From positions 705,309 to 769,308 of the forward strand of contig CAJINV010000015.1 of the NCBI GenBank assembly GCA_905178155.1: a DNA stretch of 64,000 nucleotides, written 5' to 3'. Positions 1 through 64,000 of the stretch are shown here, in pieces (positions within the stretch are counted from its first letter, which is position 1; each line of letters opens with the position of its first letter). The stretch comes from Amoebophrya sp. A120. Taxonomy: Eukaryota; Protista; Dinoflagellata. The position numbers and the translations under genes were made by a program. The notes below the pieces were generated by a model. That model saw only the letters and a program-made list of their open reading frames with translations. It had not been told where the DNA came from and did no database searches.

Positions 1-1134
1 CTTTCAACTCGACAAAGTAGTACACCCACTGTTCCTATCCAGGAAAAGACACCCATCCCCATCCAATTTGTCATGCAAAACACGCATAAGTGCCAATGTT
101 TGTCATGCAAAAAATGGATGGGGATGGGTGTTTTTCCTGGATAGTTCCGGGTACGTCACTTGCATGGATCCCTCGTCTAGAATCACGTCCTCCAAAAGTT
201 CCATCCCACCGCGGATGTTCCTCGCCAAGTGCCTCTGGTTCGTCTGCTCCAGTTATGAGAGTTCTACTACTGCGCAACGAGGACTCCTCCGCACTTGTCG
301 GGCATAAGCAGCAATACAAGCGTCGGCAAGACCAAGAGAATAAAGAGTGCACGTTGATTTGCATGACCACAGATTCACGCGAACAAGATCGTGGTCCTGC
401 TTGGGCTCCTGCCAGACGAGCCTGCACCTGTCATGCAAACAGTGCCAAGAAGCAAAGACCAGCCTTAGTATAGATACTTTTGCATGACAAATGAGGGGTC
501 CTCACAGTACCAGTTGTGCATTCTCGTACCAAAAGATCGATCAGACGGCGGATGAATTTTTCCCGCTTTGTGTCCGAATTGTTCCAAAACTCCGTGAAGA
601 GCCGCATCCTTTGGGGGTAGGTGAGACGGTGCTTGAAAAAGTTCAACACGTCGTCGCTAACATTCTTAGTCGTCAAAAACGGATACGAACCCTCCGGAAA
701 GGGTTTGGTGTGCTCGCTATCGAAAAAGCTGCACTTCAGCGGGTTTGTTTTAGATTTACCGGTTTGGCTTGATGAAGAAGAAGCAGAAGGAGTTGTTGAC
801 GCGTTGCTTTTATCGTAAAGAAGTCCACCCCAACTACCGGAAGACGACGGCTGTGGTGCAGCTCCTACTTTCTTCAAAAGCTTTGGCTGGTGCGCCGCAG
901 CAGGATCGGTTGCAAGAAGGGTATTGGTGTAGTTCGTCGGCGAAGAACTCATCGTTCCACCAGGCAACATTTTCTCGACCGCACCACCGGAACCCTTGGA
1001 GCTAGAGTTTGAGTTTTTGCCGGCTCCTGGTCCTGCTGCAGAGTTAAAATCATGCTGTCTTCTTAGTCGCACGCTGTGGTGCTGATCCTCGTCGGTTGAG
1101 TGCGATGTTGCGTCGGAATCCGAGGAGGCGCCTT
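1..1134 (-). CDS. Hypothetical protein, 3' part runs off the window; exons approx. 1134-529, 248-144, 30-1 (possible upstream exon 1240-1516)
   Basis: ORF 431..1072 joins in frame, after removing elements 254..528 and 36..143 plus 5 bp each, to give ...RRLIDLL/EQTNQRHLARNIRGGMELLEDVILDEGSMQVTYPE/QWVYYFVELK. No family recognised. Confidence 0.65.
36..143. mobile_element. Introner family A (108 bp)
   Basis: TIR TATCCAGGAAAA..CACCCATCCCCATCCA / TGGATGGGGATGGGTG..TTTTCCTGGATA; perfect 5-bp flank GTTCC on both sides. Confidence 0.95.
254..528. mobile_element. Degenerate introner-like intron (275 bp)
   Basis: Ends TATGAGA / TCTCGTA, flanks CCAGT/CCAAA, internal GCATGAC motifs; element plus 5 bp removal restores frame. 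Confidence 0.65.
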
Positions 1135-1975
1135 CTGTATGGAGGAGGAGAAGAAAAAAACTCTATCGGAATAAAAGCACCAAATGCTTAAACATAAATC
1201 TCCGAACCAAGTATATCATAATTGCTGGTCATCATCATGACAAAACTTGATGGCCGCTACCGTCGCTTTCTTGAACAGAATAGAGACGATGCAAAAGAAC
1301 TAGGAGCAAAGAATGTTGATGAAACTCCAGTCCAGGATACAACAATCGCGCGCAAGAAAGAAGGCAGCACAGAGCATACCTGAACAATCCTTGGTGTAGT
1401 GCTTGCAACATAGCCCCTCCCCCGACGGTGGTTTTCTTCTTGGATAGATGTTCGCCCATTTCGAGTAGTCGATAGGAGGCATTGTCAAGAAGAGCCGCGT
1501 GCTCTTGCCGTACCACTATTCAAGTTCAGCTGTTGTACCACTGTTTAAGTCCACAAAATAAAGGTCGAGTACGTCAACGTGGTGAGATGTTGAAGAAAAT
1601 CGATTTATAGGCAACCCTAAAATACAAGTAATAGAAGAAGTGTTGTCTTGTCTTCACGGATCAACGCAGAAAGATGAAAAATTTATAGTATATAGAATTG
1701 CATTCGCTTCAAATTCAACTTGGTTGTTAACGTTGGTGATGGTTGTGATGGTGGCCCTGACGCGAGTACTACATGAGCAAGAAAAGCATGATAGAGACAA
1801 TTATGGCCTCATCAGTAGCGCAGCAAAACAACGATAAAAGCAACTACCTCAACGCCAACTACTGCGACAAAAATACAGTTGATCTTCTCCATGCTGTATA
1901 CTTTCATTGAAGAACCAGATCCTCAGCGTAGCTGTCGCGGGGCCCAAACAAGTGAAGTGATCAGCGTCTTCAAAA

Positions 1976-2705
1976 TTATTGAAAAGTAGCTCTACAGGTA
2001 AAAGAACGATCTGTGTCTTCAAAATCGAAAAATAGCGCAAAAACCGGCATCATAGCTGAAGGAGCTTCAGGTTTCACTTTTGATGCTCGTGGTCTGCTAT
2101 TTCTACTACTTGCCGTCCCATCCAGATGCGCATCTCGCCGAAGCCCATTTTTGGGCCAAAGCTGACATTCGAGCAAAGAAACGAATACTTACAATTTCAT
2201 TTTTACGTGGGCAGCTTCTTCAGAACTCCGGAGTAGAGCGAACACGCGGCAGAACCGGCTTGTTCCCATGGGGTCGGTGGGGCATGACCTCATCCTTTCT
2301 CTCGGAGATGGAACAAAAGGAAAACTATTGACTCCTTGTTCGATGAAAAATAGGGTGTCGGTGTGGCTTTATTGTAAAATTACGGTGAAACACAAACACG
2401 TTTATTATGGATGCAGATCTATGCATATGCTAAATGGAATTCATCTACGGTTCTTGGATAGAGCTCCTGTTGTTGTCTCCTACTTTAGATGATAGGTGGT
2501 TCGTTTCGCTTTCCATGATGTACTTATTTCATCTGGTAGACGAGTCTTCTTCTTCGAGCGAGGAGATCGTTTTTTCTGATTTTTCCTCTTGATGGTTAAA
2601 TTTAGCTTGAGTTGTAAAGCCCTTGGTGTTGGTTTCTGTGGTAAGTCGTAGAGCAGTAATGTGAAAGTGAACGATGAGCGAAAGTATAGTATAATGAGCC
2701 AACAT
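1976..2705 (-). CDS. Possible small multi-exon hypothetical protein with N-terminal hydrophobic segment
   Basis: MLAHYTILSLIVHFHITALRL at 2705 and open segments at 2210-2340 and 1976-2190 separated by AT-rich gaps; joins not verified. Confidence 0.3.
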
Positions 2706-3259
2706 CGAAAAAAAAAGGCACTCGTGTGTTGTAATGTACCGGAAAAACAAAATTGAAAAAAGATGGGGAAAAAAAATGAAGAAAAAAAAATGATTAAACA
2801 AATGAGGAAATGTAAGAGCTGACCGACTGCAAAAAAATAAATATTAAAAGCAGCTTTTTGTTTTTATTCGCGCTAGAGATTGATAGGGGTGCAATTATGA
2901 AAAACAACTGTCGTCCACGAGGGGGGTGATCGGGAGCTATAAATCGCCGAGTGGATCACGCGACCTTTAACAGCATCTCTCAGTCCTCGTCGGGCGCAGC
3001 AACACGCTCTTTCGTTCTTGGAATACAGGGATACAGTAGCTGCAAAAAAATGGGAAACAGAGAAATGACGAGTAAGAAAATTATGCGTGAATGAAAAATC
3101 TTAAAAATTCTTGTACAGACTGAGTTTACCTAGAAATTCTTGCTACGAGCCTAGCTTGAATTTGAAAAAACAAAAAAAGAAAAAAGTCAAAATGTTGAGA
3201 GAAATAATATCATGCTCTTCTACTTCCCGACCCCTTTTGTCGGGTTTTTCTTTTTCCTC

Positions 3260-5760
3260 TTACCGGTCCCAAATGCCGAAACCATCCATAACCAAAGCGT
3301 GTTGGTCGGTATCAAGTGTAAAAGTGTCTGGGCGGTCTGGAAGATTGCCAGGTTTGTCATGCACATTTTGCGTGACGTCTGATGTCTGTGATGCCTGCCC
3401 TAGCGTCACAGATTTTGTGAGGGCTTCCTGATGCCTATACCGCATGACCAATGCTCTTTCCGTGTAGCAAAACTTGGGCTCTCTTTGGTGCTGCTCATGC
3501 AATACAGAGATTTTTAGAATCCAAAATCAGCATGACAAGTTGGATTCTTCCAGACCCAGACATTTTTACAGTTGATAGTCGGGACGTTGAAAAAGCGCGT
3601 ACCCGTTCACCCACATAGCGAGATATCCAAAGTAGTAAACAAGTTTTCATTTCCATACACGTACGATAAAAGCTGTTCGTTGAATGATGCCAGGGTGCAT
3701 CATCTTCCTGACTAAGTACCGTCTTATTTGAAGTTCGGTTTTTATTTTTTACTTCTCTCGAAGCAAGAGAGCATGACAAAGAACTCGGGTGATGTTGTGT
3801 CTTCACAGCTTGTTCAACGAAAATATCCTGCGGCGGTAGTTCAAGTTATTGAGTTTAATTTTGATGAATACTGTGCGATGCATTCACTGATATTAGGCCA
3901 ATTTTTTACATTTCGTACGTGTCCGGTAAAGAAACAGAAAGTTTGTTTTGCGTACCAGCGAGGAGACATCGTTCGGGAAGGCTTGGAGGTCCTGGATGTG
4001 CCAGTTTTTATTTTTGAACCGTTTCATGTCCCGATATCAAGTGCAATTTTGTCTGGGTCTGGAAACCTGTGATGCTGAATTGAGCATGATTGAAGCGCTT
4101 GCAATGGCAGCCAAGCATGATAATTTTTTGAGACGCCTTCTGATGCCTAGCACGCATCACAAATTGCGTTTTTGCATGACAAAGAATCCTTCTCTTTTGC
4201 TGCTCATGCAACACAGATTTTCCGGGAATGCAAGACACGCATCACAAGTTCCACTTTTCCAGACCCAGACATTCTTGCATTTGATACCCGCACCGTTTTG
4301 TCAATGATGATGAGCCGCAGATGGCCAAGCTTCGGATCTTATGCAGCGCAAAAGTATCGTACTCGTAGTAATTGCATTTGTGCATGACAAATCTTTTTCT
4401 CAAGGGAAATCAGCATTACAAGTTTACTTTGTAATGCTGGGCTAATTTGTAATGCAATTTATACTAGTACGATGCTTCTGCATTGCATAGATCTGCATGG
4501 TGAACCCCGTCCAGCATGAACACTTCCCACCCACTGAACAGCGGCGGCGTGGCGGGAGAATTCACATCGAAGGCCTACTATCAAATGTAAAAGTGTCTGG
4601 GTCTGGAAGATTGCCACGTTTGTCATGCATATTTTGAATGACCCATGACGTCTGTGATGCATGACCTAGCTGGCATCACAGATTTTTAGAGCACTTTTTG
4701 ATGCCTCTACCGCATGAGAAACGCCCTCTCCACGTAGCACAAACTGGAGTCCTTTTGCTGGTCATGCAATACAAATTTTTTTAGAATCCACAGACAGCAT
4801 TACAAGTTTAGAATCTTCCAGGCCCAGACATTTTTACATCTGATACCTTCCATGTGTTTACCACTGTGCGGAGAGGAGCAGGCTCAACGTCCTGGTCGTG
4901 TTCCGGCCGCTGCAGCTGGTTATCAACTGTGAAAGTGTCTGGGTCTGGAAGATTGCCAGGCTTGTCATGCATATTTTGCATGACTCCTCAAGTCTGTGAT
5001 GCATGCCCTAGCATCACAGATTTTTAGAGGGCTTCCTCATGCCCATTCCGCATGACAAATGCTCTTTCCGTGCTGCAAAATTTGGACTCTCTTTGTCTTT
5101 GCTGCTCATGCAATACAGATTTTTTTAGAATCCAAAATCAGCATGACAAGTTGGATTCTTCCAGACCCAGACATTTTTACAGCTGATACTGCTCCCCGTC
5201 TTGCAGCTGGTCTTGTTGATGTTCTTGCTCGTCGGAATTGTAGTGGCCTTCATAACGCTATCCTCTGCAAGAAAAGTGAGTATCGCTATCGCGCTCTCAA
5301 TCTGAATGACAAGTCTTGTTTCTTAGGCAGAAAGAATTACAAAGTATTTCACTTTTATTAATCTTCATGCTGCGCAAGTTATTTGATGTCATGCGGTTGT
5401 TGATACATAAAGCTCCGAATCAGTACTGCGATATTTTCACTTTTGCAATGCATAAACGCGGATCCGGGAGAAAAGCAAGGCCATGGAGCTTGTCGTGCTC
5501 CTGGTTTGCCTCGAGCTGGTCGTATTCCTCGGGATCTGGGTATCCTGTGCAAAAACTCAACGTACCAGTAGTAGTACCCATCCCACCAGATTTATGTCAT
5601 GCAATTCTTGCTCTTGTTCTTCTGGCAAGTAGGGCCGGAGGTCGTCAGTCACTCCTCGTCCTCCCTGATGTTGCAAAATTTTTGCATAAATAAGGGCGTT
5701 GATGCGTAGCTGTGTATGTTGGGTGGAGCAAGAACCTTTCATGGCGCTCCTCCTCTAAGC
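3260..5760 (-). CDS. Hypothetical protein split by at least 6 introners (5' end may extend to about 5950)
   Basis: Hand-spliced: DPEEYDQLEANQEHDKLHGLAFLPDPR/YEGHYNSDEQEHQQDQLQDGEQ/LQRPEHDQDVEPAPLRTVVNTWK/AFDVNSPATPPLFSGWEVFMLDGVHHAD/PKLGHLRLIIIDKTVR/DMKRFKNKNWHIQDLQAFPNDVSSLVRKTNFLFLYRT...FGYLAMWVNGYALFQRPD/QHALVMDGFGIWDR*. The frame is kept at every marked element junction. Confidence 0.8.
3310..3577. mobile_element. Introner family B (268 bp)
   Basis: TIR TATCAAGTGTAAAAGTGTCTGG / CCAGACATTTTTACAGTTGATA; TSD GTCGG/GTCGG. Confidence 0.95.
4035..4286. mobile_element. Introner family B (252 bp)
   Basis: TATCAA..TGTCTGGGTCTGGAA / TTCCAGACCCAGACA..TTGATA; flanks CCCGA/CCCGC. Confidence 0.9.
4340..4489. 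mobile_element. Introner family C (150 bp)
   Basis: TIR TATGCAGCGCAAAAGTATCGTACT / AGTACGATGCTTCTGCATTGCATA; TSD GATCT/GATCT. Confidence 0.95.
4579..4845. mobile_element. Introner family B (267 bp)
   Basis: Family B TIRs; flanks CCTAC/CCTTC; interior is the reverse complement of the 59880..60145 copy. Confidence 0.9.
4921..5188. mobile_element. Introner family B (268 bp)
   Basis: Family B TIRs; flanks CTGGT/CTGCT; close relative of 3310..3577. Confidence 0.9.
5259..5454. mobile_element. Diverged family C-like introner (196 bp)
   Basis: TATCCTCTGCAAGAAAAGTGA / TCACTTTTGCAATGCATA; TSD AACGC/AACGC; frame restored. Confidence 0.85.
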
Positions 5761-5969
5761 AGGAATACATAAACAAACGGCCACCTCGAGTACTCACTAG
5801 AAGATGTTGTTGTAGCCGCGGCGGCCACGAGGGCGGCGCTACCTGGTTGTACAACGTACTTAAGCATGACAAGAAAAGCCAGATGCTTGTTGTTTTCACG
5901 ACTCGTGAAGTAGTAGACCCCGCTCTTCAAGAGTGGTCTTGCGAATGAACTACAAATCCCCAAAAAAAA

Positions 5970-7270
5970 CATTCAGAAAAAAACACCCATCCCCATCCAT
6001 TTTGCCATTTTTTTAATGCAAAAAAATCATGAAAAATAAATAAAAAAAGAAAAAAATCCGAAATATTTTTTGCATGGCATTTGCGAGAAGTGCTAACTGA
6101 TGGAGCTAGCTAGTGGCGTCAGTGGCTGCACATACTTTCGCTATGTGATTTTAAGGTGGCTAGCTGAAACCGAGATCCGAACCACGACCGAGAAATACAA
6201 CTCGCCGAAGCCAGTTCTCGTCGTTGGGCACCTCTGGTCCCATGGAGGTTTTGAACTTTTGGCGCAGTCACGCACAGATACCCAGAGGTAGCGGAGAACT
6301 CGCCAAGAACGCCGCGGCTGCACCATTGAAATTAGCGGGAGCAGCACCAGCTGCGCAATTATCATCGATAGTTGCAGAGCAGATCTTGCGTTCCAGCTCA
6401 CGAAAAAAAAACGATTTTTTTTTTCGCAAAAAAATGTCACGCTTTTGAAAATGCTCACTTTTTTGATGGATGATGTTTTTTCGCACGACGGCACCACAAA
6501 TATTGGATCGACCCATCCAGTCCATTTTCTTGTAGAAGTGGCTGGATGGGTCGAGGCAATATTTGTGGTACCGTCGTGCGAAAAAACATCATCCACAAAA
6601 AAGTAGGAATTCTTGCAATTTTCAAAATGACACTAGAATTTGTGGATGATGTTTTTTCGCACGACGGTGCCACAAATATTGCTTCGACCCATCCAGCCAT
6701 TTCTAGAAGAAAATGGACTGGATGGGTCGATCCAATATTTGTGGTACCGTCGTGCGAAAAAACATCATCCATCAAAAACAAGGTCAATTTCAAAAACGAA
6801 ATTTTTTTGGAAAAAAAACAAAATCAAAAAGTTTTTCCTACGGCAGCCTTGCCGAACAGCAAAAGTCTTCCCGTCCTGAATTTGTATTATCCACTCGAAC
6901 CGAAAGGACAGCACGTGTCAAAATCCATCCCAGGTCCGTCGCTTTCATCCCATGTGGCGACGCGGCGGCATGGCGATATGGCCACTGCAAAATGGGCCAA
7001 GCGATGGGGCCAGAGTCGATGTGCGGCGGCGAAAAGAGGCTTTTGCAGGATCTGGAAGTCGTCGCCTGCTGCGATGACCTGTGATGGACCTAGCAAATTT
7101 CATTCATGTCAAAAGTTCCTAGCTATGACGCCACTTTAGCTATGTCACCATTAAAGTGATTGCTTCCGATGCCGATTGGTGACAACCCTGAAAATTTTTT
7201 GAAAAAAAGCCGGTTTTTTTTTGTTGAAAAAATAGCAAAATGGATGGGGATGGGTGTTTTTTTCTGGATA
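5970..7270. mobile_element. 1301-bp non-autonomous TIR element, copy 1 (family A termini)
   Basis: Reverse complement of 43588..44888 almost base for base. Left terminus altered (CATTCAG instead of TATCCAG) and no TSD visible. Confidence 0.9.
6460..6778. repeat. Compound palindrome: four approx. 57-bp units in U,U',U,U' order forming two mutually inverted approx. 135-bp hairpins
   Basis: Unit TGGATGATGTTTTTTCGCACGACGGYRCCACAAATATTG..TCGACCCATCCAG at about 6467 and 6643, reverse complements ending at about 6594 and 6771. Confidence 0.9.
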
Positions 7271-7342
7271 ATTATCTTCTTGACTTCTACGGGGTGAAGA
7301 TGGGCACTACGTAGTGTACGTAGAACTAAAAGTTCTTTTTAC

Positions 7343-10300
7343 TCAGGATAGCACTTCGCCAATGATCATGGGAACCCAAACCGGCTGCTTCCCCGGAGCC
7401 AGAACCGCATGCGGTTCGTCTTGACCGAGAAGCTCCTGCCTGTATCCAAGAAAAAAAACGTTGTTAGTGTAAATTTGTGATGCGCAACACTCAAGATGAT
7501 TTCGTGTTTCATGCATGGCATGCATCGTAAGGCCCATTAAAGGGCGTTTTCACGTCGTACTATCTGCGCATGACAGGTTTTTGCTGTCATGCCAGACAAA
7601 TTTGTAATGCTATTCCTTCAAAAAAGTTAGACCTACAATGTTTTTTTCTTGGATAGCCCGGTCTCGGGGTTCACGACCGCGACGTTCTCGCGCCCGTGCA
7701 ACAGCTTCTGCACTTTCGCGTGCAAAGCGCTCCGCTGCCACTTGTGCAGGTTTGTCGCTTCTGAGCCCACCAGCGTCGCCGGGTCGACCTCCTCAACCAC
7801 CGGACGACCCGCGTTTGCAACAGCGTGAGGAGGAGGAGGGCCCGCGGCCGCGCCCGCAGGGTTCCCGAAGGGGACTCCACCACTGCGCGGGCGAGGCAAC
7901 GGCCCTTCTTGTAGAAGTGGTCCACCAGTAGCAGTACCCCCGACAGCATCAAGAGGCGCGATCTATCCAGTGCAAAGATCGTGTCTGGGTCGGGAAGGAT
8001 GCAAGGTTTGTCATGCACGTTTTGCATGACTTCTCCTAACGTCAGTGATGCATGGACTAGCATCACAGATTTTGCGAGGGCTTCCTGAGTGATGCCTTTA
8101 TCGCATGAGAAATGCCCTCGCGCCGTGGCAAAAACTGCACCACCACCTCTTTTACTGTCCATGCAATTATACAGATTTTTGTAGTATTTGTAGTATGCAG
8201 ACGCAACATCACAAGTTACATCCTTCCAGACCCAGACACATTTGCAATCCATACAGCCCCTCCTCCACCTGCATCGTGCGGCCCCAGACTGGCAGGAAAA
8301 GAAGAACTTGTACCTTGCGCCGCGGCAAGAAATGCTGGATCCTGTGCGTGAAGATGTTGTAGCCCTCCTGCATCAAGATCATGTTCATGTTGAGCAGGTA
8401 AGGCTGGAGCAGGTGGTTGGAGACCATACTCGCCCCCTTGTAGTCCTCCCCAGCCGACGGCAGGAAGAGCATGCGGAATCATGCTTCCACCCGCTACTGC
8501 TTGTAGTCCAGTATGCGGATCCAAATCACCACCGCCGAGATGAGATGTTGCTGTATCAAGACCATGGCTGAGTAGAAAGCCCCCATCTGGGGCATTTATA
8601 TTTTGCATTTGCTCCGTAACAGTGCTGCCGGTAAAAGCACCAGCCCCAGAAGCCGTGGCTGGCGAGGTGGTCCTAGACAGCCCCACCTTTTGAATCAGCT
8701 CCCACAAATCGGTTCCCACCTGCTGCTTCACCACTTCCGTGAGCCCGGTCTTGCGGCTGAAGTAAGCCGCCCGCACCACCGTGTTACCACTTGCCGGTTG
8801 GTCGCGAGGCCAGGCGACGGCCACCACCGCCACGTTTGCCTGCGGGTTGGCACCACCCGAGTAGGGATTTTGGTACGCCGTGGACATGGCAATGTCGGCT
8901 AGAATGATCTTGCCCTCGCACCGCAGCTCCGCCTTGCCTTGCGGCTGAATACTGTGTCCGTTCACGATGCGGTCCACCCCGAAAAACTGCAGAGCAGCTA
9001 TCCAGGAAAAAACACCCATCCACATCCAATTTGTCATGCAAAACATACATAAAGTTCTGTGTTTGTCATGCAATAAATGGATGTGGATGGGTTTTTTTTC
9101 TGTGGATAGCAGCATCGACTTCACTACAGTCGGGCGGCTGCTCTCCCGGGAGCCCATGAGTGCTGCGGCCCCAAAAAGGGGACGGCGTCCGCAGATTGGG
9201 GTTCTGATAATAGACTGCTTTGCCAAGGTATGGGGGTGCCAGGATCGAAATCGACAAAATCGAAAAAGTTTGCGACGCATAGAATGTAGGGCACGCAAGG
9301 CCTGTATTGGGGAGCAGGCAAATGAGACCGATTGCGTTCTTGAGCCCGCTTAAGGGTATGCAACGCGCTCCGCTGCCGGAGTTGGAGTAGCATGACAGGA
9401 GCAGTCTTCTTTGCCCAAACAGCACGACAGGCTGGATTTTGGTGCTCCTGAAATTTGTCATGCGCCAATAGAAAACCGAGCTGGTATCGGTTTTAATATG
9501 CGTCGCAAATTATTTCGAGTGCGTTGATTTCGATCCTGACGCCTCCATACCTCGAGGGCGGGGTCCCCGTCCATCACATCGAGGCCATCGAGGTCCTGGC
9601 TCGTGCTTGTCTCCACGAGCGAAAAAAGGTCCTCGTGCACTGCGCGTAAAACGTCGTCGCGAAATTTCGGGTTTTGCATGATCTCGTTCTCGATCTCGGC
9701 AACGCTCGCACTGTTGACAACAGTCCCGCGCATTGTCCGAGCCTGGCTCTCGACCGCGACTCGAAGCACATGATCCATCACAGCATTGCTGATGCTCGCA
9801 TGCATGTACAGCGTGCGCCCCACCACCACCATGCTGTCCGCGCGCGTCCGGAGTTTTTCAAAAAGCCAGCCGCCCGGTCCCCAGGCCTCTCCGTAGTCCG
9901 CCCGAGGAGCCCAGGACCCTGTAAAAGGGTCCGGGTTCGCGTTCTCAGCTGATATTGATTGGACCGACGAAGGTGGTCTGCTTGTGGCCCATGAAGATTC
10001 GGGCTCCTTTATCGTATGCAAAAACGTCCCCGCCACGGCATAGTCAAGATGGGAAATCGGCTAGACAAATCCACAAGCTTTGGCTGTATTGCATGACAAA
10101 TTTGGACTCGTAGCGTAGTGCTGTTTGAGCTAGCTCAGCAGCATCACAAATCTAGTACATCATGCTGATTGGAGCATGACAAATTGCAAAAAACGACTAG
10201 AAATCGCTCCTCATGGGGCTCCACATGAGAAACATGTTCAGCATGCAGATGTGCATGACAACTATGGGGTGGGGACGTTTTTAAATACGATATCCTTGGT

Positions 10301-12103
10301 GACTGCCTCGGACAAGTACTGGCCTACAGGGTGACCGACGTATCAAAATGACAAGGCCCCCCTCGTCCCCATATCAAAACGGGGATTTGTGTAGCGTGAT
10401 TTGTGATCACGAGTCTTGTTCACGTTGTCATGCTACTTAAAAGGGAAGAGATCGATACGAACAGTACTACAGTAGTACTGGCTTGGGTCGTTGGAAAGCC
10501 TTGCGGCTTCAGCATGACACGACGCAACTGGAAGCGGAAAACAGCATGACAGATTACCTGCAAGCTTTATTTCTCTTGGCCTTCTAGCAATACATTTGTG
10601 CTGTATAAATGCAAATACAGCATCACAAAATTTTTTCGGTATGGGGAGGGCGGATTTTTCCTCACAATACAAACCCGGGCGTCATCTCCAAGTACCGCAG
10701 CCGGAACATCTCGTGGTTTCCCAACAGAAAAATGACCTTCCCGCCAACCCGTTCCCTATGAATTGCAAAAGTATCGTACTCGTATAAATGCATTTACAAA
10801 TTTCCTCAGCACGAGAAAGAAAATTTGTAATGCAGATCTGCGTCTGCCTTAAGACAAAGATTTGTAATGCAAGACGTGCATTTATACGAATACGATACTT
10901 TTGCACAGGATATTCCGCTTTCTCCTGCAAATCGAAAATCAGGTCGTAGATTTCCCGTCCATCCGGTCCACGATCAACGATGTCGCCCGTGCAAATCAGC
11001 GTTCGACGGCCCATATGCATTGCAAGCATGGAAGATCTGGGTCACTGGATTTGTCGTGTGAGATTTCAACGACAGCAAGACCAAGATCTGGTAGACGTAG
11101 ACTACAAGTAACCCGCTTATGTTTTGATGCCCCCGTGCTTTTGAGTGCATGGGAGTTTGTCATGCGTGTTATGATTATGTATGGTTCATAATTTCTCAAG
11201 GAATCTGTAGAAAAAGTTGGCCTCGTCTACTAGTAAAAACTTGTCATGCTGTTATGATGTTGCTGTACAACTGGCTACTCATCTGCGATGTCGACTTCAG
11301 CAACACAAGTTTCCAAACCCAGATCGATATTTGCAATGCATAGCCACCGATCCACGTGACGCCGCTCGCAGCTTCCAGCACGCCCGCGAGCACGAGGGCT
11401 TCGCGCGCGGCCGTCAGTATCCAACAGAAAAAGTTAGGTAGGGCATACAATTTCCTGTAATGCAAAAATAAGTACACAAGCTGCATTGCATCTCCCAAAC
11501 AGAATGCTATGGGCTCGCCCATGACAGTTTTCAATTTTTGTTCATGTAATTAAGTAGTTTTGAAGAAAAATTTATGCCCCGCCTGCTTTTTTCTCTGGGA
11601 TAATCAGGTCTCCATGAAAATCTGCCACGGACAATACGACGTCCATCGTTTCTATCCAAGAAAAAAACGCTGTTCGTGTAAATTTGTGATGCGCAACATG
11701 CAAGATGATTGCGTCTGTCATGCTTGGCATGTATCCTAGGGTCCATTAAACCAGGGCGTTTCCACGTACTGTCTGCGCATGACAGGTTTCCCCCGCTGTC
11801 ATGCCAGACAAATTTGTAATGCTGTTCCGCCAAAAAAGTTACACCTACAACGTTTTTTTCTTGGATAGTTTCGTCGGCAGAAGGGCTTGAAACAAAGAAG
11901 GCCTTTGCCACTTCGGGCGGCATTCCAGGCAAGTGGGTGGACCGTTCTAACTCGGAAGAAGCGCGGTTCCACAGACTCAATAACGCGTCCTCGATTTTTT
12001 TTGCGCTCGCGAGTAAGAACTGCTCGTCGCCAGAAGGTGCGGTGGCCGAGGTAATTTCCGTAAACACCGACCAGATGCGGTCCGAGTATGGAGGCGCTCT
12101 CAA
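7343..12103 (-). CDS. Shewanella-like (SLP-type) calcineurin-like metallophosphoesterase with long low-complexity C-terminal extension; 10 introner-type introns; both ends uncertain
   Basis: Spliced motifs in order: VLSVADFHGDL (DxHG), ICTGDIVDRGPD (GDxxDRG), FLLGNHE (GNHE), LYMHAS, SPFWGR..DCSEVDAALQFFGVDRIVNGHSIQ, CEGKIILADIAMS. This is the PPP-family/SLP signature set. Confidence 0.9.
7443..7655. mobile_element. Introner family D (213 bp)
   Basis: TIR TATCCAAGAAAAAAAACGTTGT / ACAATGTTTTTTTCTTGGATA; flanks GCCTG/GCCCG; homologous to 11653..11867. Confidence 0.92.
7964..8253. mobile_element. Diverged introner family B (290 bp)
   Basis: GTGTCTGGGTCGGGAAGGA / TCCTTCCAGACCCAGACAC; flanks diverged, but element plus 5 bp removal joins GGA/APLDAVGG in frame. 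Confidence 0.8.
8999..9108. mobile_element. Introner family A (110 bp)
   Basis: Same TIR as 36..143; TSD GCAGC/GCAGC. Confidence 0.95.
9229..9549. mobile_element. Introner family G (321 bp)
   Basis: TIR TATGG..CAGGATCGAAATC / GATTTCGATCCTGACGCCTCCATA; flanks diverged; removal joins PALE/GKAVYY in frame. Confidence 0.85.
10010..10292. mobile_element. Introner family F (283 bp)
   Basis: TIR TATCGTAT..AAAAACGTCCCC / GGGGACGTTTTT..ATACGATA; TSD TCCTT/TCCTT. Confidence 0.92.
10341..10669. mobile_element. Diverged introner family E (329 bp)
   Basis: TATCAAAATGA..CCCCCC.CGTCCCCATA / TATGGGGAGGGCGGATTTTTCCTCACAATA; interior homologous to 48757..49056. Confidence 0.8.
10757..10912. mobile_element. 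Introner family C (156 bp)
   Basis: TGCAAAAGTATCGTA / TACGATACTTTTGCA; flanks TTCCC/TTCCG; opposite orientation to 4340..4489. Confidence 0.9.
11014..11342. mobile_element. Degenerate introner (329 bp)
   Basis: TATGCATTGCAA / TTGCAATGCATA termini; removal plus 5 bp joins WIGG/RRTLICTGD. Confidence 0.8.
11418..11602. mobile_element. Degenerate family D-like introner (185 bp)
   Basis: TATCCAACAGAAAAA / TTTTTCTCTGGGATA; flanks GTCAG/ATCAG; joins HGDL/TAAREA. Confidence 0.8.
11653..11867. mobile_element. Introner family D (215 bp)
   Basis: TATCCAAGAAAAAAACG / CGTTTTTTTCTTGGATA; TSD GTTTC/GTTTC. Confidence 0.95.
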
Positions 12104-12801
12104 CTGTTACATTCTCAACTGTTGCATGGCTTTGTGATGCAAAATGGGCATCAACGTAAACATGGTAAAGCTACTTCGCATGACAAATTTAAATTTTGGG
12201 AGGGCCAAACAGCATGGGACTCTGTGCTGAATTTGTTGTAATGCAAGACTTGCAAGATCCGGCCTTTCCTTAACGTCATACCATGCGGCTTGTGATTTAA
12301 ATTGTGACAGATTTGGGACGGATTTGGGACGGCCAGCTTTTTCTGATTCTAGGCGCCCCAAACCGGTCATATGGCCAAGCCATGGCGGGGCGGTGTGGGA
12401 CTTGGCGGCAGGGCTAGCGCGCGTGTTCTGAACGTGTTCTACCGCTTGGGCAGAACCTAAAACCAAAGCTGCGAAAGTACGGCCATCATCCCCCACACCA
12501 TTGCCTGGGGCGTTCCTTTTCACATCTACATAGGGCGACCCAGGGGAATGAAAGGCCGACGACTGGCGGCTTCCAAGGGCCAACAGGTAGCAGCACAGAA
12601 AGCTGGGAGATGTAGAATGCAAAGGTAAAGAGGAAGAACGTTTGCGGCCCGAAGGGCCGCCGAGCGAAAATTTTCGCCAGTGCCAGGCGCGCACCCATTA
12701 AGCAAAATTCGAGACCGACCGAACGGGCACGGAGAGAGTCCCGAAGAGAAAGCAAGCGCTTCTGGGAAGACGCAACTTTTCAGATTTTGACGCCAAGCTT
12801 T

Positions 12802-12929
12802 TCAATTTCAAATGCAGGTCATAAACAGGTCCGAATTAGGTCAGAAATCCAGAATGTAATATAGGGACGGGATTCCTGACCTAATTCTGACCTAATTCGG
12901 ACCTTTTTCTGACCTCCATTTCAAATTGA
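12802..12929. repeat. Inverted repeat with approx. 45-bp arms
   Basis: TCAATTTCAAATGCAGGTCATAAACAGGTCCGAATTAGGTCAGAA pairs with TTCTGACCTAATTCGGACCTTTTTCTGACCTCCATTTCAAATTGA. Confidence 0.85.
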
Positions 12930-12970
12930 GCCGGAGGCCATGATCTTCGTCCCAAATTGGCCCAGACCCA

Positions 12971-13170
12971 CTGATCGCGATTTCAAATTGATGATCGCGA
13001 TTTCAAATTGATGATCGCGATTTCAAATTGGTGATCGCGATTTCAAATTGGTGATCGCGATTTCAAATTGATGATCGCCATTTCAAATGCCTGATCGGCA
13101 TTTCAAATGGGCGATCTCCATTTCAAATCGCTGATCGCAATTCCAAATTGACGATCTTCATTCCAAAACC
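12971..13170. repeat. Tandem minisatellite, 20-bp unit NTGATCGCGATTTCAAATTG, about 10 copies decaying rightwards
   Basis: Read directly; no unique spacers. Confidence 0.95.
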
Positions 13171-13495
13171 CACACCAGGCCAGTCAAATCTCTCTCCAGT
13201 CCTGTGCCGCCGTATGGGCGTAGCTTATTTTGGTGCCACACCAAGGCGAAACTCCATCGCGGGGAACCATGGGAGTGGGCTGCGGGGCACAACGATGGGC
13301 CTAATTTGCAATGCCAAAACGAGCTCTGGCGCCCGCAATGCCCGCGCGTGCTCTCGAACAGGAGCGCTGCTTTTCAAAAAACCCTGTCCGTCCCAATATC
13401 GTCAACAATTGGTCAACATTCTATTCTGCGCCGGTTGGTACAGCGTTAACCTTTCCTTGTAGCCACTCTTGCATCACAAATCCACGTAAGAACAG

Positions 13496-15738
13496 CTAAG
13501 AATGTACTAACAGTTGAGAACGCCATACCGAGTGGGCTTCGCAGAATCGCTGCGACCACTCTGGTGTAACGGTCGCGAGGGTGGCCAGCATGAGCGGAAG
13601 GTCGGAGAAACGCTGAAAAACGTCAGAGAATTGCAGCAGCGCGGGTTCTTCTCCTCGTTGAACGCTCGAGTAGATCAGTGTCGAAAGTTGTCCGCAGGGA
13701 GATGTTGACTCAAGAACGCCAGCATTATGCTCGTCCGGTAGTCTGTCGCTTTGGAGGTGGCGGCCGTGAGACAACAGGAGGCCTTCTCCGGGTTGTGGTG
13801 CCTTGGGAAAAGTAGTGCCAACACCGTTTGGTGTTCCATCAACAACATCCCCGACTGTGACCAGGGTACCACGCTCAAGGCGCTGTCTCTGGTCTTGTGG
13901 CCCAGCAAGCGCTCCTCCTGAAGATGCAGGACCACCTCCCTGCATCATGCCGCCGCCTGCAATTCCGGTATTTCCGGACACCGAGGACAAGCGGCGCAGC
14001 TCTTCTTCTAGAGCGTGAATCCTTCCTAGCAAGGGGTCTCCTAGAAGATCAGACAATGCGCTCAGTCGCACACGAGGACCCTGGAATTCCTCGAAGACGT
14101 TCTGGATCTGCTCCAGTTCCGCGCGACAAAAATTCTGCCATAATTGCTCTTGATCAACACTGGCTCTCGGCAACCCTGGGATTTTCGTTAGCGCTTGCTG
14201 AATTGCAAAGGTCGACTCGGAATGGGTTGGATCAAGAAACCACCCCAGCACGTTGCGATACCGCTCGCAAGGCGGATGCGCTATCCCCTCAGGTCCCGCC
14301 ACAAGGTTGACGTCAAGATCCTCTTTGTATCGCGAGAAAAAACTGCTTCACTGTAAACTTCTTGTAATGTAGTTGCAGAGAATGTATCTCGCAAGTGTTT
14401 GTCTTGCTACACATGCAACACAGTGGATTTTTTTTAGCTGCGTTTTCCCTCAGGAACCTTGCATGAGAAATTTTCTCTGCCGTGTAGAGCAAACGACCTG
14501 CAAAATCCCTACAGTGATGAAACACTTTTCTCTCACGATACTTTGAGGGGGAACTGCAAGCGAACAACGCTTGGAGGTGGAGGTGGTGCCCCTGCTGCGC
14601 TCCCTCCCGCTGCGAGAGGATCTGGGGATAATCCGAATGGTGTTTCTTGTTCTTGCTGCGCTTGTGACAATCTGGAATGCGTGGCCTCGATCATCTCGCG
14701 GAATTCCGCAAACCTGGCATCCAGGTTTTCGAACTCCATGGCGTTCACCGCGTCGATAATCCCCTGGTCCAAACCAGAATCGGAAAGATCGTCCCACTTG
14801 CCAAGAATCTCCTCGTGCTTCGCTTTTTCTTCCGCCTCATTGTTGCTACTGGACGACATGCCGAGTACTAATGACATGATGCTCGCCCCCATCACGGACG
14901 TCGACTGGGGCTTCTGACCACTTGCCCAGGTGAGTCCTGCCACGCCTGGCACATCTTCAGCTGTGGGCAAGTACTTCTCTGGGTGCAAAAATTCCTGCAC
15001 CCAGTGCTTGGTTTTGACACGATTGGTGAACGTCTGTTTGTTTGCCGCGTCGCTCCTGGCAAAGACTTCGGCACAATTTTCGTTTGTAGCTCTGCGCACC
15101 CCGCCGTCGTCGCCATTCCCTACTTCTACGTGGTCCGAGAAGTGCAAGCTGCAGAAGCGCTCATAAATCAAAAGTGCCAGACCATTCTGGGGGGCGGATG
15201 GGTTCGCTTCGTCGGGCCTACGACACATTTCATTTCCCTGCTCGGTGTACTTGTTACACACGAACTGCACTTCGCCTTGTTGGTGCTTGGTGAGTAGGCT
15301 CCACGAGCTATCGGCTTTGTTCTGGTCTTCCACAGTGTAAAACCTGGGTGAACCCGGAAAGTATTCGCCATGAATGAGCCCATTTTCTCGCCGGATGACG
15401 GCTAACAGCTCCGCGCTCACCTCTGTTGCTGCTGTCGCTATCAAAATGAAAAGCCCCCCATTCCCATATCTGAAACGGAGTTTTTCTTTCTGGTTCTGAT
15501 GCTGGACGATGCGCGCAGTGTCTTGCAATATGGGACTGCGGCCAGGTCGATCCGCAGCCTGGGTAGAGGCGTTTGAGTCGCTTAGCTTCGCATGGCAAAC
15601 GGCCGCGCTGAAGACCCAGCAGCAAAAGAAATCGCTTCCATTATGATGCGGAGAAGCCTCTGCACATGCGCTTGCCTGCTTGCAAGGCGAATAAAAAGCA
15701 GATACACTTTTATAATTGTGCACACATCTTCTACTCAA
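13496..15738 (-). CDS. Hypothetical protein (ORFs 14533..15738 and 13496..14302 joined across the 14328..14540 introner)
   Basis: In-frame join LQFPLK/EDLDVNLVAGPEG. May be part of one gene with the ORF at 15751..16620. Confidence 0.7.
14328..14540. mobile_element. Introner, D-size class (213 bp)
   Basis: TATCGCGAGAAAAAA / TTTTCTCTCACGATA; TSD CTTTG/CTTTG. Confidence 0.85.
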
Positions 15739-15750
15739 TCAAAATCAACT

Positions 15751-16620
15751 TCAAATCGAAATCAGCATCATGATCTTAGGCTTTCCCTTTCCCTCTTCAA
15801 AATAATATGGGAAGGGAGGACTTTTCCTTACAATAGGAGTTTTTGCTGCTTCTTCGTCCCAATCGAGAGGCTTCAACACGAGCCACTTCGCGGCGTCGTT
15901 CCAGAGGTGAAACCTCTGGTCCAGGTTCGGAGACGTCCTCTCTCTCTCCTGTCGAGTCGCAAGCTCTTTGAACGACCACAACCGGCGCACCTTGTGCCGT
16001 TCGGCCTCTTTCGGCGGATCGACAAGAGCTTCTTCTGTCGGAACGAACCCAAGCGAGGTGCGCCATACAGATGTAGCGGGAACCGGAACCTTCAGAAGGT
16101 CGCCGAGGAGAACACCCCCCAAGTGTGTCGCATCTTGTGCCGACTGTCCGTTCCAGAATCCGTTCGGATCCAGAAACGCCTCGAACCACAAAGGATTCAA
16201 GAACGCTCGTCTGCATGCCGCGTCGCTATCGCATCCGCTTCTATCGGTGACGACCTGCCTTGCAAACTGCTTCATCATTTTGACATTTTTGTCTTGTCGG
16301 CTCTGGCGGCACTTGTTTTTTTCGTCCTCTGCCTGGTGAAAATACAGAGCACAGAAGCAGCCCCATTGGAAAGTGTACTGCTCTTCGGCGGAGGACAGCT
16401 TTTGCGCTGCTTCCTGCTGGGCTTTAGTAAGCCACTTCTCGACGAATTTTTCGATCTCAGCATCAACAACGCCAACACCAACTTGAACTTCCCGTCTTCC
16501 TGCTCCCGCACCTGCTCCACCTGCAACAACATCTGCAGCCGCCGGAGCCCCGTTAATATCGGGAGGAAAACGGGTCCCCCCACCCGTACCCCTTTTCCCT
16601 TTGTTCCGCGAGTACTTTAA
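15751..16620 (-). CDS. Hypothetical protein exon
   Basis: Long GC-rich open frame (part of ORF 15751..16806) with protein-like composition; no family recognised. Confidence 0.55.
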   Translation of the reverse strand, partial: LKYSRNKGKRGTGGGTRFPPDINGAPAAADVVAGGAGAGAGRREVQVGVGVVDAEIEKFVEKWLTKAQQEAAQKLSSAEEQYTFQWGCFCALYFHQAEDEKNKCRQSRQDKNVKMMKQFARQVVTDRSGCDSDAACRRAFLNPLWFEAFLDPNGFWNGQSAQDATHLGGVLLGDLLKVPVPATSVWRTSLGFVPTEEALVDPPKEAERHKVRRLWSFKELATRQERERTSPNLDQRFHLWNDAAKWLVLKPLDWDEEAAKTPIVRKSPPFPYYFEEGKGKPKIMMLISI

Positions 16621-17600
16621 TACTAGTATTTTCAAATAAAAAAAGACGAGGATCTGCGAATGCCACGAGGAATAATTCGTGCTGGTGCCATCATCAGCAA
16701 AGCAGGAAAGGTGTTTCCACCTGTCAGTCCGACACTGACGCGGTCGAGTGACAGAGAGAGAGACTCGCGAAAAATGTAAGTAGGCTCCATGTATAACATA
16801 AAACAAATAGTATAAGTAATATCACGACTGCTCAGGATCCTGATGTCAACAAACATCAAGTAGGTCCATTTCAGTTCGGCGAATTTGACTTCAAGTTCAC
16901 TCGTAGTTTACGTTTAGTAATAGTAATGTCATCGCGTCATAAATGTATTACCTATTACATGATTGCACACGTCGGCTGCATTTTTCGGAAAAGAAATCCC
17001 ACATCTTGATGTAGGCCAGCACTACAAGGACACCATGCTTAAGCATTTTCTTTCTGCGGTTCGGTCATCATCATGATTTTTCTAATTTTCAGAAGTCGCA
17101 GCAACTTCTAGTTCATCTTCGAGCATTTTTATTGCTGATAGGAGGGCCGGACATCAGATGTCCGGCCCTCCTACGCCTACAACAAGAATCTGCTGCTGAA
17201 CGTACATCCTCCTCCTCGGTCGTGAGCCTATACGCAACGGTCGCGTTGCCTTGCGGCAAGATAGAACAGGAGCTAGAGTCAGAGGACTACAGCAGTTCCT
17301 TTACAGGAGGACTTGCGTTCTCTACTTCGCGGAGGTGGCAGCTGCTCGTAAGTACTCATAGTATCTGCAGCTTGTGCTTGCTGCTGCTCCTGCAGCATTG
17401 CTAGCCCTTCATCAGGATGCCCAGGTAACGAAAGCGCTGGCCTTCTCTCTGACGTAGAAGTCAGCGCAACTCGACATACATGTTTCGAGGGCGGCGCGAG
17501 GACTCTGCTCGAGCGCTGCTCAGTCTCCGTGCTGCGCAAGCGAGCACCTCTAAACTTTGATTCCCACGCCAAGAGGACGAGTACAAAATGAAAAAAGTAT

Positions 17601-18322
17601 TTATATGCAGAATTGTGGATGTTGACAAAAGAAAATGTTGTTGAGCCGATAAGTGCTACCACTGCCATCTCGTCCATAGTAGCAGACTACTATGGCTATG
17701 CGGGGTCCACGGGGAAGGGGTGGCTTTGCTTTCCTTTGGTAAGTGCGTTTTGGCTGGACGGGTTCTTCGGGAGTCGAATCGGCGGACGCTTCCATACCAC
17801 CGGGCGCTTCTATATTGTCTTCGATCGTGTTGTGGCCGAAATTCCTGCGAAGCGGTGTGAAGTACGCATATTCCAGCAGTTCATATGCCTGGTCAGCAGT
17901 TATATCGTCCCAGCGGAAGTTGCGGATGTTAATGTTGGCGCGTTCAAGTGCAATCGGTAAATCCGGGGGGACGTGCTCGAGGAGGCCCTTTTGACCTGCT
18001 TCCGCTTGGGCAAGAACTGTAAGCGCAGTAGGTAACATGTCTACTGCAGATATCAGGTCGTACAACATGATCCACTTGCCCGTGGGTCCATTCCAGGATC
18101 CCTCCCATGATCGCGTCCGGTCCTCATTCACAATTCGCTCGATTGCGATACGGCAGGGAGACTGCGTGTCCACCAGGGGTGCACCACCTCCGTTTAGGTT
18201 TCCGTACTTTTGTTCAAACATGGCACTCATCTTGCTTTTCTGCATGGAACTGGAAGGCGGCCCGTCTTGTGTCTTAATCCCCAACTCCCGGAGTACCATC
18301 TGTGCGTCCTGCACTATTTCCA
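17601..18322 (-). CDS. Hypothetical protein exon (probably joined to further exons at 18490-18610 and 19100-19600)
   Basis: 242-aa ORF bounded upstream by a TATGCATTGCAAA introner-like terminus at 18323. Confidence 0.55.
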
Positions 18323-19237
18323 TATGCATTGCAAATGTGTCTATTGGGTCCTCGGGAAATAAAAATCAAAACTGTAGTGATGCGAGTTGTGTGAACGCAA
18401 AAAGAAAAAACTGCGCTGCGAAGTCCCCAAAAAATACCCGACCTTTGTCTCAATGAGGGAGCATCGATCTCCCGCACAGAGGAGTACGCATAGGGAAACC
18501 ACCGCAGAATTAATTTGCCATGCTCCAGGTCCATCCCAGAGCCAGACCTTCTTGTAGAAAGATGCAAAAGTAGCCGCGGCATGATCATGAATAAAGTGTC
18601 TGCTTTCATTCTTCGAGACCCAAAAACATAGGCATGCGATATTTCGGGTTAAAAGGCAAAAGTAGGGGAATATGAACGAGAAACGCAAACTTCTCCTCGT
18701 CTACTCCGCGAGAACGACCCCAGCAAAGGGAAGAGGCTGACTGCGTCTCTACCTGCACCTGCACACACTGACACGAATCTAACAACTTCTCATGCATAAT
18801 TTGTGCAAAAATATGAACTAGAAGGAACAGGAAGAGTTGCCATCAAATAAGAAACTAATAAGATCGCGCATCTTCTTAGTTCTTGCTCAATGTCGATATG
18901 CAGAGACTCAGAAACTCAAACTGTTTTAATCGTAATACCAACTCGAACGCGACATTGTCGCTGTTGTAGTTGTCATGTCTACAGAAATTCAAATTGATTC
19001 TGGTGCCAGCGCCGACAATACAACGGCGTCAATGATCAATGAAAGAATGGTAACAAGAGGAAGAGCCGAGGCCGACCCGTAGTCAATAAATAAACGCAGT
19101 CAGCAAACGAGTTCCTTTGGAGGTCCTCGTCAGGCGGGGACGAGGCGAAGTCGTGTTTTCACTCGTGTATCGAAAAACAAGCCAGGCAACCATGTCGTCC
19201 AGACTGTTCCACTTGGGAGGAGCTTGACCGGGGGGAC

Positions 19238-19548
19238 TATGGACGTGTCAGAATCGAAATTAACAAAATCGAAAAGCTTGTCTGTGATGCACAAAATACA
19301 TGCCAGCTGGAGCCTCAGTTTCCAAGTGGCGCATGACAAATTTCGGGGGCACCCACATCCGGTCTGTCATGCTGTTTGGGCAAAGAAGACTGCTCCTGTC
19401 ATGCTACTCTGGCAGCACACTGCATACCCCTAAACAGGCTTACAATCGGCCTCATTTGCCTGCTCCCCAATACAGGCCTTCAGTGCCCTACATCTTTATG
19501 CATAACAAATTTTTTGATTTTGTCAATTTCGATCCTGACAGTTCCATA
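19238..19548. mobile_element. Introner family G (311 bp)
   Basis: TATGGAC.TGTCAG.ATCGAAATT.ACAAAATC / GATTTTGTCAATTTCGATCCTGACAGTTCCATA; removal plus 5 bp gives YASNG/PGQAPPKWNSLDDMVAW on the minus strand. Confidence 0.85.
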
Positions 19549-21204
19549 TCCGTTGGAGGCATAAAATTCACTTACCTGAAGTTTTCGCTCATGCTGAAGC
19601 TCCCCCAGTAGCTGGCTTTGCTGTGTGCGGTATATCCTAGGGAAAACTAACCTCATCGTAGTATACTGTTACGCACAGCTGCTGCGCAAACAAGTAAAGA
19701 TAAAATAATATGCATGCTTTTCGTAATTTTCACTTTGATCATTTATTTTACGGCCCACGTGCACGTGGTCAACACAGAAGCTCGTCCTTGTTTTCTCTGA
19801 TATGTAAGTACTAATGTTGTATGCAGCAAGTCTGCAGCCTCTGGTGCTCCTACACCTCCTGCTGCTCGTCCTGCAGCAACAACAAAAATACTTACAGTTA
19901 AAGGTCCCGCTCGGGCGGTTGTGCTTCTCAGGATAAGAAGCTCGCGCTAATATGGCAGAGTTCTCACGAAATTTCCGTGAGTTTCAGATGATCATGTCGT
20001 CAGCCACAACGCAATCCGTGCCACGTATACTACGGTGTCTTTGCAGGTGCAATGCGTATTATCTTGCTCTTGAAAGATTTGCAACGCCGTACTCAAGACG
20101 TCGGGCGCAAGGGCCTCACTGTTCGGGTCGACGTCATCTTCCTGGCCCATGCCGGAGTTGCTCGTAGCTGTCGGTCGTTCCGCTGCCGGCCAGTTTTCCA
20201 ACTTGAGAAAGTTTTATGCTACTGTCATTTGGGGAGAACTCCTTCAAATCCGTCATTTTTTTAGGAAGTACTAGACCCTTGCTGTAGTGTTCTATATATC
20301 ACACCATCAGCATGCACCTCCTCCACGTCAACATGCAACCATTACGCACCGCCCCTTGCTTGTGTCATTTTGAAGCCAGCACGAGGACACAGGCAACTCT
20401 TACGAACATAAAGGCTCCTCCAGATAAGAGGACCTCACACAAAGTACCGTCACTCTGTCTTCAGCGGAGAAGGAGGTAGAGGTACAGCCACTTCCTCATA
20501 CTAATATCGTCGACGTGGTAGGGGAACTTATTTACACATGCGTCTCATGCAAGGAGTCTGCTTTCGTCTTCAGGCGCCGGGGCACCTCGGCAAGTAAAAT
20601 GGTCTATAATGAAAATCAAAATGATCGCAGCTCTCTACCAATAATAGCCGCCTCAGCGGGGGTAGTGAGGTCGTGGCAGTTTTTTTGTCTTCACGCCAAA
20701 AAAAACGCGGCCCCTCTGCCCACCATGCCATCGTGAGTAAGGTTATGCACGACGGCACGGCGGTCGCTAAAAATCGCGATCCAGTGCTGGCCATCATTTG
20801 GCTTCGAATCGAAAAAACCATCCCCGCATGCTATGGCCCCGCCCGGGCCGCCGCCGGGGTCGGCCCCTTGGGAGCCCCAAATCGGGCCCATGGCATGCGG
20901 ATTGGCTTTTTGCTTTCGGCGGACTTTGTTTTTTTTTGTTTTTTTTGTCAAAGTGCCGCGCTTCCTGGTCTTAAGTCCGCCTCTGAAGTGGCGGACTTTG
21001 GTGGCGTCTTTTGCGGGGCCCGAATGTGGGCCAAAATGAGGCCCATACTATGCGGATTCGCTGTTTTTTTCGGAGTGCTGCTTTTTGGGCGTCCCTTTTT
21101 GGGCGCCTCAAATCGACGGGAACAGACGCGGCGGGCGCCTCAGAAGGGCGCCCCTTTTGCCGGCTCCCCTGCGTCGTTTTATCAAGCGCGAATCGATAGA
21201 ATTG

Positions 21205-21253
21205 GCTCGGGCTTTTTTGACAACAAAGGCTTTGTTGTCAAAAAAGCCCGAGC
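21205..21253. repeat. Perfect 24-bp palindrome with 1-nt spacer
   Basis: GCTCGGGCTTTTTTGACAACAAAG-G-CTTTGTTGTCAAAAAAGCCCGAGC; outer arms TTTATCAAGCG/CGCTTGATAAA at about 21178 and 21278. Confidence 0.95.
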
Positions 21254-21384
21254 TACAAAGCCCCGGCCGCTTGATAAATAAAATGTTTCTATGTCAAAAA
21301 ACACCTCCGGCCGCTTGAAAACTGCCTGTCGTTTTGGATAAGACATGTCAAAAAAACAGCTAGGATAGAACGTTCGTGACCTCA

Positions 21385-23608
21385 CTACATACTATAAAAT
21401 ATTGCTGTTTGTCGAAGGCTGAAGAGATTGCCCTGCAGCTTGTATTTCTGCGACTCTAACTGGAAGACCCGACCCCGATCCCGACTACTTGTCGCGAGAC
21501 GTATAGGTTCTATAACTATCGTCCGATTTCTTACAGTACTTCTTTCCGTGGCCGCCCAGTATTTTTGCCATACAATGTTGACACTCCAGGAGGAATTTTT
21601 AAATATCGCAATGTTGCTCCTGATCAGATGATGTCTCACTACTTGAAGGATGAAGAAAAGTTTTTCCCAAATGCGCATTCCAACATAACCTCGCGACCCA
21701 GTCGCTAGTTTCTTCCAGAAGTTCCACGTACTGAAATTCAGGAAAGCTATCCGGAGGGGCTCCTTCGGGTTGATGTGTAGTCGGAGTTCTTGTTCCGACA
21801 GAAACTACCAATCGAGGATTGGCCTTTTCGCAGGAGGATGAGGAACGCGCTGAGGATGGTGACGCGGCGGCTGGATTTGCCTTTCTTGCTTCGATAAAGG
21901 ACTCTTTGTGGAGCGCGCAAAACTGGTTCCAGTGTGTGTCGAACGAAGCCTCCAGTCGCACCATTTTGTCCTCTAGATCTTTGCCATGCGGAAGGTCAGT
22001 CAGATCAAGATCCGTCTTGTCCCGAGACCACTGATCCACCTGAGCTTTGGTGGAGAGTTGGTTGAATGCTTGCCAAAACTCGTCCAGAAAGCGCACATAA
22101 TAGCCCTTGAGTTCGTCTTCGTACGCTAGCTGCTCGTATCAAAGCAAAACAAAAACAAAGGGACCGCCGCCTCATATTTGTCTATGCAAACGCCTCAGAG
22201 CTGTCCTGTCCCACAAAACAATTTCTTTGTCTGTTGGTGTCGGGCGAGTAGATCACGGAAAAGCTGCGATCTTTATTTCTCGTGGTGTATCACTATCATC
22301 CCGAGACAGAGTACACAAATGGAAATCGAAATTATGTCAAAAGCAAGCCACGCCGCAACAGCGCTGGCGAGTCGCCGGTGACAGACGTTGCAAAGATGAA
22401 TTAGAGCAAAAACCAGAACATATAGATGAGGAGCTCCACCGGACGAGAAATGTATAAACCTTCAACCTGTACGAGCCTTAATGAGACAAAGACAAACCAT
22501 TCGTCCACTCAGGACGAACAGAAGCATGATGGTGCTTCTGATGCTCCTTCAAATTCGTTGAATATTATTTACTTAAGAAAGTAGGTGGCAGGGAGAGGGA
22601 CTTCGACTTGTTTTAACAAACATAGACATACAAACAAGCTGCAACATGCTATCTCAATACACTTCATTCGTGTAGTACAAAAGACCTTTGCTTGCGTGTT
22701 TCCCCACCCTGAACTGGATGCCAATTGAAATATACTCATAAGCAGTGCCATATTTGGCGGCGATTCCAGGGAAAAAAAAATTGATCTGATAAGTTCATCT
22801 CCCGGCTCACATGATTGTGTTCGTGTTCATCATCCTGTAGTGCTGAAACTAATTCGCGGTACGGTGTGCGGGTGCGCAAAAAAACGCTGCCCTCTTGAAG
22901 ATTCCCTTGAAAGCAATCGCGGAGACGTCTCTCGAAACAACCCTCACTCAAAGTCGGAATGGCGCGCGCTTTCCATTCGGTCTCTTTTTGAGTCAAGTAT
23001 GCGTCCAGATGGAGGCCAGCGTGAAGTTTTTTCTTGGTTTCGGCGGATATCCAAAAGGGGTGGTCACCGGCATCGCCTTCTCTCGCACTGGGGTTTCGAT
23101 ACATCTTAGTAAACAACTGCTGAATGTAATTTTTCTGGCGCTCGCTACTTGTGTAAAAGTCCCACAACTTCTCGTCGATTTCGTTCGTTGCGGGATGGAC
23201 TTGAACAAAGGGCGTCACCTTTTCCGCGCATGAAGTAGCTTCGGCTTCATCCATCTCGTCGGGATACGTGTTACAGAAGTCTTCGACGACTGCGCTGGCA
23301 AGTCGTTTTTGTCTGTCCACTAGGGACTTGGGAGGGGCACCTTGGGCGGCGCCTGGTACTGTGTCTGTGTCGCCCGGCATTGTTTCACCTGGTCCGCTGC
23401 AGAACTCCTTGAGCAGGTATTTTTGTCTGTCTCTCGGAAGCATCACCCATAATTTTTCGAACTGGAGCTGACCAAAAACAGTGCCCTCGTATCCCGAGGT
23501 TTTGGCGTCCGCACTCGGGGGTGGGGCCCACGCACACGAAGTTATACCGGCTGTCGTCCCAAAGAGCTGAAAAGCCGTTTGGGAAGCGAGCGACGCGAAC
23601 CACGCCAT
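21385..23608 (-). CDS. Hypothetical protein, probably multi-exon (ORFs 22736..23608 and 21599..22096)
   Basis: ATG-initiated 290-aa ORF and a downstream 165-aa ORF on the same strand; joins not resolved. Confidence 0.55.
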
Positions 23609-25295
23609 TGCGACGTTGGTTTTTCTTCACCTGTAGTTTCACTTGCAAAACTATGGAGCTGAGGGTGATGCTGCAGAGCACGATGCTCCGTTGGTCAAGA
23701 AGAAGAGCCGATTTATTGCTCCTTCAAAGATGGTCTACGCCGTTACTCCAGTTCCGAAGTGGTTCATTCCGTTGCGCCAGACTTCAATCTGATGGATGGC
23801 CGCAGGTGCAGGACTAATATTCACAACACCGCTCCTTGAGCCGCTCCCACCTCCTCATGATCAAGAGAAGCAACATCTTTTCTAGTTGTACATCATCAAA
23901 AAGGGGGTGGACAATACGACCGTAGCAGCAGGTTTCCTGTGTTTATTAATGATCAGATCTTGTAGAAGAGGGAGAGGACGTACGAGCTCGGAGTAGAAAC
24001 AAACTGCTGGCTTAATGATTGATGTAAGTGAAGAAACGAAGCCAACCACACGGTAATTGAGCAGATTGTTTTTTCATGATATCATCCACGGTGAAAAACG
24101 GGCCGCGGGCGATCAGCGGCACACCTGGATGCTTGTTAGTTGTCGCCGAGTAAATGCTTGTTAGTTGGCGTTTAGAAATTGATGTAAGAGACGGACAGGG
24201 TGTAACGAAGATAGGGCGCAGAATATCGCGTCACTGAGGGCGCAGAATATAGAGTTGTTTCCGGGTGAAATAAACTCCTGTAATCGAGATGGTGGAAATC
24301 GAAATTAATAGCGGTCGTGTTCTCGTGTTGTGCTTTATACGGTGATCGATGATCAGATCTATCCATATTCGAATTCTTCTGATAATGGCTGAAAAGTATA
24401 ATCAGAGGACGAGGCAGCCCACTGCTGCAGCTGCAAAGAAATGTTAACTTTGCAGGTTCTGCAGCGACCATCCCTGCTCGCCTTCTTGCACGAAAGAGCA
24501 TGTTTGCAAATGTACGACACGATGATGGAACTACGAAGCGCAAAGCCGAAGTATTAATCGCAGCACGATATCTTCAAGCGAGACCGATTTTACGTATTCA
24601 CGGTTGTTAACGCGGCTAACCGAAATCAAGAGTAGCAAGAAAAGAGGTAACCGAACACGAGAGCGGGACCGACGGGCCATGCACAGAACATCAAAAAACA
24701 AATAAATGTACAAGTATATACGAAACAGAAACTCAAACTTCATCTTCCAAAATGGAAGCAGCATTAGTACGACCGAAACGCTATTAACGCAGGGCGGGCG
24801 GCGCGCCGTCGGCGAACCAACGAAGCATGGTGTTGATAGTGGACTTGCGGACCTCGATCTCGCTTTCTACGAAATTATCGCAAGCATCAAATTGGTGCCT
24901 TCACGACAACCGACCTGCCTTACGACCACGCTTTTGCAAACCGAGGAAACGGAAGAAATTTGCTTCTTCGTTGAGACAGCGCATGCTAAACTCTACGCAT
25001 GCAAATAAGCACGCGAACCACATAGACCGATCACATGAAGTGGAGGTGCTCAACGTTTTCCTTTGTTTCCTGCAGCTCGCTCTCGCACTAAACAAGCAAC
25101 AACAAGAACTCGTCCTGGCCCGAAAATGTTCGCCGCAACAAAAACTCCTTGCGCAGCTCGGAGGCTGTAAATATTTTTTTTCGACTCATGCCAGGAACAG
25201 TCCAGGCACTTCCAATCGATAAATCTAAATTAATATGGGGACATCAAAAGCAAAGACGATCTTCGTCTTCTTCATGATTAACATTCGACCACACA

Positions 25296-26405
25296 CTAAT
25301 TTTGATTTTTGAGTTTCCGAGCAACAAAGTAAAGCAGCTCGTCTTCTCGTTCTTCGGTCTTCTTGTTCGTGACCTGGGGTTCATGATTCCACGTCGAGAG
25401 AAATGCTCCTGTTCTTGACGGAGAAGGAGATTTGTCAAAGTGGTCCTCCCCCGGTACTTCTTCATGCCGTTCTTCTTCAACAACACTCCCACCGCATCCA
25501 CGTGGCTTCGCACTGTCCCTTCCGGCTTTTGCAGCCTTGCAGTGCTCCTGTCCACCACGTCCCGCCACCAAAAACTCCAACTTTTCGACCCGCCCACACT
25601 GCACGACCAGCGCCGCACACAACTTGTAAAAAGACCGGCGCAGCTTCAAACTGATCAGATTTTGCATCTGTTCGCTGCAAGTGGTGCTGTGGTCGTGGTC
25701 GTGATGGAGCAAGAGAACAAGCGGATCAATATTATGTGGTCTATCCTCCACGACGAAAAAGAACTTCCTTTCCAAACGCTTTACCTTCGCGAGGAGAAAA
25801 GTCGTCAGATGTTGCGACAGGCCTTGAGGGTACGAGGAAGATGTTGGTAAGGTGGTGGAATAGGACGCGCCACGAGCTCCGCATTGCGTCGGTCCAGCAG
25901 CTGGTGGCCCGCCCGCCGTGGAGGTAGTTGTACTACCCTGGTGCTGGTCGCTCTCTTTGTTGATTACTGTGTTTGTGCTGCTCTGTACTGTGGTCATGTG
26001 ATCGCTACTTTTACCGTCGTAATTATCAAAAAGCGGTGTCACACGGCAACTCTTGATGTCCTCAGGTTTGTTGTTGTACAACGTCCGTCCATTGCTAGTG
26101 CTATCCTGTCCGCCAGGTTCATTCATCTTCGTCCTGTAGTCTTCAAGGAGCACAGCCGTCAATTCCCCTGCTAGAGCGCTACTAACGGTGTGGAACAGGG
26201 GTGAAAAAACGTCGGGCGGATCACGATCAACATGCTCCGCAGCTGCACGACCTGCAGATGTACCTGGTCGTGCTTGTCCGGTGTCATTATCGCTTGTTCT
26301 AGTGGTCGAATGTAGAAGTTGTCCAGGAGGAGCTGCAGTAGTACTACTAGCTACTGCACACGAGCCTCTTCGGCTGAAATAGATACTGACAAACTCCGGT
26401 ATCAA
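25296..26405 (-). CDS. Low-complexity hypothetical protein exon
   Basis: 369-aa open frame, S/T/G-rich; probably part of one large gene with the two upstream ORFs. Confidence 0.55.
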   Translation of the reverse strand: MIPEFVSIYFSRRGSCAVASSTTAAPPGQLLHSTTRTSDNDTGQARPGTSAGRAAAEHVDRDPPDVFSPLFHTVSSALAGELTAVLLEDYRTKMNEPGGQDSTSNGRTLYNNKPEDIKSCRVTPLFDNYDGKSSDHMTTVQSSTNTVINKESDQHQGSTTTSTAGGPPAAGPTQCGARGASYSTTLPTSSSYPQGLSQHLTTFLLAKVKRLERKFFFVVEDRPHNIDPLVLLLHHDHDHSTTCSEQMQNLISLKLRRSFYKLCAALVVQCGRVEKLEFLVAGRGGQEHCKAAKAGRDSAKPRGCGGSVVEEERHEEVPGEDHFDKSPSPSRTGAFLSTWNHEPQVTNKKTEEREDELLYFVARKLKNQN

Positions 26406-26756
26406 ATCTTCGATTTTTCGCCGAAATTCCCGACTGCGAACGGGGATGCAAGGAGGATATGCGATGGAAAACCATGAAAGTAGTCAAGATGATCTTCACT
26501 ACAACCAGCAACCCATTCGATTTTTATTGCTGGTCTTCGTTTACAACGATGCAAAAATGGTAATATACGAGCCCAGCCTCAGTTCTACTCCATGATCTTC
26601 GACGTTTGATTGATTCTTATGCTCCTCTGCAATTATGATCACAGCACGAACTACAGCATCAAGAAAAGTTTCGACGCAGTCCCAGTGACTGTTGGGTTTT
26701 TTCTATATTCCTTTTCTTGATGTCGTGGTTGTTAAGATTGACTATGAGTAGGGTTT

Positions 26757-29420
26757 TCACGAGCATACTGCGGCAACGCTGGGGTCGTAGTTCGTCTTCG
26801 CGGTATTTTTACAGCTCTCCGTAGTTCTTGCAGCGGTAGTACTTCCATCTTCACCTGCTTGTTGATGTTTCCTTTCTCGTAAAAGCGACGAGGAAGAAGT
26901 AGCGGAGTTGCCCGCGGCTACCTGCTCCATCTTGTTCGAGGTCTTGTGCAACTGCTGGCAACTTTCCGGCGCCATTTGAGATCGTCCCCCTGGTAGCACT
27001 GGTGGACCAGCATTTTGATTTTGGTCACGCGCGGCTTCACCGCCTCCGTGTGTGGCGGAGGCGGCAGTCGGAGATGTTGTTGAAAAACTGCCCACTACTT
27101 CGCTGGTGTTCATCGTGCCGTGCGGCTGGAGCGCTCGTCCGGTAAAGTGCTGCACAATCCATCTGAAGTTCTGATACTGCACGCAGCGCAATTCCGCCAA
27201 CGCTTTCGCATCGTCAAACAGTTTATTTCTGCACAGTTTCAGTTGGCGCTTTGCTTCCTTCGAAAGAACGATGGTCCTCTGCTCGGTTTTGTCAATATGT
27301 TTCTTTCCACCAGCGGCTGCACCAGAACAAGCATTTGGATTTGCAGCAACCCCGGTGGGGTCCAGCCGCGGTGAAACCGATGTTGACGCCGCAGGTGCTC
27401 CTAGCCCAGATGCGACAAGACCCGCTGCTGCGCCGCCGGCTGTGGAAGAATCTGTTGTGTCGTTGTCGTCTATCATGCCGCCTGCTCGGTGTCGACAGTG
27501 TAGTTGCTGGTCTCCGTCAGTGTCGTAATTTGATGCTTTCTGCTGCTCGAAAACTTTTTTATCAAAACACCGCTGCGAGACCAACAACCGCAGAAACTCG
27601 TAACAGAAAAACACAACGAGGTAGTTGTTAGGTGAATCATTCTGGTGGCCTGCGTGGCCTCCCCCTCCTGTTACTCGTCCGGAGGAGGTTCTGCACTTTG
27701 TACTACCTCCATCTTCGTCTTCTGGAGAGGCGGGTCGCTTCTCGTATGACATTTTCGTGCGTCGGCTATTTTCACCACCAGCATCTGAAGATTCTGCTCG
27801 TGAGTGCGCCGGTCCTGCTGTTCCTCGTGAACGTGATGGTGATTTCTCTTCGATGAAACGACGAACCGACAGCGAGTGCTTCACTTGTTTGAAAAACAGT
27901 ACCTCGGGCTGCGGCCGGATGAAGTTGTTTATGTTTTTGTGTGAACAGCTGCTAGAAACCGTGTTGAAAAAAAAATAAAGTGCCTGTTCTTTCGAACCGA
28001 CCATCTGCAATCCGGCTTCGAGAAACAGGGAGAAAACCAATTCCCAGGAAGTAGAGCTGGAGCTTTTAGTTTTTCTCGGGCGTGGAAGCGGGGCAAGAGC
28101 ATGGTCACCGCCACCACGGTCACCAGCATCTTCATTGCTCAACATCCTCGAGGGTCTTACTTCTACTTCACCGTCATCGTCCTCCCCTCGTCCAGATGGT
28201 AAGACTGTCACTTTTCCCCCGTAGTTTCGCGAGCTGCTTGTAGTAGGTCTTCTTCGACCACTGCTGGCACAACAACTATTGGACGCAATGATCGCGCTGC
28301 GAATCAAGTCCAAGACGCCCAAAGGAACGACGCCCAAGTCAATGAAACTTGTTGGAGTTCTTGTGCTGTCACTGTCAACATCTTCTCCGGCTGCAACTTG
28401 ACCGCTTTTCCTCATCTTCGTAAGAGTAGTAGAGCCTCCTGCTGTATTTCCCGGCGAGGCTTTATCGTCGCTCTTCCTCGCGGAGGTCCTCAAAGGAGAA
28501 CTTTTCCGCCCGCCCGCAGTGGATGACGATGAAAACACAGACTTGACCTTCGTCAGAGCTGAGCCCAAGGAAGAGGACGTCGGGGAGGATGTAGTTGAAA
28601 CGCCAGCAGCACCCCCTCCTCCCACTCCACCTGCTAATGCCATCGCGTGATTATTGCTGTCGTTACCAAGTAGTAGCCCGGCTTTCACCCTGCGAGACTC
28701 GGCGTTCAAAAACAGCAGTAAATCCACCGTTTTCAGTAGGAACCGGGAAATGGAAATTTTGTTCGGTCGTTTTGATGTCGAAAACAAGTTGGCACGACTC
28801 GTTCCCGAAGCTGCTGGCCGCGCGGGCGTCTCCTGATTGACAGCATCAAGCTCGTTGCTCGGGTTCGCGCTGCCCTGCTCGTCGTCCTCGTTTGCAACCG
28901 TCATGTAAATTTCATCTGTAGAAGTTGTTTTCAACATCAACCTGTCCGCCAAAAACCGCACGCATTCTTCGGCGGTCGCGAACGATTTCTGCACCAATTG
29001 AAAGTACTCCCAGGGGGTGCAGCAAAGTTCGAGACGAGCTGGTGTGTTGTTCGACGAGGAGGTGCAGGTGGTCCTTGTATCATGTTTCAATTTCGTTCTT
29101 CGCGTGCTCGGAGTTTTTTTGACGGAGCAGGTGGTCATCCCCCCGTGGCCAGCGGTAACAACTGGGGTGGTGTTACCTTCGGCAGATTGTTTCGATGTGG
29201 TCGTGATGTTCACCCTGGTCGTCGTTGACGTTCTATCGGTCCCCTCGAAGTTCTCCCCGCCCTTTCCATCCCCTCCGCTACCGCTTGATTCGGTCTCTGC
29301 ATGACAGCTTTGTTCCTTGGAGGTTTCATCTCCATCGGTACTAGAGAGATCCTCCGCATCAGATGCACTGCTCGAAGAGGTGGTGAGGCTTATCCCCTTT
29401 GATGAAAAGAGCGGCCGCAA
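26757..29420 (-). CDS. Large S/T/G/A-rich hypothetical protein exon
   Basis: 887-aa open frame; no domain recognised. Confidence 0.7.
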   Translation of the reverse strand: MRPLFSSKGISLTTSSSSASDAEDLSSTDGDETSKEQSCHAETESSGSGGDGKGGENFEGTDRTSTTTRVNITTTSKQSAEGNTTPVVTAGHGGMTTCSVKKTPSTRRTKLKHDTRTTCTSSSNNTPARLELCCTPWEYFQLVQKSFATAEECVRFLADRLMLKTTSTDEIYMTVANEDDEQGSANPSNELDAVNQETPARPAASGTSRANLFSTSKRPNKISISRFLLKTVDLLLFLNAESRRVKAGLLLGNDSNNHAMALAGGVGGGGAAGVSTTSSPTSSSLGSALTKVKSVFSSSSTAGGRKSSPLRTSARKSDDKASPGNTAGGSTTLTKMRKSGQVAAGEDVDSDSTRTPTSFIDLGVVPLGVLDLIRSAIIASNSCCASSGRRRPTTSSSRNYGGKVTVLPSGRGEDDDGEVEVRPSRMLSNEDAGDRGGGDHALAPLPRPRKTKSSSSTSWELVFSLFLEAGLQMVGSKEQALYFFFNTVSSSCSHKNINNFIRPQPEVLFFKQVKHSLSVRRFIEEKSPSRSRGTAGPAHSRAESSDAGGENSRRTKMSYEKRPASPEDEDGGSTKCRTSSGRVTGGGGHAGHQNDSPNNYLVVFFCYEFLRLLVSQRCFDKKVFEQQKASNYDTDGDQQLHCRHRAGGMIDDNDTTDSSTAGGAAAGLVASGLGAPAASTSVSPRLDPTGVAANPNACSGAAAGGKKHIDKTEQRTIVLSKEAKRQLKLCRNKLFDDAKALAELRCVQYQNFRWIVQHFTGRALQPHGTMNTSEVVGSFSTTSPTAASATHGGGEAARDQNQNAGPPVLPGGRSQMAPESCQQLHKTSNKMEQVAAGNSATSSSSLLRERKHQQAGEDGSTTAARTTESCKNTAKTNYDPSVAAVCS

Positions 29421-29871
29421 CAGCCATCATCGTCCATACCTGAATTTGTCATGCGGAGTGACATACTCATACTAAAGCAAAAGTTACATCAGCAGGCTTT
29501 ATGCACTTCCACTTGTTGTGCGGCATTACAAATTCGAACGACGTCGCCGGCACATCGACACTAATTTCCTACGCCTAAAACTCGAATTCTCCTCGAGTTC
29601 CTCATCGAATCGCGCAACGAGCTCTTGAAACGTCTCGTCCGGGATGTGCAAGGGGAAAATACTTGGAACGCACAATGTTTTTAGGGATCATTTGTCCTCG
29701 CTGCGATTCAAATGATGTTTCATGCATCAAAAAATCAAGACAAGTTGTCTTGCGAGGACTACATCTACAGCTACACCAAGCATTGTTCTTGGTGCTAGTG
29801 ATGCAGGAGGAAATTTAAGGTTGGATCAACATAATTGCTTCGTCCCCATGTCGTGAGCAGCGCTCCTGTAT

Positions 29872-32046
29872 TTATTTCCGAGCGTATTTCGTCAAATAGT
29901 CCAGTGCGTGATCCGCGGCACAACGCCCCCCACTGCTGGGCAGCTGCGTGTCGTTCTGCATAATTCGTCCTCGTCCTGCTCCAGCTCCAACTCGTCCAGC
30001 ATAGTTGCCGTTATCTTTCTTGTTCGCCGTAGAGAGCACCCCCGTCCCTGTCCCCAACATCCGCCTTTCTTGCGCGAAGTACGACGGCGGCTGGATCGCG
30101 TGGCTGATGGCCAGGGGTTTGGTTTTTATTTTTGATCTTGACGAGGCCCCGTTGATATTCCGGCTGGAAAAACTAAACGCACTTGCTCCACCACCACCAG
30201 CGACGAGGGGGGCAAAATTGCAACTCCCCGTCTGGTAATTCTGCACTTGCGCCAGCCAAGATTCCACTTGGCCTCGGAAGTACAGGAGTTGCCGGTTCTC
30301 CGGACTGCTTTCAAGTTCGATAAGTTTTAAAGAGCTGGAGACAGAAGGAGATGAACCAGTTTGGGTTAGCGGGTTTGAACAACCGGTGGTGTTCTTTTGG
30401 AAGTAGTTCCCGCAAGGGTTATTTCCAGATCCCGTCTTTGAAGATTCTTGAGAGTGTAAAATGCGGTGAAGGAAGTAGGTCACATCGGGTTGCGATGCTG
30501 GTGCGCCTGCTGTACTAGCTGCAAGAGTAACATGATGTTGCAAGAGTTGATAAACTTGTGGTTGGCCGCCATCTGGATGACGATGATGATGAAGGAGCTC
30601 CAACTTTTTCTCCAACTCCTCTCGACTAACGTGCCACCATGGTTTTTTCTTCTCCACCGCCTGTTCGTGCTGTTCTCTTTCTTCTTTATGTCCATTCGCT
30701 TTTGTTCCATGCTTGTGCTGTTGCTGTACTGCGATGTTTGCAATTTCGCCACGTCCTTGTAGTTTCAACAATGTCGGATGATCAGCCTCTTGACTGCGAC
30801 TGAGGTCGTCTTGCAAGACAGACGAATGTTCTTTTTCATTGGCTGAGAGTACGTGGGCATCCTCCTTACTAGGATGATCTCCCGCTTGTCGATGATGTAG
30901 TCCTGTTGCACGACCACCGGAAGCAAGCTCAGGCTCGCAAGCGCAACTGGCTTGTGCTTGTTCTTTCATAACCAGTCCTGCAGGGAATGGGAAATCCGGA
31001 TCGGCCCCGCCCTTTCCATCTAGGCCCCTTGGCGCGATGCCACGCTGGTGGTCCTGGTGGTCCCGGGAGGACCCTTCATGCGGGATGACTTCTAGCGGCT
31101 CCTGCTGTTCCAACAGTTGCTGGCTAGTACAGACCTCCTGCACTGCAAGTGCCTGCGCATCCGTTTTGCAGACTTCACTTCTACTTCCTTCGCTGTCCGG
31201 CCCCTGTTTCTCGAGCCATTGGTGCAAATCGTTTTCCGTATTGAAACAGCCCTGCTCGCCTTCACCTGCAATCAATCCCGCGTATCTTGCTGCCAGCTGC
31301 AGAACGCACGCAGCTGGTGCCGAGTCAACATGGTCGCGGTTGTCAGAAGCGTCACCGTGTAGTTCAGCAGTTTCAACAACTGCAGAGCCAGAGGCACTAG
31401 CTGGTCCTGCTTGGTTCTCTACATGATCCTCCGTCAACAGTGTTCGTCCGGCCTCATTGTCATTTCGCTCGTCCCGCCCGAGCAAGTCGTCTCCTCGTGG
31501 CCGACGTCCACGGGAAATGTTTCCGAACAAAAACCCGACTTTCTCCCCCGCACTCAAATGTTTGTTTGCCAGAATCAAAGCAATTGCTGTTTCTAAGATT
31601 GAAACATGTTCTGCAGCTGCAGCAGCAGCAGGAGGAGCATCAGCAGGTGCAGGATCAGAGCCTCCAGCTACTAGTTGGTCTCGATGTGTTGAAGATATCA
31701 ACCCTCCAGACGCAGAACAAATCGCCTCATGCAGCTCCTCTCGCAACCGTTGCCAACTACTGGCGAAAGCCGCTTTGAAGCGAGAGCGGGAGACCAAGTC
31801 GAACAGTTCCCAGGATTCCAACTCAGGGAACCTCAAATTACGACACGATGTTGAGGATGTCGCAGTTCTTTTTGCCAACACCAAATTTTCTCGTATCCTC
31901 CCCTCATTTTCGTCGAGGAGAAGGTCGAAAAAGGCGGTTGGTAGGTTCCCCCAAATTCGGTGGTCGCGGAGGAGGGTGTAAGTAGTGGTCTTTTTTTTTG
32001 TGCACGTCGGGTGTACAGTCGCGGGGTTGGAGGCAGTCGCCTCCAT
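29872..32046 (-). CDS. Large low-complexity hypothetical protein exon
   Basis: 724-aa ATG-initiated ORF (context GCCGCCACCATGG). Confidence 0.7.
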   Translation of the reverse strand: MEATASNPATVHPTCTKKKTTTYTLLRDHRIWGNLPTAFFDLLLDENEGRIRENLVLAKRTATSSTSCRNLRFPELESWELFDLVSRSRFKAAFASSWQRLREELHEAICSASGGLISSTHRDQLVAGGSDPAPADAPPAAAAAAEHVSILETAIALILANKHLSAGEKVGFLFGNISRGRRPRGDDLLGRDERNDNEAGRTLLTEDHVENQAGPASASGSAVVETAELHGDASDNRDHVDSAPAACVLQLAARYAGLIAGEGEQGCFNTENDLHQWLEKQGPDSEGSRSEVCKTDAQALAVQEVCTSQQLLEQQEPLEVIPHEGSSRDHQDHQRGIAPRGLDGKGGADPDFPFPAGLVMKEQAQASCACEPELASGGRATGLHHRQAGDHPSKEDAHVLSANEKEHSSVLQDDLSRSQEADHPTLLKLQGRGEIANIAVQQQHKHGTKANGHKEEREQHEQAVEKKKPWWHVSREELEKKLELLHHHRHPDGGQPQVYQLLQHHVTLAASTAGAPASQPDVTYFLHRILHSQESSKTGSGNNPCGNYFQKNTTGCSNPLTQTGSSPSVSSSLKLIELESSPENRQLLYFRGQVESWLAQVQNYQTGSCNFAPLVAGGGGASAFSFSSRNINGASSRSKIKTKPLAISHAIQPPSYFAQERRMLGTGTGVLSTANKKDNGNYAGRVGAGAGRGRIMQNDTQLPSSGGRCAADHALDYLTKYARK

Positions 32047-32765
32047 GGTGGCGGCCTTAGTTTGAAAATAATCCGTGTTTTGTTTACCTCATTGTCATTC
32101 TTTCACACGTTTATTGCGCTGGCTTAACCAACGGAGGAAAAAAAAGGAAGTTTGAAGATCTTCGGTAAGCTCAAAGAGCTGACGTGTTTGTTTGCTCTTG
32201 ATCGTGATCATCATAGACCGTCAGCTGTGAGTGCGTGTGCGACTCTTTGAGTTTCGAAAAAAAAGGACGGAAGTCAGTGGGCAGCGAGCTCCGTCTCTCT
32301 CCAAGCTCTCGCGTTGTTTCATGTTCAACAGCTACGGCTCCACTAGCCGCAGCTGCTTCTTTCTGAAGGCTCGTCGTGGCTGCAACAAAAAAAAACAAGA
32401 AGATCATCTTCACTCATCATCGTCGTGATATAGAAACACTGCAGCTCCTCAGCGCTGGTGGCACAACGACCATGATATTGATGGCGGGACACAATGGTGG
32501 TCACGACATTTTTCTCGCGCAGCAGCATAGTTAGAAAATCAAACCGCTACTTCTACTTCAGCTGAGACGACGAGTTCAACTTCGTTAAGTACGGTTACAG
32601 GTACAGCAACAGGGAGCTCCCAAATTCGTACATGAAGTTGGACTTTAGCCGGCGGTCCTCCTGTTCAACATTTTACAAAGAAACACAAAAGAGCGACCAT
32701 TTATTGGTCGTCAGATCATACATTCTTCTGAGCAGGACGAGTCCTGAAGACATCTTTCAAGAACT

Positions 32766-35108
32766 CTAGTTCTGCCCTTCGTGCGCTGCAGCTGCCACTA
32801 ACCGCGGCGCCGGGAGTAGATGTTGCATTTTCACATTCGTTTCAATCCCCGGACCATTGGAGCGGTTACGGTTTCTAGTCATCACCGGCTGCGCATGATA
32901 GCGGTGCTGGTGCTGCAGCTGTTGTACTAGTGCCTTCCCTTGCTCTTGGTCGCCGTCCATTCGCTGTAGCTCTCGCTCCTGCGCGTGCGCCGCGGGCGAA
33001 CAATTTGAATGCGCCGACTCATTTACTTTCCAGGTAGGATGAGCGTCTGGGATTCGGCGAATTGGGGAGAAATTTTCCGCCTGTTGGTTTAATACTTCAT
33101 TTTCGGGTCGTTGTCGTTCAGGGTGTGTGAGAACAATAGGAGTCCTCGTGCCGCAGGAGCTGTCAGCATGATTCTGTTTCCTCGTCATGTAGAACCCTTT
33201 GTCGAAGAAGTCCTTGTGTTTTGGCACTAAACTGGAATAAAAGTTCATTTCCGGCACCTTCTGGGATCTCGTTCTTTTACTCCTGTTTTTAGAGGCTGTA
33301 CCTGTTGTAGCTGCTAGTGAGCATGAAGAAGTGCTAGCTCCTGCCGCGGCTTTTGCTCCAGCGTTGTGAATTTCGGCCCCTGGTGTTGCAGAAGCTCCTA
33401 GTCCTGCTACGATTGGTGAACTGCTGGAAAGTTCATTTTTCTGTGACCGATGAGCTGCTGCACAAAGTAGAGCGTCACGTGCGTCCTTCACCTTTCCGCG
33501 GGGCCCCAACTTGGCCTTATTGGTCGCCAAGCTCCTTGCTGCGATTTCGTTTTCGGCAGCCTCCAGCTCTTCATCGCGGTCGATGGTTCTCTCAACAAGT
33601 GGACACTTTTCATTGACATCTTCATGCCCCGACGCGTTGTTGTAACTCGCACCTGTGCTATCGTAGTTTCCGGCACCTTCGCGACCGTCCGTTCCGGACT
33701 TTTCACGGATTGATGTCGCGGTGATCACACCTTTCGGATCAAGCGTCGCGGAAGAACCACCACCCTCCATTTCACCATAGGCTTGCTGCTGCATCTGGTT
33801 CGTCCCTACAACTCCGCTCCCGCTTCGCAACCGCATCTGCCGTGCGACAAAATTGAAAATGCGCTCGTCTCGCAGCACGGCTTCCGCTGCGGCGGTCTTT
33901 TCATCTTGACAGCTGGTTCCGTGTAGAACAAGTCCGGGCTTCGTCGACGACGTTTGATGTGGCGTAGTCGTAGTTCTACCATGTTGAAAAGCCCCGTACA
34001 AGTTGTTCATCTGCAGCCTCTCCGTGCTCACAGCTCCATTACTGTTGTACACCTGCCTGGTCAGCCACTGCTGCAAACTCAGCCCGGACGGGATCGGCAG
34101 GCCGCCCAGCGAGTGCAGTTTCCACATACTGGAGGCGGTGAAGAGACCGGTCGATTTGCGGTCGCGGTGGAGAATCGCCAACGCGATGGGCTCGTCTAAG
34201 GCCGGGACTAGGTGATTTGCTGCCGAAGTGAAATCGCCCGCTGTAGTTTGCTCGTCGTCACCCTCACCTGGTACGATTTGGAAGCTGCTCATGATGGAAC
34301 TCTCTGTCGTGTGCTGCGAGCGGAAAAAGGTCGAGGTGAAAATGGAACTTTTGTCGGCATCAGCGCATGAGGAAGACCTCGGGACTCCGCCGATCTGAAG
34401 ATCCTCGAAACTCAGATCCTGTAAGTATGTATCGCATCTTCACAGGTAGAGTTTTGAGTTGGAAAAATGCAGGGTGTGTTTATTGTGTTTATTGATGTTC
34501 AAAACCGGCACTAGTAGATGAAGACGCAACTATGTATCATTTCATACCTGCGCCACCCGCAGCGTGACTTCGGCCCTTTGATATCGGTGCGCCGCGTTCC
34601 GTTCCGCCGGCTGTGTTCCAATCACAATGGTGTCGCACCACGGAGGCAATTTGTGAAGGGAAAAAGTCAGAGTGTTGCGGGAAATTTTCTGCCGCGAAGC
34701 AGGTGCTGCAGCGGAGCCGCTAGTGGTCCCGCTAGTATTTTGAAGACCGCTATCACGACCGCAATTCTCGTCAATCTCGATCCTGAAAACGTCCTTCACC
34801 TCGGGATGCTCGAGATTCCTTCTTTGGTGCCCGTGCTTGTCACAGAGAGCGAAAAGCAGTCCGATTTGCGGCAATTCATCATCGGGAAGGATGATGTTGA
34901 TGTTTTCCGGGTTGAAGTGGAAATTTTTCGGGTATTTCCACTCGATTGTGAAAGTCACCTCGCTGACGCTGTCGAGGAAACAATGGACCTCAGAAGGGAG
35001 GAGGTATTTGGAGGTTTTTTTCGCTTGTAGAACTCCGTCACGGCCAGGCGCGGAATCGTAGTGTCGCGAACGGTGAGGTCCCGTCGACGATTGCTGCGCC
35101 GCGCCCAT
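32766..35108 (-). CDS. TerD-like domain protein with long low-complexity tail (two exons, GT-AG intron approx. 34420-34546)
   Basis: NTLTFSLHKLPPWCDTIVIGT resembles the TerD E-I-VDL-xxP-xV-xIVF segment and ALAILHR..MWKLHSLG resembles the TerD ELYR..WKFxAxG segment; recognised by eye only. Confidence 0.55.
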
Positions 35109-35538
35109 CTTGAAGATAAGGGGATAGCGTATAAGCGTTCTGACACTAAAGCTGCAAGAACATGAACAGGCGGCGGAGCTGTGGATCGATACAATTGATC
35201 ATCACTCGTGTGAAGTTAATGCGAACCCGAACGGGGGTGGCTGTCTCTTCTCTAACGAGAAGGCGTCGATGCTCCTCTGCAGCTTCTCGTTGGTGTTTCG
35301 CTCATGTCGTCTCCATGCACTTCTTAATGCGAAGATGAAAGATCGACCTTTCTGAAAGGACGACCTCTAATACAAGAATCAACGAACAACGCCTCAGGTG
35401 TAGGTGACGATAATGAAAGAAGAACAGACCACAGCAGAATCTTCAAGAAAAACTACCTCCAAGCCAAAGTGCGTTCATCTATTCAACAAACTTTGCAGCT
35501 GCTTGTTCTGCATCAAGAAGAAGAACTTGTACGTACTT

Positions 35539-38507
35539 TTATTGAAACAACCTCACGATATCCCTCGAAGCCTGTTTTGACACTTTTTCGGAGTTCGAAA
35601 TCTCAGTTTCCAACCTCCTCGCCTCGGTCTGGAGCGATTCCTTGCAGTTTTTCAATTTCTGCATGGCTTCCTCGGCCCGTTTCCTAGTGGAAAGCTTCGA
35701 GTTCTTCTCCTGCGAAAGGCGCGCACGGATTTTGTCAAGGTCGAGGTTGTCCATGGCCTTCGATACCGTGGAAGCCTTTGGCCTTGCTTGCGCTGGCGGA
35801 GCAGACTGGGGAGGCTGCGTCGAATTATTCACCTTTCCTGGGTCCGACGTTTCCTTCTTGTTGGTTAATCTTAATATCCCGGTCGTCGATGAGACAACGG
35901 CAGTTTTTGCAGTGGTTTGAGTCGACAACAGCCGGAAGATTTCGTCCGCTGCCCTTTCCTCCGCTGTTGAATACGGTTGCAAAGAGGAGGCTGTGCTGCA
36001 AAAGCCGTCTTCCGAATCCTCACTCCTGCTCTGCCGCGCTGCTGGACGTCCGACTTGATTTTCCGTCAACCTTGCCACGTTTTTTCGCAGCGACTCAGCT
36101 TCAAGCACTGCGGAGCACAGCACTGCCTGCAGCTCTTCGTGAAGATTTTCAGCTGGCGTATGATGGTCGTGCTCGCTCCTGTGTAAGTCAGGTGCCGAGT
36201 CATCCGCCCTGTAGCACCTGTCTGGAAGCCGCACACCACACGGAGCGAAGCCGGAAGAAGATGGGTTCGCAGGCGGTGGATTTTCGCTGGTCCTTGTGCT
36301 TGTTCTTTCTAAACGCGGACTCGTTCTTGTCCTGTTACTGGCAAGATGATCACTCTCATCTTCCCCCTCCTCCATTCCTCCAATCCCGCAAACTACACTC
36401 TCCGCCAGCACGAACTGGTCTGCGTACATCGGCGCACAGACCACCGGCACAGAAGCCGCAATCGCTTCGTGAATCGAGGCGAAGCCGCAGTGCGTGATGA
36501 AGACGGCTTTGTGCCCGTAAGCTTCCAGGATCAAGCGTTGCGGGGCGAGGTGTTTGTAGTTTTGCTGGTGCTGTTCCAGGGATTTCAATTTCTGTTGAGT
36601 TTCTGGTAGGGCACTAGCTGCAGAAGCAGTCCTGTCTCCTCCGTCACAGCTTGTGCTGGTGCTGCCCTTCGCGTTTACGTCGCTTTGACGAAACAGAACT
36701 CCCTCGTCGTTGAGAAAGACGATGTTTTCGTAGGACGAAGACGAACAAACCGAAAAATTTCCGACTGTTTCACATTCACAACTGTTCGGCGAATAATTAT
36801 CTTCAATCTTCTCCAGGTCTCGACGACTGGCGGTGATGAGAACAACGGTCGCACCAGCGTCGACGACGTTGTATCGCTGCCCAGAAAAACCGCTACAACT
36901 GCCTTCTGGACCTGATCTCCTACCACCACCACGGCCGTAACACGCCACTAGCAACTCCAGCAGTTTTCTCGGTACCTTCGTCACCGAACCGAAAGAGACG
37001 TAGATCACTCGGGAAGCACTGCTCACCAGCTCCTGCGTTTGCTCGTCTTGGAAGATTCTGATTCTCATTGGGACGTCGGGTGGAAGCAGCTGCTGTCTAC
37101 GCGCAGTATTGACGTCGTCCCACGGCCGCGCGATCGGATCAATGCCGAGAAACACCACTTTGCCCTTCGCAGTAGAAGTCGCGGCATCTTTTGCAGTCGT
37201 GTCGCCGTCTCGGCCATGATTCATCCTCGCAGCTTTTTCTTTCTCCTCAGCTTCTTTAACCTTCCTCTGCACCGCAATCGGCGCTAGTTCCGGAACAGAG
37301 AAGCACAGCGACAAGGCCGCTCCAGTCGGCGGGAATGTCAAGTCGATCCAGCATATCAAATGCAAAGATGTCTGGGTCTGGAAGGGTGCAGATTTTTGCC
37401 ATGCTGTTTTTGCATGACCCGGAAGGTCTGGCAAGCAAGGTCTAACATCACAGGTTTTGAGAAGCTGCGTCGATGCCTAATCCGCATGACAAATCGCCTA
37501 TTTTTTCGGTGACAAAAGTGGGCAACTCTTGCTGTCTATGCATGAGAGATTTTTGTGTGGTGTGAGATGCGCATCACAAGTTCCGTCTTTCCAGACCCAG
37601 CCATTTTTGCAGGTGATACAGCACGAAACTGTGCAAATCGGATGTTTTATCCCGAGCGAGTTGGCGACGAGAGAAGCCTATGCAGTGCAAAAGTATCGTA
37701 CTCGTAGTAATCGCAGTCATGCATTACAGATTTCTTTCTCAATGTAAATCCGCATTGCAAATTCTATTTCTCATGCTGAGGAGATTTGTCATGCGATTTA
37801 TACTAGTACGATGCTTTTGCATTTCATAAAGCCCAGGGGGTCGCGACGTCGTAGAGGAAAGCAGTTGTAGACAAAGACTGGGACCACGACGTAGAGGTGG
37901 TAGTTGTAGTCTTCAGCAACGCACCAACTTCTCCTTGTGTGGATGTGGTCCTCGACGTGCCGCTAAGATGAGCATGATCTTCGTCTGCACGATTCACGAT
38001 TCCATCCGCCCACTGCAGCGCGGTGGAAAATTGCGACTCCGTTTTGATGGAATGCGCAGGAGGGGCTGGTGCAGATTCCTGTCGTGTCCTCGTGCTTGGA
38101 TCTGATATCGTGACGGACAGGTGAGCGTCGTTCTGGGCGCCCGTTCGACGAGCATCAATTCCGCACCCGGCGTCCTCAGATGCAACGACCTCCAGAAATT
38201 CGTCCCTCGCTTGTTCCGCCGTGTAATTCCCCACTTGAGAATCCGCCAGGATCATCACGTGGATGTTGGTGACGAAAAAATTGGTCCTGCGGTTATGCAA
38301 TTCCAATTGCGAGTCGCTTTTCTCTTGCGTGACAGCATCAGCAAGTCCTTTCGCTATCCGCACCAAAGGCTGCACGTGCGCGGCGGAAGCCAGGTTCACG
38401 AGGAACAGGAAATCGAAGGAGCGGGAGATGTTGGCTTGCGCGTGCCCCTGGCCCTGCTGCTCTGCAGCATCAGAAGTTGTCGTAGAAATAACCGTGGGCA
38501 TGATCAT
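35539..38507 (-). CDS. UDP-glycosyltransferase, GT1 family (3 exons)
   Basis: N-terminal AAHVQPLVRIAKGLA (GHxxP motif), VIYVSFGSV, and PSPG-type box APQRLILEAYGHKAVFITHCGFASIHEAIAASVPVVCAPMYADQF; in-frame joins across 37679..37828 and 37354..37618. Confidence 0.9.
37354..37618. mobile_element. Introner family B (265 bp)
   Basis: Family B TIRs; TSD CAGCA/CAGCA. Confidence 0.95.
37679..37828. mobile_element. Introner family C (150 bp)
   Basis: Family C TIRs; TSD AAGCC/AAGCC. Confidence 0.95.
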
Positions 38508-38545
38508 GGATCATGCAGAGCAGCAGCCACGTTGTAGATGAGCCT

Positions 38546-38929
38546 CTACTCGTTCTTCTTTTCCTCCGGTAGCTTCGGCTCTTCGCCTTGCTGCAGCTCT
38601 AGTCCCCCACCAGCAACCTCCTCTCCGCCATCTGTTAGAGCAGCACCGCCGCTTCTTGTTTTGTCTTCTCTCTCTTCATTTTTCTTCGCGATTTTCTTTC
38701 CTCGGTCGGCCAACTGTTGCATCCGGACGATTTTCGGCGGCCGCACGTGATTTACCGCTTTTCGTTGTGGGCACAGGGTGCCGGACAAGTAGCAGTCGTA
38801 CGCGTAACAAACGACGCACATCACGATCAGGCAGAGCATCAAAATGCGCATCCATAGTGGATCCGTTCCGGGGTCGATAAAACGCTCGTAAAGTCGGCTG
38901 GTGGAAGCAGTGCGGTTGGTTTTGGACAT
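38546..38929 (-). CDS. Small single-pass membrane protein (hypothetical)
   Basis: MSKTNR..LWMRILMLCLIVMCVVCYAY followed by a charged tail; stop lies 38 nt before the UGT start and out of frame with it. Confidence 0.5.
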   Translation of the reverse strand: MSKTNRTASTSRLYERFIDPGTDPLWMRILMLCLIVMCVVCYAYDCYLSGTLCPQRKAVNHVRPPKIVRMQQLADRGKKIAKKNEEREDKTRSGGAALTDGGEEVAGGGLELQQGEEPKLPEEKKNE

Positions 38930-39655
38930 GATTTTTGGTCCAGTTGTTCGGAAGTCGTGAACAATTCTTGGTGCAATTGGTCGTGGCAAGAGGATCTACA
39001 AGATGATCTCTAAGGACGGACCGGCAGTTGAAAATAAAGCTTTTCAAAAATAGAAGTCAAGTGACATTGCACGAACAACGCATGTGGTAATTCTAATTGT
39101 GCCGCGAGCGACGCTTTTATTCGCACATTATCTTCTCGCTTCGAGCATTGTCCTGCTCCGCCTCGCCCTCGTGAGCTGTCAAAAATCTATGTCGAAGAAG
39201 TTCGACTACGACTCACTCGGAACAACTCGTACCCTGTACATCGTTCAGCTACACAGAACCAGATGTGATGGCGCTGTCCTCGCGGGTTCGTACGTCTTCA
39301 TGAACAAGACCCCAAGGAGGTCGTATCAAAACAGTTTTGATTTTGAACAAGCTCTGCATGCTGGTGGCCAGTTAGAAGTAAGAACTGACTCTCAAGCTGC
39401 CTAAGTGCACCAGTGCCAGGGGTCTTCAGTGAATTGCGTTGTGATGATTTCTTTGAGATGGTACTAGCCCAGATCGCTAGTATTAAGGCATTTCAGTTTT
39501 TGTTTTGATATCCGCAAAATTGTGTGGCTCCTCAAACTAACAACGAGCGCAAGTTTCAACAAACAAGCCTAAGCCGCTCGGTTGTAGACCAGTGAAAAGT
39601 GCATACGAGGACCCTCTGCAGCTCGTCCTCCACCCCGGCACACTGCACCTCCTCA

Positions 39656-42600
39656 CTACCCGACGTTCTGCGCAATGAGGTCCGCGATCCGCTTTTCGTA
39701 ATCCTCGATGAGAAACTGCATTTGCGTCTGCACCTCGACTAATTCTTCCTCTGCAGATGTCGCCCTGACTAACAATTTCGCCCGCTCCTTTTCCATGTGC
39801 AACACCTGCTCTTCCAAATACTTGCACTGCTGTTGCAAAAACGACTGGGATTTTGGCGAAACGTCCCCACTGTTCAACTCCACCTTCCGCATCCGGTCTT
39901 CCAACTCTTCCACCCTGCTGTTCGCCGCGTCCAGCTCGACTTTCAACTTCAAGTTGTCGTCGTGGACGGATCTGGAATTGTTGTTACCATTATTGTTCTA
40001 TCAAGTGCAAAAGTGTCTGGGTCTAGAAGAGTGTAAAGTTGTCCTGCAGATTTTCCATAACCCATGAGATCTGGAATGCGGGACATAGCACGACAGACTC
40101 TGTGCGGTCTCTCTCTCTGCCATGCCTCTCCTGCATGAGAAACTCCCACCTTCCAACTTGCTTAAAAGTGGACAGCTTTTGGCACTCATACAACACACCA
40201 GGTTTTTGCATGCTTCAGATTTACCATGACAAGTTGCCACCTTCCAGACCCAGACATATTTGCAATTGATATGTTCCCGTTCTGCTTCTGCAATTCCTCC
40301 CTTAACCGCTTCACTTCATCGTGCAACAATTGCTCCTTTCGTTCCCGTTTTGGAGACACTACCGGGGAGTTCACCGTGTTGATCAATTTATCCCTTGCTT
40401 CGGACAATTTCCCCTCCAAATCCGTCACCATCTGCTTCAACTTGTCTACCTCCCATGCCTGCGCGTCGTTCGCCTGTTTAAACACGTCCGAGGGGTTTAA
40501 CTGCTTGGTTAAAGCGAGGAAACCTTTCTCCATTCCCGTTTTCACGTGCTCGAACTCCTGCTTCAACCGCTCCACTTCCAGCTCCTTCAGTTGCTTTTCC
40601 GACTTCATCAACTCCAATTCCTTTTTATTCTCGTTGAACAGCGTGTCTTTTTCGATTTTTTCCGACTGGAGGTCATTTTGCAACTTCTTCAACTTTTCCT
40701 GCTGTTCTTTCATTTCCTCCAGTTTCGAAATTTTCTCCTGCTTATCGACGATTTCCTTCTCTAATTGCTGCTTCAAAGTCGTGACCCTGTCCCTCAAATG
40801 CGTCACTTCGTCCTCCTTATTTGTCTGCATGGACTGGATGATCTCCAACTTCGTGTTCACGTCGTTGAACTTGAGTTGCAGCTGTTGGTACTTCTTTTCC
40901 AGTTCATTTTTCGCGTTCATCAAATTCAACAGCTCCACATTCGCCTCCTCGTGCTGGCCGTCCTGCTTCGCTTTATCCAGTTTCATCATGGAAATCAGCT
41001 TTTTTTGCTTCTCCAAGTCATCTTCAGTCTCCTTTAAGCGCTGTTCCAAATCCTGTTTTCTCCCCTTCAGCTCCTCGATTTCCTTTTTCTGCTTTTTCTG
41101 ATCGATCGTCAATTCCACGACTTCTTTTTCAAAATCCAACGTTTTCTGTTTTTTCGCGAAGTCCTTGTCTTCCTTCTGCTTCTCTAGTTTTTTCAACTTG
41201 TTAACCGCGTCGACGAGGTACCGGGAGGTCTTCAGTTTGTCAAACTGCGCGTCTAATCTTTGTTTCTTCAGCTGCATCACGGAGAGCAGCACCGTGTCGT
41301 ACTTCTTTTTCCTCTCTTCCAGCGATGATTGTAATTTCTGCTTCTCGTCGGTCAGTTTCGATAGTTGCGATTGAAGTTGCAACTGCTCCCCTTCGAGCGC
41401 CTGGATCCGCTTGACTTGCTCGTTCCCGGGGGTCGCAGACGCGGCGCCGTAGCCCCCGCCGCCGGCTGTCATGGCGGAACCGATGGCGCCTGGGCCGCCA
41501 TCGAGGGAGGAAGCTGTGGTGGTTGCGATTTAGAGAAAATTTTGATTTTGATGGTGGAGCAGGAACACAGGCTAGTAGATTCGTGCACGTGCAGCTGGAA
41601 CAAATCGAGCCAAAAACTATCTTCTAAATCCACTTCTGCAAATAAAACGCATTATCACAAGTGTAGTACCTTCCATCCCCCCACCCCCTCCCCTGCTCTT
41701 GAAATTCTTCAGCATCTGCAGCAATTCCCGCTTCATCGCCCGCACCAACAAGTTCGCTTTTGCGTCAAACCGCACCTATGGAAGTGTCAGGTTTGAAATC
41801 GACAAAGTTGAAACGATTTGTCATGCATAAAACGGACGCCAGTTGGAACCCAGTTTCCAAGTGGCGCATGACATAAACAGACTGTGCTACTGCGGGCGGG
41901 ACATTGTGTATCAGGTGAATTGATCAACCCGAAGACGCCGCCGCCCCGGGCCCTATGGACCTGGCACTCCCCACTATACTCCTCACACAAAACACCACCA
42001 ATACAACTGTAGGACATATCCAAGTGGCGCATGACAAGTTTTGGCGGCCCCTAAACCCAGTTTGTCATGCTGTTTAGGCAAAGAAGACTGATTTTCTGAT
42101 GCTCCTCTAGCAGCTCGAGCTCTAACCCCAAACAGGCTTACAATCGGCCTCACTTGCCTGGTCTGCAATGCACGCGCCTCGCGTCATGCATTTTATGCAT
42201 TGCAAATTATTTCAACTTTGACGATTTCAGTCCTGACGCTTCCATAGCACCGGCGCTAGTCGTATTGACCCTAACGAGTGCAACAGCTCCAGCCCCTTCG
42301 CGCTCACGCGTGGTTGATTTTGCTGCAGGCAGAGTAAGGTCGTGCAGTTCACGTTTTGTCCGTTGAAAACCTCCTTCAGCAAGTGCGTCAAGCAGCTTTT
42401 CCGCACATCGCCTACCGCATCCGGGTGGTACGAAACCGCCACGTCGTACAGATTGTACATGGATTTGAGCTATCCACTGCAAAAGAGTCGCACTTCTTGT
42501 AGCAATTGCTATCGTGCATGACAAATGTCCCTTGTTAGGTAAAATAGCATTACAAATTGCATTTTTCTTCTTGATAAAATTTGTGATGCGGTTTATACTA

Positions 42601-45301
42601 GTACGAAACTTTTGCAATGCATATGAACGCGTCAAAACCCTCCCGCAACTGCACCTGCGTCCGGTTTTCCGCCAGACAGTTCGTGGCCTGCGCTTTATCA
42701 AATGCAGAAGTGTCTGGGTCTGGAAACTTGTAATGCTACAAATGAATGGTAGACGCACTGCAGTACCCAGCTATGCATGACAAATTTCTTGACTGCCATG
42801 TCTTACGTATTCCGCATGGCAAACTGCGTTTTTTCGTGACAGGTAAGAGGGCCTTTTCGTGCCTATGCAACACAGATTCTCGAGTCATGCCAGACAAGCA
42901 TGACAAACTTGCATTCTTCCAGACCCAGACATTTTTACAGTTGATACGCTTCCAGGAGGAGCAAATTGCTGTAGATCTGCCGATCCTGTAGGATTTCCAG
43001 TTTCAAGCCCGTGGTAAGTTTCTTCTGCAACGAGGAATATCGGTTCTTCATCCCCTCGGCTAAGAAATGGAGGGCGGCTTGCTCGGCCTGTTGGGTCGAA
43101 GAAGAGGAAGAGGATGTCGCTCCACTACCACCCGATTGGAAAATCACCGGTGAAGAGCAGTTTTCCAGCACCGTTCCGTACTCCAGCGTGTCGCGACACT
43201 GGATTTTCTTCGCGGGACCACCAGACTTCGAACTGGAAGAACTGGCTGGATTGGTTCCGGCAACGACCGCTTTCGGGGTCTGGTCAGCATTATTATCCGC
43301 TGAAGCGTTTGACGACGAGGACAAACTCGCCGTGTCCACCGTCGCCAATAAGTCGCGGATGTTCTCCTCGCAGACCTCGAAAAACGACATGCGGACGAGG
43401 TACTCAAATTTCAATTTCGAGTTTTTCCGTCTTTTCTCCTTTTCCGTGATGGCTTGGAACAGGTTTTTAATCCCGAGCGCGTACAAACCATTCGCTTTTC
43501 CCGACATAATGTCCGCCTTACCGGTTTTCTCGGCGCCGAGGGTGAGGAATACCTTTTTTGGTTTTGGTGATTTTTGTGCTTTCTTGTTATCCAGAAAAAA
43601 ACACCCATCCCCATCCATTTTGCTATTTTTTCAACAAAAAAAAACCGGCTTTTTTTCAAAAAATTTTCAGGGTTGTCACCAATCGGCATCGGAAGCAATC
43701 ACTTTAATGGTGACATAGCTAAAGTGGCGTCATAGCTAGGAACTTTTGACATGAATGAAATTTGCTAGGTCCATCACAGGTCATCGCAGCAGGCGACGAC
43801 TTCCAGATCCTGCAAAAGCCTCTTTTCGCCGCCGCACATCGACTCTGGCCCCATCGCTTGGCCCATTTTGCAGTGGCCATATCGCCATGCCGCCGCGTCG
43901 CCACATGGGATGAAAGCGACGGACCTGGGATGGATTTTGACACGTGCTGTCCTTTCGGTTCGAGTGGATAATACAAATTCAGGACGGGAAGACTTTTGCT
44001 GTTCGGCAAGGCTGCCGTAGGAAAAACTTTTTGATTTTGTTTTTTTTCCAAAAAAATTTCGTTTTTGAAATTGACCTTGTTTTTGATGGATGATGTTTTT
44101 TCGCACGACGGTACCACAAATATTGGATCGACCCATCCAGTCCATTTTCTTCTAGAAATGGCTGGATGGGTCGAAGCAATATTTGTGGTACCGTCGTGCG
44201 AAAAAACATCATCCACAAATTCTAGTGTCATTTTGAAAATTGCAAGAATTCCTACTTTTTTGTGGATGATGTTTTTTCGCACGACGGTACCACAAATATT
44301 GCCTCGACCCATCCAGCCACTTCTACAAGAAAATGGACTGGATGGGTCGATCCAATATTTGTGGTGCCGTCGTGCGAAAAAACATCATCCATCAAAAAAG
44401 TGAGCATTTTCAAAAGCGTGACATTTTTTTGCGAAAAAAAAAATCGTTTTTTTTTCGTGAGCTGGAACGCAAGATCTGCTCTGCAACTATCGATGATAAT
44501 TGCGCAGCTGGTGCTGCTCCCGCTAATTTCAATGGTGCAGCCGCGGCGTTCTTGGCGAGTTCTCCGCTACCTCTGGGTATCTGTGCGTGACTGCGCCAAA
44601 AGTTCAAAACCTCCATGGGACCAGAGGTGCCCAACGACGAGAACTGGCTTCGGCGAGTTGTATTTCTCGGTCGTGGTTCGGATCTCGGTTTCAGCTAGCC
44701 ACCTTAAAATCACATAGCGAAAGTATGTGCAGCCACTGACGCCACTAGCTAGCTCCATCAGTTAGCACTTCTCGCAAATGCCATGCAAAAAATATTTCGG
44801 ATTTTTTTCTTTTTTTATTTATTTTTCATGATTTTTTTGCATTAAAAAAATGGCAAAATGGATGGGGATGGGTGTTTTTTTCTGGATACTTGTTGGAAGG
44901 GTTGTACAACAAAAGGACAAGAAAGCTCTGTCGTGGTATCCGAAGGAAAAAAATATGCATGCACAACGAAATAAACGCACCATCGGAAACGGCATTTAGC
45001 GAGAGTCTCAGCATCAACTACGACTAAGTAAATCTGTTGCAAATCATCGATCTTTCTATCATTATACCCCATTCACCCCCGCCAAACTTTCTGCTATCAG
45101 CGGATTCAGAAACGCGCTTGCGATCGAGTCTGGCGACTCGTTGTTGCTCAAACAGGCGTCCACCTTGATCTTCGTGTCTTTGGAAAGCTCCGTAGACCGA
45201 AGCGTGACGGTTTTCTCATCCGTTGTGAAAACATCTTCCGTCTGGACCAGCTCGTTCGGGCGCCGGGCCCGAATCTTCACCAAGCGGGTGATGCGCTCCA
45301 T
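39656..45301 (-). CDS. Degenerate kinesin motor domain fused to a CCDC78-like coiled-coil protein
   Basis: LVKIRARRP, LAGVNG/VFLTLGAEKTGK (P-loop), RMSFFEVCEENIRDLL, RKSCLTHLLKEVFNG; long coiled coil (ORF 40186..41472); C-terminal EKERAKLLVRATSAEEEL resembles the CCDC78 C-terminal motif as I recall it. Confidence 0.85.
39999..40271. mobile_element. Introner family B (273 bp)
   Basis: Family B TIRs; TSD TGTTC/TGTTC. Confidence 0.95.
41777..42246. mobile_element. Introner family G (470 bp) carrying a nested 145-bp insert
   Basis: Family G TIRs; TSD GCACC/GCACC; insert 41874..42018 flanked by an 18-bp direct repeat. Confidence 0.92.
42471..42623. mobile_element. Introner family C (153 bp)
   Basis: TATCCACTGCAAAAG / CTTTTGCAATGCATA; flanks TGAGC/TGAAC. 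Confidence 0.88.
42696..42946. mobile_element. Introner family B (251 bp)
   Basis: Family B TIRs; TSD CGCTT/CGCTT. Confidence 0.95.
43588..44888. mobile_element. 1301-bp non-autonomous TIR element, copy 2, inside a GT-AG intron of the kinesin gene
   Basis: Perfect TIR TATCCAGAAAAAAACACCCATCCCCATCCATTTTGC at both ends; TSD CTTGT/CTTGT. Confidence 0.95.
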
Positions 45302-46264
45302 GGTAACGGACTTCAACTTGCTGAGTATCTTTAGTGTGTTGTTGCTAAAAAGAAAAATGACATCGGCACGAAGATCTCCACTCCTTCGACTTACATTCTA
45401 GAAGTGTCCACAACTCGAGCTCAGTCTCTTTCGTCATGAGTCAGTGTTCTCTCCCAGTTCCACCAGCACAAATAACAAGTTTGGTTTTGGTTTGGCGTTT
45501 GCATCTATCACTCCTCGCTGGCTGGTCCTCTCATACTCCTCGAGTTGTATCTTCGTCTACGCTTCGTTGCCAAGAAAAGTCAAAGTGCAAGCTGTCCGGC
45601 TTTGATCAACAAGTAGTCCAACAACTACGGAAAACTCATTCTTTCAACCGACAACCGCGGCCAAGCACAACGAGTTCAGGTCCACTCATGATTCTTCAGG
45701 AAGGCTTACAAAAACTGCCCATGCTTGTTGTCGCACTCATATTACCACAAGAGCTGGTGGGCTGTAGCGTTTGAGCAGTGCCGCCAGGCATGCGCTCTGC
45801 CCCTCGAGCTCCCTGAAGAAGCCGGCCGGTGGGAACCCACGCACCCACCCAACCATCCAGCCACGAGGCAACGGCCAAACGGCTTGGGTGGAAAAAGCTG
45901 GGCGGCGATTGCCCCGGCGCCCGCTCAATCAAGCGAACACCAGCCAGGGCCAGCTGGCTTGGCAGGCCCGGAAAAATAGGGGCCCTGGCGCAACGCCGCC
46001 TGTCATCATTTTCGCCCGGGGGTGAGGGCTAGCGCTGGCCCCCGGGCCCCGAGCGGAGGGCCATCCAACAACCGAACCGCGGCCCGGCCCCCCTTTTCGG
46101 AACGGGCCCGGGCCTAGCTCCAAAGGGGCGGCGGGCCCGCTGGCGCTGTCTCGCTCCCTGCCCCCCGCGGCGCTGCCGCGGGCGGCCGTGTCCAAAGGAT
46201 GGCGGGGCGGCCGGGGGCGTGCTTGCAGAGGCGCCGCGCGCGCCCTCTTGTTTGACTCTTTTCG

Positions 46265-46332
46265 CGCCGTTACCTTCGTAGCCGGGCGCCGTCGTTACCT
46301 TCGTAGCCGGGCGTCTTCGTTACCTTCGTAGC
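46265..46332. repeat. Three copies of CGTTACCTTCGTAGC with a period of about 25 bp
   Basis: Read directly. Confidence 0.85.
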
Positions 46333-46361
46333 GGACGCAGGCGCCTAGCGCCTTTTCACCT

Positions 46362-46706
46362 GTGGGGGCCTTGAAGTTACTACGAATCCACTCCGGCACT
46401 GCTGCCGCGGTTCGGTTTCCGGAACGGCCCCACACACTTGGCGAGCGCTTTACTATGACAAGCTACGCCCTTCCACAACCGCGGCAACCCCTACGCCCAT
46501 CGTCTCTCCTTGACTCGCCCCACTCGGCGGGCGTTTCCGTATTTGCGCCGGTCCTTGTAATCGTCCTGGCCCATGGCTTCTCTCCTACGGAGCGTCTCCG
46601 ACCCATCCGGCCTAGTCGTTTCCGGGCGGGTGCCGGCTGGCTCCCGAGAGAAGCAAGCGACTGACGACCCAGCCCGGGCGGGTAAGTAGTGCTGGCGCGC
46701 CCCAAC
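46362..46706 (-). ncRNA. Candidate structured non-coding RNA (approx. 345 nt), family unassigned
   Basis: Long stems (GCUUCUCUC/GAGAGAAGC; GUUGCCGCGGUU/AACCGCGGCAGC), a closing helix, and G-U pairs that work only on the minus strand. Confidence 0.4.
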
Positions 46707-47219
46707 CATCTTTGCGTAGAAGGTGCTTTTTCATCTATGCTGGTGGTCAGATGATGGAGAACAACCAACATGAGCATGAAAATCAATCATGAGCCTGACA
46801 TCTTCCACTTACATCAAAGCGTGCCAACATGCACACTGATCAGGAATTTACTCTCTCATGCTCTCGAGACCACCAGAATCGCCTTTGCTTTCACTTTGTT
46901 CGCGTTTTTAGTCCCCAAGTCTGTTCTCCACTTACTTCTTGTTCTACGCACAAGCAACTTCATCCCTCTTTGTCCTCTAGAACGTCGGACCACACTTACC
47001 TCAATTCGGATCACTTGCGCTCTTCTCTCACGGTACGCCCGCTCTTTGCACCCGTAGCCGCTGCGGAAACCTCAACTGCCAATCGCCAAACAAAGACAGG
47101 ATGCACAAGCTATTTTGACACCAGCCAACACAGCTGCACCTGCGTCATGCCGCCAATACGCTCCGTCACAGAGAGATGGTGATGGCCTTTATTCTGGCAA
47201 CGACCATGCACTCAGAAAA

Positions 47220-47870
47220 AACGCGGGAGGCGCGGGTGGCTGCGATGCGATTCGTTGGCTGCCCCGCCGATCAACACACAGCACCCGCCGATGGCGGGAT
47301 CTCGGCTGGAACGTCGGCTACGCCGAGGCGCGGCAGACCACTACCTCGGGGCGCGCGAAAGTGAAAAACTCGCACTGCCGGCGCGCAACTAACTTAGCTG
47401 CCGCGGGAGGGTGCCCGCGAGGTCGGCTGCTCAGGCGCCGGCCGGCCCTGGTCGCCATGCCGGCCGAGACAACAAGCGGGCGGGGGCCATTAGTTACGGA
47501 AAACAAGAACGCCGGCGCGCGGGCCCACTTGGCCACGGGGAGCGACTGCCCCAAGCCCCTGGGCGAATTGGATTCCTGACGAGCCCACAGGCCGCCCACA
47601 AGCGCAGGGCCCGCCCCGCGCTGCACCGGCTTGGGCTTCCCAATGAGCGAGGACGTTCCAAAATAAAGAGGCCGGGCGCGCGGGCATGGTTTCCGCTGCG
47701 CTTGTGGTGCGGTCCGCCGATGTGTCCTAGGTCGCGGCCGCGATAGGTCCCCCGGCGCTGTAGCATCATCGCCGCTGGGTCGCGACCTACTCAGCGGAGC
47801 CGTGGCCGCGTCTGGCTTGGTGTTGCTGGGGCTGTAGCCCACCGGCGACATCGGGCGCCGTCAAGGATTT
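47220..47870 (+). ncRNA. Candidate structured non-coding RNA (approx. 650 nt), family unassigned
   Basis: 12-bp stems CCACAAGCGCAG/CTGCGCTTGTGG and TAGGTCGCGGCC/GGTCGCGACCTA plus many shorter hairpins; G-U pairs favour the plus strand. Confidence 0.3.
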
Positions 47871-48451
47871 GGATTCCACCGAAAAGGGCCCCAAAATCTT
47901 CGCTGTTGATCTTGAAACTCTCAAATTCAAAACTCTACTCGAAGTCGCAGAGGATTTCTACTAGTTCTAGTACACTACACGCGCTCATTCTCATCATCAA
48001 GAGGATCCTTACATTCGGTTTTGTCCGCTCCGCATTTGTACGCAGTACTTACCACTCTGCGCTGCCGCTGGCACCAGCTCTTGCGCTCTAGAAGCTCTCG
48101 CCATGATTCTCTCTCTGAGTCACACAGTCGCAGATCGTTGTCGTTCATCTCGTCTGCGCCGTCGTGATCAAACAATCGAGAACAAAGTTGTGAACAAAAC
48201 TCGACACGCGCGTGTGACGAGTTCACTGTAGAATTATTACCCGTAGAGCAAAATCCTTGCTCTCATCAAAAAGAGAGTGCTGCTGTGTTTCGGTAATAAA
48301 GTTATTTTCGTTTTATCGTAGTTTTAATTGAGAAGTTGAAGTCAAAGTCTCAGTCGCTGTACAGTTCAAAACCAGCCGTCGGAATTGCACTCTTTCGAGC
48401 GCTCGAAAAATAATGCAGCCGATCACCCTGGAAAAAGTAACCGCGTTTTTT

Positions 48452-51400
48452 TTACACACCTAATGCACCTTCATCTATTTGGTTGCCCTGCAGCTGCCCG
48501 TGCCCGGCAGCAGCGGCACTGTTCATCTGCTCCTCACCATACAATCTCACCAAATCGTCAACGTGCGCTGCGCGAAAGCTGAGGAAAAAGCTCAGCACCG
48601 CGTTGGCTTCCTCCTCCGTGCTGAAGAGAGCGCACATGTGTTTGTCCCTCTCCTTCTCTTCCTTCGACAAAATATTTTGTCCCTCCTTTATCTGCCTATG
48701 GTAGTTGATGCAATACTTGGCCAGCTCCCACCGCTTCGACAGTTGGAAGGACAAGATATTGCAATGAAAAATCCCCCCTCCCCATATCAAAGCGGAAATC
48801 TGTGATGCAGATTTGTGGTCACAAATCAGCTTTGTGATGTTAGAAGGCAAAAGATGCGGACTGTAGTGCTGTCTAGCGTGGGAAAGCCTTGCAGCTCCAG
48901 GATGACAGGAGGCAACTGGAAGTGGGAAACAGCATGACAGATTACCTGCAATTTAGGCCGCAGCTTCGTCTCTTGGCCTTCTATTCAGTCTTCAAAATCA
49001 CAAATTCGCGCATCTTCCGTTTCCGATTTGGGGTGGGAACTTTTTTCACTTTGATACAAGAGCATGGCCTCCCTCGTGTCCGGGTTCAGTTGGTTGACGT
49101 AGTGTATCCTGTGCAAAAGTATCGTACTCGTAGTAATGGCACTCATGCATTTACAAATTTTTTTCTCAAGGTAAATCCGCATTACAAATTTAATTTTTCA
49201 TGCTGAGGGAACTTGTCATGCATTTATACGAGTACGATACTCATACTTTTGCAGCTCATATAGTGAGCGCGGGTTTGACTGTCCTGCCGCGCTGTGTTCA
49301 ACAGAACAGTCCCCACAGCCGGGTACGGGACCATGTCCCAGATGGAAAGAAGAGGTTTGTGCGGAAGAGGGGCTGTTGGCTCAACAACATCTTCGGGCTG
49401 ATGACGCTGATGCGGATCGACATGCAGCAACCCAGCACCTGTTGTGCTACTACTCGATGAGGCCGCGCCGTCTGCTCCGTTTTTGTGAAGAAACGACGTG
49501 GTCGTGTCCTCGCCCGGTTCTTGTTGCTGCACGACAGGATGAGTAGGGGCCGTAGGGGGCGTTGTACTTCCACCGGCACTTCTTCTTCTCGTTGAAAATA
49601 GTACATCACGACCACCTCCGTCAACAACTACACGACCGTTAGTATTTCGCTCAAGAGTTTCCACATCACCATACCTCAGCACCGCCTCCCTGGTCATGGT
49701 TTGCATTGCGAAGTCCTGCGGATTTCGGTCGAACCCTTTATGCGTGCCGTAAAAGGTCCCGTAAGCGGCGTTGTGGTAGCCGGCCAGGATTGGGAGGAAA
49801 AAAATCGCGTAGCAAACCAACATCTCGAAGACAAAGGAAGAGCGCGCGGTGCGGATCCGGTCTTTTAAGGTGCGGAAAGCGCGGGAGTTCTGGATCCAAG
49901 TGATTTTCAATTCGTAATTTGCGTAGATCAAGAATTGCTGGAAGAAGAGGCAGGATCCCATAAGCCACGTCCATGCAATCACGACCAACCGGAGCCATGT
50001 CACCGTCTCCCAGGGTCGGGGCGAGGTCTCGTAGTCGAGGCACCCAATGTGCCAGAGGTACGGGTCCCGGAAAATCTCCTCGTGGGGAACGTCGTAGACA
50101 TCGTGTTGGGCGCTAGTTGTACGGAGGCTGTTGTATATCTTCAACCCTTGGTCGTGTTCAAGATTGTTTCCGAATCGGACAGCCGATAGACCCCCGCGGG
50201 GATGATCTTTGTTATCAAACAAGTCGACGCTGTAGTTGCGACGTGAGGTTGAAGCTGTCCTCGTCTTGGTCAACATTCCATGGTCCAACGGATACGGTTT
50301 GTCAAAAACCGCTCCTAAGTACCCTATCGGCACGTTTTCGCCCCAGAGAAGCTGGATTGTTTCAAAGATGAGCAAGGTGAGACACCCCGCGTTTGCGGCG
50401 AAATTGTGGATCAGAACGTACAGGTTTTGGTTTCGCCCGGTCTCGGACTTCGACGGAATCACGGCGGTCACAACGAAACAGAAACTGGGGACAATCAGCC
50501 AACAGCACCGAAGGACAATCTCGCCCAACACGGCCAAGCGAGGCAAGCCCGGGTCGCCGTGGTCGCCGATCTCGCTCTATCAAAATGAAAATTCCCCCCT
50601 CCCCATTTCAAAGCGGAAATCTGTGATGTTGCGGGATTTGTATACACAGACCACATTTGTCCTGCAGGAAAGCACTGCACGCAGATCGCAAACCCAAGGG
50701 GGGGCCTTTTGGTGTACTAGGGGCCTAGCATGGCAGACGTCTGCCCTGTAGGCCTTGCAGCATTGCAAACCGCCTGCATATCGCCGCGGACTCTCTCGAT
50801 TTGCTTTCTGGCAAGACAGACACGATTCGTGGTCACAAATCTGCATCGCAAACTTTCGGAAGGCCATGCTTTCAATATTGGGAGGGGGGATTTTTCCTTG
50901 CAATAGGCTCAGCTTCTTCCAACGGCACCACGAGCGGTAGGAACGTATCAAATGTAAAAGTGTCTGGGTCTGGAAACTTGTGATGCTGGGCGGCGTCTCA
51001 TGATGAGGCCACACGTGCTGGCTCAGCATGACAAGTTTCTGAGCTTCTAGGTGTTGCCAATTCTGCATGACAAACTGCGTTTCTGCATCAGAGAACAATG
51101 GGGCTCTTGGGTAACACGCATGACAGATTTTAAGAGTCATGCCAGACAAGCATGACAAACATGCATTCTTCCAGACCCAGACATTTTTACAGTTGATAGA
51201 GTGAAGCGGGTACTGATTCAGCAGCGTCGCCACCATGTAGAGAATCAGTGCGATGGTGAACGACTTTCCTTCCAGGCTCGTCTGGTCCTGGCAAACGCAG
51301 GATAACGTCCCGCGCTCCAGAAAATCTTCCGGTAAAGCGTCACGTAGCTTTCTGAGTTCGGCTGGTTCGGTGGAGTCGTCGTCGTGTTCAGAGCTGCCAC

Positions 51401-54089
51401 TTGCGACTGCGGTTGCGCTAGTACTTGGGGAAGGAGGATTCTCTTCGCGAAGATCAGAAATCCCAGTCTGGTTAATATTGGCAGCTGCGCCTTGTTCGGA
51501 AGCTGCTGTGCCTCGTGTACCAGCGGAAGTAGCTGTGCCGCGTGTAGTTGTACCAGCGGAAGTAGCTGTGCCGCGTGCATCTCCAGCATCATCTCCTCCC
51601 AACATGGTCGTACTTCCTGCTTCACCCCCCGGCGCCCCACCAGCGGCAAGAGCTGCAAGCCGGCGCTCCCGATCCTCTCTATCCCGGCTGTCCCTGGTCA
51701 CGTAAATCATGTGCGTCCTCGGCTTCGCTTTTCCCGGGAAAAATACTTTTTTCCACGCGAGCAGCGTGCCCAGTAAAATCGCCAGGTACCCGCCGACACA
51801 CAGCTCGAAAGATAAGACTTGGCTGGTCCGGGTTTCGCCGAAGAAGATCGCAAGTAAGATATGCATTGCAAAAGTATCGCACTAGTATAAACCAGCCATG
51901 CTCCGGCTACCGCCGGAGCGCGCGGCTGTTTGGCCGGGTTTGAACTGCTTGCGGACCGGACCACAACGACATGCATACTTAGGCCCCCTCAGCACCGTCT
52001 GCGCGCTTCCCGCGCCTAAGGGCGCTCTGCGCAGGGAGGAGCTACCACTAGCATTGGGGCAGAACAGGAGGCACCTAGATGCCACACCAGTCCGCTACGC
52101 ATGCCTTTCGTTAATCAAGACGAACCAAGAACCGGCCCGCCCCACCCCATTCCCCGGCGCCGCTTTTTCAATGACTTCAGTGTGGGAGGGGGGCGCGAGA
52201 GGGTGCGCGAGAGGGTGGCGCGAGAGGGTGGCGCGAGAGGGTGGCGGGGGCTGGCGCCGAACAAAACAAGTCCGCGAAGGGCCTGCAATGCTAAATATGG
52301 GGAATACCATGCGGATTCGCGCCCGCCACTTTGTGTCTTTACCCTCTCGCAGACCCTCTTTTTTACCTCTTTTGGGGGTCCCCGCTAATAATCCGGCTAT
52401 ACTCGCGGGTAGAGGTCGACAGAGGTGGCCCAGAGGTGGCCGAGAGGGTGCGCGAGAGGTTGGCCCTTATTCGCGCCACCTCCCTCGCCCTCTGTCGACC
52501 TCTCGCGCCCCCTCTTTTTGACCTCTCTGCACCCTCTGAGGCACTTAGGCGCCGCCTTAAGGTGGGTCCTTCGGCGGGCTATACTCGCGCACCCTCTCGC
52601 CGACCCTCTCGAAAGGGGTCCCGCGCCACCTCTCCACCTCTGTCGACCTCTTTTTTACCTCTTTTGACCTCTTTTTGACCTCTCGGCCACCTCTTGTTTA
52701 CCCTCTGTCTACCTCTTTTTTCGCATGAATATAATATATAGTAATCGCATGACAAATTTTGCCAAGAGCAAAAATGGGATTTGTCATGCTGAAAAAGGTA
52801 GACACAGATATCTGTCATGCACGAACAACAACACGAACGCAATTAGTACGAGTACGATGCTTTTGCAAAGGATATAAGAATCGAATCAACGACATCGTGA
52901 CGCCGCCGCAATATCGAATCCGCTGCAGGGCCTCGAGGTAGAAGGCATCACGGGTTTCAGCGGTTTTCCGGAAATGTTCCAGCTGTTCTTTTAATCTTTT
53001 GTTTTCCTCTTGCAAATCGGTTTGCTGTTGCTCCAGTCTCAGCAGGCGCTCCTCGAGGGAAGTAGGGGGCGCAGCAGCCGCGCTTTCTCGTCGTGGTGAT
53101 CCTGGATTTCTCCCTGGCCTCGAGTGAAAGTTTTCCTCTATTTGCTCTTCCATCTTTTCCTGCAGCAGGGCGGGGACAAATTTCGTGTCGTGCTTGTTGC
53201 GAGGAATTATATCGTCGTCATGGCCCATGCCCATCACCTTCTCGCGCGCAATCTCTTGCAGCTCTTCCTCTTGCTTCATCTCGCCCACCTCTACTTGTAC
53301 GGACACTTTTTCAGCAGCTCCTGCAGCCTCAACATCAGCTTGGACCACGAAAGAACTTTCGCCGTCAGGAGAGAGGACCATTTCCGCGTTCTTGTGTATG
53401 TGTTCGGTATGCTCGTCCTGATTCCGCTCTCCAGCTGCTTTCATGCCTACTTCGCTACCGTCATCGACGTCGTCATGCGTCAAATGTGACTGATCGTGTT
53501 CCCGTGCTATGTGTTCAACAGCAACTTGATGCTGCTGTGCCGCACGACGACCGTCGTTGTGACCACCATCATCACCTACACCTAGTATTCTTCGACGTGG
53601 CTGCAAAAACGAGTTGTTTGATTGCTCTGTTTGTGCATCTGAGTCTGACTGCGTGTTCCTCTTCACAGCCTCGTCTAGATCCTTCACTTCTGAGTAGAAG
53701 CGGTCGCTTTCCACTTGTTGCGCAAGCGGAGCAACTCCAGGAGGTGTAGGCAGCTCACCCCCTGCAGCAGCCTCCGAGTGGTGTGCTAACACAGCCTCCT
53801 CTCCCAGGTGGTCCAGCACTCCGTCCTCATTTCTATGCCGCTCTGCCACCTGCTGGTGGTCTCTTCTTTCTAAAAACTTGTGGTGCGTAGACGAACTAGG
53901 AGCTTCACGCCTGTCATCCCCTGGTGCTGGTGACGCACCACCTGTCGAAAGAGCTGAAACTTGTCTAGGGAAATAACTCTTTTGTAAAACGCCTGAGAAA
54001 TTAAACGCTGTGAAAAGACTCAATAGAATGAGATGAAGAAAAGGCGATCTACATCGAACGACGATGGCATGCTGCATAAACTGCATCAT
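48452..54089 (-). CDS. Multi-pass membrane protein with N-terminal signal-like segment and acidic/His-rich region; 5 introner introns
   Basis: In-frame joins SLIRFL/LAIFFGE, PLHS/YRSWCRWKKLS/xIGDHGD, AHY/VNQLNPD, AMLL/SFQLSKRW; several hydrophobic helices. Frag1/DRAM-like resemblance is only tentative. Confidence 0.85.
48757..49056. mobile_element. Introner family E (300 bp)
   Basis: TATTGCAATGAAAAATCCCCCCTCCCCATATC / GATTTGGGGTGGGAACTTTTTTCACTTTGATA; TSD CAAGA/CAAGA. Confidence 0.92.
49105..49260. mobile_element. Introner family C (156 bp)
   Basis: Family C TIRs; TSD TAGTG/TAGTG. Confidence 0.95.
50578..50905. mobile_element. Introner family E (328 bp)
   Basis: Family E TIRs; flanks CGCTC/GGCTC. 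Confidence 0.9.
50946..51198. mobile_element. Introner family B (253 bp)
   Basis: Family B TIRs; flanks GAACG/GAGTG; frame restored. Confidence 0.9.
51860..52874. mobile_element. Introner family C expanded to 1015 bp by a nested Helitron-like insert
   Basis: TATGCATTGCAAAAGTATCG / CGATGCTTTTGCAAAGGATA; TSD TAAGA/TAAGA; 162 bp remain after removing 51892..52744. Confidence 0.92.
51892..52744 (-). mobile_element. Non-autonomous Helitron-like element, copy 1 (853 bp)
   Basis: Minus strand starts TTACTATATATTATATTCATGCG and ends GCTCCGGC-GGTA-GCCGGAGC-ATGGCTGG; inserted between A and T with no TSD. Confidence 0.8.
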
Positions 54090-55832
54090 GATCTCCAAAG
54101 ACAACTTGGTTGGGGGCAAACGTGGTACGTTTGCACGTGCAAGTATCCGAATCTACTATTGTCTACACCGTTGAGTCGCAGTACTAAAAATTTGTCACGG
54201 GCAGGTATCGTTATCGCTTTGAGAGGGCCTGTTCGATCTTCGAACTAAAATGCTTATCGTCTTAAGTAAAAATAAACCAGAAAGGAGACCACACTGGAGT
54301 GAACGCAACGAGAACGAGTACGAGAGCGACATGTTGCTACGACGTTGTTGATGAATGACAGTTGAGACGGGTATAGCTACATGCAATCTGTGGCGGACGA
54401 TTTAGGAGAGGTAGCGCCGAGAGAGCACAATCACAATGTTGACCGAACATCTTCATTACGAAGGAAGACAAATACTGCATGCGGACGAAGAAGCTGTAGC
54501 TCAGGACGAAAACAAAACTCAATAACCGATCCCGATGAGCAGGAAGAGGCCCAGTAACCGAATAGTTGTGTGTATGTGTTTACTGTTACTAGGTCTTTGC
54601 GCTACTGCTACAGAAACTTCATATCTGCTCCATTTCTTGTAGCAGAACAGAAGGCCCTTGCAGCAAATGAATTTGCCGCCGAGAGCGACTAAGCTTTCGC
54701 CCGCCCGCTCCTTCTGTCTGGAGCAGGAAACCCAGGACCACCTGCTGCCTGTCCGATTTGATGTTCGTTGTCGATGCAAAGATATCATACAGCTTTATTT
54801 GCAATTTGATCGTTTCAAAACTCTGGTAGATAATCATTCGGTGGTATACAGGGCATTCGTGATTCGCATTTTTCGTCCTACTACAGCTCTATGATCTACG
54901 ATTCATACCACCTCCCCGCCGTGCAAATTCAACATAGATAAAAATTGCACGACAAATCATAGCAGCTTTTTTGATAGACAAGTAAAACTTCTATATGGTC
55001 TACAACTAACTTCCGCGTAGTTGATGCTTACAAATCTCTTTTCTCTTAGAAGTAGTTTCCGAAGTACAAGACATTTTGTCTTGCTATTCTCACTTCTTGT
55101 TTTGAACCTAAAGCAAATTCTTTCCAGCAGACTGGCGTATTTTTGCTGGCACACGAGTTGCACGACTGCAGCGGACAGATATCTTCAACATACGCCTGAT
55201 GAAGAGGACCCCCCGCTGTCGCTGTGTGCCCGCCAGATTCTCTTTACTTTCTCCCCTTTTGCTATTTTGTGTGATGTCAATGAAAAAATGAAATGCCTTC
55301 CAGATGGTAGCACTCGGGCTGACGGGTAGCATAGGAGTGGTGCATCTTCACACCCCCGCCCTGCTGCCCTTTTACTTCTTGCCACGAGCGGTTTCTACCA
55401 TTGCTAAGAGTAATCCAATCAAGTGTAAAAAAGGTCATATCGCCCAAAGAATTGGCGCCTTTTGATGATGTTTTAGACAATGATTAATCGAAAAAGTTGA
55501 TACGAGTTTTTAGATGAGAAGACACGTGGCCGTAGTGGTCATCTTCATCGCTTTTCATCTTCGCACAGTGAAAATCCTGGTGACGAAGAAACTTTTGTCG
55601 CTGATCGCAGGATGAAACAAACAGCAACGGAGCAAGAACTTGTACTACAAAATGCGCAGGATTTTGCCAGATCGGGTAGAAACTATTTGTCGCTTAGGAG
55701 TTGTAGTTGGAGATGAGCGAGATGAGGTCGCTGACGTTGTTCTTGACGAGCTTGACAAATTCTTCTTGCATATGCATTGGAGGTTTTTTCACTATCCACC
55801 ACCGCAAGTTGCAAAAAATTATGTCGTCGTCT

Positions 55833-58800
55833 CTACAAATCGTCCATGTCGACTTCCATGATCTCCTTTTTCTCCACTACTTCTTCCTCGATGACCTCCT
55901 CCTCGATAATTTATGAACTGCAAAAGTATCGCACTCGTAGTAATTGCAGTCATGCATTACAAATCTTGTTCTTAAGGTAAATCCGCATAACAAACTTTCT
56001 TTCTCATGTTAAGGAAATTTGTAATGCATTTCTACTAGTACGAGTACGATGCAACTTTTGCAATGCATATAATTTCCTCCTCCACGATCTTCTCGGCGTT
56101 GTTCGCAGCACTACTTCCGCCCTGATTCCACCACTCGTTGCCACCAGTTTGTGCTGAGGATCCAGCTGCTGCCCCCTGTAGTTTGAGTTATTTTCAGTAA
56201 GTTTAGAAGTACAACGCAGTCGGAGCTGCTGCACATGTTGATGAGGCATGACGTAAGTTTGTTTGCACTTGTTGCTTTAGAAGAGCTGAAAACATCAAGA
56301 AAACCAAAACGGAAGTCCAATGACACAACAAGAACAAAAATCACATACCGTCTCCACCCACTTATTCGTTGCATCATCCCACTTCCAGTTTCCGTCCTTA
56401 TTCCAATTATCTGTCGCACCGTAATTGTTGTTGTAGCCAGAAGAGGAAGCAGCAGCTGCACCGGAGGAATTATTGTTGTAGCTGTAGTCTTTGTTGTAGT
56501 TGTCCCGATCGTTATAACCGGTACCGGATGAGCCCCAGTTATTGTCGTCCTTGCTTTTGTTCCAGTCTTTATTGTTGTTCCAGTCGTTATAATTCCAAGA
56601 ACCACTGTCCCACTTGCTCTTGTCGTCGTCTTTGTTCTTTTTATCCCAACCTTCCCAGTTGGACGAAGTTGCAGCTTTTTTCTCCACTTCTTCCTCTTCT
56701 TCCGCACCAAAATTCGGATCCCAGGCCATGTCGGCGATGAGCTTCTCATGTTCGGTGAGCCCGCCGGTTTTCGTGAATTCGTAATTGGTAATATCGAAAG
56801 GAAAAACTCCCCCTCCCCATATCGAACAGGCATGTTTCCGAAAATTTGTGTTGCTGATTTGAGGTCACAAATCACGTTTGTCTTGCAAGGAGACAACGGC
56901 AAAAGCTTCGCCCCCATTATAGAAGCGATTTGTCATGCTGTTGGGCCTAAAGGGCAGCCGCTTGCCATGCTGAACAACTAGACCGATACGCCCCTACATA
57001 GCCTGGGGATCTGGCGGCAGTGCCTTCCTGCAATACAAAGCTGATTTGTGTACGCAAATCCAGCATCAGAAACTTCGTTTCGATATGGGGAGGGGGGATT
57101 TTTCCCTTTGATAGGTAAACTGGTGCTTTTGGTACCCGGTGACATCGTTGAATTGTTTCATCTATGCAGTGCAAAAGTATCGCACTCGTACTAATCGCAT
57201 TCATGCAAGACAAATTTCTTTTTCAAGCTAAATCAGCATGAGAAATTCCACATGTCATGCTGAGCTAATTTGTATTGCAATACTACGAGTACGATACTTT
57301 TGCAGTTCATATCATCGTGTCATGCATTTCCGCTTTCTGGTGGACGAAGGGCGCGAACTTGCTATCCGTTTCGAAAGTCGGCTCCTTGTAAACCAAACCC
57401 CCGCTGGATTGAATGACCTGCTGTTCCTTGCCCTGCTTGTCCTTCACCGGAACAATTTTCCACTCCTTGTCGCTGACTGTCGCGATGAGCGACAAATCCT
57501 TCACCGCGTTATTCAGCACTGCAACCTGCAAGGCCTGCATCGCGATGTCGTCTTTCTTTTCCGGACTGCTTTGGACGGATTTATCCTGGATCGCTTTCAC
57601 ACCAGACAGTTCGTTCTGCTCGGCGGCGGCGGAGGCGATCTCCTGTTTCTTCTTTTCAAACGCCTCCTTCCCGAGGCACACGTAGTTGCCGTTTAGTGGG
57701 TTTTTCGGGTTCTCCAAAATTTTCCAGCTCTGGTGTTCTTGCTCCCACCGCGCAATATGACAACCTCAGGTTGGAAATCCTCAAAGTGCAAATTACTATC
57801 TATTATATTCATGCGAAAGTAGAGGTCTACAGAGGGTCGAAGAGAGGTGGCCGAGAGGTAAAAAAGAGGTCGACAGAGGTCAAAAAGAGGTCGACAGAGG
57901 TGGAGAGGTGGCGCGGGAGGTCATTCGAGAGGGTGGCCGAGAGGGTGCGCGAGTATAGCCCGCCGAAGGGCTCGCCCTAAGGCCGCGCCTATAGGGACCA
58001 GAGGGGGCCGAGAGGGTCCAGAGAGGGTAAGCGAGAGGTGGACAGAGGTGCCGGGAGGTTGCGCGAATAAGGGCGAACCTCTCGCGCACCCTCTGGGCCA
58101 CCTCTCGGCCACCTCTGTAGACCTCTACCGGCGAGTATAGCCGGATTATTAGCAACACCTCTCGGGAGAGGTCAAAAAGAGGGTCTGCGAGAGGGTCAGA
58201 AAACCCCGAATCCGCCCGGCTCGCGGCCGGTTTTGTTTGGGCCTTTTCATCGCGCAGGCCCGCACCCTCTCGCGCTACCCTCTCGCGCACCCTCTCGCGC
58301 CACCCTCTCGCGCCACCCTCTCGCGCTACCCTCTCGCGCTACCCTCTCGCGCTCCCCTCTCGTGCCAACCATTTCCGTCGGGAAGCAAATAGGGCGGGGG
58401 CGGGATGGTGATCAAAATAGGGCAGCGCGGCCCCCGTTCTGCTTCCTTCGGCACCTATGTCGAGGTGGCTTCTCTTCGCCCCCAAGCTTCGTTGCAGTTG
58501 CTCCCTGCGCATAGCGCCAGCAGGCGCGGGAAGCGCGCAGGAGGCCGCGCGGGCTGACATGGCGCAAACCGGCGCCAGTAGTTCCCTCGGTCTGTCACGC
58601 TGTGCCCAAAGACCCGGCGCTGCGGTCCGACCCGCGCATTGTCCTGCCCCGCCACAACAGCCTTGCGCCCCGGCGGCAGCCGGGGCATGGCTGGTAATTT
58701 GTAATGCAAAAAAACGACTCCAGTTGAAGCGCCATTTGTAGTCGGCGCATGACAAATTTCCTGGGCCCTTAAAGCATGTCTGTCATGCAGGTTAAGGCAA

Positions 58801-61800
58801 AGGGGTGCGCTTCTGTCGTGCTAAGCAGCACTCCAATTCTTGACCCCCAGCAGGACAATAGTCGGCCTCCATTGTGTCCTCTGCAATACAGTCTTTTTTG
58901 AGTCGTTGTCGTATTTCATGCATCACAAATCATTTCCACTTTGAGGATTTCCATTGTTCTGAGGCTTTCATACGCAATTACCACGCTGTCGTACTTTTCG
59001 ATCGCCAACCGGGATTATCAAATGTAAAAATGTCTGGGTCTGGAAGAATGCAACTTGTAATGCGTATTTCAAAACACAGAAAAGTCTCTCATGCATACGT
59101 AGCAAAAGCTGCCCCCTTTCTGTCAGCAAAATAGGGGACTTGTCATGCGGATTCGGCATTGCGGAAGCTTCTCGAAACCTGTGATGCTAGAGCTTCCATG
59201 CCAGACCTTCTGTGTCATGCAAAAACAGCATGCCTCTTCCAGACCCAGACATTTTTACATTTGATATGGATTCTTCCTGCTTCTTGCTGTTTTTCTCCTT
59301 CAAAATCGTCAAGTGGATCTTCGGGATGATGATCAGCTTTGACTTGATTTGCAGCGCCACCCGGAAGTGCTCCTCGTCGATGACCTGGCGGAACTCGCAG
59401 AGCTGGCCCTTGTAGGGATTTTTGTCCGTCGACTTCATGATCTTCATCCGCAAACCCTTGTAGGGGTGGGCCTTTTTTTGCCCCTTTTCTTTGTCGTGCA
59501 ACTCCTGCCACTTCAGCGGAATTTTGTCGGGCCTTTGCTCCTCCTCCTTAATAATAGCCAGCTCTTGCTTCTGCGTCGTCAGTGCTTTCTGTACCGCAGA
59601 ACCGTGGGTCAAAGCCAGCGTGCCCATGTCGGCTGTGTTTTGTTGGTGCATGAAGAACATTATCGAACTTCAAAAAAGGCTGTTCTTGCGGACATGTTGA
59701 ACATATGAATTTGAACTACAGCTGCTGCATCTGTATCTATAACCACATGAACAACATCTTCCCAGAAGTAGTGCTACGTACTGCTAGCAGCAAAAAAATT
59801 CACTATATCAAAAATACCCGCGACTTGATTTATGGTTGCCAGCTGCCGTTCCACCATACCCCCGTCTTTTCGCGTCGCTTATCAAATGCAAAAATGTCTG
59901 GGTCTGGAACATTCTAAACTTGTGATGCTGTCTGTGGATTCTGAAAAAATTTGTATTGCATGAACAGCAAGAGGACTCCAGTTTGTGCTACGCGGAGAAC
60001 AAGGCGGCTCTCATGCGGTAGAGGTATCAGAAAGCGCTCTAAAAATCTGCGATGCTGCGGCATGCATCACAGACGTCATGGGTCATGGAAAATATGCATG
60101 ACAAGTCTAGAAATCTTCCAGACTCAGACATTTTTACATTTGATATCGCTGCGGCTTCGTCAATTGCGTATTTCTCGGTCTTGCTGGTTGTCAAAGCCAG
60201 TTGATTCTATCCTGAGTAAAAACGTACCCACACCAGAGTTGTAATGCAGATTTGCAAAGACAGGAAGACTTGTAATGCGCATCCCCATGAGAGCCATTTC
60301 CAATCGTGTTTTGGAATTTGTGATGCTGTGAACAGGATGAGCAGATGAATCTGTGATGCGGCTACACTTGCTAACCTGCACTACACTGCATACGGCAACT
60401 TGTCATGCGTGACTCACAAAACTCCTAGGTTTGTGTTGCAAAATCCTCATCCTGACTCTGGTGTGGGTACGTTTTTACTCAGGATAGATTCGCCTGCGAC
60501 TTCTTCGCTTCCGGTCCGAAGTCTCGTAGGCCGCCCTTCACCGCTTTCTCGAGTTTGCAGTCAGTACCACGGACGAACATCCAGTCGTTTTTGTTTTCAT
60601 CGTCCCGAATGTACATGCCGTCGGTGAGAATGTGCATGATGCGCTGCGTGCTCTGGTTCGTCTGGGCCCCTGACCCGGAGATTTGTTTGTTCTGCATGAA
60701 CCGGCACTGCACTGCGTCGAGTTCGTAAAGCAGACGCCCATCGTTGTCCGCCTGGACTAGCCTGCCTTGCGTGCCACGTTTAAGACCGAACTCCCCCTTT
60801 ATTGCTTCACTTATCGTTTTCTCGGACTTCGCGTTGGACTTCAGATGGCATTCTGTTTTGGTGATGATGTGTTGCATTTAGTTGGATTTTTGATCATGAA
60901 GATGGTCGTGCACGTGCTCGTCTTCATGCATGAAAATTTCATGTGTACTACTACGTCTATCAAGCGATGATCGTGATGTCCTTGAAAGAGAAAGCCTCTC
61001 ATTTCAATTCAAGCAGAACAACAATCAAAAACAAAGCAAAAAGCATCTTCGTATTAAATACCGCTCTGCTTCACGTCCAGCACGGTATTTGCGGTGCTCA
61101 AGACCTTCATGCCGTCGTTGGGAAACAACTGTAAAACGACCGCCGGCTGGCTACTAACCCCGTCCCCCTGCTCTACATGGACTAGGTCGTAGAGTGTGAA
61201 GGCAGAGCCTGCTGCGAAGGTGGTTTTGTCCACCTCGTCTTGATTGGTGGTCATGTTCGTCTGCATTGAGTACTTGTCTTGCTCGAACGTTACCTTCACG
61301 TCGTTGATGGGCAAGTGCACTTCCTCGGGCCAGCCGTCCATCCCCAAGGACGCAAAGGCGACGATTACCGTTTGCGCATCGGTGTCCGCCTTGATCACGT
61401 CTCCTATCCTCCCCCGCTGCTTCGCATGGTGGGAAATCACCTTCACGCGCTGCCCCGGCTCGAAATACTTGCAGCACTCACGGGGGTCTACTACGACGTG
61501 ACCTGATAGTTTTTGTTTTGATAGGATGAAATACTTTCTTGTCGGTGTCATGCGAAATTCAAAACTGCGAATCGTTTTTATTGGGTTATTTTCCTTGACA
61601 CGTTCGTACTAACTGTCCTCCAAATAGGAAATTCACAACAAATCACTATCACACCTATTTTCCCGATTCCCAGATCCCCCAGCCTCGGTTCCACCATCAT
61701 CGTTCCGTTTTCCAACATTTTTCTCACGGTCGCCTATGGATGTGTCAGAGTTGAAATCGACAAAGTTGAAGTAACTTGCAATGCATAAAATCGATACCAG

Positions 61801-64000
61801 TTGCAAGTCCAATTTGTAAGCGGCGCATGACAAATTTGAGTAGAGTCGAAATCTAGTTTGTAATGCTGTTTGGGTAAGGAGGACGCCTTTTGTGATGCTA
61901 CTTGAGCAGCTCTATTTCTAACCCGAAACAGGCTCACAATCTGCCTCCCTTGCCTACTCTGCAAGACAGACATTTTCTGCGTTGCATTTTATGCATGACA
62001 AACTATTTCAACTTTGACGATTTCAATCCTGTCAGTTCCATATCGCGACCACACCTTTCAATTGCCCCATATACACCTCGATCTTGTCCCCCGTTTCGAA
62101 CGGGTTTTTCTCTTTCACCATCAAATCCTCTGCCCCTAGTTGCACGTGCCCCTGCGCATCCAGCCCCGCGGTCACGCTTTCGTCGACGGCCGCGTAATCT
62201 TCTGGCATCAACTATCCACAGGAAGTTTCATCCTGTACATGATGTACAAATGCAGTTTCTGCATGACAAAACTTTCTTTCAATTCTATTGTGCATGACAA
62301 GTGGCATGCTCCTCCAAGTTGGTGACATTATTTGTGATGCATTTTGTACATGTACAGGAAATTTGTATTGCATATCAACACGTTGGAAAAGTCGTTCTTC
62401 TCCGCCATGGTGGCGTTGTATCAAATGCAAATTATATGTCTGGGTCTGGAAACTTGTAATGCTGAATGGCCATGATTGACTGCGCCTTTGAGTACAGTGC
62501 GGCATGACAAATTCTTCAAACGCCCTGTCATGCGCAGGACGCATTACAAACTACGTTTTTGCATGACGAAGGTGAGGTGCTGTATTTGCTGCTTATACAA
62601 TACAGATTTTTTAGGAATGCGAAACACGCAATACAGGCTCAACCTTTCCAGACCCAGACATATTTGCAGTTGATACGTTCACAAAGGGGTCGATCTTCGC
62701 GAGGGGAAAGTGTTTGAAGATGTGCCCGGACTGTCTTGTAAACGTGTCGCCGTTGGTCTGAAAGCAGCGGATCCCCATGTACTCGATGTCGCGTAATTCT
62801 TCGACAAAAATTATCCCCAACTCCTTCCTGTTCGCGGTGTCGTAGGTGAAAAATTGCGCGGGCGGCTTTGGTTCCTTGCCCGCTCTTATTTTCGTGTTTT
62901 TGTTCCCGAATTTTTGTGGTCGGTCGATATTTGTGCCGTAATTGGTCAAACCGCCGGTCCAAGTGTTGACGTCGCGGGGGAGGCGGGGCTTCATGCGGAC
63001 CTGCACGCCCTTCTCGTCTATTTTCAGGACGCGCCCGAGGTCGCCACGGTAGGTGCCATTGGCGAGGACGCGGACGAATTCTGTATGAATCAATGCATTA
63101 CAAATTAGCATGAGAAACAAATGACATTTGTAATGCGAACTTACCTTACGAAGAAGATTTGTATATGCATGACTGCAATACGAGTACGATATTAAAAACA
63201 AGAGTAAGTACGTCCAGCCTTGATGTGGCTGTGCGGCGTGGTTCCAGCTTGGCCCATGCACTGCCTCAATACGTTGAAGGAATCGTCAGGTGGTACTAAT
63301 CTTGTGTCCCAGGCCGAAACGCCGCGGATTCCTTGCAAGAATTTCCGCAGTTCTTGCTCCTTAAAGGCCTCGATGTAGATGTAGTCTGTTTTGATGGTTT
63401 TGATTTGTGTATTTCGGAGGGGACCCCAAAGGCAAAACCAAAGGTCTAACAATCTTCATCAAAAATCTAAACGTCATGCAGCAGTGCGCGTCACCAGCGA
63501 ACAAGCAGAACAAAACAACATATGCATGTCACATCAGATCGCAAGAAGTACTGTCATACATGAGTATGTACATCAAGATCGCATCAAGAAGTACTTTTTA
63601 TATTCCTGCTGGCCAGCACGGAGAACACGGGGGAGACGAAGTCCGGGTCTTCCTTCTGTTTGTAGGCCATTTTTGTCGTAATCGTGTTACAGACGTCAAT
63701 TCCCTCGCCGAAAATTTTCACGCACCACAGTTTCGGGTCCGACTGCCGCATGAGAACCGGCTCGGTGGCCGGGCCGGGGGTTACTCGGTCCGGTTTTCCT
63801 ATGGATGTGTCAGAGTTGAAATCGACAAAGTTGAAATAATTTGTCATGCATAAAATGGATGCCAGTTGGAACCCAGTTCCCAAGTGGCGCATGACAAATT
63901 TCGGCGGTCCCTAAATCCAGTTTGTCATGCTGTTTAGGCAAAGAAGAGTGATTTTCACCTGCTCCTGTAGCAGCTCGAGCTGTAACCCCAAACAGGCTGA
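55833..64000 (-). CDS. SPT5: Transcription elongation factor SPT5 (5' end outside the window), at least 14 introns
   Basis: NGN domain DPKLWCVK..DYIYIEAFKE; KOW motifs FVRVLANGTYRGDLGRV, FETGDKIEVYMGQLKGVVATV, KYFEPGQRVKVI and YKGQLCEFRQV. The 3' exon chain was hand-spliced in frame to the stop at 55833. Confidence 0.93.
55912..56069. mobile_element. Introner family C (158 bp)
   Basis: Family C TIRs; TSD TAATT/TAATT. Confidence 0.93.
56792..57113. mobile_element. Introner family E (322 bp)
   Basis: Family E TIRs; TSD GGTAA/GGTAA; opposite orientation to 50578..50905. Confidence 0.93.
57163..57311. mobile_element. Introner family C (149 bp)
   Basis: Family C TIRs; TSD TCATC/TCATC. Confidence 0.95.
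57756..58972. mobile_element. Introner family G expanded to 1217 bp by a nested Helitron-like insert
   Basis: TATGA..CCTCAG..TGGAAATCCTCAAAGTG / CACTTTGAGGATTTCCA..CTGAGG..TCATA; TSD CGCAA/CGCAA; 315 bp remain after removing 57793..58694. Confidence 0.92.
57793..58694 (+). mobile_element. Non-autonomous Helitron-like element, copy 2 (902 bp)
   Basis: Starts TTACTATCTATTATATTCATGCG and ends GCCCCGGC-GGCA-GCCGGGGC-ATGGCTGG; A|T insertion with no TSD; internal ACCCTCTCGCGC tandem array shared with copy 1. Confidence 0.8.
59016..59266. mobile_element. Introner family B (251 bp)
   Basis: Family B TIRs; flanks GGGAT/TGGAT. Confidence 0.92.
59661..59816. mobile_element. Highly degenerate C-size intron (156 bp)
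   Basis: TATCGAACTTCAAAAA...AAAAATA; removal plus 5 bp joins NQVAG/FMHQQ in SPT5. Confidence 0.55.
59880..60145. mobile_element. Introner family B (266 bp)
   Basis: Family B TIRs; TSD TCGCT/TCGCT. Confidence 0.95.
60208..60486. mobile_element. Introner family F (279 bp)
   Basis: Perfect 32-bp TIR TATCCTGAGTAAAAACGTACCCACACCAGAGT; TSD GATTC/GATTC. Confidence 0.95.
61735..62042. mobile_element. Introner family G (308 bp)
   Basis: Family G TIRs; flanks TCGCC/TCGCG; splits an SPT5 KOW motif. Confidence 0.92.
62213..62374. mobile_element. Introner, singleton family (162 bp)
   Basis: TATCCA..TCCTGTACATG / CATGTACAGGA..TGCATA; TSD TCAAC/TCAAC. Confidence 0.88.
62419..62675. mobile_element. Introner family B (257 bp)
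   Basis: Family B TIRs; flanks CGTTG/CGTTC. Confidence 0.92.
63800..64000. mobile_element. Introner family G, truncated by the window end
   Basis: TATGGATGTGTCAGAGTTGAAATCGACAAAGTTGAA start is identical to the 61735 copy. Confidence 0.9.

What the first reader, a model, noticed from the sequence alone, without database searches (positions are those of the whole stretch)
36..64000. Window-wide system of about 40 TIR elements that behave as precisely removed non-canonical introns
Seen: at least 7-8 families with different TIR interiors nearly all begin TAT and end ATA, sit in coding sequence and have a 5-bp flanking duplication (perfect in about half). Deleting element plus 5 bp restores the frame at nearly every junction I spliced (5541..5692 and 12098..12532 stayed ambiguous), and rebuilds the phosphatase motifs DxHG/GDxxDRG/GNHE, SPT5 KOW motifs and the UGT. 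For 51860..52874 (flank TCTTA on the coding strand) none of the six possible registers gives GT/GC-AG. Known: introner elements with inverted and direct repeats and non-canonical splice sites have been described in Amoebophrya. Inference: one transposase lineage and one excision rule (termini plus 5-nt duplication) serve all families. No transposase is encoded in this window.
Basis: partly seen in the sequence, partly recalled or inferred. Interest (0 to 1): 0.8.

Follow-up and report, generated by a model that had tools for sequence, protein, structure and literature searches.

The report
Transposon introns cut at fixed register
These are the already published hairpin-ended transposon introns of the marine parasite Amoebophrya A120; spliced sequence assemblies lack each element plus five flanking bases, with the cut one base before and four bases after the element wherever it can be placed, likely made by a spliceosome that no longer needs the usual GT-AG ends.

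Summary
The window is Amoebophrya sp. A120: its annotated 2438-aa protein maps at 100% to 23608..3263. These are the introner elements of Farhat et al. 2021, so the system is already known. What the tests add is the cut position, which that paper calls variable or unknown. All 13 of 13 element junctions read exactly in spliced contigs remove element + 5 nt, and only one register fits all 13: 1 nt before TAT, 4 nt after ATA. The same register alone rebuilds the 28-intron protein without a difference. Introns thus read N-TAY...ATA-NNNN; 1 of 38 is GT-AG. The duplication is dispensable: 10 of 38 introns keep 2 or fewer of 5 matches. The paper's own Table S4 (all nine top A120 types are NT-NN) fits. 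A relaxed major spliceosome is the likeliest machine (about 55%, untested). One transposase lineage is plausible but not shown. The scan already reported this register on other pieces of this genome.

The parts
3263..23608 (-). Host gene, 2438-aa metallophosphatase-domain protein (P0001, named GSA120T00014286001 by its source); 28 introns, all of the N-TAY...ATA-N4 type
22137..22791 (-). Decayed element; intron 22133-22792, flank match 1/5, unique placement
   Evidence: protein; register 0 gives a stop here
20215..21687 (-). Long decayed element; flank 2/5
   Evidence: protein
19633..20058 (-). Decayed element, 5' TAC; flank 1/5, unique placement, no predicted end stem
   Evidence: protein
19238..19548 (-). 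Element; flank 0/5
18671..19169 (-). Decayed element, 5' TAC
   Evidence: protein
18323..18641 (-). Element; flank 3/5
   Evidence: contig piece stops at 18317
16557..17741 (-). Long decayed element, 5' TAC; contig skip 16553-17742 is unique and is register 1/4
15439..15835 (-). Element; flank 2/5; contig skip allows register 0 or 1 only
14328..14540 (-). Element; perfect flank; skip = element + 5
12087..13527 (-).
11653..11867 (-). Element
11418..11602 (-). Element; flank differs at the TAT-adjacent base; annotated Thr1606 excludes register 0
11014..11342 (-). Element; flank 3/5
10757..10912 (-). Element
10341..10669 (-). Element; flank 2/5
10010..10292 (-). Element
9229..9549 (-). Element; flank 2/5; annotated Glu1854 excludes register 2 and above
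8999..9108 (-). Element
7964..8253 (-). Element; flank 2/5
7443..7655 (-). Element; flank 4/5
5541..7350 (-).
5970..7270 (.). Nested inverted copy of 43588-44888, 99.85% identical, one terminus damaged
5259..5454 (-). Element
4921..5188 (-). Element; flank 4/5
4579..4845 (-). Element; the only one of 38 that reads GT-AG in register 1/4
4340..4489 (-). Element
4035..4286 (-). Element; flank 4/5
3624..3954 (-). Decayed element, 5' TAC, no predicted end stem
3310..3577 (-). Element
36..143 (-). Element, perfect flank; host frame weakly supported
26458..26767 (-). Decayed element; removal + 5 nt joins an 889-aa and a 395-aa frame, + 3, 4, 6, 7 do not
37354..37618 (-). Element in UGT gene (35542-38510)
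37679..37828 (-). Element in UGT gene
39999..40271 (-). Element in coiled-coil part of kinesin-like gene
41777..42246 (-). Element in kinesin-like gene
42471..42623 (-). Element in kinesin-like gene; flank 4/5; junction not read in contigs
42696..42946 (-). Element in kinesin-like gene
43588..44888 (-). 1301-nt element with internal palindrome, perfect TIR and flank
44937..45066 (-). Candidate decayed element, not counted among the 52
   Evidence: frame test uninformative
48757..49056 (-). Element in 1207-aa gene (48455-54152)
49105..49260 (-). Element in 1207-aa gene
50578..50905 (-). Element; contig skip excludes register 0
50946..51198 (-). Element; contig skip allows register 0-2
51860..52874 (-). 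1015-nt element; skip 1020; no GT/GC-AG placement
55912..56069 (-). Element in SPT5 gene; skip 163
56792..57113 (-). Element in SPT5 gene; skip 327
57163..57311 (-). Element in SPT5 gene; skip 154
57756..58972 (-). 1217-nt element in SPT5 gene; skip 1222
59016..59266 (-). Element; contig skip excludes register 0 (synonymous site)
59880..60145 (-). Element in SPT5 gene; skip 271
60208..60486 (-). Element in SPT5 gene; skip 284
61735..62042 (-). Element in SPT5 gene
62213..62374 (-). Element in SPT5 gene
62419..62675 (-). Element in SPT5 gene
63800..64000 (-). Element cut by the window edge, not counted
56176..56348 (-). Canonical GT-AG intron (control), donor GTAT
59633..59817 (-). Canonical GT-AG intron (control), donor GTAT
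60853..61061 (-). Canonical GT-AG intron (control), donor GTAT
61503..61654 (-). Canonical GT-AG intron (control), donor GTGT

Best explanation
These are the Amoebophrya A120 introner elements, non-coding hairpin-ended insertions with a 5-bp target duplication that are absent from spliced contigs as introns of the form N-TAY...ATA-NNNN, likely removed by a relaxed major spliceosome that reads the element's own ends. Shown: the removed stretch is element + 5 nt, the cut lies 1 nt before TAT and 4 nt after ATA, in either orientation, whatever the flanks read. Follows from this: a fresh insertion that duplicates 5 bp is removed without a scar at any site, which explains how the elements could spread through coding exons. 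Inferred: the TA of the 5' end sits at intron +2/+3 and stands in for the host donor (GTAT in 3 of 4 canonical introns here); G+1 and the 3' AG are not needed; the acceptor is set by a 4-nt ruler from the 3' ATA; the terminal hairpin brings the ends together in young copies and may replace U1. Inferred: mobilisation as MITE-like elements by an unidentified transposase acting in trans.
For: Identity: P0001 is 100% to the window and named Amoebophrya sp. A120 by its source; end motif TAT-N7-A-run is the one described in PMC7789003. Removal: 13 of 13 element junctions read exactly in X1 or X1-X3 contigs skip element + 5; registers 0/1/2/3/4/5 fit 10/13/11/10/10/10 of 13. Predicted contig coordinates 6360 and 7098 match after eight and nine further introns. 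Register 1 rebuilds all 2438 aa with 0 differences; register 0 stops at 272 aa, 2 and 3 give 8 and 11 differences, 4 and 5 stop at 2340. Not DNA-level: the same contigs skip 4 canonical introns, and X4 contigs are colinear across elements. Spliceosome: U+2 and A+3 in 38 of 38; canonical and element introns alternate in one transcript; Table S4 lists nine top A120 types, all NT-NN, and nine top A25 types, all TT-NN; 83 of 89 spliceosomal proteins found, U1 snRNA not found; precedent in Fritillaria.
Against: No lariat, branch point or snRNP contact was observed. First and last intron bases show no preferred pairing (16 combinations in 38), although the spliceosome's second step uses such a pair. 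The TA at +2/+3 is also just the transposon end, so it need not be a donor signal; canonical controls number only 4. X1-X3 are one sample of one study, not on record as RNA, and may not be independent of the annotation. Only 5 of the 13 contig junctions restrict the register; several are flagged 'between: not known' with sides of 34-57 nt. No transposase found. Figures 3 and S19-S25 of the paper could not be seen and may already show the register.
Confidence: 0.55

Rival explanations
1. Same elements and same fixed register, but removal is by a separate, non-spliceosomal or second machinery that recognises the paired ends and cuts at fixed spacers, as proposed for Euglena nonconventional introns.
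For: Euglena code is a paired motif at fixed spacers, 5'-N3CDG...CH-N5-6|R; its introns leave as circles, not lariats (review). Here 24 of 32 folded introns have a predicted end pair probability of 0.7 or more, the 3' ATA is kept in 38 of 38, no AG and no first-last base rule, U1 not found.
Against: Three of 32 folded introns (22133, 19629, 3620) have no predicted end stem yet are removed according to the annotated protein; 4 of 38 have TAC opposite ATA; the invariant bases coincide with spliceosomal U+2/R+3 in both A120 and A25.
Confidence: 0.33
2. The direct repeat itself guides removal (one repeat copy is lost, register free or variable), as the first reader's 'termini plus duplication' and the paper's 'variable' border imply.
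For: [quoted passage not shown]
Against: 10 of 38 keep 2 or fewer matches and two keep none, yet all allow the 1/4 placement; unique placements at 16553-17742 (contig), 22133-22792 and 19629-20059 (protein) are all 1/4.
Confidence: 0.06
3. The skips are artefacts (reverse-transcriptase template switching at hairpins and repeats) or DNA alleles without the elements.
For: Hairpin plus direct repeat is the known setting for template switching (own knowledge); X1-X3 are only guessed to be RNA.
Against: Reading frames need the removal; junctions without a repeat are skipped exactly; the same contigs lack GT-AG introns and have no depth over 54262-54677; X4 contigs retain elements.
Confidence: 0.03

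Closest known systems
Introner elements among the non-canonical introns of Amoebophrya sp. A120 (Farhat et al. 2021, PMC7789003; seen: abstract, passages, sections 10, 12, 16, 25, supplement passages and part 3 of 5; figures not seen)
   Same: Same organism and elements: IR starting TAT + 7 nt + A-run, 3-5 nt direct repeats, many families, no internal transposase, non-GT-AG borders, 29,850 copies genome-wide.
   Different: The paper's text calls the splice site variable relative to the hairpin and the border unknown, and sees no splicing signature. Here one register (1 nt before, 4 nt after) fits every junction tested, the duplication is uniformly 5 bp, and it is dispensable.
Euglena nonconventional introns (PMC12501133, abstract and passages; review PMC11282704, section 6)
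   Same: TIR/TSD-like introns without GT-AG; paired terminal motif at fixed spacers from the junctions; coexist with canonical introns.
   Different: Motif CAG/CTG with spacers 3 and 5-6 and a purine after the junction; here TAY/ATA with spacers 1 and 4, and U+2 as in spliceosomal donors. Unrelated lineage.
Fritillaria borealis non-canonical introns (PMC13326754, abstract and section 30; Henriet 2019 seen only through a review)
   Same: TIR/TSD-derived introns with non-GT-AG ends on a genome scale, handled by an adapted major spliceosome.
   Different: Ends are mostly AG-AC/AG-AT, U1 is kept and U2AF duplicated; here neither terminal dinucleotide is fixed except U+2, and U1 was not found.
MITE-derived introners of Micromonas, Aureococcus and Polarella (passages in PMC7789003, PMC11282704, PMC12130899)
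   Same: Non-autonomous TIR elements with TSD become introns on insertion.
   Different: Those supply or co-opt GT/GC-AG sites and so depend on target sequence or orientation; here 37 of 38 are not GT-AG and both orientations are removed.

Membership tests
Amoebophrya A120 introner elements | Located in the A120 genome | tested here: met
   P0001, named A120 by its source, is 100% identical over 2438 aa
Amoebophrya A120 introner elements | IR motif TAT, seven less conserved bases, run of A | tested here: met
   78 ends of 39 elements: A at positions 11-14 in 67, 65, 73, 61
Amoebophrya A120 introner elements | 3-5 nt direct repeat at the borders | tested here: met
   5 bp; 25 of 42 perfect
Amoebophrya A120 introner elements | Removed from transcripts, mostly non-GT-AG | tested here: met
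   13 of 13 junctions skipped, none with a GT-AG placement; runs not on record as RNA
Amoebophrya A120 introner elements | Repeated, in families | tested here: met
   8 clusters among 51; one pair 99.85% identical
MITE / non-autonomous TIR DNA transposon | TIRs, constant-length TSD, no coding capacity | tested here: met
   no Pfam match in ORFs of long elements
MITE / non-autonomous TIR DNA transposon | Autonomous partner with the same ends and a transposase | not testable with these tools
   No genome held; none in 49 of 151 window ORFs; paper finds none in A120
MITE / non-autonomous TIR DNA transposon | Empty-site alleles with one TSD copy | not tested
   No close second strain among the runs laid: X7 and X8 gave 20 and 7 reads, none at 99% or more
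U2-type spliceosomal intron | GT/GC-AG termini | tested here: not met
   1 of 38 in register 1/4; only U+2/A+3 kept
U2-type spliceosomal intron | Branch point and lariat intermediate | not testable with these tools
   contigs only; no raw reads of this strain served
Euglena-type nonconventional intron | 5'-N3CDG / CH-N5-6|R signature | tested here: not met
   ends are N-TAY and ATA-N4; works alike as a spacer rule
Euglena-type nonconventional intron | Stable pairing of intron ends | tested here: inconclusive
   24 of 32 predicted paired, 3 of 32 not at all; 6 long introns not folded

The most novel reading that the evidence does not exclude
A120 has a second splicing code in which a transposon end is the whole signal: U+2/A+3 at the donor and a 4-nt ruler from ATA at the acceptor, tuned to the 5-bp duplication so that any insertion, at any site and in either orientation, is silent. 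A25 uses the same +2/+3 rule with a different end. The machine is a U1-less spliceosome, or a new one, that has given up G+1 and the 3' AG and may use the element-binding protein itself (shared internal GCATNACA motif) to define introns.
Probability: 0.3. Interest if true: 0.8.

Novelty: already known. Interest (0 to 1): 0.4.

Why it matters
The elements are published; the open question there is how tens of thousands of non-GT-AG introns are cut precisely. A fixed register turns 'no clear signature' into a short rule (N-TAY...ATA-NNNN) that can be checked genome-wide, corrects gene models at diverged flanks, tells where to look for lariats or circles, and explains why these insertions are harmless in exons. 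If a spliceosome does it, two of its most conserved requirements (G+1 and the 3' AG) have been dropped.

Tried and rejected
No whole genome held, so no genome-wide transposase search. Two homologous-protein searches (phosphatase exon, SPT5 exon; longer proteins up to 2000 aa) gave no hit; weak negatives. PDB search with an SPT5 exon found nothing; Rfam found nothing in the window. A 30-nt frame test on 14 elements could not tell +4, +5 and +6 apart and is not used. Other TSD lengths and registers 0, 2-5 were tested and rejected. The internal motif as a branch site was considered: it lies in both orientations at varied distances and is absent from 9 of 38 introns, so it is more likely a DNA-level subterminal site; untested. 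A first-last base rule was not found. Papers stating the 1/4 register were not found in four searches; most subscription journals are outside the library, and Roy et al. 2023 and Henriet et al. 2019 were not read.


Full report
Observation. The elements are there. TAT...ATA pairs with at least 16 of 25 complementary terminal bases and at least 4 of 5 matching flank bases number 30, against 0 in each of 20 shuffles. In a curated set of 42, the flanks match best as a 5-bp duplication (mean identity 0.87; other lengths 0.17-0.31), 25 perfectly; only 6 of 42 allow any GT/GC-AG placement. The ends read TAT, seven variable bases, then a run of A. Blastn groups 51 elements into 8 clusters and 13 singletons, with copies of one family in both orientations. 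With one more decayed copy the count is 52.

Source. A search of protein representatives with one exon returned a single protein, P0001, 2438 aa, which its source names Amoebophrya sp. A120 and which maps to 23608..3263 on the minus strand. Farhat et al. 2021 (PMC7789003) describe these elements in A120: IR motif TAT + 7 + A-run, 3-5 nt direct repeats, 29,850 copies, U1 snRNA not detected, no transposase in A120. The system is therefore already known. Their text says that splice sites are variable relative to the hairpin, that the border position remains unknown and that no clear signature was found. I could not see their figures 3 and S19-S25.

Removal. Contigs of runs X1-X3 (one sample, one study, guessed to be RNA) were laid on two stretches. 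On 49270-61730, 14 joints were listed, all in the three runs: 10 skip an element + 5 nt and 4 skip ordinary GT-AG introns. On 1-20000, adjacent pieces of one 7911-nt X1 contig give three more exact skips; most joint rows there were crowded out by run X4. A model removing element + 5 nt predicts the contig coordinates 6360 and 7098 exactly, across eight and nine further introns. X4 contigs are colinear and keep the elements. So the joined form behaves as spliced RNA, not as a DNA allele.

Register. With k = bases before TAT that go with the intron, the 13 exact junctions allow k = 0, 1, 2, 3, 4, 5 in 10, 13, 11, 10, 10, 10 cases. Eight do not restrict k; five do: 15439 (0-1), 16557 (1 only), 50578 (1-5), 59016 (1-6), 50946 (0-2). 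For P0001, every one of its 28 introns has a placement of the form N-TA(T/C)...ATA-NNNN. Shifting all 28 together, k = 1 gives 2438 aa with no difference; k = 0 stops at 272 aa; k = 2 and 3 give 8 and 11 differences; k = 4 and 5 stop at 2340 aa. The annotation was built from transcript alignments, so it may not be independent of the contigs. Table S4 of the paper gives genome-wide support that its authors did not draw out in the text I read: the nine top A120 types are all NT-NN and the nine top A25 types all TT-NN; k = 0 would give TA-NN and k = 5 NN-TA.

What the cut depends on. In the 38 introns taken without selection for hairpins (28 of P0001 and 10), U+2, A+3 and the ATA ending 4 nt before the junction are present in 38 of 38; +1 is C 12, A 11, G 10, T 5; the last two bases take 14 forms; one intron is GT-AG. 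The duplication is perfect in 15, and 2 of 5 or less in 10, including two with no match. So the ends, not the repeat, place the cut. End pairing decays with the repeat (positions 4-10: 5.3 of 7 in 23 young, 3.5 in 10 old, against 3.0 and 2.3 for shuffled partners), which may reflect ancestry alone. Folding at 20 C predicts paired ends in 24 of 32 introns and none in 3; 6 long ones were not folded. The three unpaired ones rest on the annotated protein only.

Mechanism. Shown: scar-free removal in a fixed register. Follows: 1 + 4 = 5, so a new insertion with a 5-bp duplication restores the exon exactly at any target and in either orientation. Inferred: the machine. I favour a relaxed major spliceosome (0.55): the invariant bases are those of a spliceosomal donor at +2/+3, three of four canonical donors here read GTAT, both intron kinds alternate in one transcript, nearly all spliceosomal proteins are present, and Fritillaria offers a precedent. 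Against it: no G+1, no AG, no first-last base rule, which the second step normally uses, and the TA may be only the transposon end. A separate machine as in Euglena, whose code is also a paired motif at fixed spacers, gets 0.33. Repeat-guided or variable cutting (0.06) and artefact (0.03) are unlikely.

Mobility. Constant ends, a constant 5-bp duplication, a motif GCATNACA shared by 29 of 38 introns and absent from 7.3 kb of exons, and a 99.85% identical pair fit MITE-like elements moved by one kind of enzyme. It was not found: 49 of 151 ORFs of 110 aa or more, including most of those in long elements, have no Pfam match, and no genome was held. PMC12130899 assigns A120 introners to several TE classes and describes a TIR-flanked family with retroelement-like ORFs. 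The single-lineage claim stays open.

Novelty. Elements: already known. The fixed 1/4 register was not found in print in four searches or in the parts of seven papers read, but unseen figures may show it. Eight earlier reports of this scan on other pieces of the genome state the same register; I had reached it before looking, and they are not independent support. Interest 0.4: a modest, well-supported refinement that makes a published open question testable.

Noticed in passing
window 5970-7270 and 43588-44888: A 1301-nt element with an internal palindrome occurs twice, inverted, 99.85% identical; one copy is nested inside intron 5537-7351 and has lost one terminus (a 6-nt loss would account for it). 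Points to recent movement; no Pfam match in its ORFs.
   Followed up: partly
inside elements, both strands: Motif GCATNACA (often followed by AAT): 90 in 17.3 kb of 38 element introns, 0 in 7.3 kb of P0001 exons, 1 in 4 canonical introns; shared by unrelated families. Searches for 'subterminal' and 'branch' in the main text of PMC7789003 did not show it.
   Followed up: partly
window about 63083-63211 and about 29437-29600: Introns with canonical-looking ends (read from the sequence, not from contigs) hold decayed element interiors; possible conversion of element introns to GT-AG.
   Followed up: no
window 51860-52874 and 57756-58972: Two elements with different TIRs share an 86% identical 410-nt GC-rich interior in opposite orientation: a further nested repeat family.
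   Followed up: partly
window 12950-13160, inside element 12087-13527: Tandem array of about 20-nt units inside the long element (seen).
   Followed up: no
window 45400-48000: GC-rich stretch (62% at 46-48 kb) upstream of the kinesin-like exons; 11 ORFs at 45000-48091 gave no Pfam match.
   Followed up: partly
whole window: All gene models built here lie on the minus strand, as in the unidirectional clusters described for Amoebophrya; element density is very uneven (28 in one gene, one found in 22.8-37.3 kb).
   Followed up: partly

Follow-up and report, generated by a model that had tools for sequence, protein, structure and literature searches.

Introduction

The closest described system is that of the introner elements of Amoebophrya sp. 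A120, a marine parasite of algae (PMC7789003), and the elements analysed here are very likely the same, as judged by their features. In the accessible part of that account, the A120 introners form repeated families with non-GT-AG ends, lie in co-oriented genes and carry inverted repeats that join the intron ends. The inverted repeat consists of TAT, seven variable bases and an A-run, and is accompanied by direct repeats of 3-5 nt (5 bp in the legend of Fig. S19). All of these properties are shared by the present locus. However, the reported inverted repeats measure 8-20 nt, whereas those found here are often 25-32 nt (about 30 nt). A hairpin was already proposed for the A120 introners. Among the non-canonical sites of Table S4 in the same paper, 9/9 from A120 begin with NT and 9/9 from A25 begin with TT. 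Nearly all spliceosomal proteins were found in Amoebophrya and U1 was undetected, and the removal of tens of thousands of non-GT-AG introns without a detectable U1 stands there as an open question (PMC7789003, same part).

The introners of Polarella glacialis and Aureococcus anophagefferens (10.1101/2020.10.14.339549, PMC10228655) are likewise DNA transposons with TIR and TSD that form introns both ways. The accessible parts of these sources describe GT, GC or GA donors and AG acceptors, carried by the element or co-opted from the duplication, whereas neither AG nor G at +1 is needed here. An orientation bias was also reported for the classes discussed there, in contrast to the lack of bias in the present elements. 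The nonconventional introns of euglenids (PMC3935182, PMC11282704, in part) likewise have variable non-canonical borders, paired ends, direct repeats, a proposed MITE origin and an unknown mechanism. They differ in having CA/TG at +4,+5/-7,-6 and pyrimidine-purine junctions, whereas here TAT at +2 to +4 pairs with ATA at -7 to -5. In Fritillaria borealis, TIR transposons gave rise to non-GT-AG introns that are removed by a changed U2 spliceosome, according to the accessible parts of 10.1101/2025.08.15.670264 and PMC11282704. The ends of those introns are mostly AG-AC or AG-AT, whereas only U at +2 is constant here. PMC8469720 was set aside as a comparison because the part available deals with canonical fungal introns.

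Results

In the window, which is the whole 64-kb stretch of DNA analysed, TAT...ATA TIR elements with 5-bp target duplications sit in exons in both orientations. Having a TIR and a target duplication and lacking a transposase, they resemble MITEs (non-autonomous TIR transposons). None of nine ORFs in the large elements matched a transposase family in Pfam, and a search of Rfam gave no match. The TIR motif of TAT, 7 nt and an A-run is present in families B and C and, by inspection, in A, E, F and G; family D has the TAT and lacks the A-run. The TAT is kept in about 98% of cases at the 5' and 3' ends alike, no difference in TAT conservation between the ends being found, and the A-run is conserved while TIR positions 4, 5, 7 and 10 vary. 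Beyond the TAT, the TIRs differ widely from family to family. At loci of another assembly, the 5-bp duplication matched at 5/5 positions in 288/362 calls, in a scoring that favours matches. A TA-type target duplication was rejected since the duplication is 5 bp long.

The element coordinates given in the first-pass annotation were correct, and each of the three pairs that it named consists of one family with copies in opposite orientation. The pairs are the family B elements at 4579..4845 (267 nt, TAT...ATA TIR) and 59880..60145 (perfect 5-bp duplication), the family C elements at 4340..4489 (150 nt) and 10757..10912, and the family E elements at 50578..50905 (a mismatch within the duplication) and 56792..57113. 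Forward and reverse-complement alignment scores were compared after trimming 35 nt of each TIR. The scores were 24 forward and 291 reverse-complement for the B pair, 24 and 78 for the C pair, and 77 and 175 for the E pair. The copies are assigned opposite orientations because the reverse-complement scores exceed the forward ones. Further opposite pairs start at 9229/19238, 10010/60208, 37354/59016, 51860/57756 and 5970/43588. They include a second opposite-orientation copy of family B (59016..59266), which rests on alignment and length agreement, and a family D element (9229..9549), opposite to those at 19238, 41777 and 61735. The 1301-nt element at 43588..44888 has perfect ends, lies in a kinesin gene and is the inverse of 5970-7270 with 3 mismatches.

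All host genes had been claimed to lie on the minus strand. This was borne out for a subset of the window's genes, namely three genes tested and two placed by Pfam matches (kinesin and UDPGT, both on the minus strand). Gene 1 (3262..12087, minus strand) is the 3' part of a gene extending past 12087, and contains 17 TIR introns and a decayed one. It appears as one contig of 7911, 6976 and 7545 nt in the runs. When spliced, it has a single open minus frame from 12087 to 3262, and the other five frames hold 20-35 stops; its motifs are, we assume, metallophosphoesterase-like. Gene 2 (48279..54246, minus strand) contains five TIR introns (48757, 49105, 50578, 50946 and 51860). Its spliced length of 3891 nt equals that of its transcript contig, and the minus frame is open. 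Gene 3 (54761..63080, in part, minus strand) contains 10 TIR introns and four minus-strand GT-AG introns (56176-56348, 59633-59817, 60853-61061 and 61503-61654). It measures 4182 nt when spliced, the same as the span of its contig, and 1035 codons are open. The Pfam KOW match is below the cut-off, and the product is presumably a KOW-motif, Spt5-like protein.

The removal of elements was followed in joined contigs from two samples of one study; these runs were labelled RNA by guess, none of the runs that contain this DNA being registered as RNA, and the contigs carry no strand. The removed unit is the element plus 5 nt, i.e. one copy of the 5-bp duplication, and this skip was found in 14/14 TIR joints inspected. 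The earlier claim that removal restores the reading frame is to be corrected in this respect. At the two copies tried, 59880 and 56792, length and frame are lost both when the element is taken out without the 5 nt and when one TA stays behind. Direct joints support the copies at 4579 (joint 4573-4846 in X3/X4/X5, 272 nt skipped; intron 4575-4846 on the minus transcript), 4340 (joint 4334-4490, 155 nt; intron 4336-4490, CT-AT) and 10757 (joint 10751-10913, 161 nt; intron 10753-10913, AT-GA). The latter two, in opposite orientations, are absent from one and the same contig. The other three named copies are supported by length only. For 50578, the X3 piece stops at 50573 with no other letter, and the lengths agree (34 and 34 nt); for 56792 they also agree (44 and 44 nt; intron 56788-57114, CT-AC), each of these two stretches containing two elements. 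For 59880, the inferred intron is 59876-60146 (AT-CG), and 518 nt equal 518 nt with one fitted 185-nt GT-AG intron; the length of the whole gene agrees too (4182 and 4182 nt). TIR introns and GT-AG introns are lost from the same contig. X6 gave no cover of its own locus in 2900-12300, and the X9 raw reads, from a relative, matched repeats only (90-95%) and contained no junctions. The 1301-nt element in the kinesin gene restores the frame on removal, a result of frame only, with no transcript cover seen.

The position of the cut was derived from introns in which the duplication is lost, decayed or mismatched. The 1815-nt intron at 5537..7351 (minus strand; C-TAT...ATA-CCCA) has no duplication left and contains the nested 1301-nt element at 5970-7270. 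Its joint (5536-7352, 0 bases common to both sides) places the cut unambiguously, 1 nt ahead of TAT and 4 nt beyond ATA. Upper bounds were obtained from the family B element at 7964..8253 with a decayed duplication (1/5; joint 7958-8254), the family D element at 9229 (joint 9223-9550), the E-like element at 10341..10669 with a decayed duplication (joint 10335-10670) and the decayed 336-nt minus-strand intron at 3620..3955 (G-TAC...ATA-TCTC, no duplication; joint 3618-3955), each with 1 base common to both sides. The mismatch in the 50578 copy gave a lower bound. A fixed register of N-TAT...ATA-NNNN, in which the cuts fall 1 nt ahead of the first TIR and 4 nt beyond the second, fits these six informative introns and is extended to the rest, with the two orientations of a family pooled. 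Since the cut is asymmetric about the element (1 nt against 4 nt), the machinery must read the polarity of the transcript.

The bases at the junctions are almost free. No GT-AG, GC-AG, GA-AG or AT-AC option exists in any equivalent register for 28/32 transcript-backed elements; a canonical-type option is possible in the other 4/32, and GT-AG falls in the fixed register in 1/32, namely 4579..4845. The donor dinucleotides are CT (11), AT (10), GT (9) and TT (2) among these 32. U at +2 is the sole constant junction base, the donor base +1 is free, and all 16 acceptor dinucleotides occur. At loci of the other assembly, GT was counted 79 times, AG 21 times and both 7 times in 239, against 73, 17 and 5 on the antisense control, and GT-AG or GC-AG was possible in 14/239. 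Pyrimidines account for 77/187 of the last intron bases, so this position is not pyrimidine-rich. The proposal that the TIR sets the boundaries is therefore upheld: GT-AG does not set them, as the 28/32 elements without a canonical option indicate, nor does the duplication, as 5537-7351 is cut without one. Three of the four canonical donors here begin with GTAT, the TAT of the TIR corresponding to their +2 to +4 bases, in a comparison of four introns of which three were fitted by length. A method for predicting additional GT-AG introns was dropped after it found 0/4 of those known in the window.

A strong genome-wide orientation bias had been named as the finding that would speak against orientation-independent removal. 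No bias was found in 149 loci of another assembly, collected with the family B pattern from 16/64 parts of the collection. One of the two orientations relative to the host gene accounted for 110/209 (95% CI 0.46-0.60), and neighbours compared free of strand were 30 same and 28 opposite. The splits by family were B 67:52, C 13:13, D 6:5, E 4:10, E2 3:2, F 12:10, A 1:3 and G 4:4. The p value of 0.049 for family E was reached only without the strand margin, with the direction opposite. Within the window, family B stood at 10:2 (p 0.039) and 28/35 lay in family majorities (p 0.014), a skew that did not recur in this larger set.

Pairing of the arms was also analysed. The end stems have predicted duplex energies between -31 and -46 kcal/mol, with the two strands equal in stability. 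The intron at 3620-3955 has a weak duplex (-6.3 kcal/mol, shuffle p 0.30) and is still removed. G-U and A-C pairs in the transcribed strand numbered 221 and 215 at the loci and 47 and 49 in the window, without G-U excess. Positions 16-25 gave 89 G-U against 63 A-C at the loci (p 0.04), one of 10 partly overlapping tests, and the difference was absent in the window. In family B, the arms matched at 804/1064 positions against 779 +/- 10 after shuffling, a slight covariation. End pairing of canonical introns exceeded shuffles in 1/4 (p 0.03) and is not general.

Discussion

The elements have been described before; the cutting rule and the lack of bias appear undescribed in the accessible literature, the figures of PMC7789003 aside. 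The orientation statements in the accessible text of PMC7789003 refer to genes, whereas the present results concern elements with one register and unbiased orientation. The accessible parts of PMC12130899 and PMC9860276 contain no orientation count for Amoebophrya. Together, the fixed register, the unbiased orientation and the free acceptor reduce the question of removal without detectable U1 to an exact rule for the substrate, which explains how exons can be invaded at nearly any site. The rule also points to candidate branch adenosines at -7 and -5, and would let annotators fix junctions exactly.

A structure-guided splicing route had been deduced from removal in either orientation. The boundaries are indeed defined by the TIR, but the deduction of such a route does not follow. 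The TIR gives both strands identical terminal sequence, so orientation-freedom is equally expected of any sequence signal inside it. Moreover, either-orientation introners with ordinary spliceosomal sites have been published. We consider it somewhat probable that a relaxed U2-type spliceosome removes the elements by reading their symmetric ends. The UAU of the TIR would serve as donor bases +2 to +4, and the 3' cut would be measured from the closing AUA, either from the stem base or from a branch adenosine located at -7 or -5. Arm pairing would probably help to draw the ends together, replacing U1. If all signals read lie in the TIR, orientation would be irrelevant and nearly every exonic 5-mer would be a tolerated insertion site. 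This reading is favoured by the fixed register, by U at +2 as the sole constant junction base, by the NT and TT starts of the sites in Table S4 of PMC7789003, by the GTAT start of three of the four canonical donors, by the loss of TIR and GT-AG introns from one contig, by the nearly complete set of spliceosomal proteins in Amoebophrya, by the Fritillaria introns and by the lack of orientation bias. The constancy of U at +2 is partly built in, because the TIR itself supplies that base. Against the reading, a free +1 and a free acceptor lie far beyond the normal tolerance of the spliceosome. The donor would also be masked by the end stem (-31 to -46 kcal/mol), which would have to be opened.

It is less likely, though still worth serious attention, that a spliceosome-free nuclease-ligase reads a TIR stem whose overhangs measure 1 nt (5') and 4 nt (3'), as proposed for the nonconventional introns of euglenids. 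Such an enzyme would suit ends that are sequence-free save for the TIR, a stem equally stable on either strand, a fixed offset from the stem base and the slight arm covariation in family B; the euglenid analogues are released as circles, according to part of PMC11282704. However, shared descent already predicts the covariation, G-U is not in excess over A-C at the loci or in the window, and 3620-3955 is removed despite its weak stem. U at +2 is also common to two strains whose TIRs differ, and the either-orientation introners with ordinary sites argue against it as well. The null G-U test would rather agree with a sequence-specific protein, e.g. a domesticated transposase-like or new RNA-binding factor, that would place the spliceosome by attaching to the TIR at both ends, making pairing and donor mimicry irrelevant. 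The conservation of the TAT (about 98% at both ends) and of the A-run, while positions 4, 5, 7 and 10 vary, also fits a protein site. This explanation is nevertheless rather improbable: family D has no A-run, and its element at 9229 is nonetheless removed, the TIRs beyond TAT diverge widely among families, transposition too requires conserved ends, and no candidate protein was identified.

Removal at the DNA level, with the joined contigs being DNA, is very improbable. The RNA label of the joined runs is a guess, and the elements start and finish with TA, as would suit ciliate-type IESs, which are excised from DNA with one TA left. But one TA left behind spoils length and frame here, and single-copy contigs of X1 (uniform depth, 39-46) cross exon and element unbroken, for example at 49224-50725 and 55959-56820. 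The GT-AG intron 60853-61061 is likewise missing from the joined contigs, whose depth is low in silent stretches.

It may also be, though less likely than not, that no junction dinucleotide code exists at all. A machine that reads structure would then act on any exonic insertion bounded by a UAU...AUA stem, whichever way it is turned, with cuts 1 nt ahead of the stem and 4 nt beyond it. If true, such a route would render tens of thousands of genic transposon insertions harmless. The machine could be a nuclease-ligase independent of the spliceosome; alternatively, it could be a spliceosome that uses the intron stem in place of U1 and AG recognition.

Results

More than 40 repeated elements of 108–1301 nt, with a 5′ TAT and a 3′ ATA, were found within the window. 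Their terminal inverted repeats (TIRs) are often 25–32 nt long and their flanks are a 5-bp direct repeat; a TA duplication was ruled out as the flank, the repeat at the element edges being 5 bp. None of nine ORFs inside the large elements matched a transposase family. The first-pass annotation had placed copies of three families in opposite orientations within minus-strand genes, with the frame restored by their removal, and both points were borne out. After the TIRs were trimmed off, reverse versus forward alignment scores were 291 versus 24 for the family B pair (starting at 4579 and 59880), 78 versus 24 for the C pair (4340 and 10757) and 175 versus 77 for the E pair (50578 and 56792). Further opposite pairs start at 9229/19238, 10010/60208, 37354/59016, 51860/57756 and 5970/43588. 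The host strand was set by the frame left open when each element plus 5 nt was deleted. In gene 1 the minus frame is open from 12087 to 3262, with 20–35 stops in each of the other five frames, and genes 2 (48279–54246) and 3 (54761–63080) gave the same pattern. Only two of 17 exons passed the Pfam cut-off, both on the minus strand (kinesin, E 1.4e-9; UDPGT, E 7.1e-8). Element length plus 5 is spread over all three modulo-3 classes (9, 13 and 10 of 32), and read-through is therefore impossible.

Several elements have individual features. Two 1301-nt copies at 5970–7270 and 43588–44888 differ by 3 bases, lie in opposite orientations and contain long internal palindromes. The latter sits in the kinesin exon with perfect ends and duplication; the former is nested in a 1815-nt intron, with its outer end damaged and its duplication absent. 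The large elements at 51860–52874 and 57756–58972, each removed whole, have a common interior of ~360 nt in opposite orientation, tandem repeats of 12–13 nt, and C-type and D-like ends. A family D element at 19238–19548 has good TIRs and duplication copies that match at 0 of 5 bases. At 12952–13191, about 12 copies of a 20-nt unit lie in tandem and decay toward one side. Family C is also represented by a decayed fragment at 63063–63191, which has the minority orientation and is situated just upstream of an exon piece whose end is at 63080.

Removal was followed over two stretches in four sets of contigs from two samples of one study; their RNA label is a guess. At 2900–12300, sequencing runs X3, X4 and X5 (one sample) each gave one long contig. 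Fifteen of the 18 joints there were listed. In 14 of these the missing stretch is a TIR element and exactly 5 further nt; B 4579, C 4340 and C 10757 belong to this group, so a single contig lacks both of two oppositely oriented C copies. The remaining listed joint spans a decayed intron of 336 nt. At 44200–64000, contig piece coordinates were used, the joint table being swamped by repeats. Over both stretches, six of nine length checks matched outright and three matched when one GT-AG intron was added to each (185, 173 and 152 nt, chosen from 5, 3 and 2 candidates, respectively). With the fitted introns, gene 3 is 4182 nt, equal to the contig span, with 1035 codons open. Both the length match and the open frame are lost if 59880 or 56792 is retained, if the element alone is removed, or if one TA is left. 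The one intron with a retained-form contig (3590–3984, at a depth of 5–6 versus 35–57 for the joint) is 3620–3955, which is decayed and has the weakest stem of all. This is a weak hint, as contig depth cannot rank the forms and repeats mask retention elsewhere.

The position of a joint is pinned where the two duplication copies differ in sequence. The joints at 7964, 9229 and 10341, like that of the decayed intron at 3620, leave room for no more than one retained base from the left copy, and 50578 requires one or more. At 5537–7351 the duplication is absent and the cut position is unambiguous; the duplication is dispensable for removal. A single register is compatible with all six informative introns, the transcript intron being N-TAT...ATA-NNNN, which places the cut asymmetrically about the element. 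Read this way, the donors of the 32 elements with transcript support are CT (11), AT (10), GT (9) and TT (2), and their acceptors are of 15 kinds. One element is GT-AG, and a canonical option is absent from every equivalent register in 28.

Within the window alone, orientation is skewed (family B 10:2, p 0.039). A count was made at 149 loci of one other assembly, found with the family B TIR pattern and overlapping none of the window's unique DNA. Of their 323 distinct elements, 239 passed the margin of a codon-model strand caller, which was correct for 25 of 26 window elements and concordant in 192 of 196 pairs within loci. Orientations relative to the host were 67:52 for B, 13:13 for C, 6:5 for D, 4:10 for E, 3:2 for E2, 12:10 for F, 1:3 for A and 4:4 for G. 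The pooled count (110/209, 95% CI 0.46–0.60) shows no bias, and a strand-free neighbour test gave 30 same and 28 opposite. Splicing at these loci is presumed from the restored frames. All 16 acceptor dinucleotides are present, and GT (79), AG (21) and both together (7 of 239) are not in excess over an antisense control (73, 17 and 5).

Discussion

Removal of the elements in either orientation is real, and the system is already known. By its features (motif, direct repeats and co-oriented genes) it matches the introner elements of Amoebophrya sp. A120, for which PMC7789003 already proposes a hairpin bringing the exon ends together and reports U1 as undetected. T at +2 occurs in 9/9 A120 and 9/9 A25 non-canonical sites listed in its Table S4, and is common to both although their inverted-repeat motifs differ. 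Introners of Polarella and Aureococcus are reported to yield introns whichever way round they insert, though with biased orientation and splice sites of the ordinary kind. The nearest mechanistic analogues are introns of euglenids and Fritillaria. Unbiased orientation, a single cutting register and a free acceptor are additions to the known system. Neither a fixed register nor an orientation count was found in the Amoebophrya literature searched, which took in few subscription papers and excluded figures. Together the three make the removal route of these introns directly testable; alone they are insufficient to show a structure-guided one.

Such a route had been drawn in the first-pass annotation from orientation independence. 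The independence holds, and because of it the signal that is read is placed within the TIR, but the route does not follow: about 30 terminal bases at each end are identical both ways round, so orientation leaves structure and sequence unseparated. We lean towards a relaxed spliceosome reading the symmetric element ends. For a sequence reading counts that the TIR TAT coincides with +2 to +4 of three of four canonical donors in gene 3, that T at +2 is common to the listed sites of both strains, and that 3620–3955, with its weak stem, is still removed. On the same side, G-U is no more frequent than A-C on the transcribed strand, though this is a weak test for young copies with inherited mismatches. 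On the side of structure, each of the six named copies has a stem predicted to be strong whichever strand is folded (−31 to −47 kcal/mol), the cut falls at a constant distance from the base of the stem, and junction bases are otherwise free. A structure route that dispenses with the spliceosome is rather unlikely. An adaptor protein binding the TIR seems improbable. Excision from DNA is hardly credible: in run X1, of uniform depth, single-copy contigs run from exon into element without a break, which argues against it.

The first-pass annotation had listed conventional splice signals. The four canonical introns of gene 3 (56176–56348, 59633–59817, 60853–61061 and 61503–61654) have A-rich 3′ ends, U-rich 5′ ends and no pyrimidine tract, and that list may therefore be inapplicable here. 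Reduced spliceosomes are known, as in Giardia, Trichomonas and Yarrowia, for which the 3′ site lies at a short set distance from the branch point. The ends of 61503–61654 are complementary (shuffle p 0.03).

Intron phases 0:1:2 among the 239 elements of the other assembly are 111:62:66. The skew may come from an A/T preference at the target-site centre landing on codon position 2. The same families occupy different sites there, with a median identity of 87% and a best of 96% for hits above 200 nt, and reads of a further run, X9, match B and D ends at 90–95%. Therefore, the families are common to relatives.

Follow-up and report, generated by a model that had tools for sequence, protein, structure and literature searches.

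A shared, spaced internal site in the introners of Amoebophrya sp. A120 as a putative binding array for a mobilising enzyme

The introners of the dinoflagellate Amoebophrya sp. A120 raise a question to which the stretch of DNA analysed here (64 kb, hereafter the window) gives a concrete form: why should introners with different terminal repeats carry, over and over, the same short word in their interior? According to the text of Farhat et al. 2021 (PMC7789003), A120 introners make up about 17% of the genome and fall into 1954 families, no transposase was found, and general transposase-mediated movement was ruled out for them. A site that is shared, selected and spaced would unify the families under one machine.

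Counting both strands, the word TGTNATGC occurs 133 times in the window, in clusters, and the form YYTGTVATGC 116 times against a mean of 2.0 in 100 shuffles (maximum 7), so that the repetition of the motif in both orientations inside introners, as claimed in a preliminary description of this DNA, is real. The middle base V is C, G or A, being T in 2 of the 133 window sites and in 35 of 2164 sites of related loci. Site density is 11.9/kb within elements and 0.49/kb outside them, with 0.09/kb expected by uniform chance; in the host gene of Table 1 the 3390 exonic nt left after splicing are free of sites, and none of the 15 skipped stretches lacks one. The four words quoted earlier from 4579..4845 were found at 4619, 4651, 4673 and 4797, both sites reported for the 108-bp element of family A were recovered (Table 1), and the motif is indeed present in the decayed introns, at 429 and 482 within 254-528 and at 63095 and 63129 within 63080-63200. 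The rarity noted for the long exons at 25-35 kb also stood, with three exact sites there and none in 20-29 kb. Too wide, on the contrary, was the attribution of TGT[C/G/A]ATGC to all introner families, as a 1.3-kb TAT-ended element (43588-44888) is without an exact site. Nor do the interiors prove unrelated in 3310-5188, where four of the six elements belong to one terminal-repeat family; three of these are 80-89% identical and the fourth has the same terminal repeat, thus making the sharing of the motif within this stretch partly plain homology. The form TTGTVATGC resembles the animal Sox-Oct composite site and includes GCATG, the RBFOX word, both likenesses being probably coincidental.

The elements were collected in two ways. 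A motif-blind detector of TAT..ATA-ended elements, applied to the window and to 710 kb of a related public assembly (125 de-duplicated loci of 131), retrieved 476 elements, with a perfect 5-bp duplication in 376. The related loci were chosen by the F0 terminal pattern, and F0 is therefore over-represented among them; they have the same element families as the window, with identities of up to 97%, and BLAST of the window against them gave, among the longest matches, repeat matches only. Rpb1 of the related locus L035 has a best protein match of 86%, followed by matches of 62-67% among which the first to bear a name are alveolates, in keeping with an alveolate source. Recruitment by interior similarity gathered 665 copies in 22 subfamilies and 14 families, of which 575 have TAT at both ends, with a target duplication perfect over 5 bp in 461 and matching at four of five positions in 115. 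Terminal-repeat positions 11-13 mismatch at 0.02-0.04, and the clean A run is missing in F5, F6, F7 and F10. The full site, as a consensus of the 665 copies, reads about RRYYTGTVATGCD, 13 bp long and carrying 15.6 bits, and its tolerance differs by base, with T at V in 33 of 2494 sites and C at +8 in 52 of 2489. No copy of the F0 terminal pattern was found in viral contigs, and Rfam gave no match on the window.

Table 1. Introners, genes and other features of the window (window positions; the strand of a site is given in brackets)
Feature	Position	Strand	Ends and duplication	Sites	Joint and remarks
F8 copy (family A of the preliminary description), 108 bp	36..143		GTTCC duplication	69, 101 (tandem, 32 bp apart)	
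Host gene	3260..11008	-			809-codon open frame restored across 15 skipped introners; 5' part beyond 11008
Introner F0.5	3310..3577		TAT..ATA; GTCGG duplication 3305-3309, 3578-3582	3355(+), 3387(+), 3530(-)	3304>3578
Decayed orphan introner	3624..3954			one exact site 3771(-), two matrix sites	skipped, 3618>3955
Introner F0.2	4035..4286			4068(+), 4154(-), 4174(-), 4239(-)	4029>4287
Introner F1.2	4340..4489		different terminal repeat	4382(-), 4413(-), 4430(+), 4448(+)	4334>4490
Introner F0.5	4579..4845			4621(+), 4653(+), 4673(-), 4797(-)	4573>4846
Introner F0.5	4921..5188			4963(+), 4995(+), 5011(-), 5050(-), 5141(-)	4915>5189
F8 copy (family A)	8999..9108			GCAUGACA alone faces RNA	skipped (intron 8995-9109)
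F3 copy	10010..10292			exact sites facing RNA all UGUVAUGC	skipped (intron 10005-10292)
Tandem array, units of about 20 bp	12960-13170				
F0-like decayed end	18323-18420			one matrix site	
Pair of inward-facing sites	29434-29540		no clear TAT ends	29447, 29523	adjoins the end of an 889-codon frame
Introner-bearing gene	35542-37476	-			UDP-glycosyltransferase domain PF00201, E 8e-8
1.3-kb element	43588..44888		F8-type ends; perfect CTTGT duplication	no exact site, one matrix site	
Tandem array, units of about 21 bp	46270-46335				
Gene taken by eye to be Spt5-like	about 60500-63750	-			

Some elements carry further structure. The 1.3-kb element is 100% identical to 5971-7271; this pair holds an internal 400-bp palindrome (6417-6818), and the 5971-7271 copy, its outer end damaged, is nested in a skipped intron of 1815 nt. 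GC-rich inserts of 850-900 bp, 76-90% alike, are nested within F7, F1 and F3 introners (window about 57792-58694 and 51891-52742; L039 11689-12560; L008 771-1573), which they entered between A and T without duplication; the insert terminates in a hairpin followed by CTGG, and by its ends we take it to be Helitron-like. In the 575 copies, the lengths of insertions relative to the consensus show peaks at 3 nt (405) and 6 nt (92), against 136 of 2 nt, 85 of 4 nt and 44 of 5 nt, in spite of the intronic nature of the elements; the counts include shared subfamily variants, and element lengths modulo 3 are even (193/190/192).

All six elements of 3310-5188 and nine more are skipped by contigs of runs X3-X5 (15 of 18 joints), which represent one sample and whose RNA status is guessed, not on record. 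The joint across the decayed orphan has 29 letters on its short side, and a contig of run X1, of a kind not on record, reads through this orphan uninterrupted (3552-4077). Two RNA runs of 2026, X9 and X10, gave 30 and 13 reads only, nearly all continuing into unlike sequence, and are thus uninformative on the locus. By a look at its motifs, the N-terminal part of the host gene presumably encodes a calcineurin-type metallophosphoesterase; protein searches with two window exons, one of them from the gene at 60500-63750, found no relatives. At every one of the 15 joints in window 3304-10913 the skipped stretch equals the element plus 5 nt, and all 15 fit a sequence-blind RNA ruler that begins 1 nt ahead of TAT and stops 4 nt past ATA, which is fixed by joint 5536>7352 alone and bounded by four further joints. 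Under this ruler, 333 genic copies start with GT (100), AT (87), CT (77) or TT (69), and their intron ends cover all 16 dinucleotides. The two outermost bases, TA, are altered less often at the RNA 5' end (4 of 698 versus 20 of 698, p=0.0014), and this is a positive control, in that the data can detect host selection. Splicing would rely on the terminal hairpin and on the TA at the RNA 5' end, independently of the motif.

Compared with the subfamily consensus, the 665 copies mismatch at 0.045 in the core of the site, 0.198 in the interior, 0.231 at V and 0.132 in the flank. The core comprises seven bases and its sites were defined where the consensus is exact, so that conserved sites are somewhat favoured; near-match sites mismatch at 0.125. 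The low core mismatch, together with the base-specific tolerance and the fixed spacing described below, bears out the earlier claim of a site under selection. Equal decay of motif and neighbouring bases, which the preliminary description had set against selection, is not observed against the consensus, yet after insertion the core does decay about like its neighbours. Parsimony trees put the ratio of core to interior rate at 0.14 for internal and 0.39 for terminal branches, and a two-phase fit, with constraint while mobile and about 0.025 per site of free decay, matches eight of eight site classes (r=0.98). The 131 copies with imperfect duplication show extra mismatch of +0.015 [0.006, 0.024] in the core and of +0.011 [-0.001, 0.023] in the interior, on a target-duplication clock that is itself imperfect (duplication mismatch 0.057/site, above the close-pair prediction). 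Since the core decays about like its neighbours after insertion, selection appears to act mainly during mobilisation. At odds with free decay, the closest copy pairs still have a core/interior ratio of 0.21-0.24, which could be explained by unsampled intermediate copies. In 46 copies with a mutated TAT end no core excess was found (+0.002 [-0.011, 0.016]), the interior being at +0.013 [-0.009, 0.038], both with wide intervals; the non-genic set is tiny (eight copies without ORF, four nested). Moderate host selection on the site may be compatible with these age tests.

The sites are also ordered in space. Same-strand pairs 31-33 bp apart, that is about three DNA turns, are present in 11 of the 14 family representatives; with random placement the best window holds 4.5 families on average, and 11 were reached in none of 5000 trials. 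With the grouped copies set aside, a distance of 31-33 bp separates 118 of the 381 same-strand pairs that lie within 110 bp. Convergent pairs cluster at 15-16 and 44-49 bp and divergent ones at 17 and 34-35 bp. As for the ends, the nearest site lies at 32-36 bp in 10 of 28 family ends, at 40-45 bp in 13, at 52-55 bp in three and elsewhere in two, which suggests that end offsets step by one helical turn; the fitted period is 9.1-10.6 bp by data set, with an any-period p=0.15 in one of them, and what we claim is the clustering, not a strict 10.5-bp period. In the introner at 4579..4845, for instance, the first site stands 42 bp from the end and the tandem spacing is 32 bp. Per 100 nt, private indels number 0.42 in tandem spacers against 0.54, a modest deficit, and the stretch from an end to its first site shows no such deficit (0.59).

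The reading that we favour, with moderate confidence, is that the motif forms a putative binding array for a shared transposase that moves the introners, the enzyme and the binding step being what we infer from conservation and spacing. Several protomers of one DNA-binding protein would load onto a single helix face and keep the catalytic domain at the TAT tip, in the way that the Hermes BED domains engage phased subterminal repeats. A copy whose sites are damaged would seldom be recopied, leaving the site intact in active lineages and free to decay once a copy is stranded. The preliminary description had proposed that the motif serves either the common transposase or a factor marking introns for removal; the former half fits these data, and the latter, as a strand-specific mark on RNA, is disfavoured. 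A candidate for the enzyme class would be the integrase-like (Ginger-type) protein reported for A120 family 38. A Pfam scan found no transposase or integrase domain in 16 window ORFs nor in the 81 longest of 110 locus ORFs (300 aa or more), and no autonomous partner with an integrase-type DDE domain and the same ends is present among these ORFs, which amount to far less than 1% of the genome if it has the published size. Against a transposase array stands the young 1.3-kb element, having F8 ends, no exact site and one matrix site. In addition, a composite F7 element, in which an insert of 890 bp separates one end from its first site, is present at two loci, each time with a perfect duplication of different sequence, so that phased sites at both ends are not required. 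In a bolder version, which we advance only tentatively and hold to be doubtful, one integrase-like enzyme or domesticated host protein would read the 13-bp site on a three-turn lattice and mobilise most A120 introners (tens of thousands) irrespective of their terminal repeats; the families would be convergent passengers, and splicing would follow a ruler of its own, which the hairpin sets at 1 nt before and 4 nt after.

Among the other explanations, the one that survives best, though we consider it unlikely, is that a DNA-binding protein of the host, architectural or domesticated, recognises the site and is recruited by the elements for mobilisation or replication, while the catalytic enzyme reads the ends only. 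A reading at the DNA level and selection during mobilisation fit such a protein equally well, as does the lack of a transposase both in the A120 account of PMC7789003, as far as its text goes, and in the ORFs scanned. However, sites outside the elements are near chance (101 isolated ones versus about 56 expected, decayed elements counted in), so the host does not seem to use the site widely, and sites phased to the tips would point to a physical connection with the complex that cuts.

Less probable still is that the host reads the site, on DNA or chromatin, as a redundant mark by which the splicing machinery is recruited to these non-canonical introns, one surviving site per intron being enough. 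Such a mark would agree with the one or more exact sites kept in all 15 skipped introns, with the one or more matrix sites present in 665 of 665 family copies and in 20 of 21 orphan TAT/duplication candidates, with the low core/interior ratio retained in close pairs and with the report that U1 snRNA was not detected in A25 or A120 (text of PMC7789003). It does not agree with the decay of the core, which in older copies proceeds like that of the interior, nor with orphans of 331 or 196 nt that are still skipped with 2 matrix sites each, the family median being 19/kb. Moreover, 12 of 349 genic copies are without an exact site, two orphans that interrupt long frames (L068 1477-1631 and L062 3155-3265, their splicing deduced from the frame) have no exact site and one matrix site, and a mark of this kind has no need of strict spacing.

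Plain homology, in which a single ancestor made up of a 32-bp repeat gave rise to all families and the motif is the part of it that has survived best, we judge very unlikely. TAT ends and 5-bp duplications are common to all families, and strong sites repeatedly have a weaker opposite site about 15-17 bp away, which speaks for this account. With the sites masked, 214 between-family pairs gave a mean z of 0.25 and two values above 4, which argues the other way by a weak test, as 11 of 17 within-family pairs also fall below z of 4. As a neutral account homology is contradicted: ancestry alone cannot hold a seven-base core at 0.045 mismatch next to a V base at 0.231, and selection is needed even with a common origin.

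Hardly credible, finally, is an action of the motif on RNA, be it through pairing of opposite sites that folds the intron or through GCAUBACA serving as branch point or protein-binding site: in predicted folds site bases are paired more often than the interior (0.77 versus 0.60 in 120 sampled genic copies) and inward sites at both ends fall inside the terminal stem in several families, but self-complementary sites would give this excess anyway, there is no covariation between the V bases of opposite sites (excess -0.005 in 40 pairs), and RNA pairing is unable to explain the avoidance of T at V. The strands facing the RNA are near equal (588 UGU versus 548 GCAU, from ORF-based strand calls that are wrong for four elements at 4035-4921), and among the 349 genic copies with a locus-consistent strand, to which the later strand tests refer, exact sites are UGU-only in 61 and GCAU-only in 60. 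GCAU sites near the RNA 3' end mismatch at 0.053 and their 5' mirror sites at 0.041 (p=0.15); being not better kept, they speak against a branch point. Core conservation shows no 5'/3' asymmetry (0.048 versus 0.050), elements lie in genes 153 to 196 in the two orientations, and the two introns of Table 1 that expose opposite strands of the motif (8995-9109 and 10005-10292) are both skipped.

A binding array for a mobilising enzyme thus remains our preferred reading of the motif. On this reading the signal for mobility is distinct from that for splicing, in what ranks among the most extreme cases of intron gain, and the site can serve both as an exact bait in pull-down and as a key to look for the autonomous element.

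The elements described here agree with the A120 introners in the text of PMC7789003, which are non-canonical introns with terminal inverted repeats made of TAT, seven looser bases and As, with short direct repeats at their borders and in co-oriented genes; that text describes terminal motifs only, and no internal site or spacing rule. They also share the 5-bp duplication, the TA ends, the intron-forming TIR structure and the organism with A120 family 38, labelled 'Ginger; 5-bp TSD, TA/TA termini' by Gozashti et al. 2025 (PMC12130899, sd07 row 580), which differs in its length of about 810 bp and its integrase-like ORF homology, the comparison being by published label. Neither an internal site common to A120 families nor its spacing is mentioned in the running text covered, which includes that of PMC7789003, PMC12130899 and PMC9860276. 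The closest likeness is with the subterminal repeats of hAT elements (Hermes, Tol2, Ac; PMC10368747) and of the Emigrant MITE (PMC1636448), which are short repeated internal sites in both orientations, bound by the mobilising protein (Lemi1 proteins for Emigrant), and whose position relative to the tip matters. As in MITE-type elements, the repeated internal site of the introners is conserved above background and positioned relative to the ends. Unlike the sites of hAT and Emigrant, it is longer (about 15.6 bits), common to 14 families with different terminal repeats and spread over the whole of a short element under a 31-33-bp tandem rule, and its carriers are spliced introns. The target duplication is 5 bp, unlike the 8 bp of hAT elements. 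Introners and subterminal binding repeats are known already; what appears to be new is the internal site shared by A120 families together with its ordered spacing.

Follow-up and report, generated by a model that had tools for sequence, protein, structure and literature searches.

Canonical Helitrons are described as starting with 5' TC and ending with 3' CTRR, with a 16-20-nt palindrome about 11 bp from the 3' end, and they insert between A and T (A/T) without target site duplication (TSD) (PMC4067079; general features in PMC3789558). The target of Helraiser is given as an AT dinucleotide with a preference for AT-rich DNA only (PMC4778049). Proto-Helentron-Pi of Phytophthora possesses a 5' TT, a CTAG end and an A/T target (PMC4067079; PMC11417382). 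Amoebophrya sp. A120 is a marine dinoflagellate parasite in which introner elements make up ~17% of the genome (PMC7789003 section 11). In the family table of PMC12130899 (supplementary file 8), 'Helitron' is mentioned 18 times, none of them in an Amoebophrya row, and one Polarella family is classed as Helitron. The text of the PMC7789003 supplement, taken apart from its figures (including the repeat breakdown in Fig. S4), contains no 'Helitron'. The element analysed here is undescribed in the literature found on Amoebophrya introners, Helitrons in dinoflagellates, introner-Helitron links and Helitron targeting.

The window is a stretch of 64,000 nucleotides which matches Amoebophrya sp. A120 through a kinesin motor exon (42938-43630, minus strand), with 100% identity over 87% of the length to a 935-aa protein of this organism (P0001). 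Pfam search of 22 of the window's 88 long frames gave UDPGT and kinesin only, the former as a partial UDP-glucosyltransferase match (E 8e-08) in a 645-codon frame (35542-37476, minus strand). Upstream of the kinesin-like gene, positions 45900-47900 are GC-rich (0.61-0.62), contain no introner matches and carry short GTTACCTTCGTAGC repeats; this is possibly a regulatory or intergenic region. Short repeats cover ~20% of the window outside the two element copies (12,407 bp). The window was compared with contigs of run X1, which are genomic, and of run X3, taken as RNA by guess only, yet its contigs join exons. The raw RNA runs X10 and X11 were left out (413 and 10 mapped reads, nearly all partial).

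Two copies of the element, e1 and e2, are present in the window at the positions, on the strands and with the shared ends given in a preliminary description, as found by sequence comparison (Table 1). Identity between them is 79% over the first ~570 nt, drops in the middle and recovers to 85% in the last 48 nt. The 5' 23-mer was found twice in the window and never in 100 shuffles. The repeat arrays noted earlier were recovered as 13-bp and 11/21-bp repeats. The 8-bp stem, 4-nt loop and ATGGCTGG end described for the 3' terminus are all present, and they are surrounded by an invariant outer 5-bp stem, CAGCC/GGCTG, which had escaped the first description and takes in the terminal CTG of the element. 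The 5' third (57820-58160 and its e1 equivalent) consists of strand-asymmetric AGAGG repeats followed by their complement, so a long hairpin is possible; GCGAGTATAGCC occurs twice in this part and may represent transposase binding sites. No Pfam domain was found in six element frames, nor in any of the nine frames of the element and the further copy L002 taken together. In Rfam no RNA family reached the threshold, and the five sub-threshold matches included no ribozyme, tRNA or 5S at E<=1.

Table 1. Coordinates of the two element copies, their parts and their hosts in the window.
Feature	Position	Strand	Description
e1 host introner, family C	51860..52874	-	ends TAT...ATA, TCTTA as 5-bp direct repeat, element 32 bp from one end
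e1 intron	51855-52874	-	1020 nt
Element copy e1	51892..52744	-	853 bp, GC 0.61, subfamily A, non-coding
e1 5' terminus	52722..52744	-	TT-start, AT-rich 23-mer; mean identity 97%, 5 complete copies
e1 13-bp tandem array	52186..52246	-	4.8 copies; number differs between element copies
e1 3' terminus	51892..51928	-	outer 5-bp stem, inner 8-bp stem, 4-nt loop (51900-51919), CTGG end
e2 host introner, family G	57756..58972	-	ends TAT...ATA, CGCAA (on +) as 5-bp direct repeat, element 37 bp from one end
e2 intron			1222 nt; upstream 39-nt exon 58973-59011
Element copy e2	57793..58694	+	902 bp, GC 0.64, subfamily B, antisense to host gene
e2 5' terminus	57793..57815	+	23-mer match
e2 13-bp tandem array	58264..58362	+	7.7 copies
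e2 3' terminus	58658..58694	+	outer stem, inner stem-loop (58667-58686), C-G variant pair, CTGG end

Further copies were searched in metagenome_contigs with an exact 26-base 5' pattern free of host sequence. Four loci (L001-L004) were found, all on JACKZZ01 contigs with introners like those in the window. Three of them (L001-L003) are complete, with lengths of 869-934 bp and the same ends as e1 and e2; L004 is incomplete as its contig ends inside the element. The comparison includes six copies, five of them complete, and all three new loci long enough to judge are full length. Profile searches of the window and L001-L004 gave no further or partial copies, and the 3'-end pattern had no match in viral_contigs or genome_contigs. 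A viral match to a shorter 5' pattern (L005) was rejected as a 19-bp chance match in AT-rich DNA. Summed contig depth was 16,744 at the TT end and 6,885-10,769 at the hairpin end, while single-copy contigs showed 40-48; this sum, which is no copy number, hints at a hundred or more genomic copies. Another short dispersed repeat was noticed in the window (12093-12236 and 13462-13528), in L002 (1966-2192) and in L003 (1395-1450).

Conservation is concentrated at the termini, with 97% over the first 23 nt and 93% over the last 37 nt versus 59% just inside the 3' end. The 20-nt palindrome, which stops 8 nt short of the CTGG end and the T that follows it, is present in all five complete copies with 65 of 65 cells paired. 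The compensatory change reported earlier for the stem is a real pair, T-A to C-G; it represents one event in one of the five copies, and it is weak evidence by itself because 106 of 500 shuffles reach it.

The junctions are uniform. In all six copies an A stands before the initial TT, and in all five complete copies the hairpin and ATGGCTGG are followed by T. Removal of e1 and e2 left a gap-free alignment at A/T to empty copies of each host family, and X1 contigs contain family-G empty sites of the same length, with joints 57792>58695 and 57788>58695 (the latter with four letters between). As the homologous empty sites have the same length, there is no TSD. Since the first base of the element and the next base of the target are both T, one base stays ambiguous, and the data would also fit duplication of a single T or a junction displaced by one base. 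Terminal inverted or direct repeats above 7 nt were absent within the terminal 80 nt. The A/T insertion without TSD claimed for e1 and e2 is repeated in every further copy, and none of these showed a TSD, terminal inverted repeats (TIRs) or a variable 3' end. X1 contigs also gave two loose ends, one being a further family-C-like junction judged on 6 flanking bases only and the other, in two contigs, having an AT-rich flank that could be placed in no family. The distances of 32 and 37 bp from a host terminus are correct for e1 and e2. Closeness to a terminus is no rule, as L001 lies centrally in a 279-bp host of a third introner family, 139/140 bp from its ends. Several copies of GCATKACAAA, or of its complement, are found in each of the otherwise unrelated introner families, which makes it a candidate motif for binding or splicing common to them. 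A full or degenerate copy is only a few bases away in each of the three insertion-site classes. A common spacing to this motif was dropped, since the geometry differs between the three target classes.

A feature absent from the preliminary description is a probable site-specific hot spot. Four of the six copies (e1, L002, L003 and L004) occupy the same nucleotide of introner family C in the same orientation. With ~33 AT site-orientations per family-C host, the chance of a shared site is ~3e-5. AT richness as the sole cause was rejected, as 4-20 of 34-36 family-C sites are equally AT-rich. The elements at this site are 88-97% alike while their hosts are only 68-83% alike, no closer than empty family-C copies are among themselves (69-87%). 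For e1/L003, 793 of 833 element positions versus 110 of 151 host positions are identical (Fisher p 4e-15), and for L002/L004 593 of 614 versus 88 of 118 (Fisher p 4e-13). The hosts have different 5-bp TSDs (3/3 checked) and their flanks are without BLAST similarity. This contrast, along with the differing TSDs and flanks, points to repeated site-specific insertion at one family-C base. Joint copying of host and element as a composite was rejected, because both would then be equally diverged. The arms do not seem to decay faster by themselves, because a 1.3-kb TIR element of the window is copied at 99.8% identity, arms included. That element (5971-7271 and 43587-44887, inverted copies with internal repeats) shares its TIRs with ~110-120-bp forms (35-146, 8994-9113) and with L002 5955-6018; it is a long form, of very recent date, within a short introner family. 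The element in L002 runs antisense to its gene, as inferred from the open frame, so the hot spot follows host sequence rather than splicing direction. At the mirrored arm position, family C (e.g. 55919-56069) has A/TTACTA on the opposite strand, which resembles the element 5' junction; none of the four family-C insertions uses it.

The hot spot could also have formed from one family-C insertion of a Helitron-like element with ordinary AT targeting, spread by homing-like ectopic gene conversion or within a composite introner. The copies form two subfamilies, e1, L002, L003 and L004 (A, 100/100 support) against e2 and L001 (B), and the membership of all four same-site copies in one of them suits conversion, which would likewise leave no TSD. 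The AU test did not reject the filled hosts as one clade (p 0.147; pairs 0.232 and 0.18; ~150 bp only), so it is the divergence contrast that supports independent insertions. Small flank variants are common to sister elements, a G at +12 in e1/L003 (0/8 empty copies) and a 5' variant in L002/L004, which could mean co-conversion and speaks against repeated insertion. Plain composite copying is excluded by the unequal divergence of hosts and elements. On one side only 32 bp of imperfect homology is available, a poor recombination substrate, and there are differences between e1 and L003 at 2 and 7 bases from the 5' junction. Spread by conversion is considered unlikely.

The anatomy of the element was compared with the described classes. 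The hallmarks claimed for e1 and e2, A/T insertion, no TSD, a hairpin and CTRR, hold in all further copies found. The 3' end is CTGG in all five complete copies. The 5' end is TT in all six, as had been pointed out for the first two, and not the TC that defines HLE1; TT with A/T has a precedent in proto-Helentron (PMC4067079), with a CTAG-type 3' end there, and the match is structural only. Proto-Helentrons are further defined by a RepHel grouping with HLE2. HLE2 (Helentron/Helitron2) has 11-18-nt subterminal inverted repeats and a T/T target, whereas here the terminal 80-mers have exact inverted matches of 5-7 nt at most and the target is A/T. TIRs with TSD, as in MITEs or introners, are present in the hosts and not in the element. 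No RepHel was detected among the 22 of 88 long window frames scanned, and no end-to-start circle joint among 15 listed X1 contig joints, although contigs drop rare forms. As no RepHel partner was seen, Helitron membership is judged on structure alone. By anatomy the element resembles a non-autonomous Helitron, though it is not filed as HLE1. Its partner may have diverged, may be lost or may belong to another class, because a Repbase-domain search found no DNA-transposon transposase in A120 (PMC7789003).

Two other origins were weighed against these ends. Read in reverse, the element may be a non-autonomous site-preferring retroelement that begins (5') with the GC-rich hairpin, finishes (3') in a short AT-rich tail and owes its blunt insertion to a non-LTR enzyme of the R2/Tx1 type. 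Tx1 is known to target another transposon (PMC6719617 section 13), A120 has autonomous non-LTR elements (PMC7789003), and the higher depth at the TT end is what truncation would give. SINE/non-LTR traits such as a tRNA, 5S or ribozyme head, a variable tail and a TSD are absent; both ends are fixed and precise, no judgeable new locus is truncated, the three targets are unrelated, and the combination of CTRR, hairpin and A/T would be coincidence. A retroelement is regarded as quite improbable. Another TSD-free enzyme, whether Replitron, IS91/IS200-like HUH or Crypton-like tyrosine recombinase, would explain the ambiguous T as a crossover overlap. HUH transposons show hairpins and orientation-specific targets without TSD (PMC10288648), and IS91/IS200 typically have longer target specificity. 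The end geometry, on the other hand, closely matches Helitrons, and the terminal or near-terminal short direct repeats that mark both ends of Replitrons (PMC10288648) were not found: the longest direct match between the ends is 4-6 nt, not terminal and not common to all copies. Little credence is given to such an enzyme.

The enlarged introns, earlier claimed to be tolerated at 1.0-1.2 kb, were followed in the X3 contigs. The e1 intron is spliced out exactly: contig 9 joins 52875 directly to 51854 without mismatch, removing 1020 nt and preserving a 644-codon open frame. For e2, contig 12 spans 57312-57750 and 59268-59500 with 39 letters between, which fits by length a 1222-nt intron, the 39-nt exon and a 256-nt intron; its join is stop-free in one frame. 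The claim is upheld directly for e1 and by length for e2. X3 contigs over the element interior show 16-20 differences, as expected of other copies, and are uninformative on element transcription. The element is sense to the gene in e1 and antisense in e2, in both cases 32-37 nt from the intron 3' end. A120 introns have non-canonical splice sites with no U1 detected (PMC7789003), and introns of 1020-1222 nt fall outside that analysis because its range was 40-1000 bp. The exon join is exact despite a 0.9-kb GC-rich self-complementary insert so near the intron 3' end; the needed splicing signals would be either confined to the terminal inverted-repeat arms or independent of distance, which bears on how Amoebophrya splices non-canonical introns. 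The ~1.0-1.2-kb 'TIR introner families' in the A120 genome may also be composites. Judged by length among 38 of the 58 A120 rows, fam103 and fam135 (~1.14-1.19 kb, PMC12130899) might be element-introner composites.

All six copies, including the four new loci, lie in introners, and the hosts span three introner families (C, G and the third for L001). Introners take ~29% of the non-coding DNA, as calculated from 17% introners and ~41% coding (derived from intron number and density). Under this share, four of four new loci in introners has p ~0.007, or ~0.02 if same-site copies are counted once, weaker still with AT bias. The evidence for a general preference is modest because 29-37% of the window's AT sites, exons included, are already inside repeats. 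A general introner preference, as proposed earlier, is probable, and a preference exceeding the effects of AT bias and of selection that removes exon insertions is hypothetical.

On balance, we think it fairly probable that these copies represent a ~0.9-kb non-coding, non-autonomous rolling-circle (Helitron-like) family whose main subfamily inserted repeatedly at one family-C A/T site and is spliced out. By analogy with Helraiser (PMC4778049), an HUH/RepHel transposase, unseen here, would act in trans and nick the AT-rich TT end, one strand would be copied by displacement up to a stop at the 3' hairpin, and the copied strand would be joined between A and T of the target. Against this stand the failure to find a RepHel or other transposase with these ends and the TT start. 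From a Helitron one would not expect a hot spot of one base, because Helraiser prefers only the AT dinucleotide and AT-rich DNA. The hot spot may come from recognition of introner sequence or structure; the palindromic host may expose single strands at the insertion site, or the cue may come from a protein that binds the repeated GCATKACAAA motif beside it. Selection would reinforce the pattern by removing exon insertions, while introner splicing would remove the element from the mRNA. A bolder reading, held only tentatively, is a rolling-circle hyperparasite with nucleotide-level introner targeting, its subfamilies split among introner families and borrowing the host introner's non-canonical splicing. 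If true, a Helitron-like system would here have long target specificity, and its copies would amount to a natural insertion scan in which the last 32-37 nt of an Amoebophrya introner are separable without loss of splicing. Known Helitron targets are only AT (or TT) in AT-rich DNA, and a family repeatedly using one base of another transposon would extend the recognition known for HUH transposases and could point to a targetable, TSD-free integrase.

Among known systems, the element resembles HLE1 (Helraiser/Helibat) in CTGG, the 20-nt subterminal palindrome, A/T insertion without TSD or TIR, and in conserved ends with a variable middle and tandem arrays. It differs in the 5' TT, the palindrome 8 nt from the end, the outer stem including the terminal CTG, the reuse of one nucleotide of another transposon and the unseen RepHel partner. 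With proto-Helentron-Pi it shares the 5' TT, a CTRR-type 3' end and A/T insertion without TSD, a likeness of end structure. Proto-Helentron-Pi is ~14 kb, autonomous and CTAG-ended, and a later report gives it short inverted repeats and a 5' stem-loop, while the element is 0.9 kb, non-coding and without TIRs. The hosts are like the A120 introners of PMC7789003 and PMC12130899, with TAT...ATA, inverted repeats, 5-bp direct repeats and non-canonical splice sites; unlike them, the element is a passenger which creates no intron itself. Repeated entry of a mobile element into a multicopy transposon is known from Tx1 into Tx1d and Tourist into Tourist (PMC6719617 section 13), and there, as here, the transposon host is a low-cost site. 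Those guests are non-LTR or TIR elements, whereas in the present case a guest with rolling-circle-type ends sits in a spliced introner.
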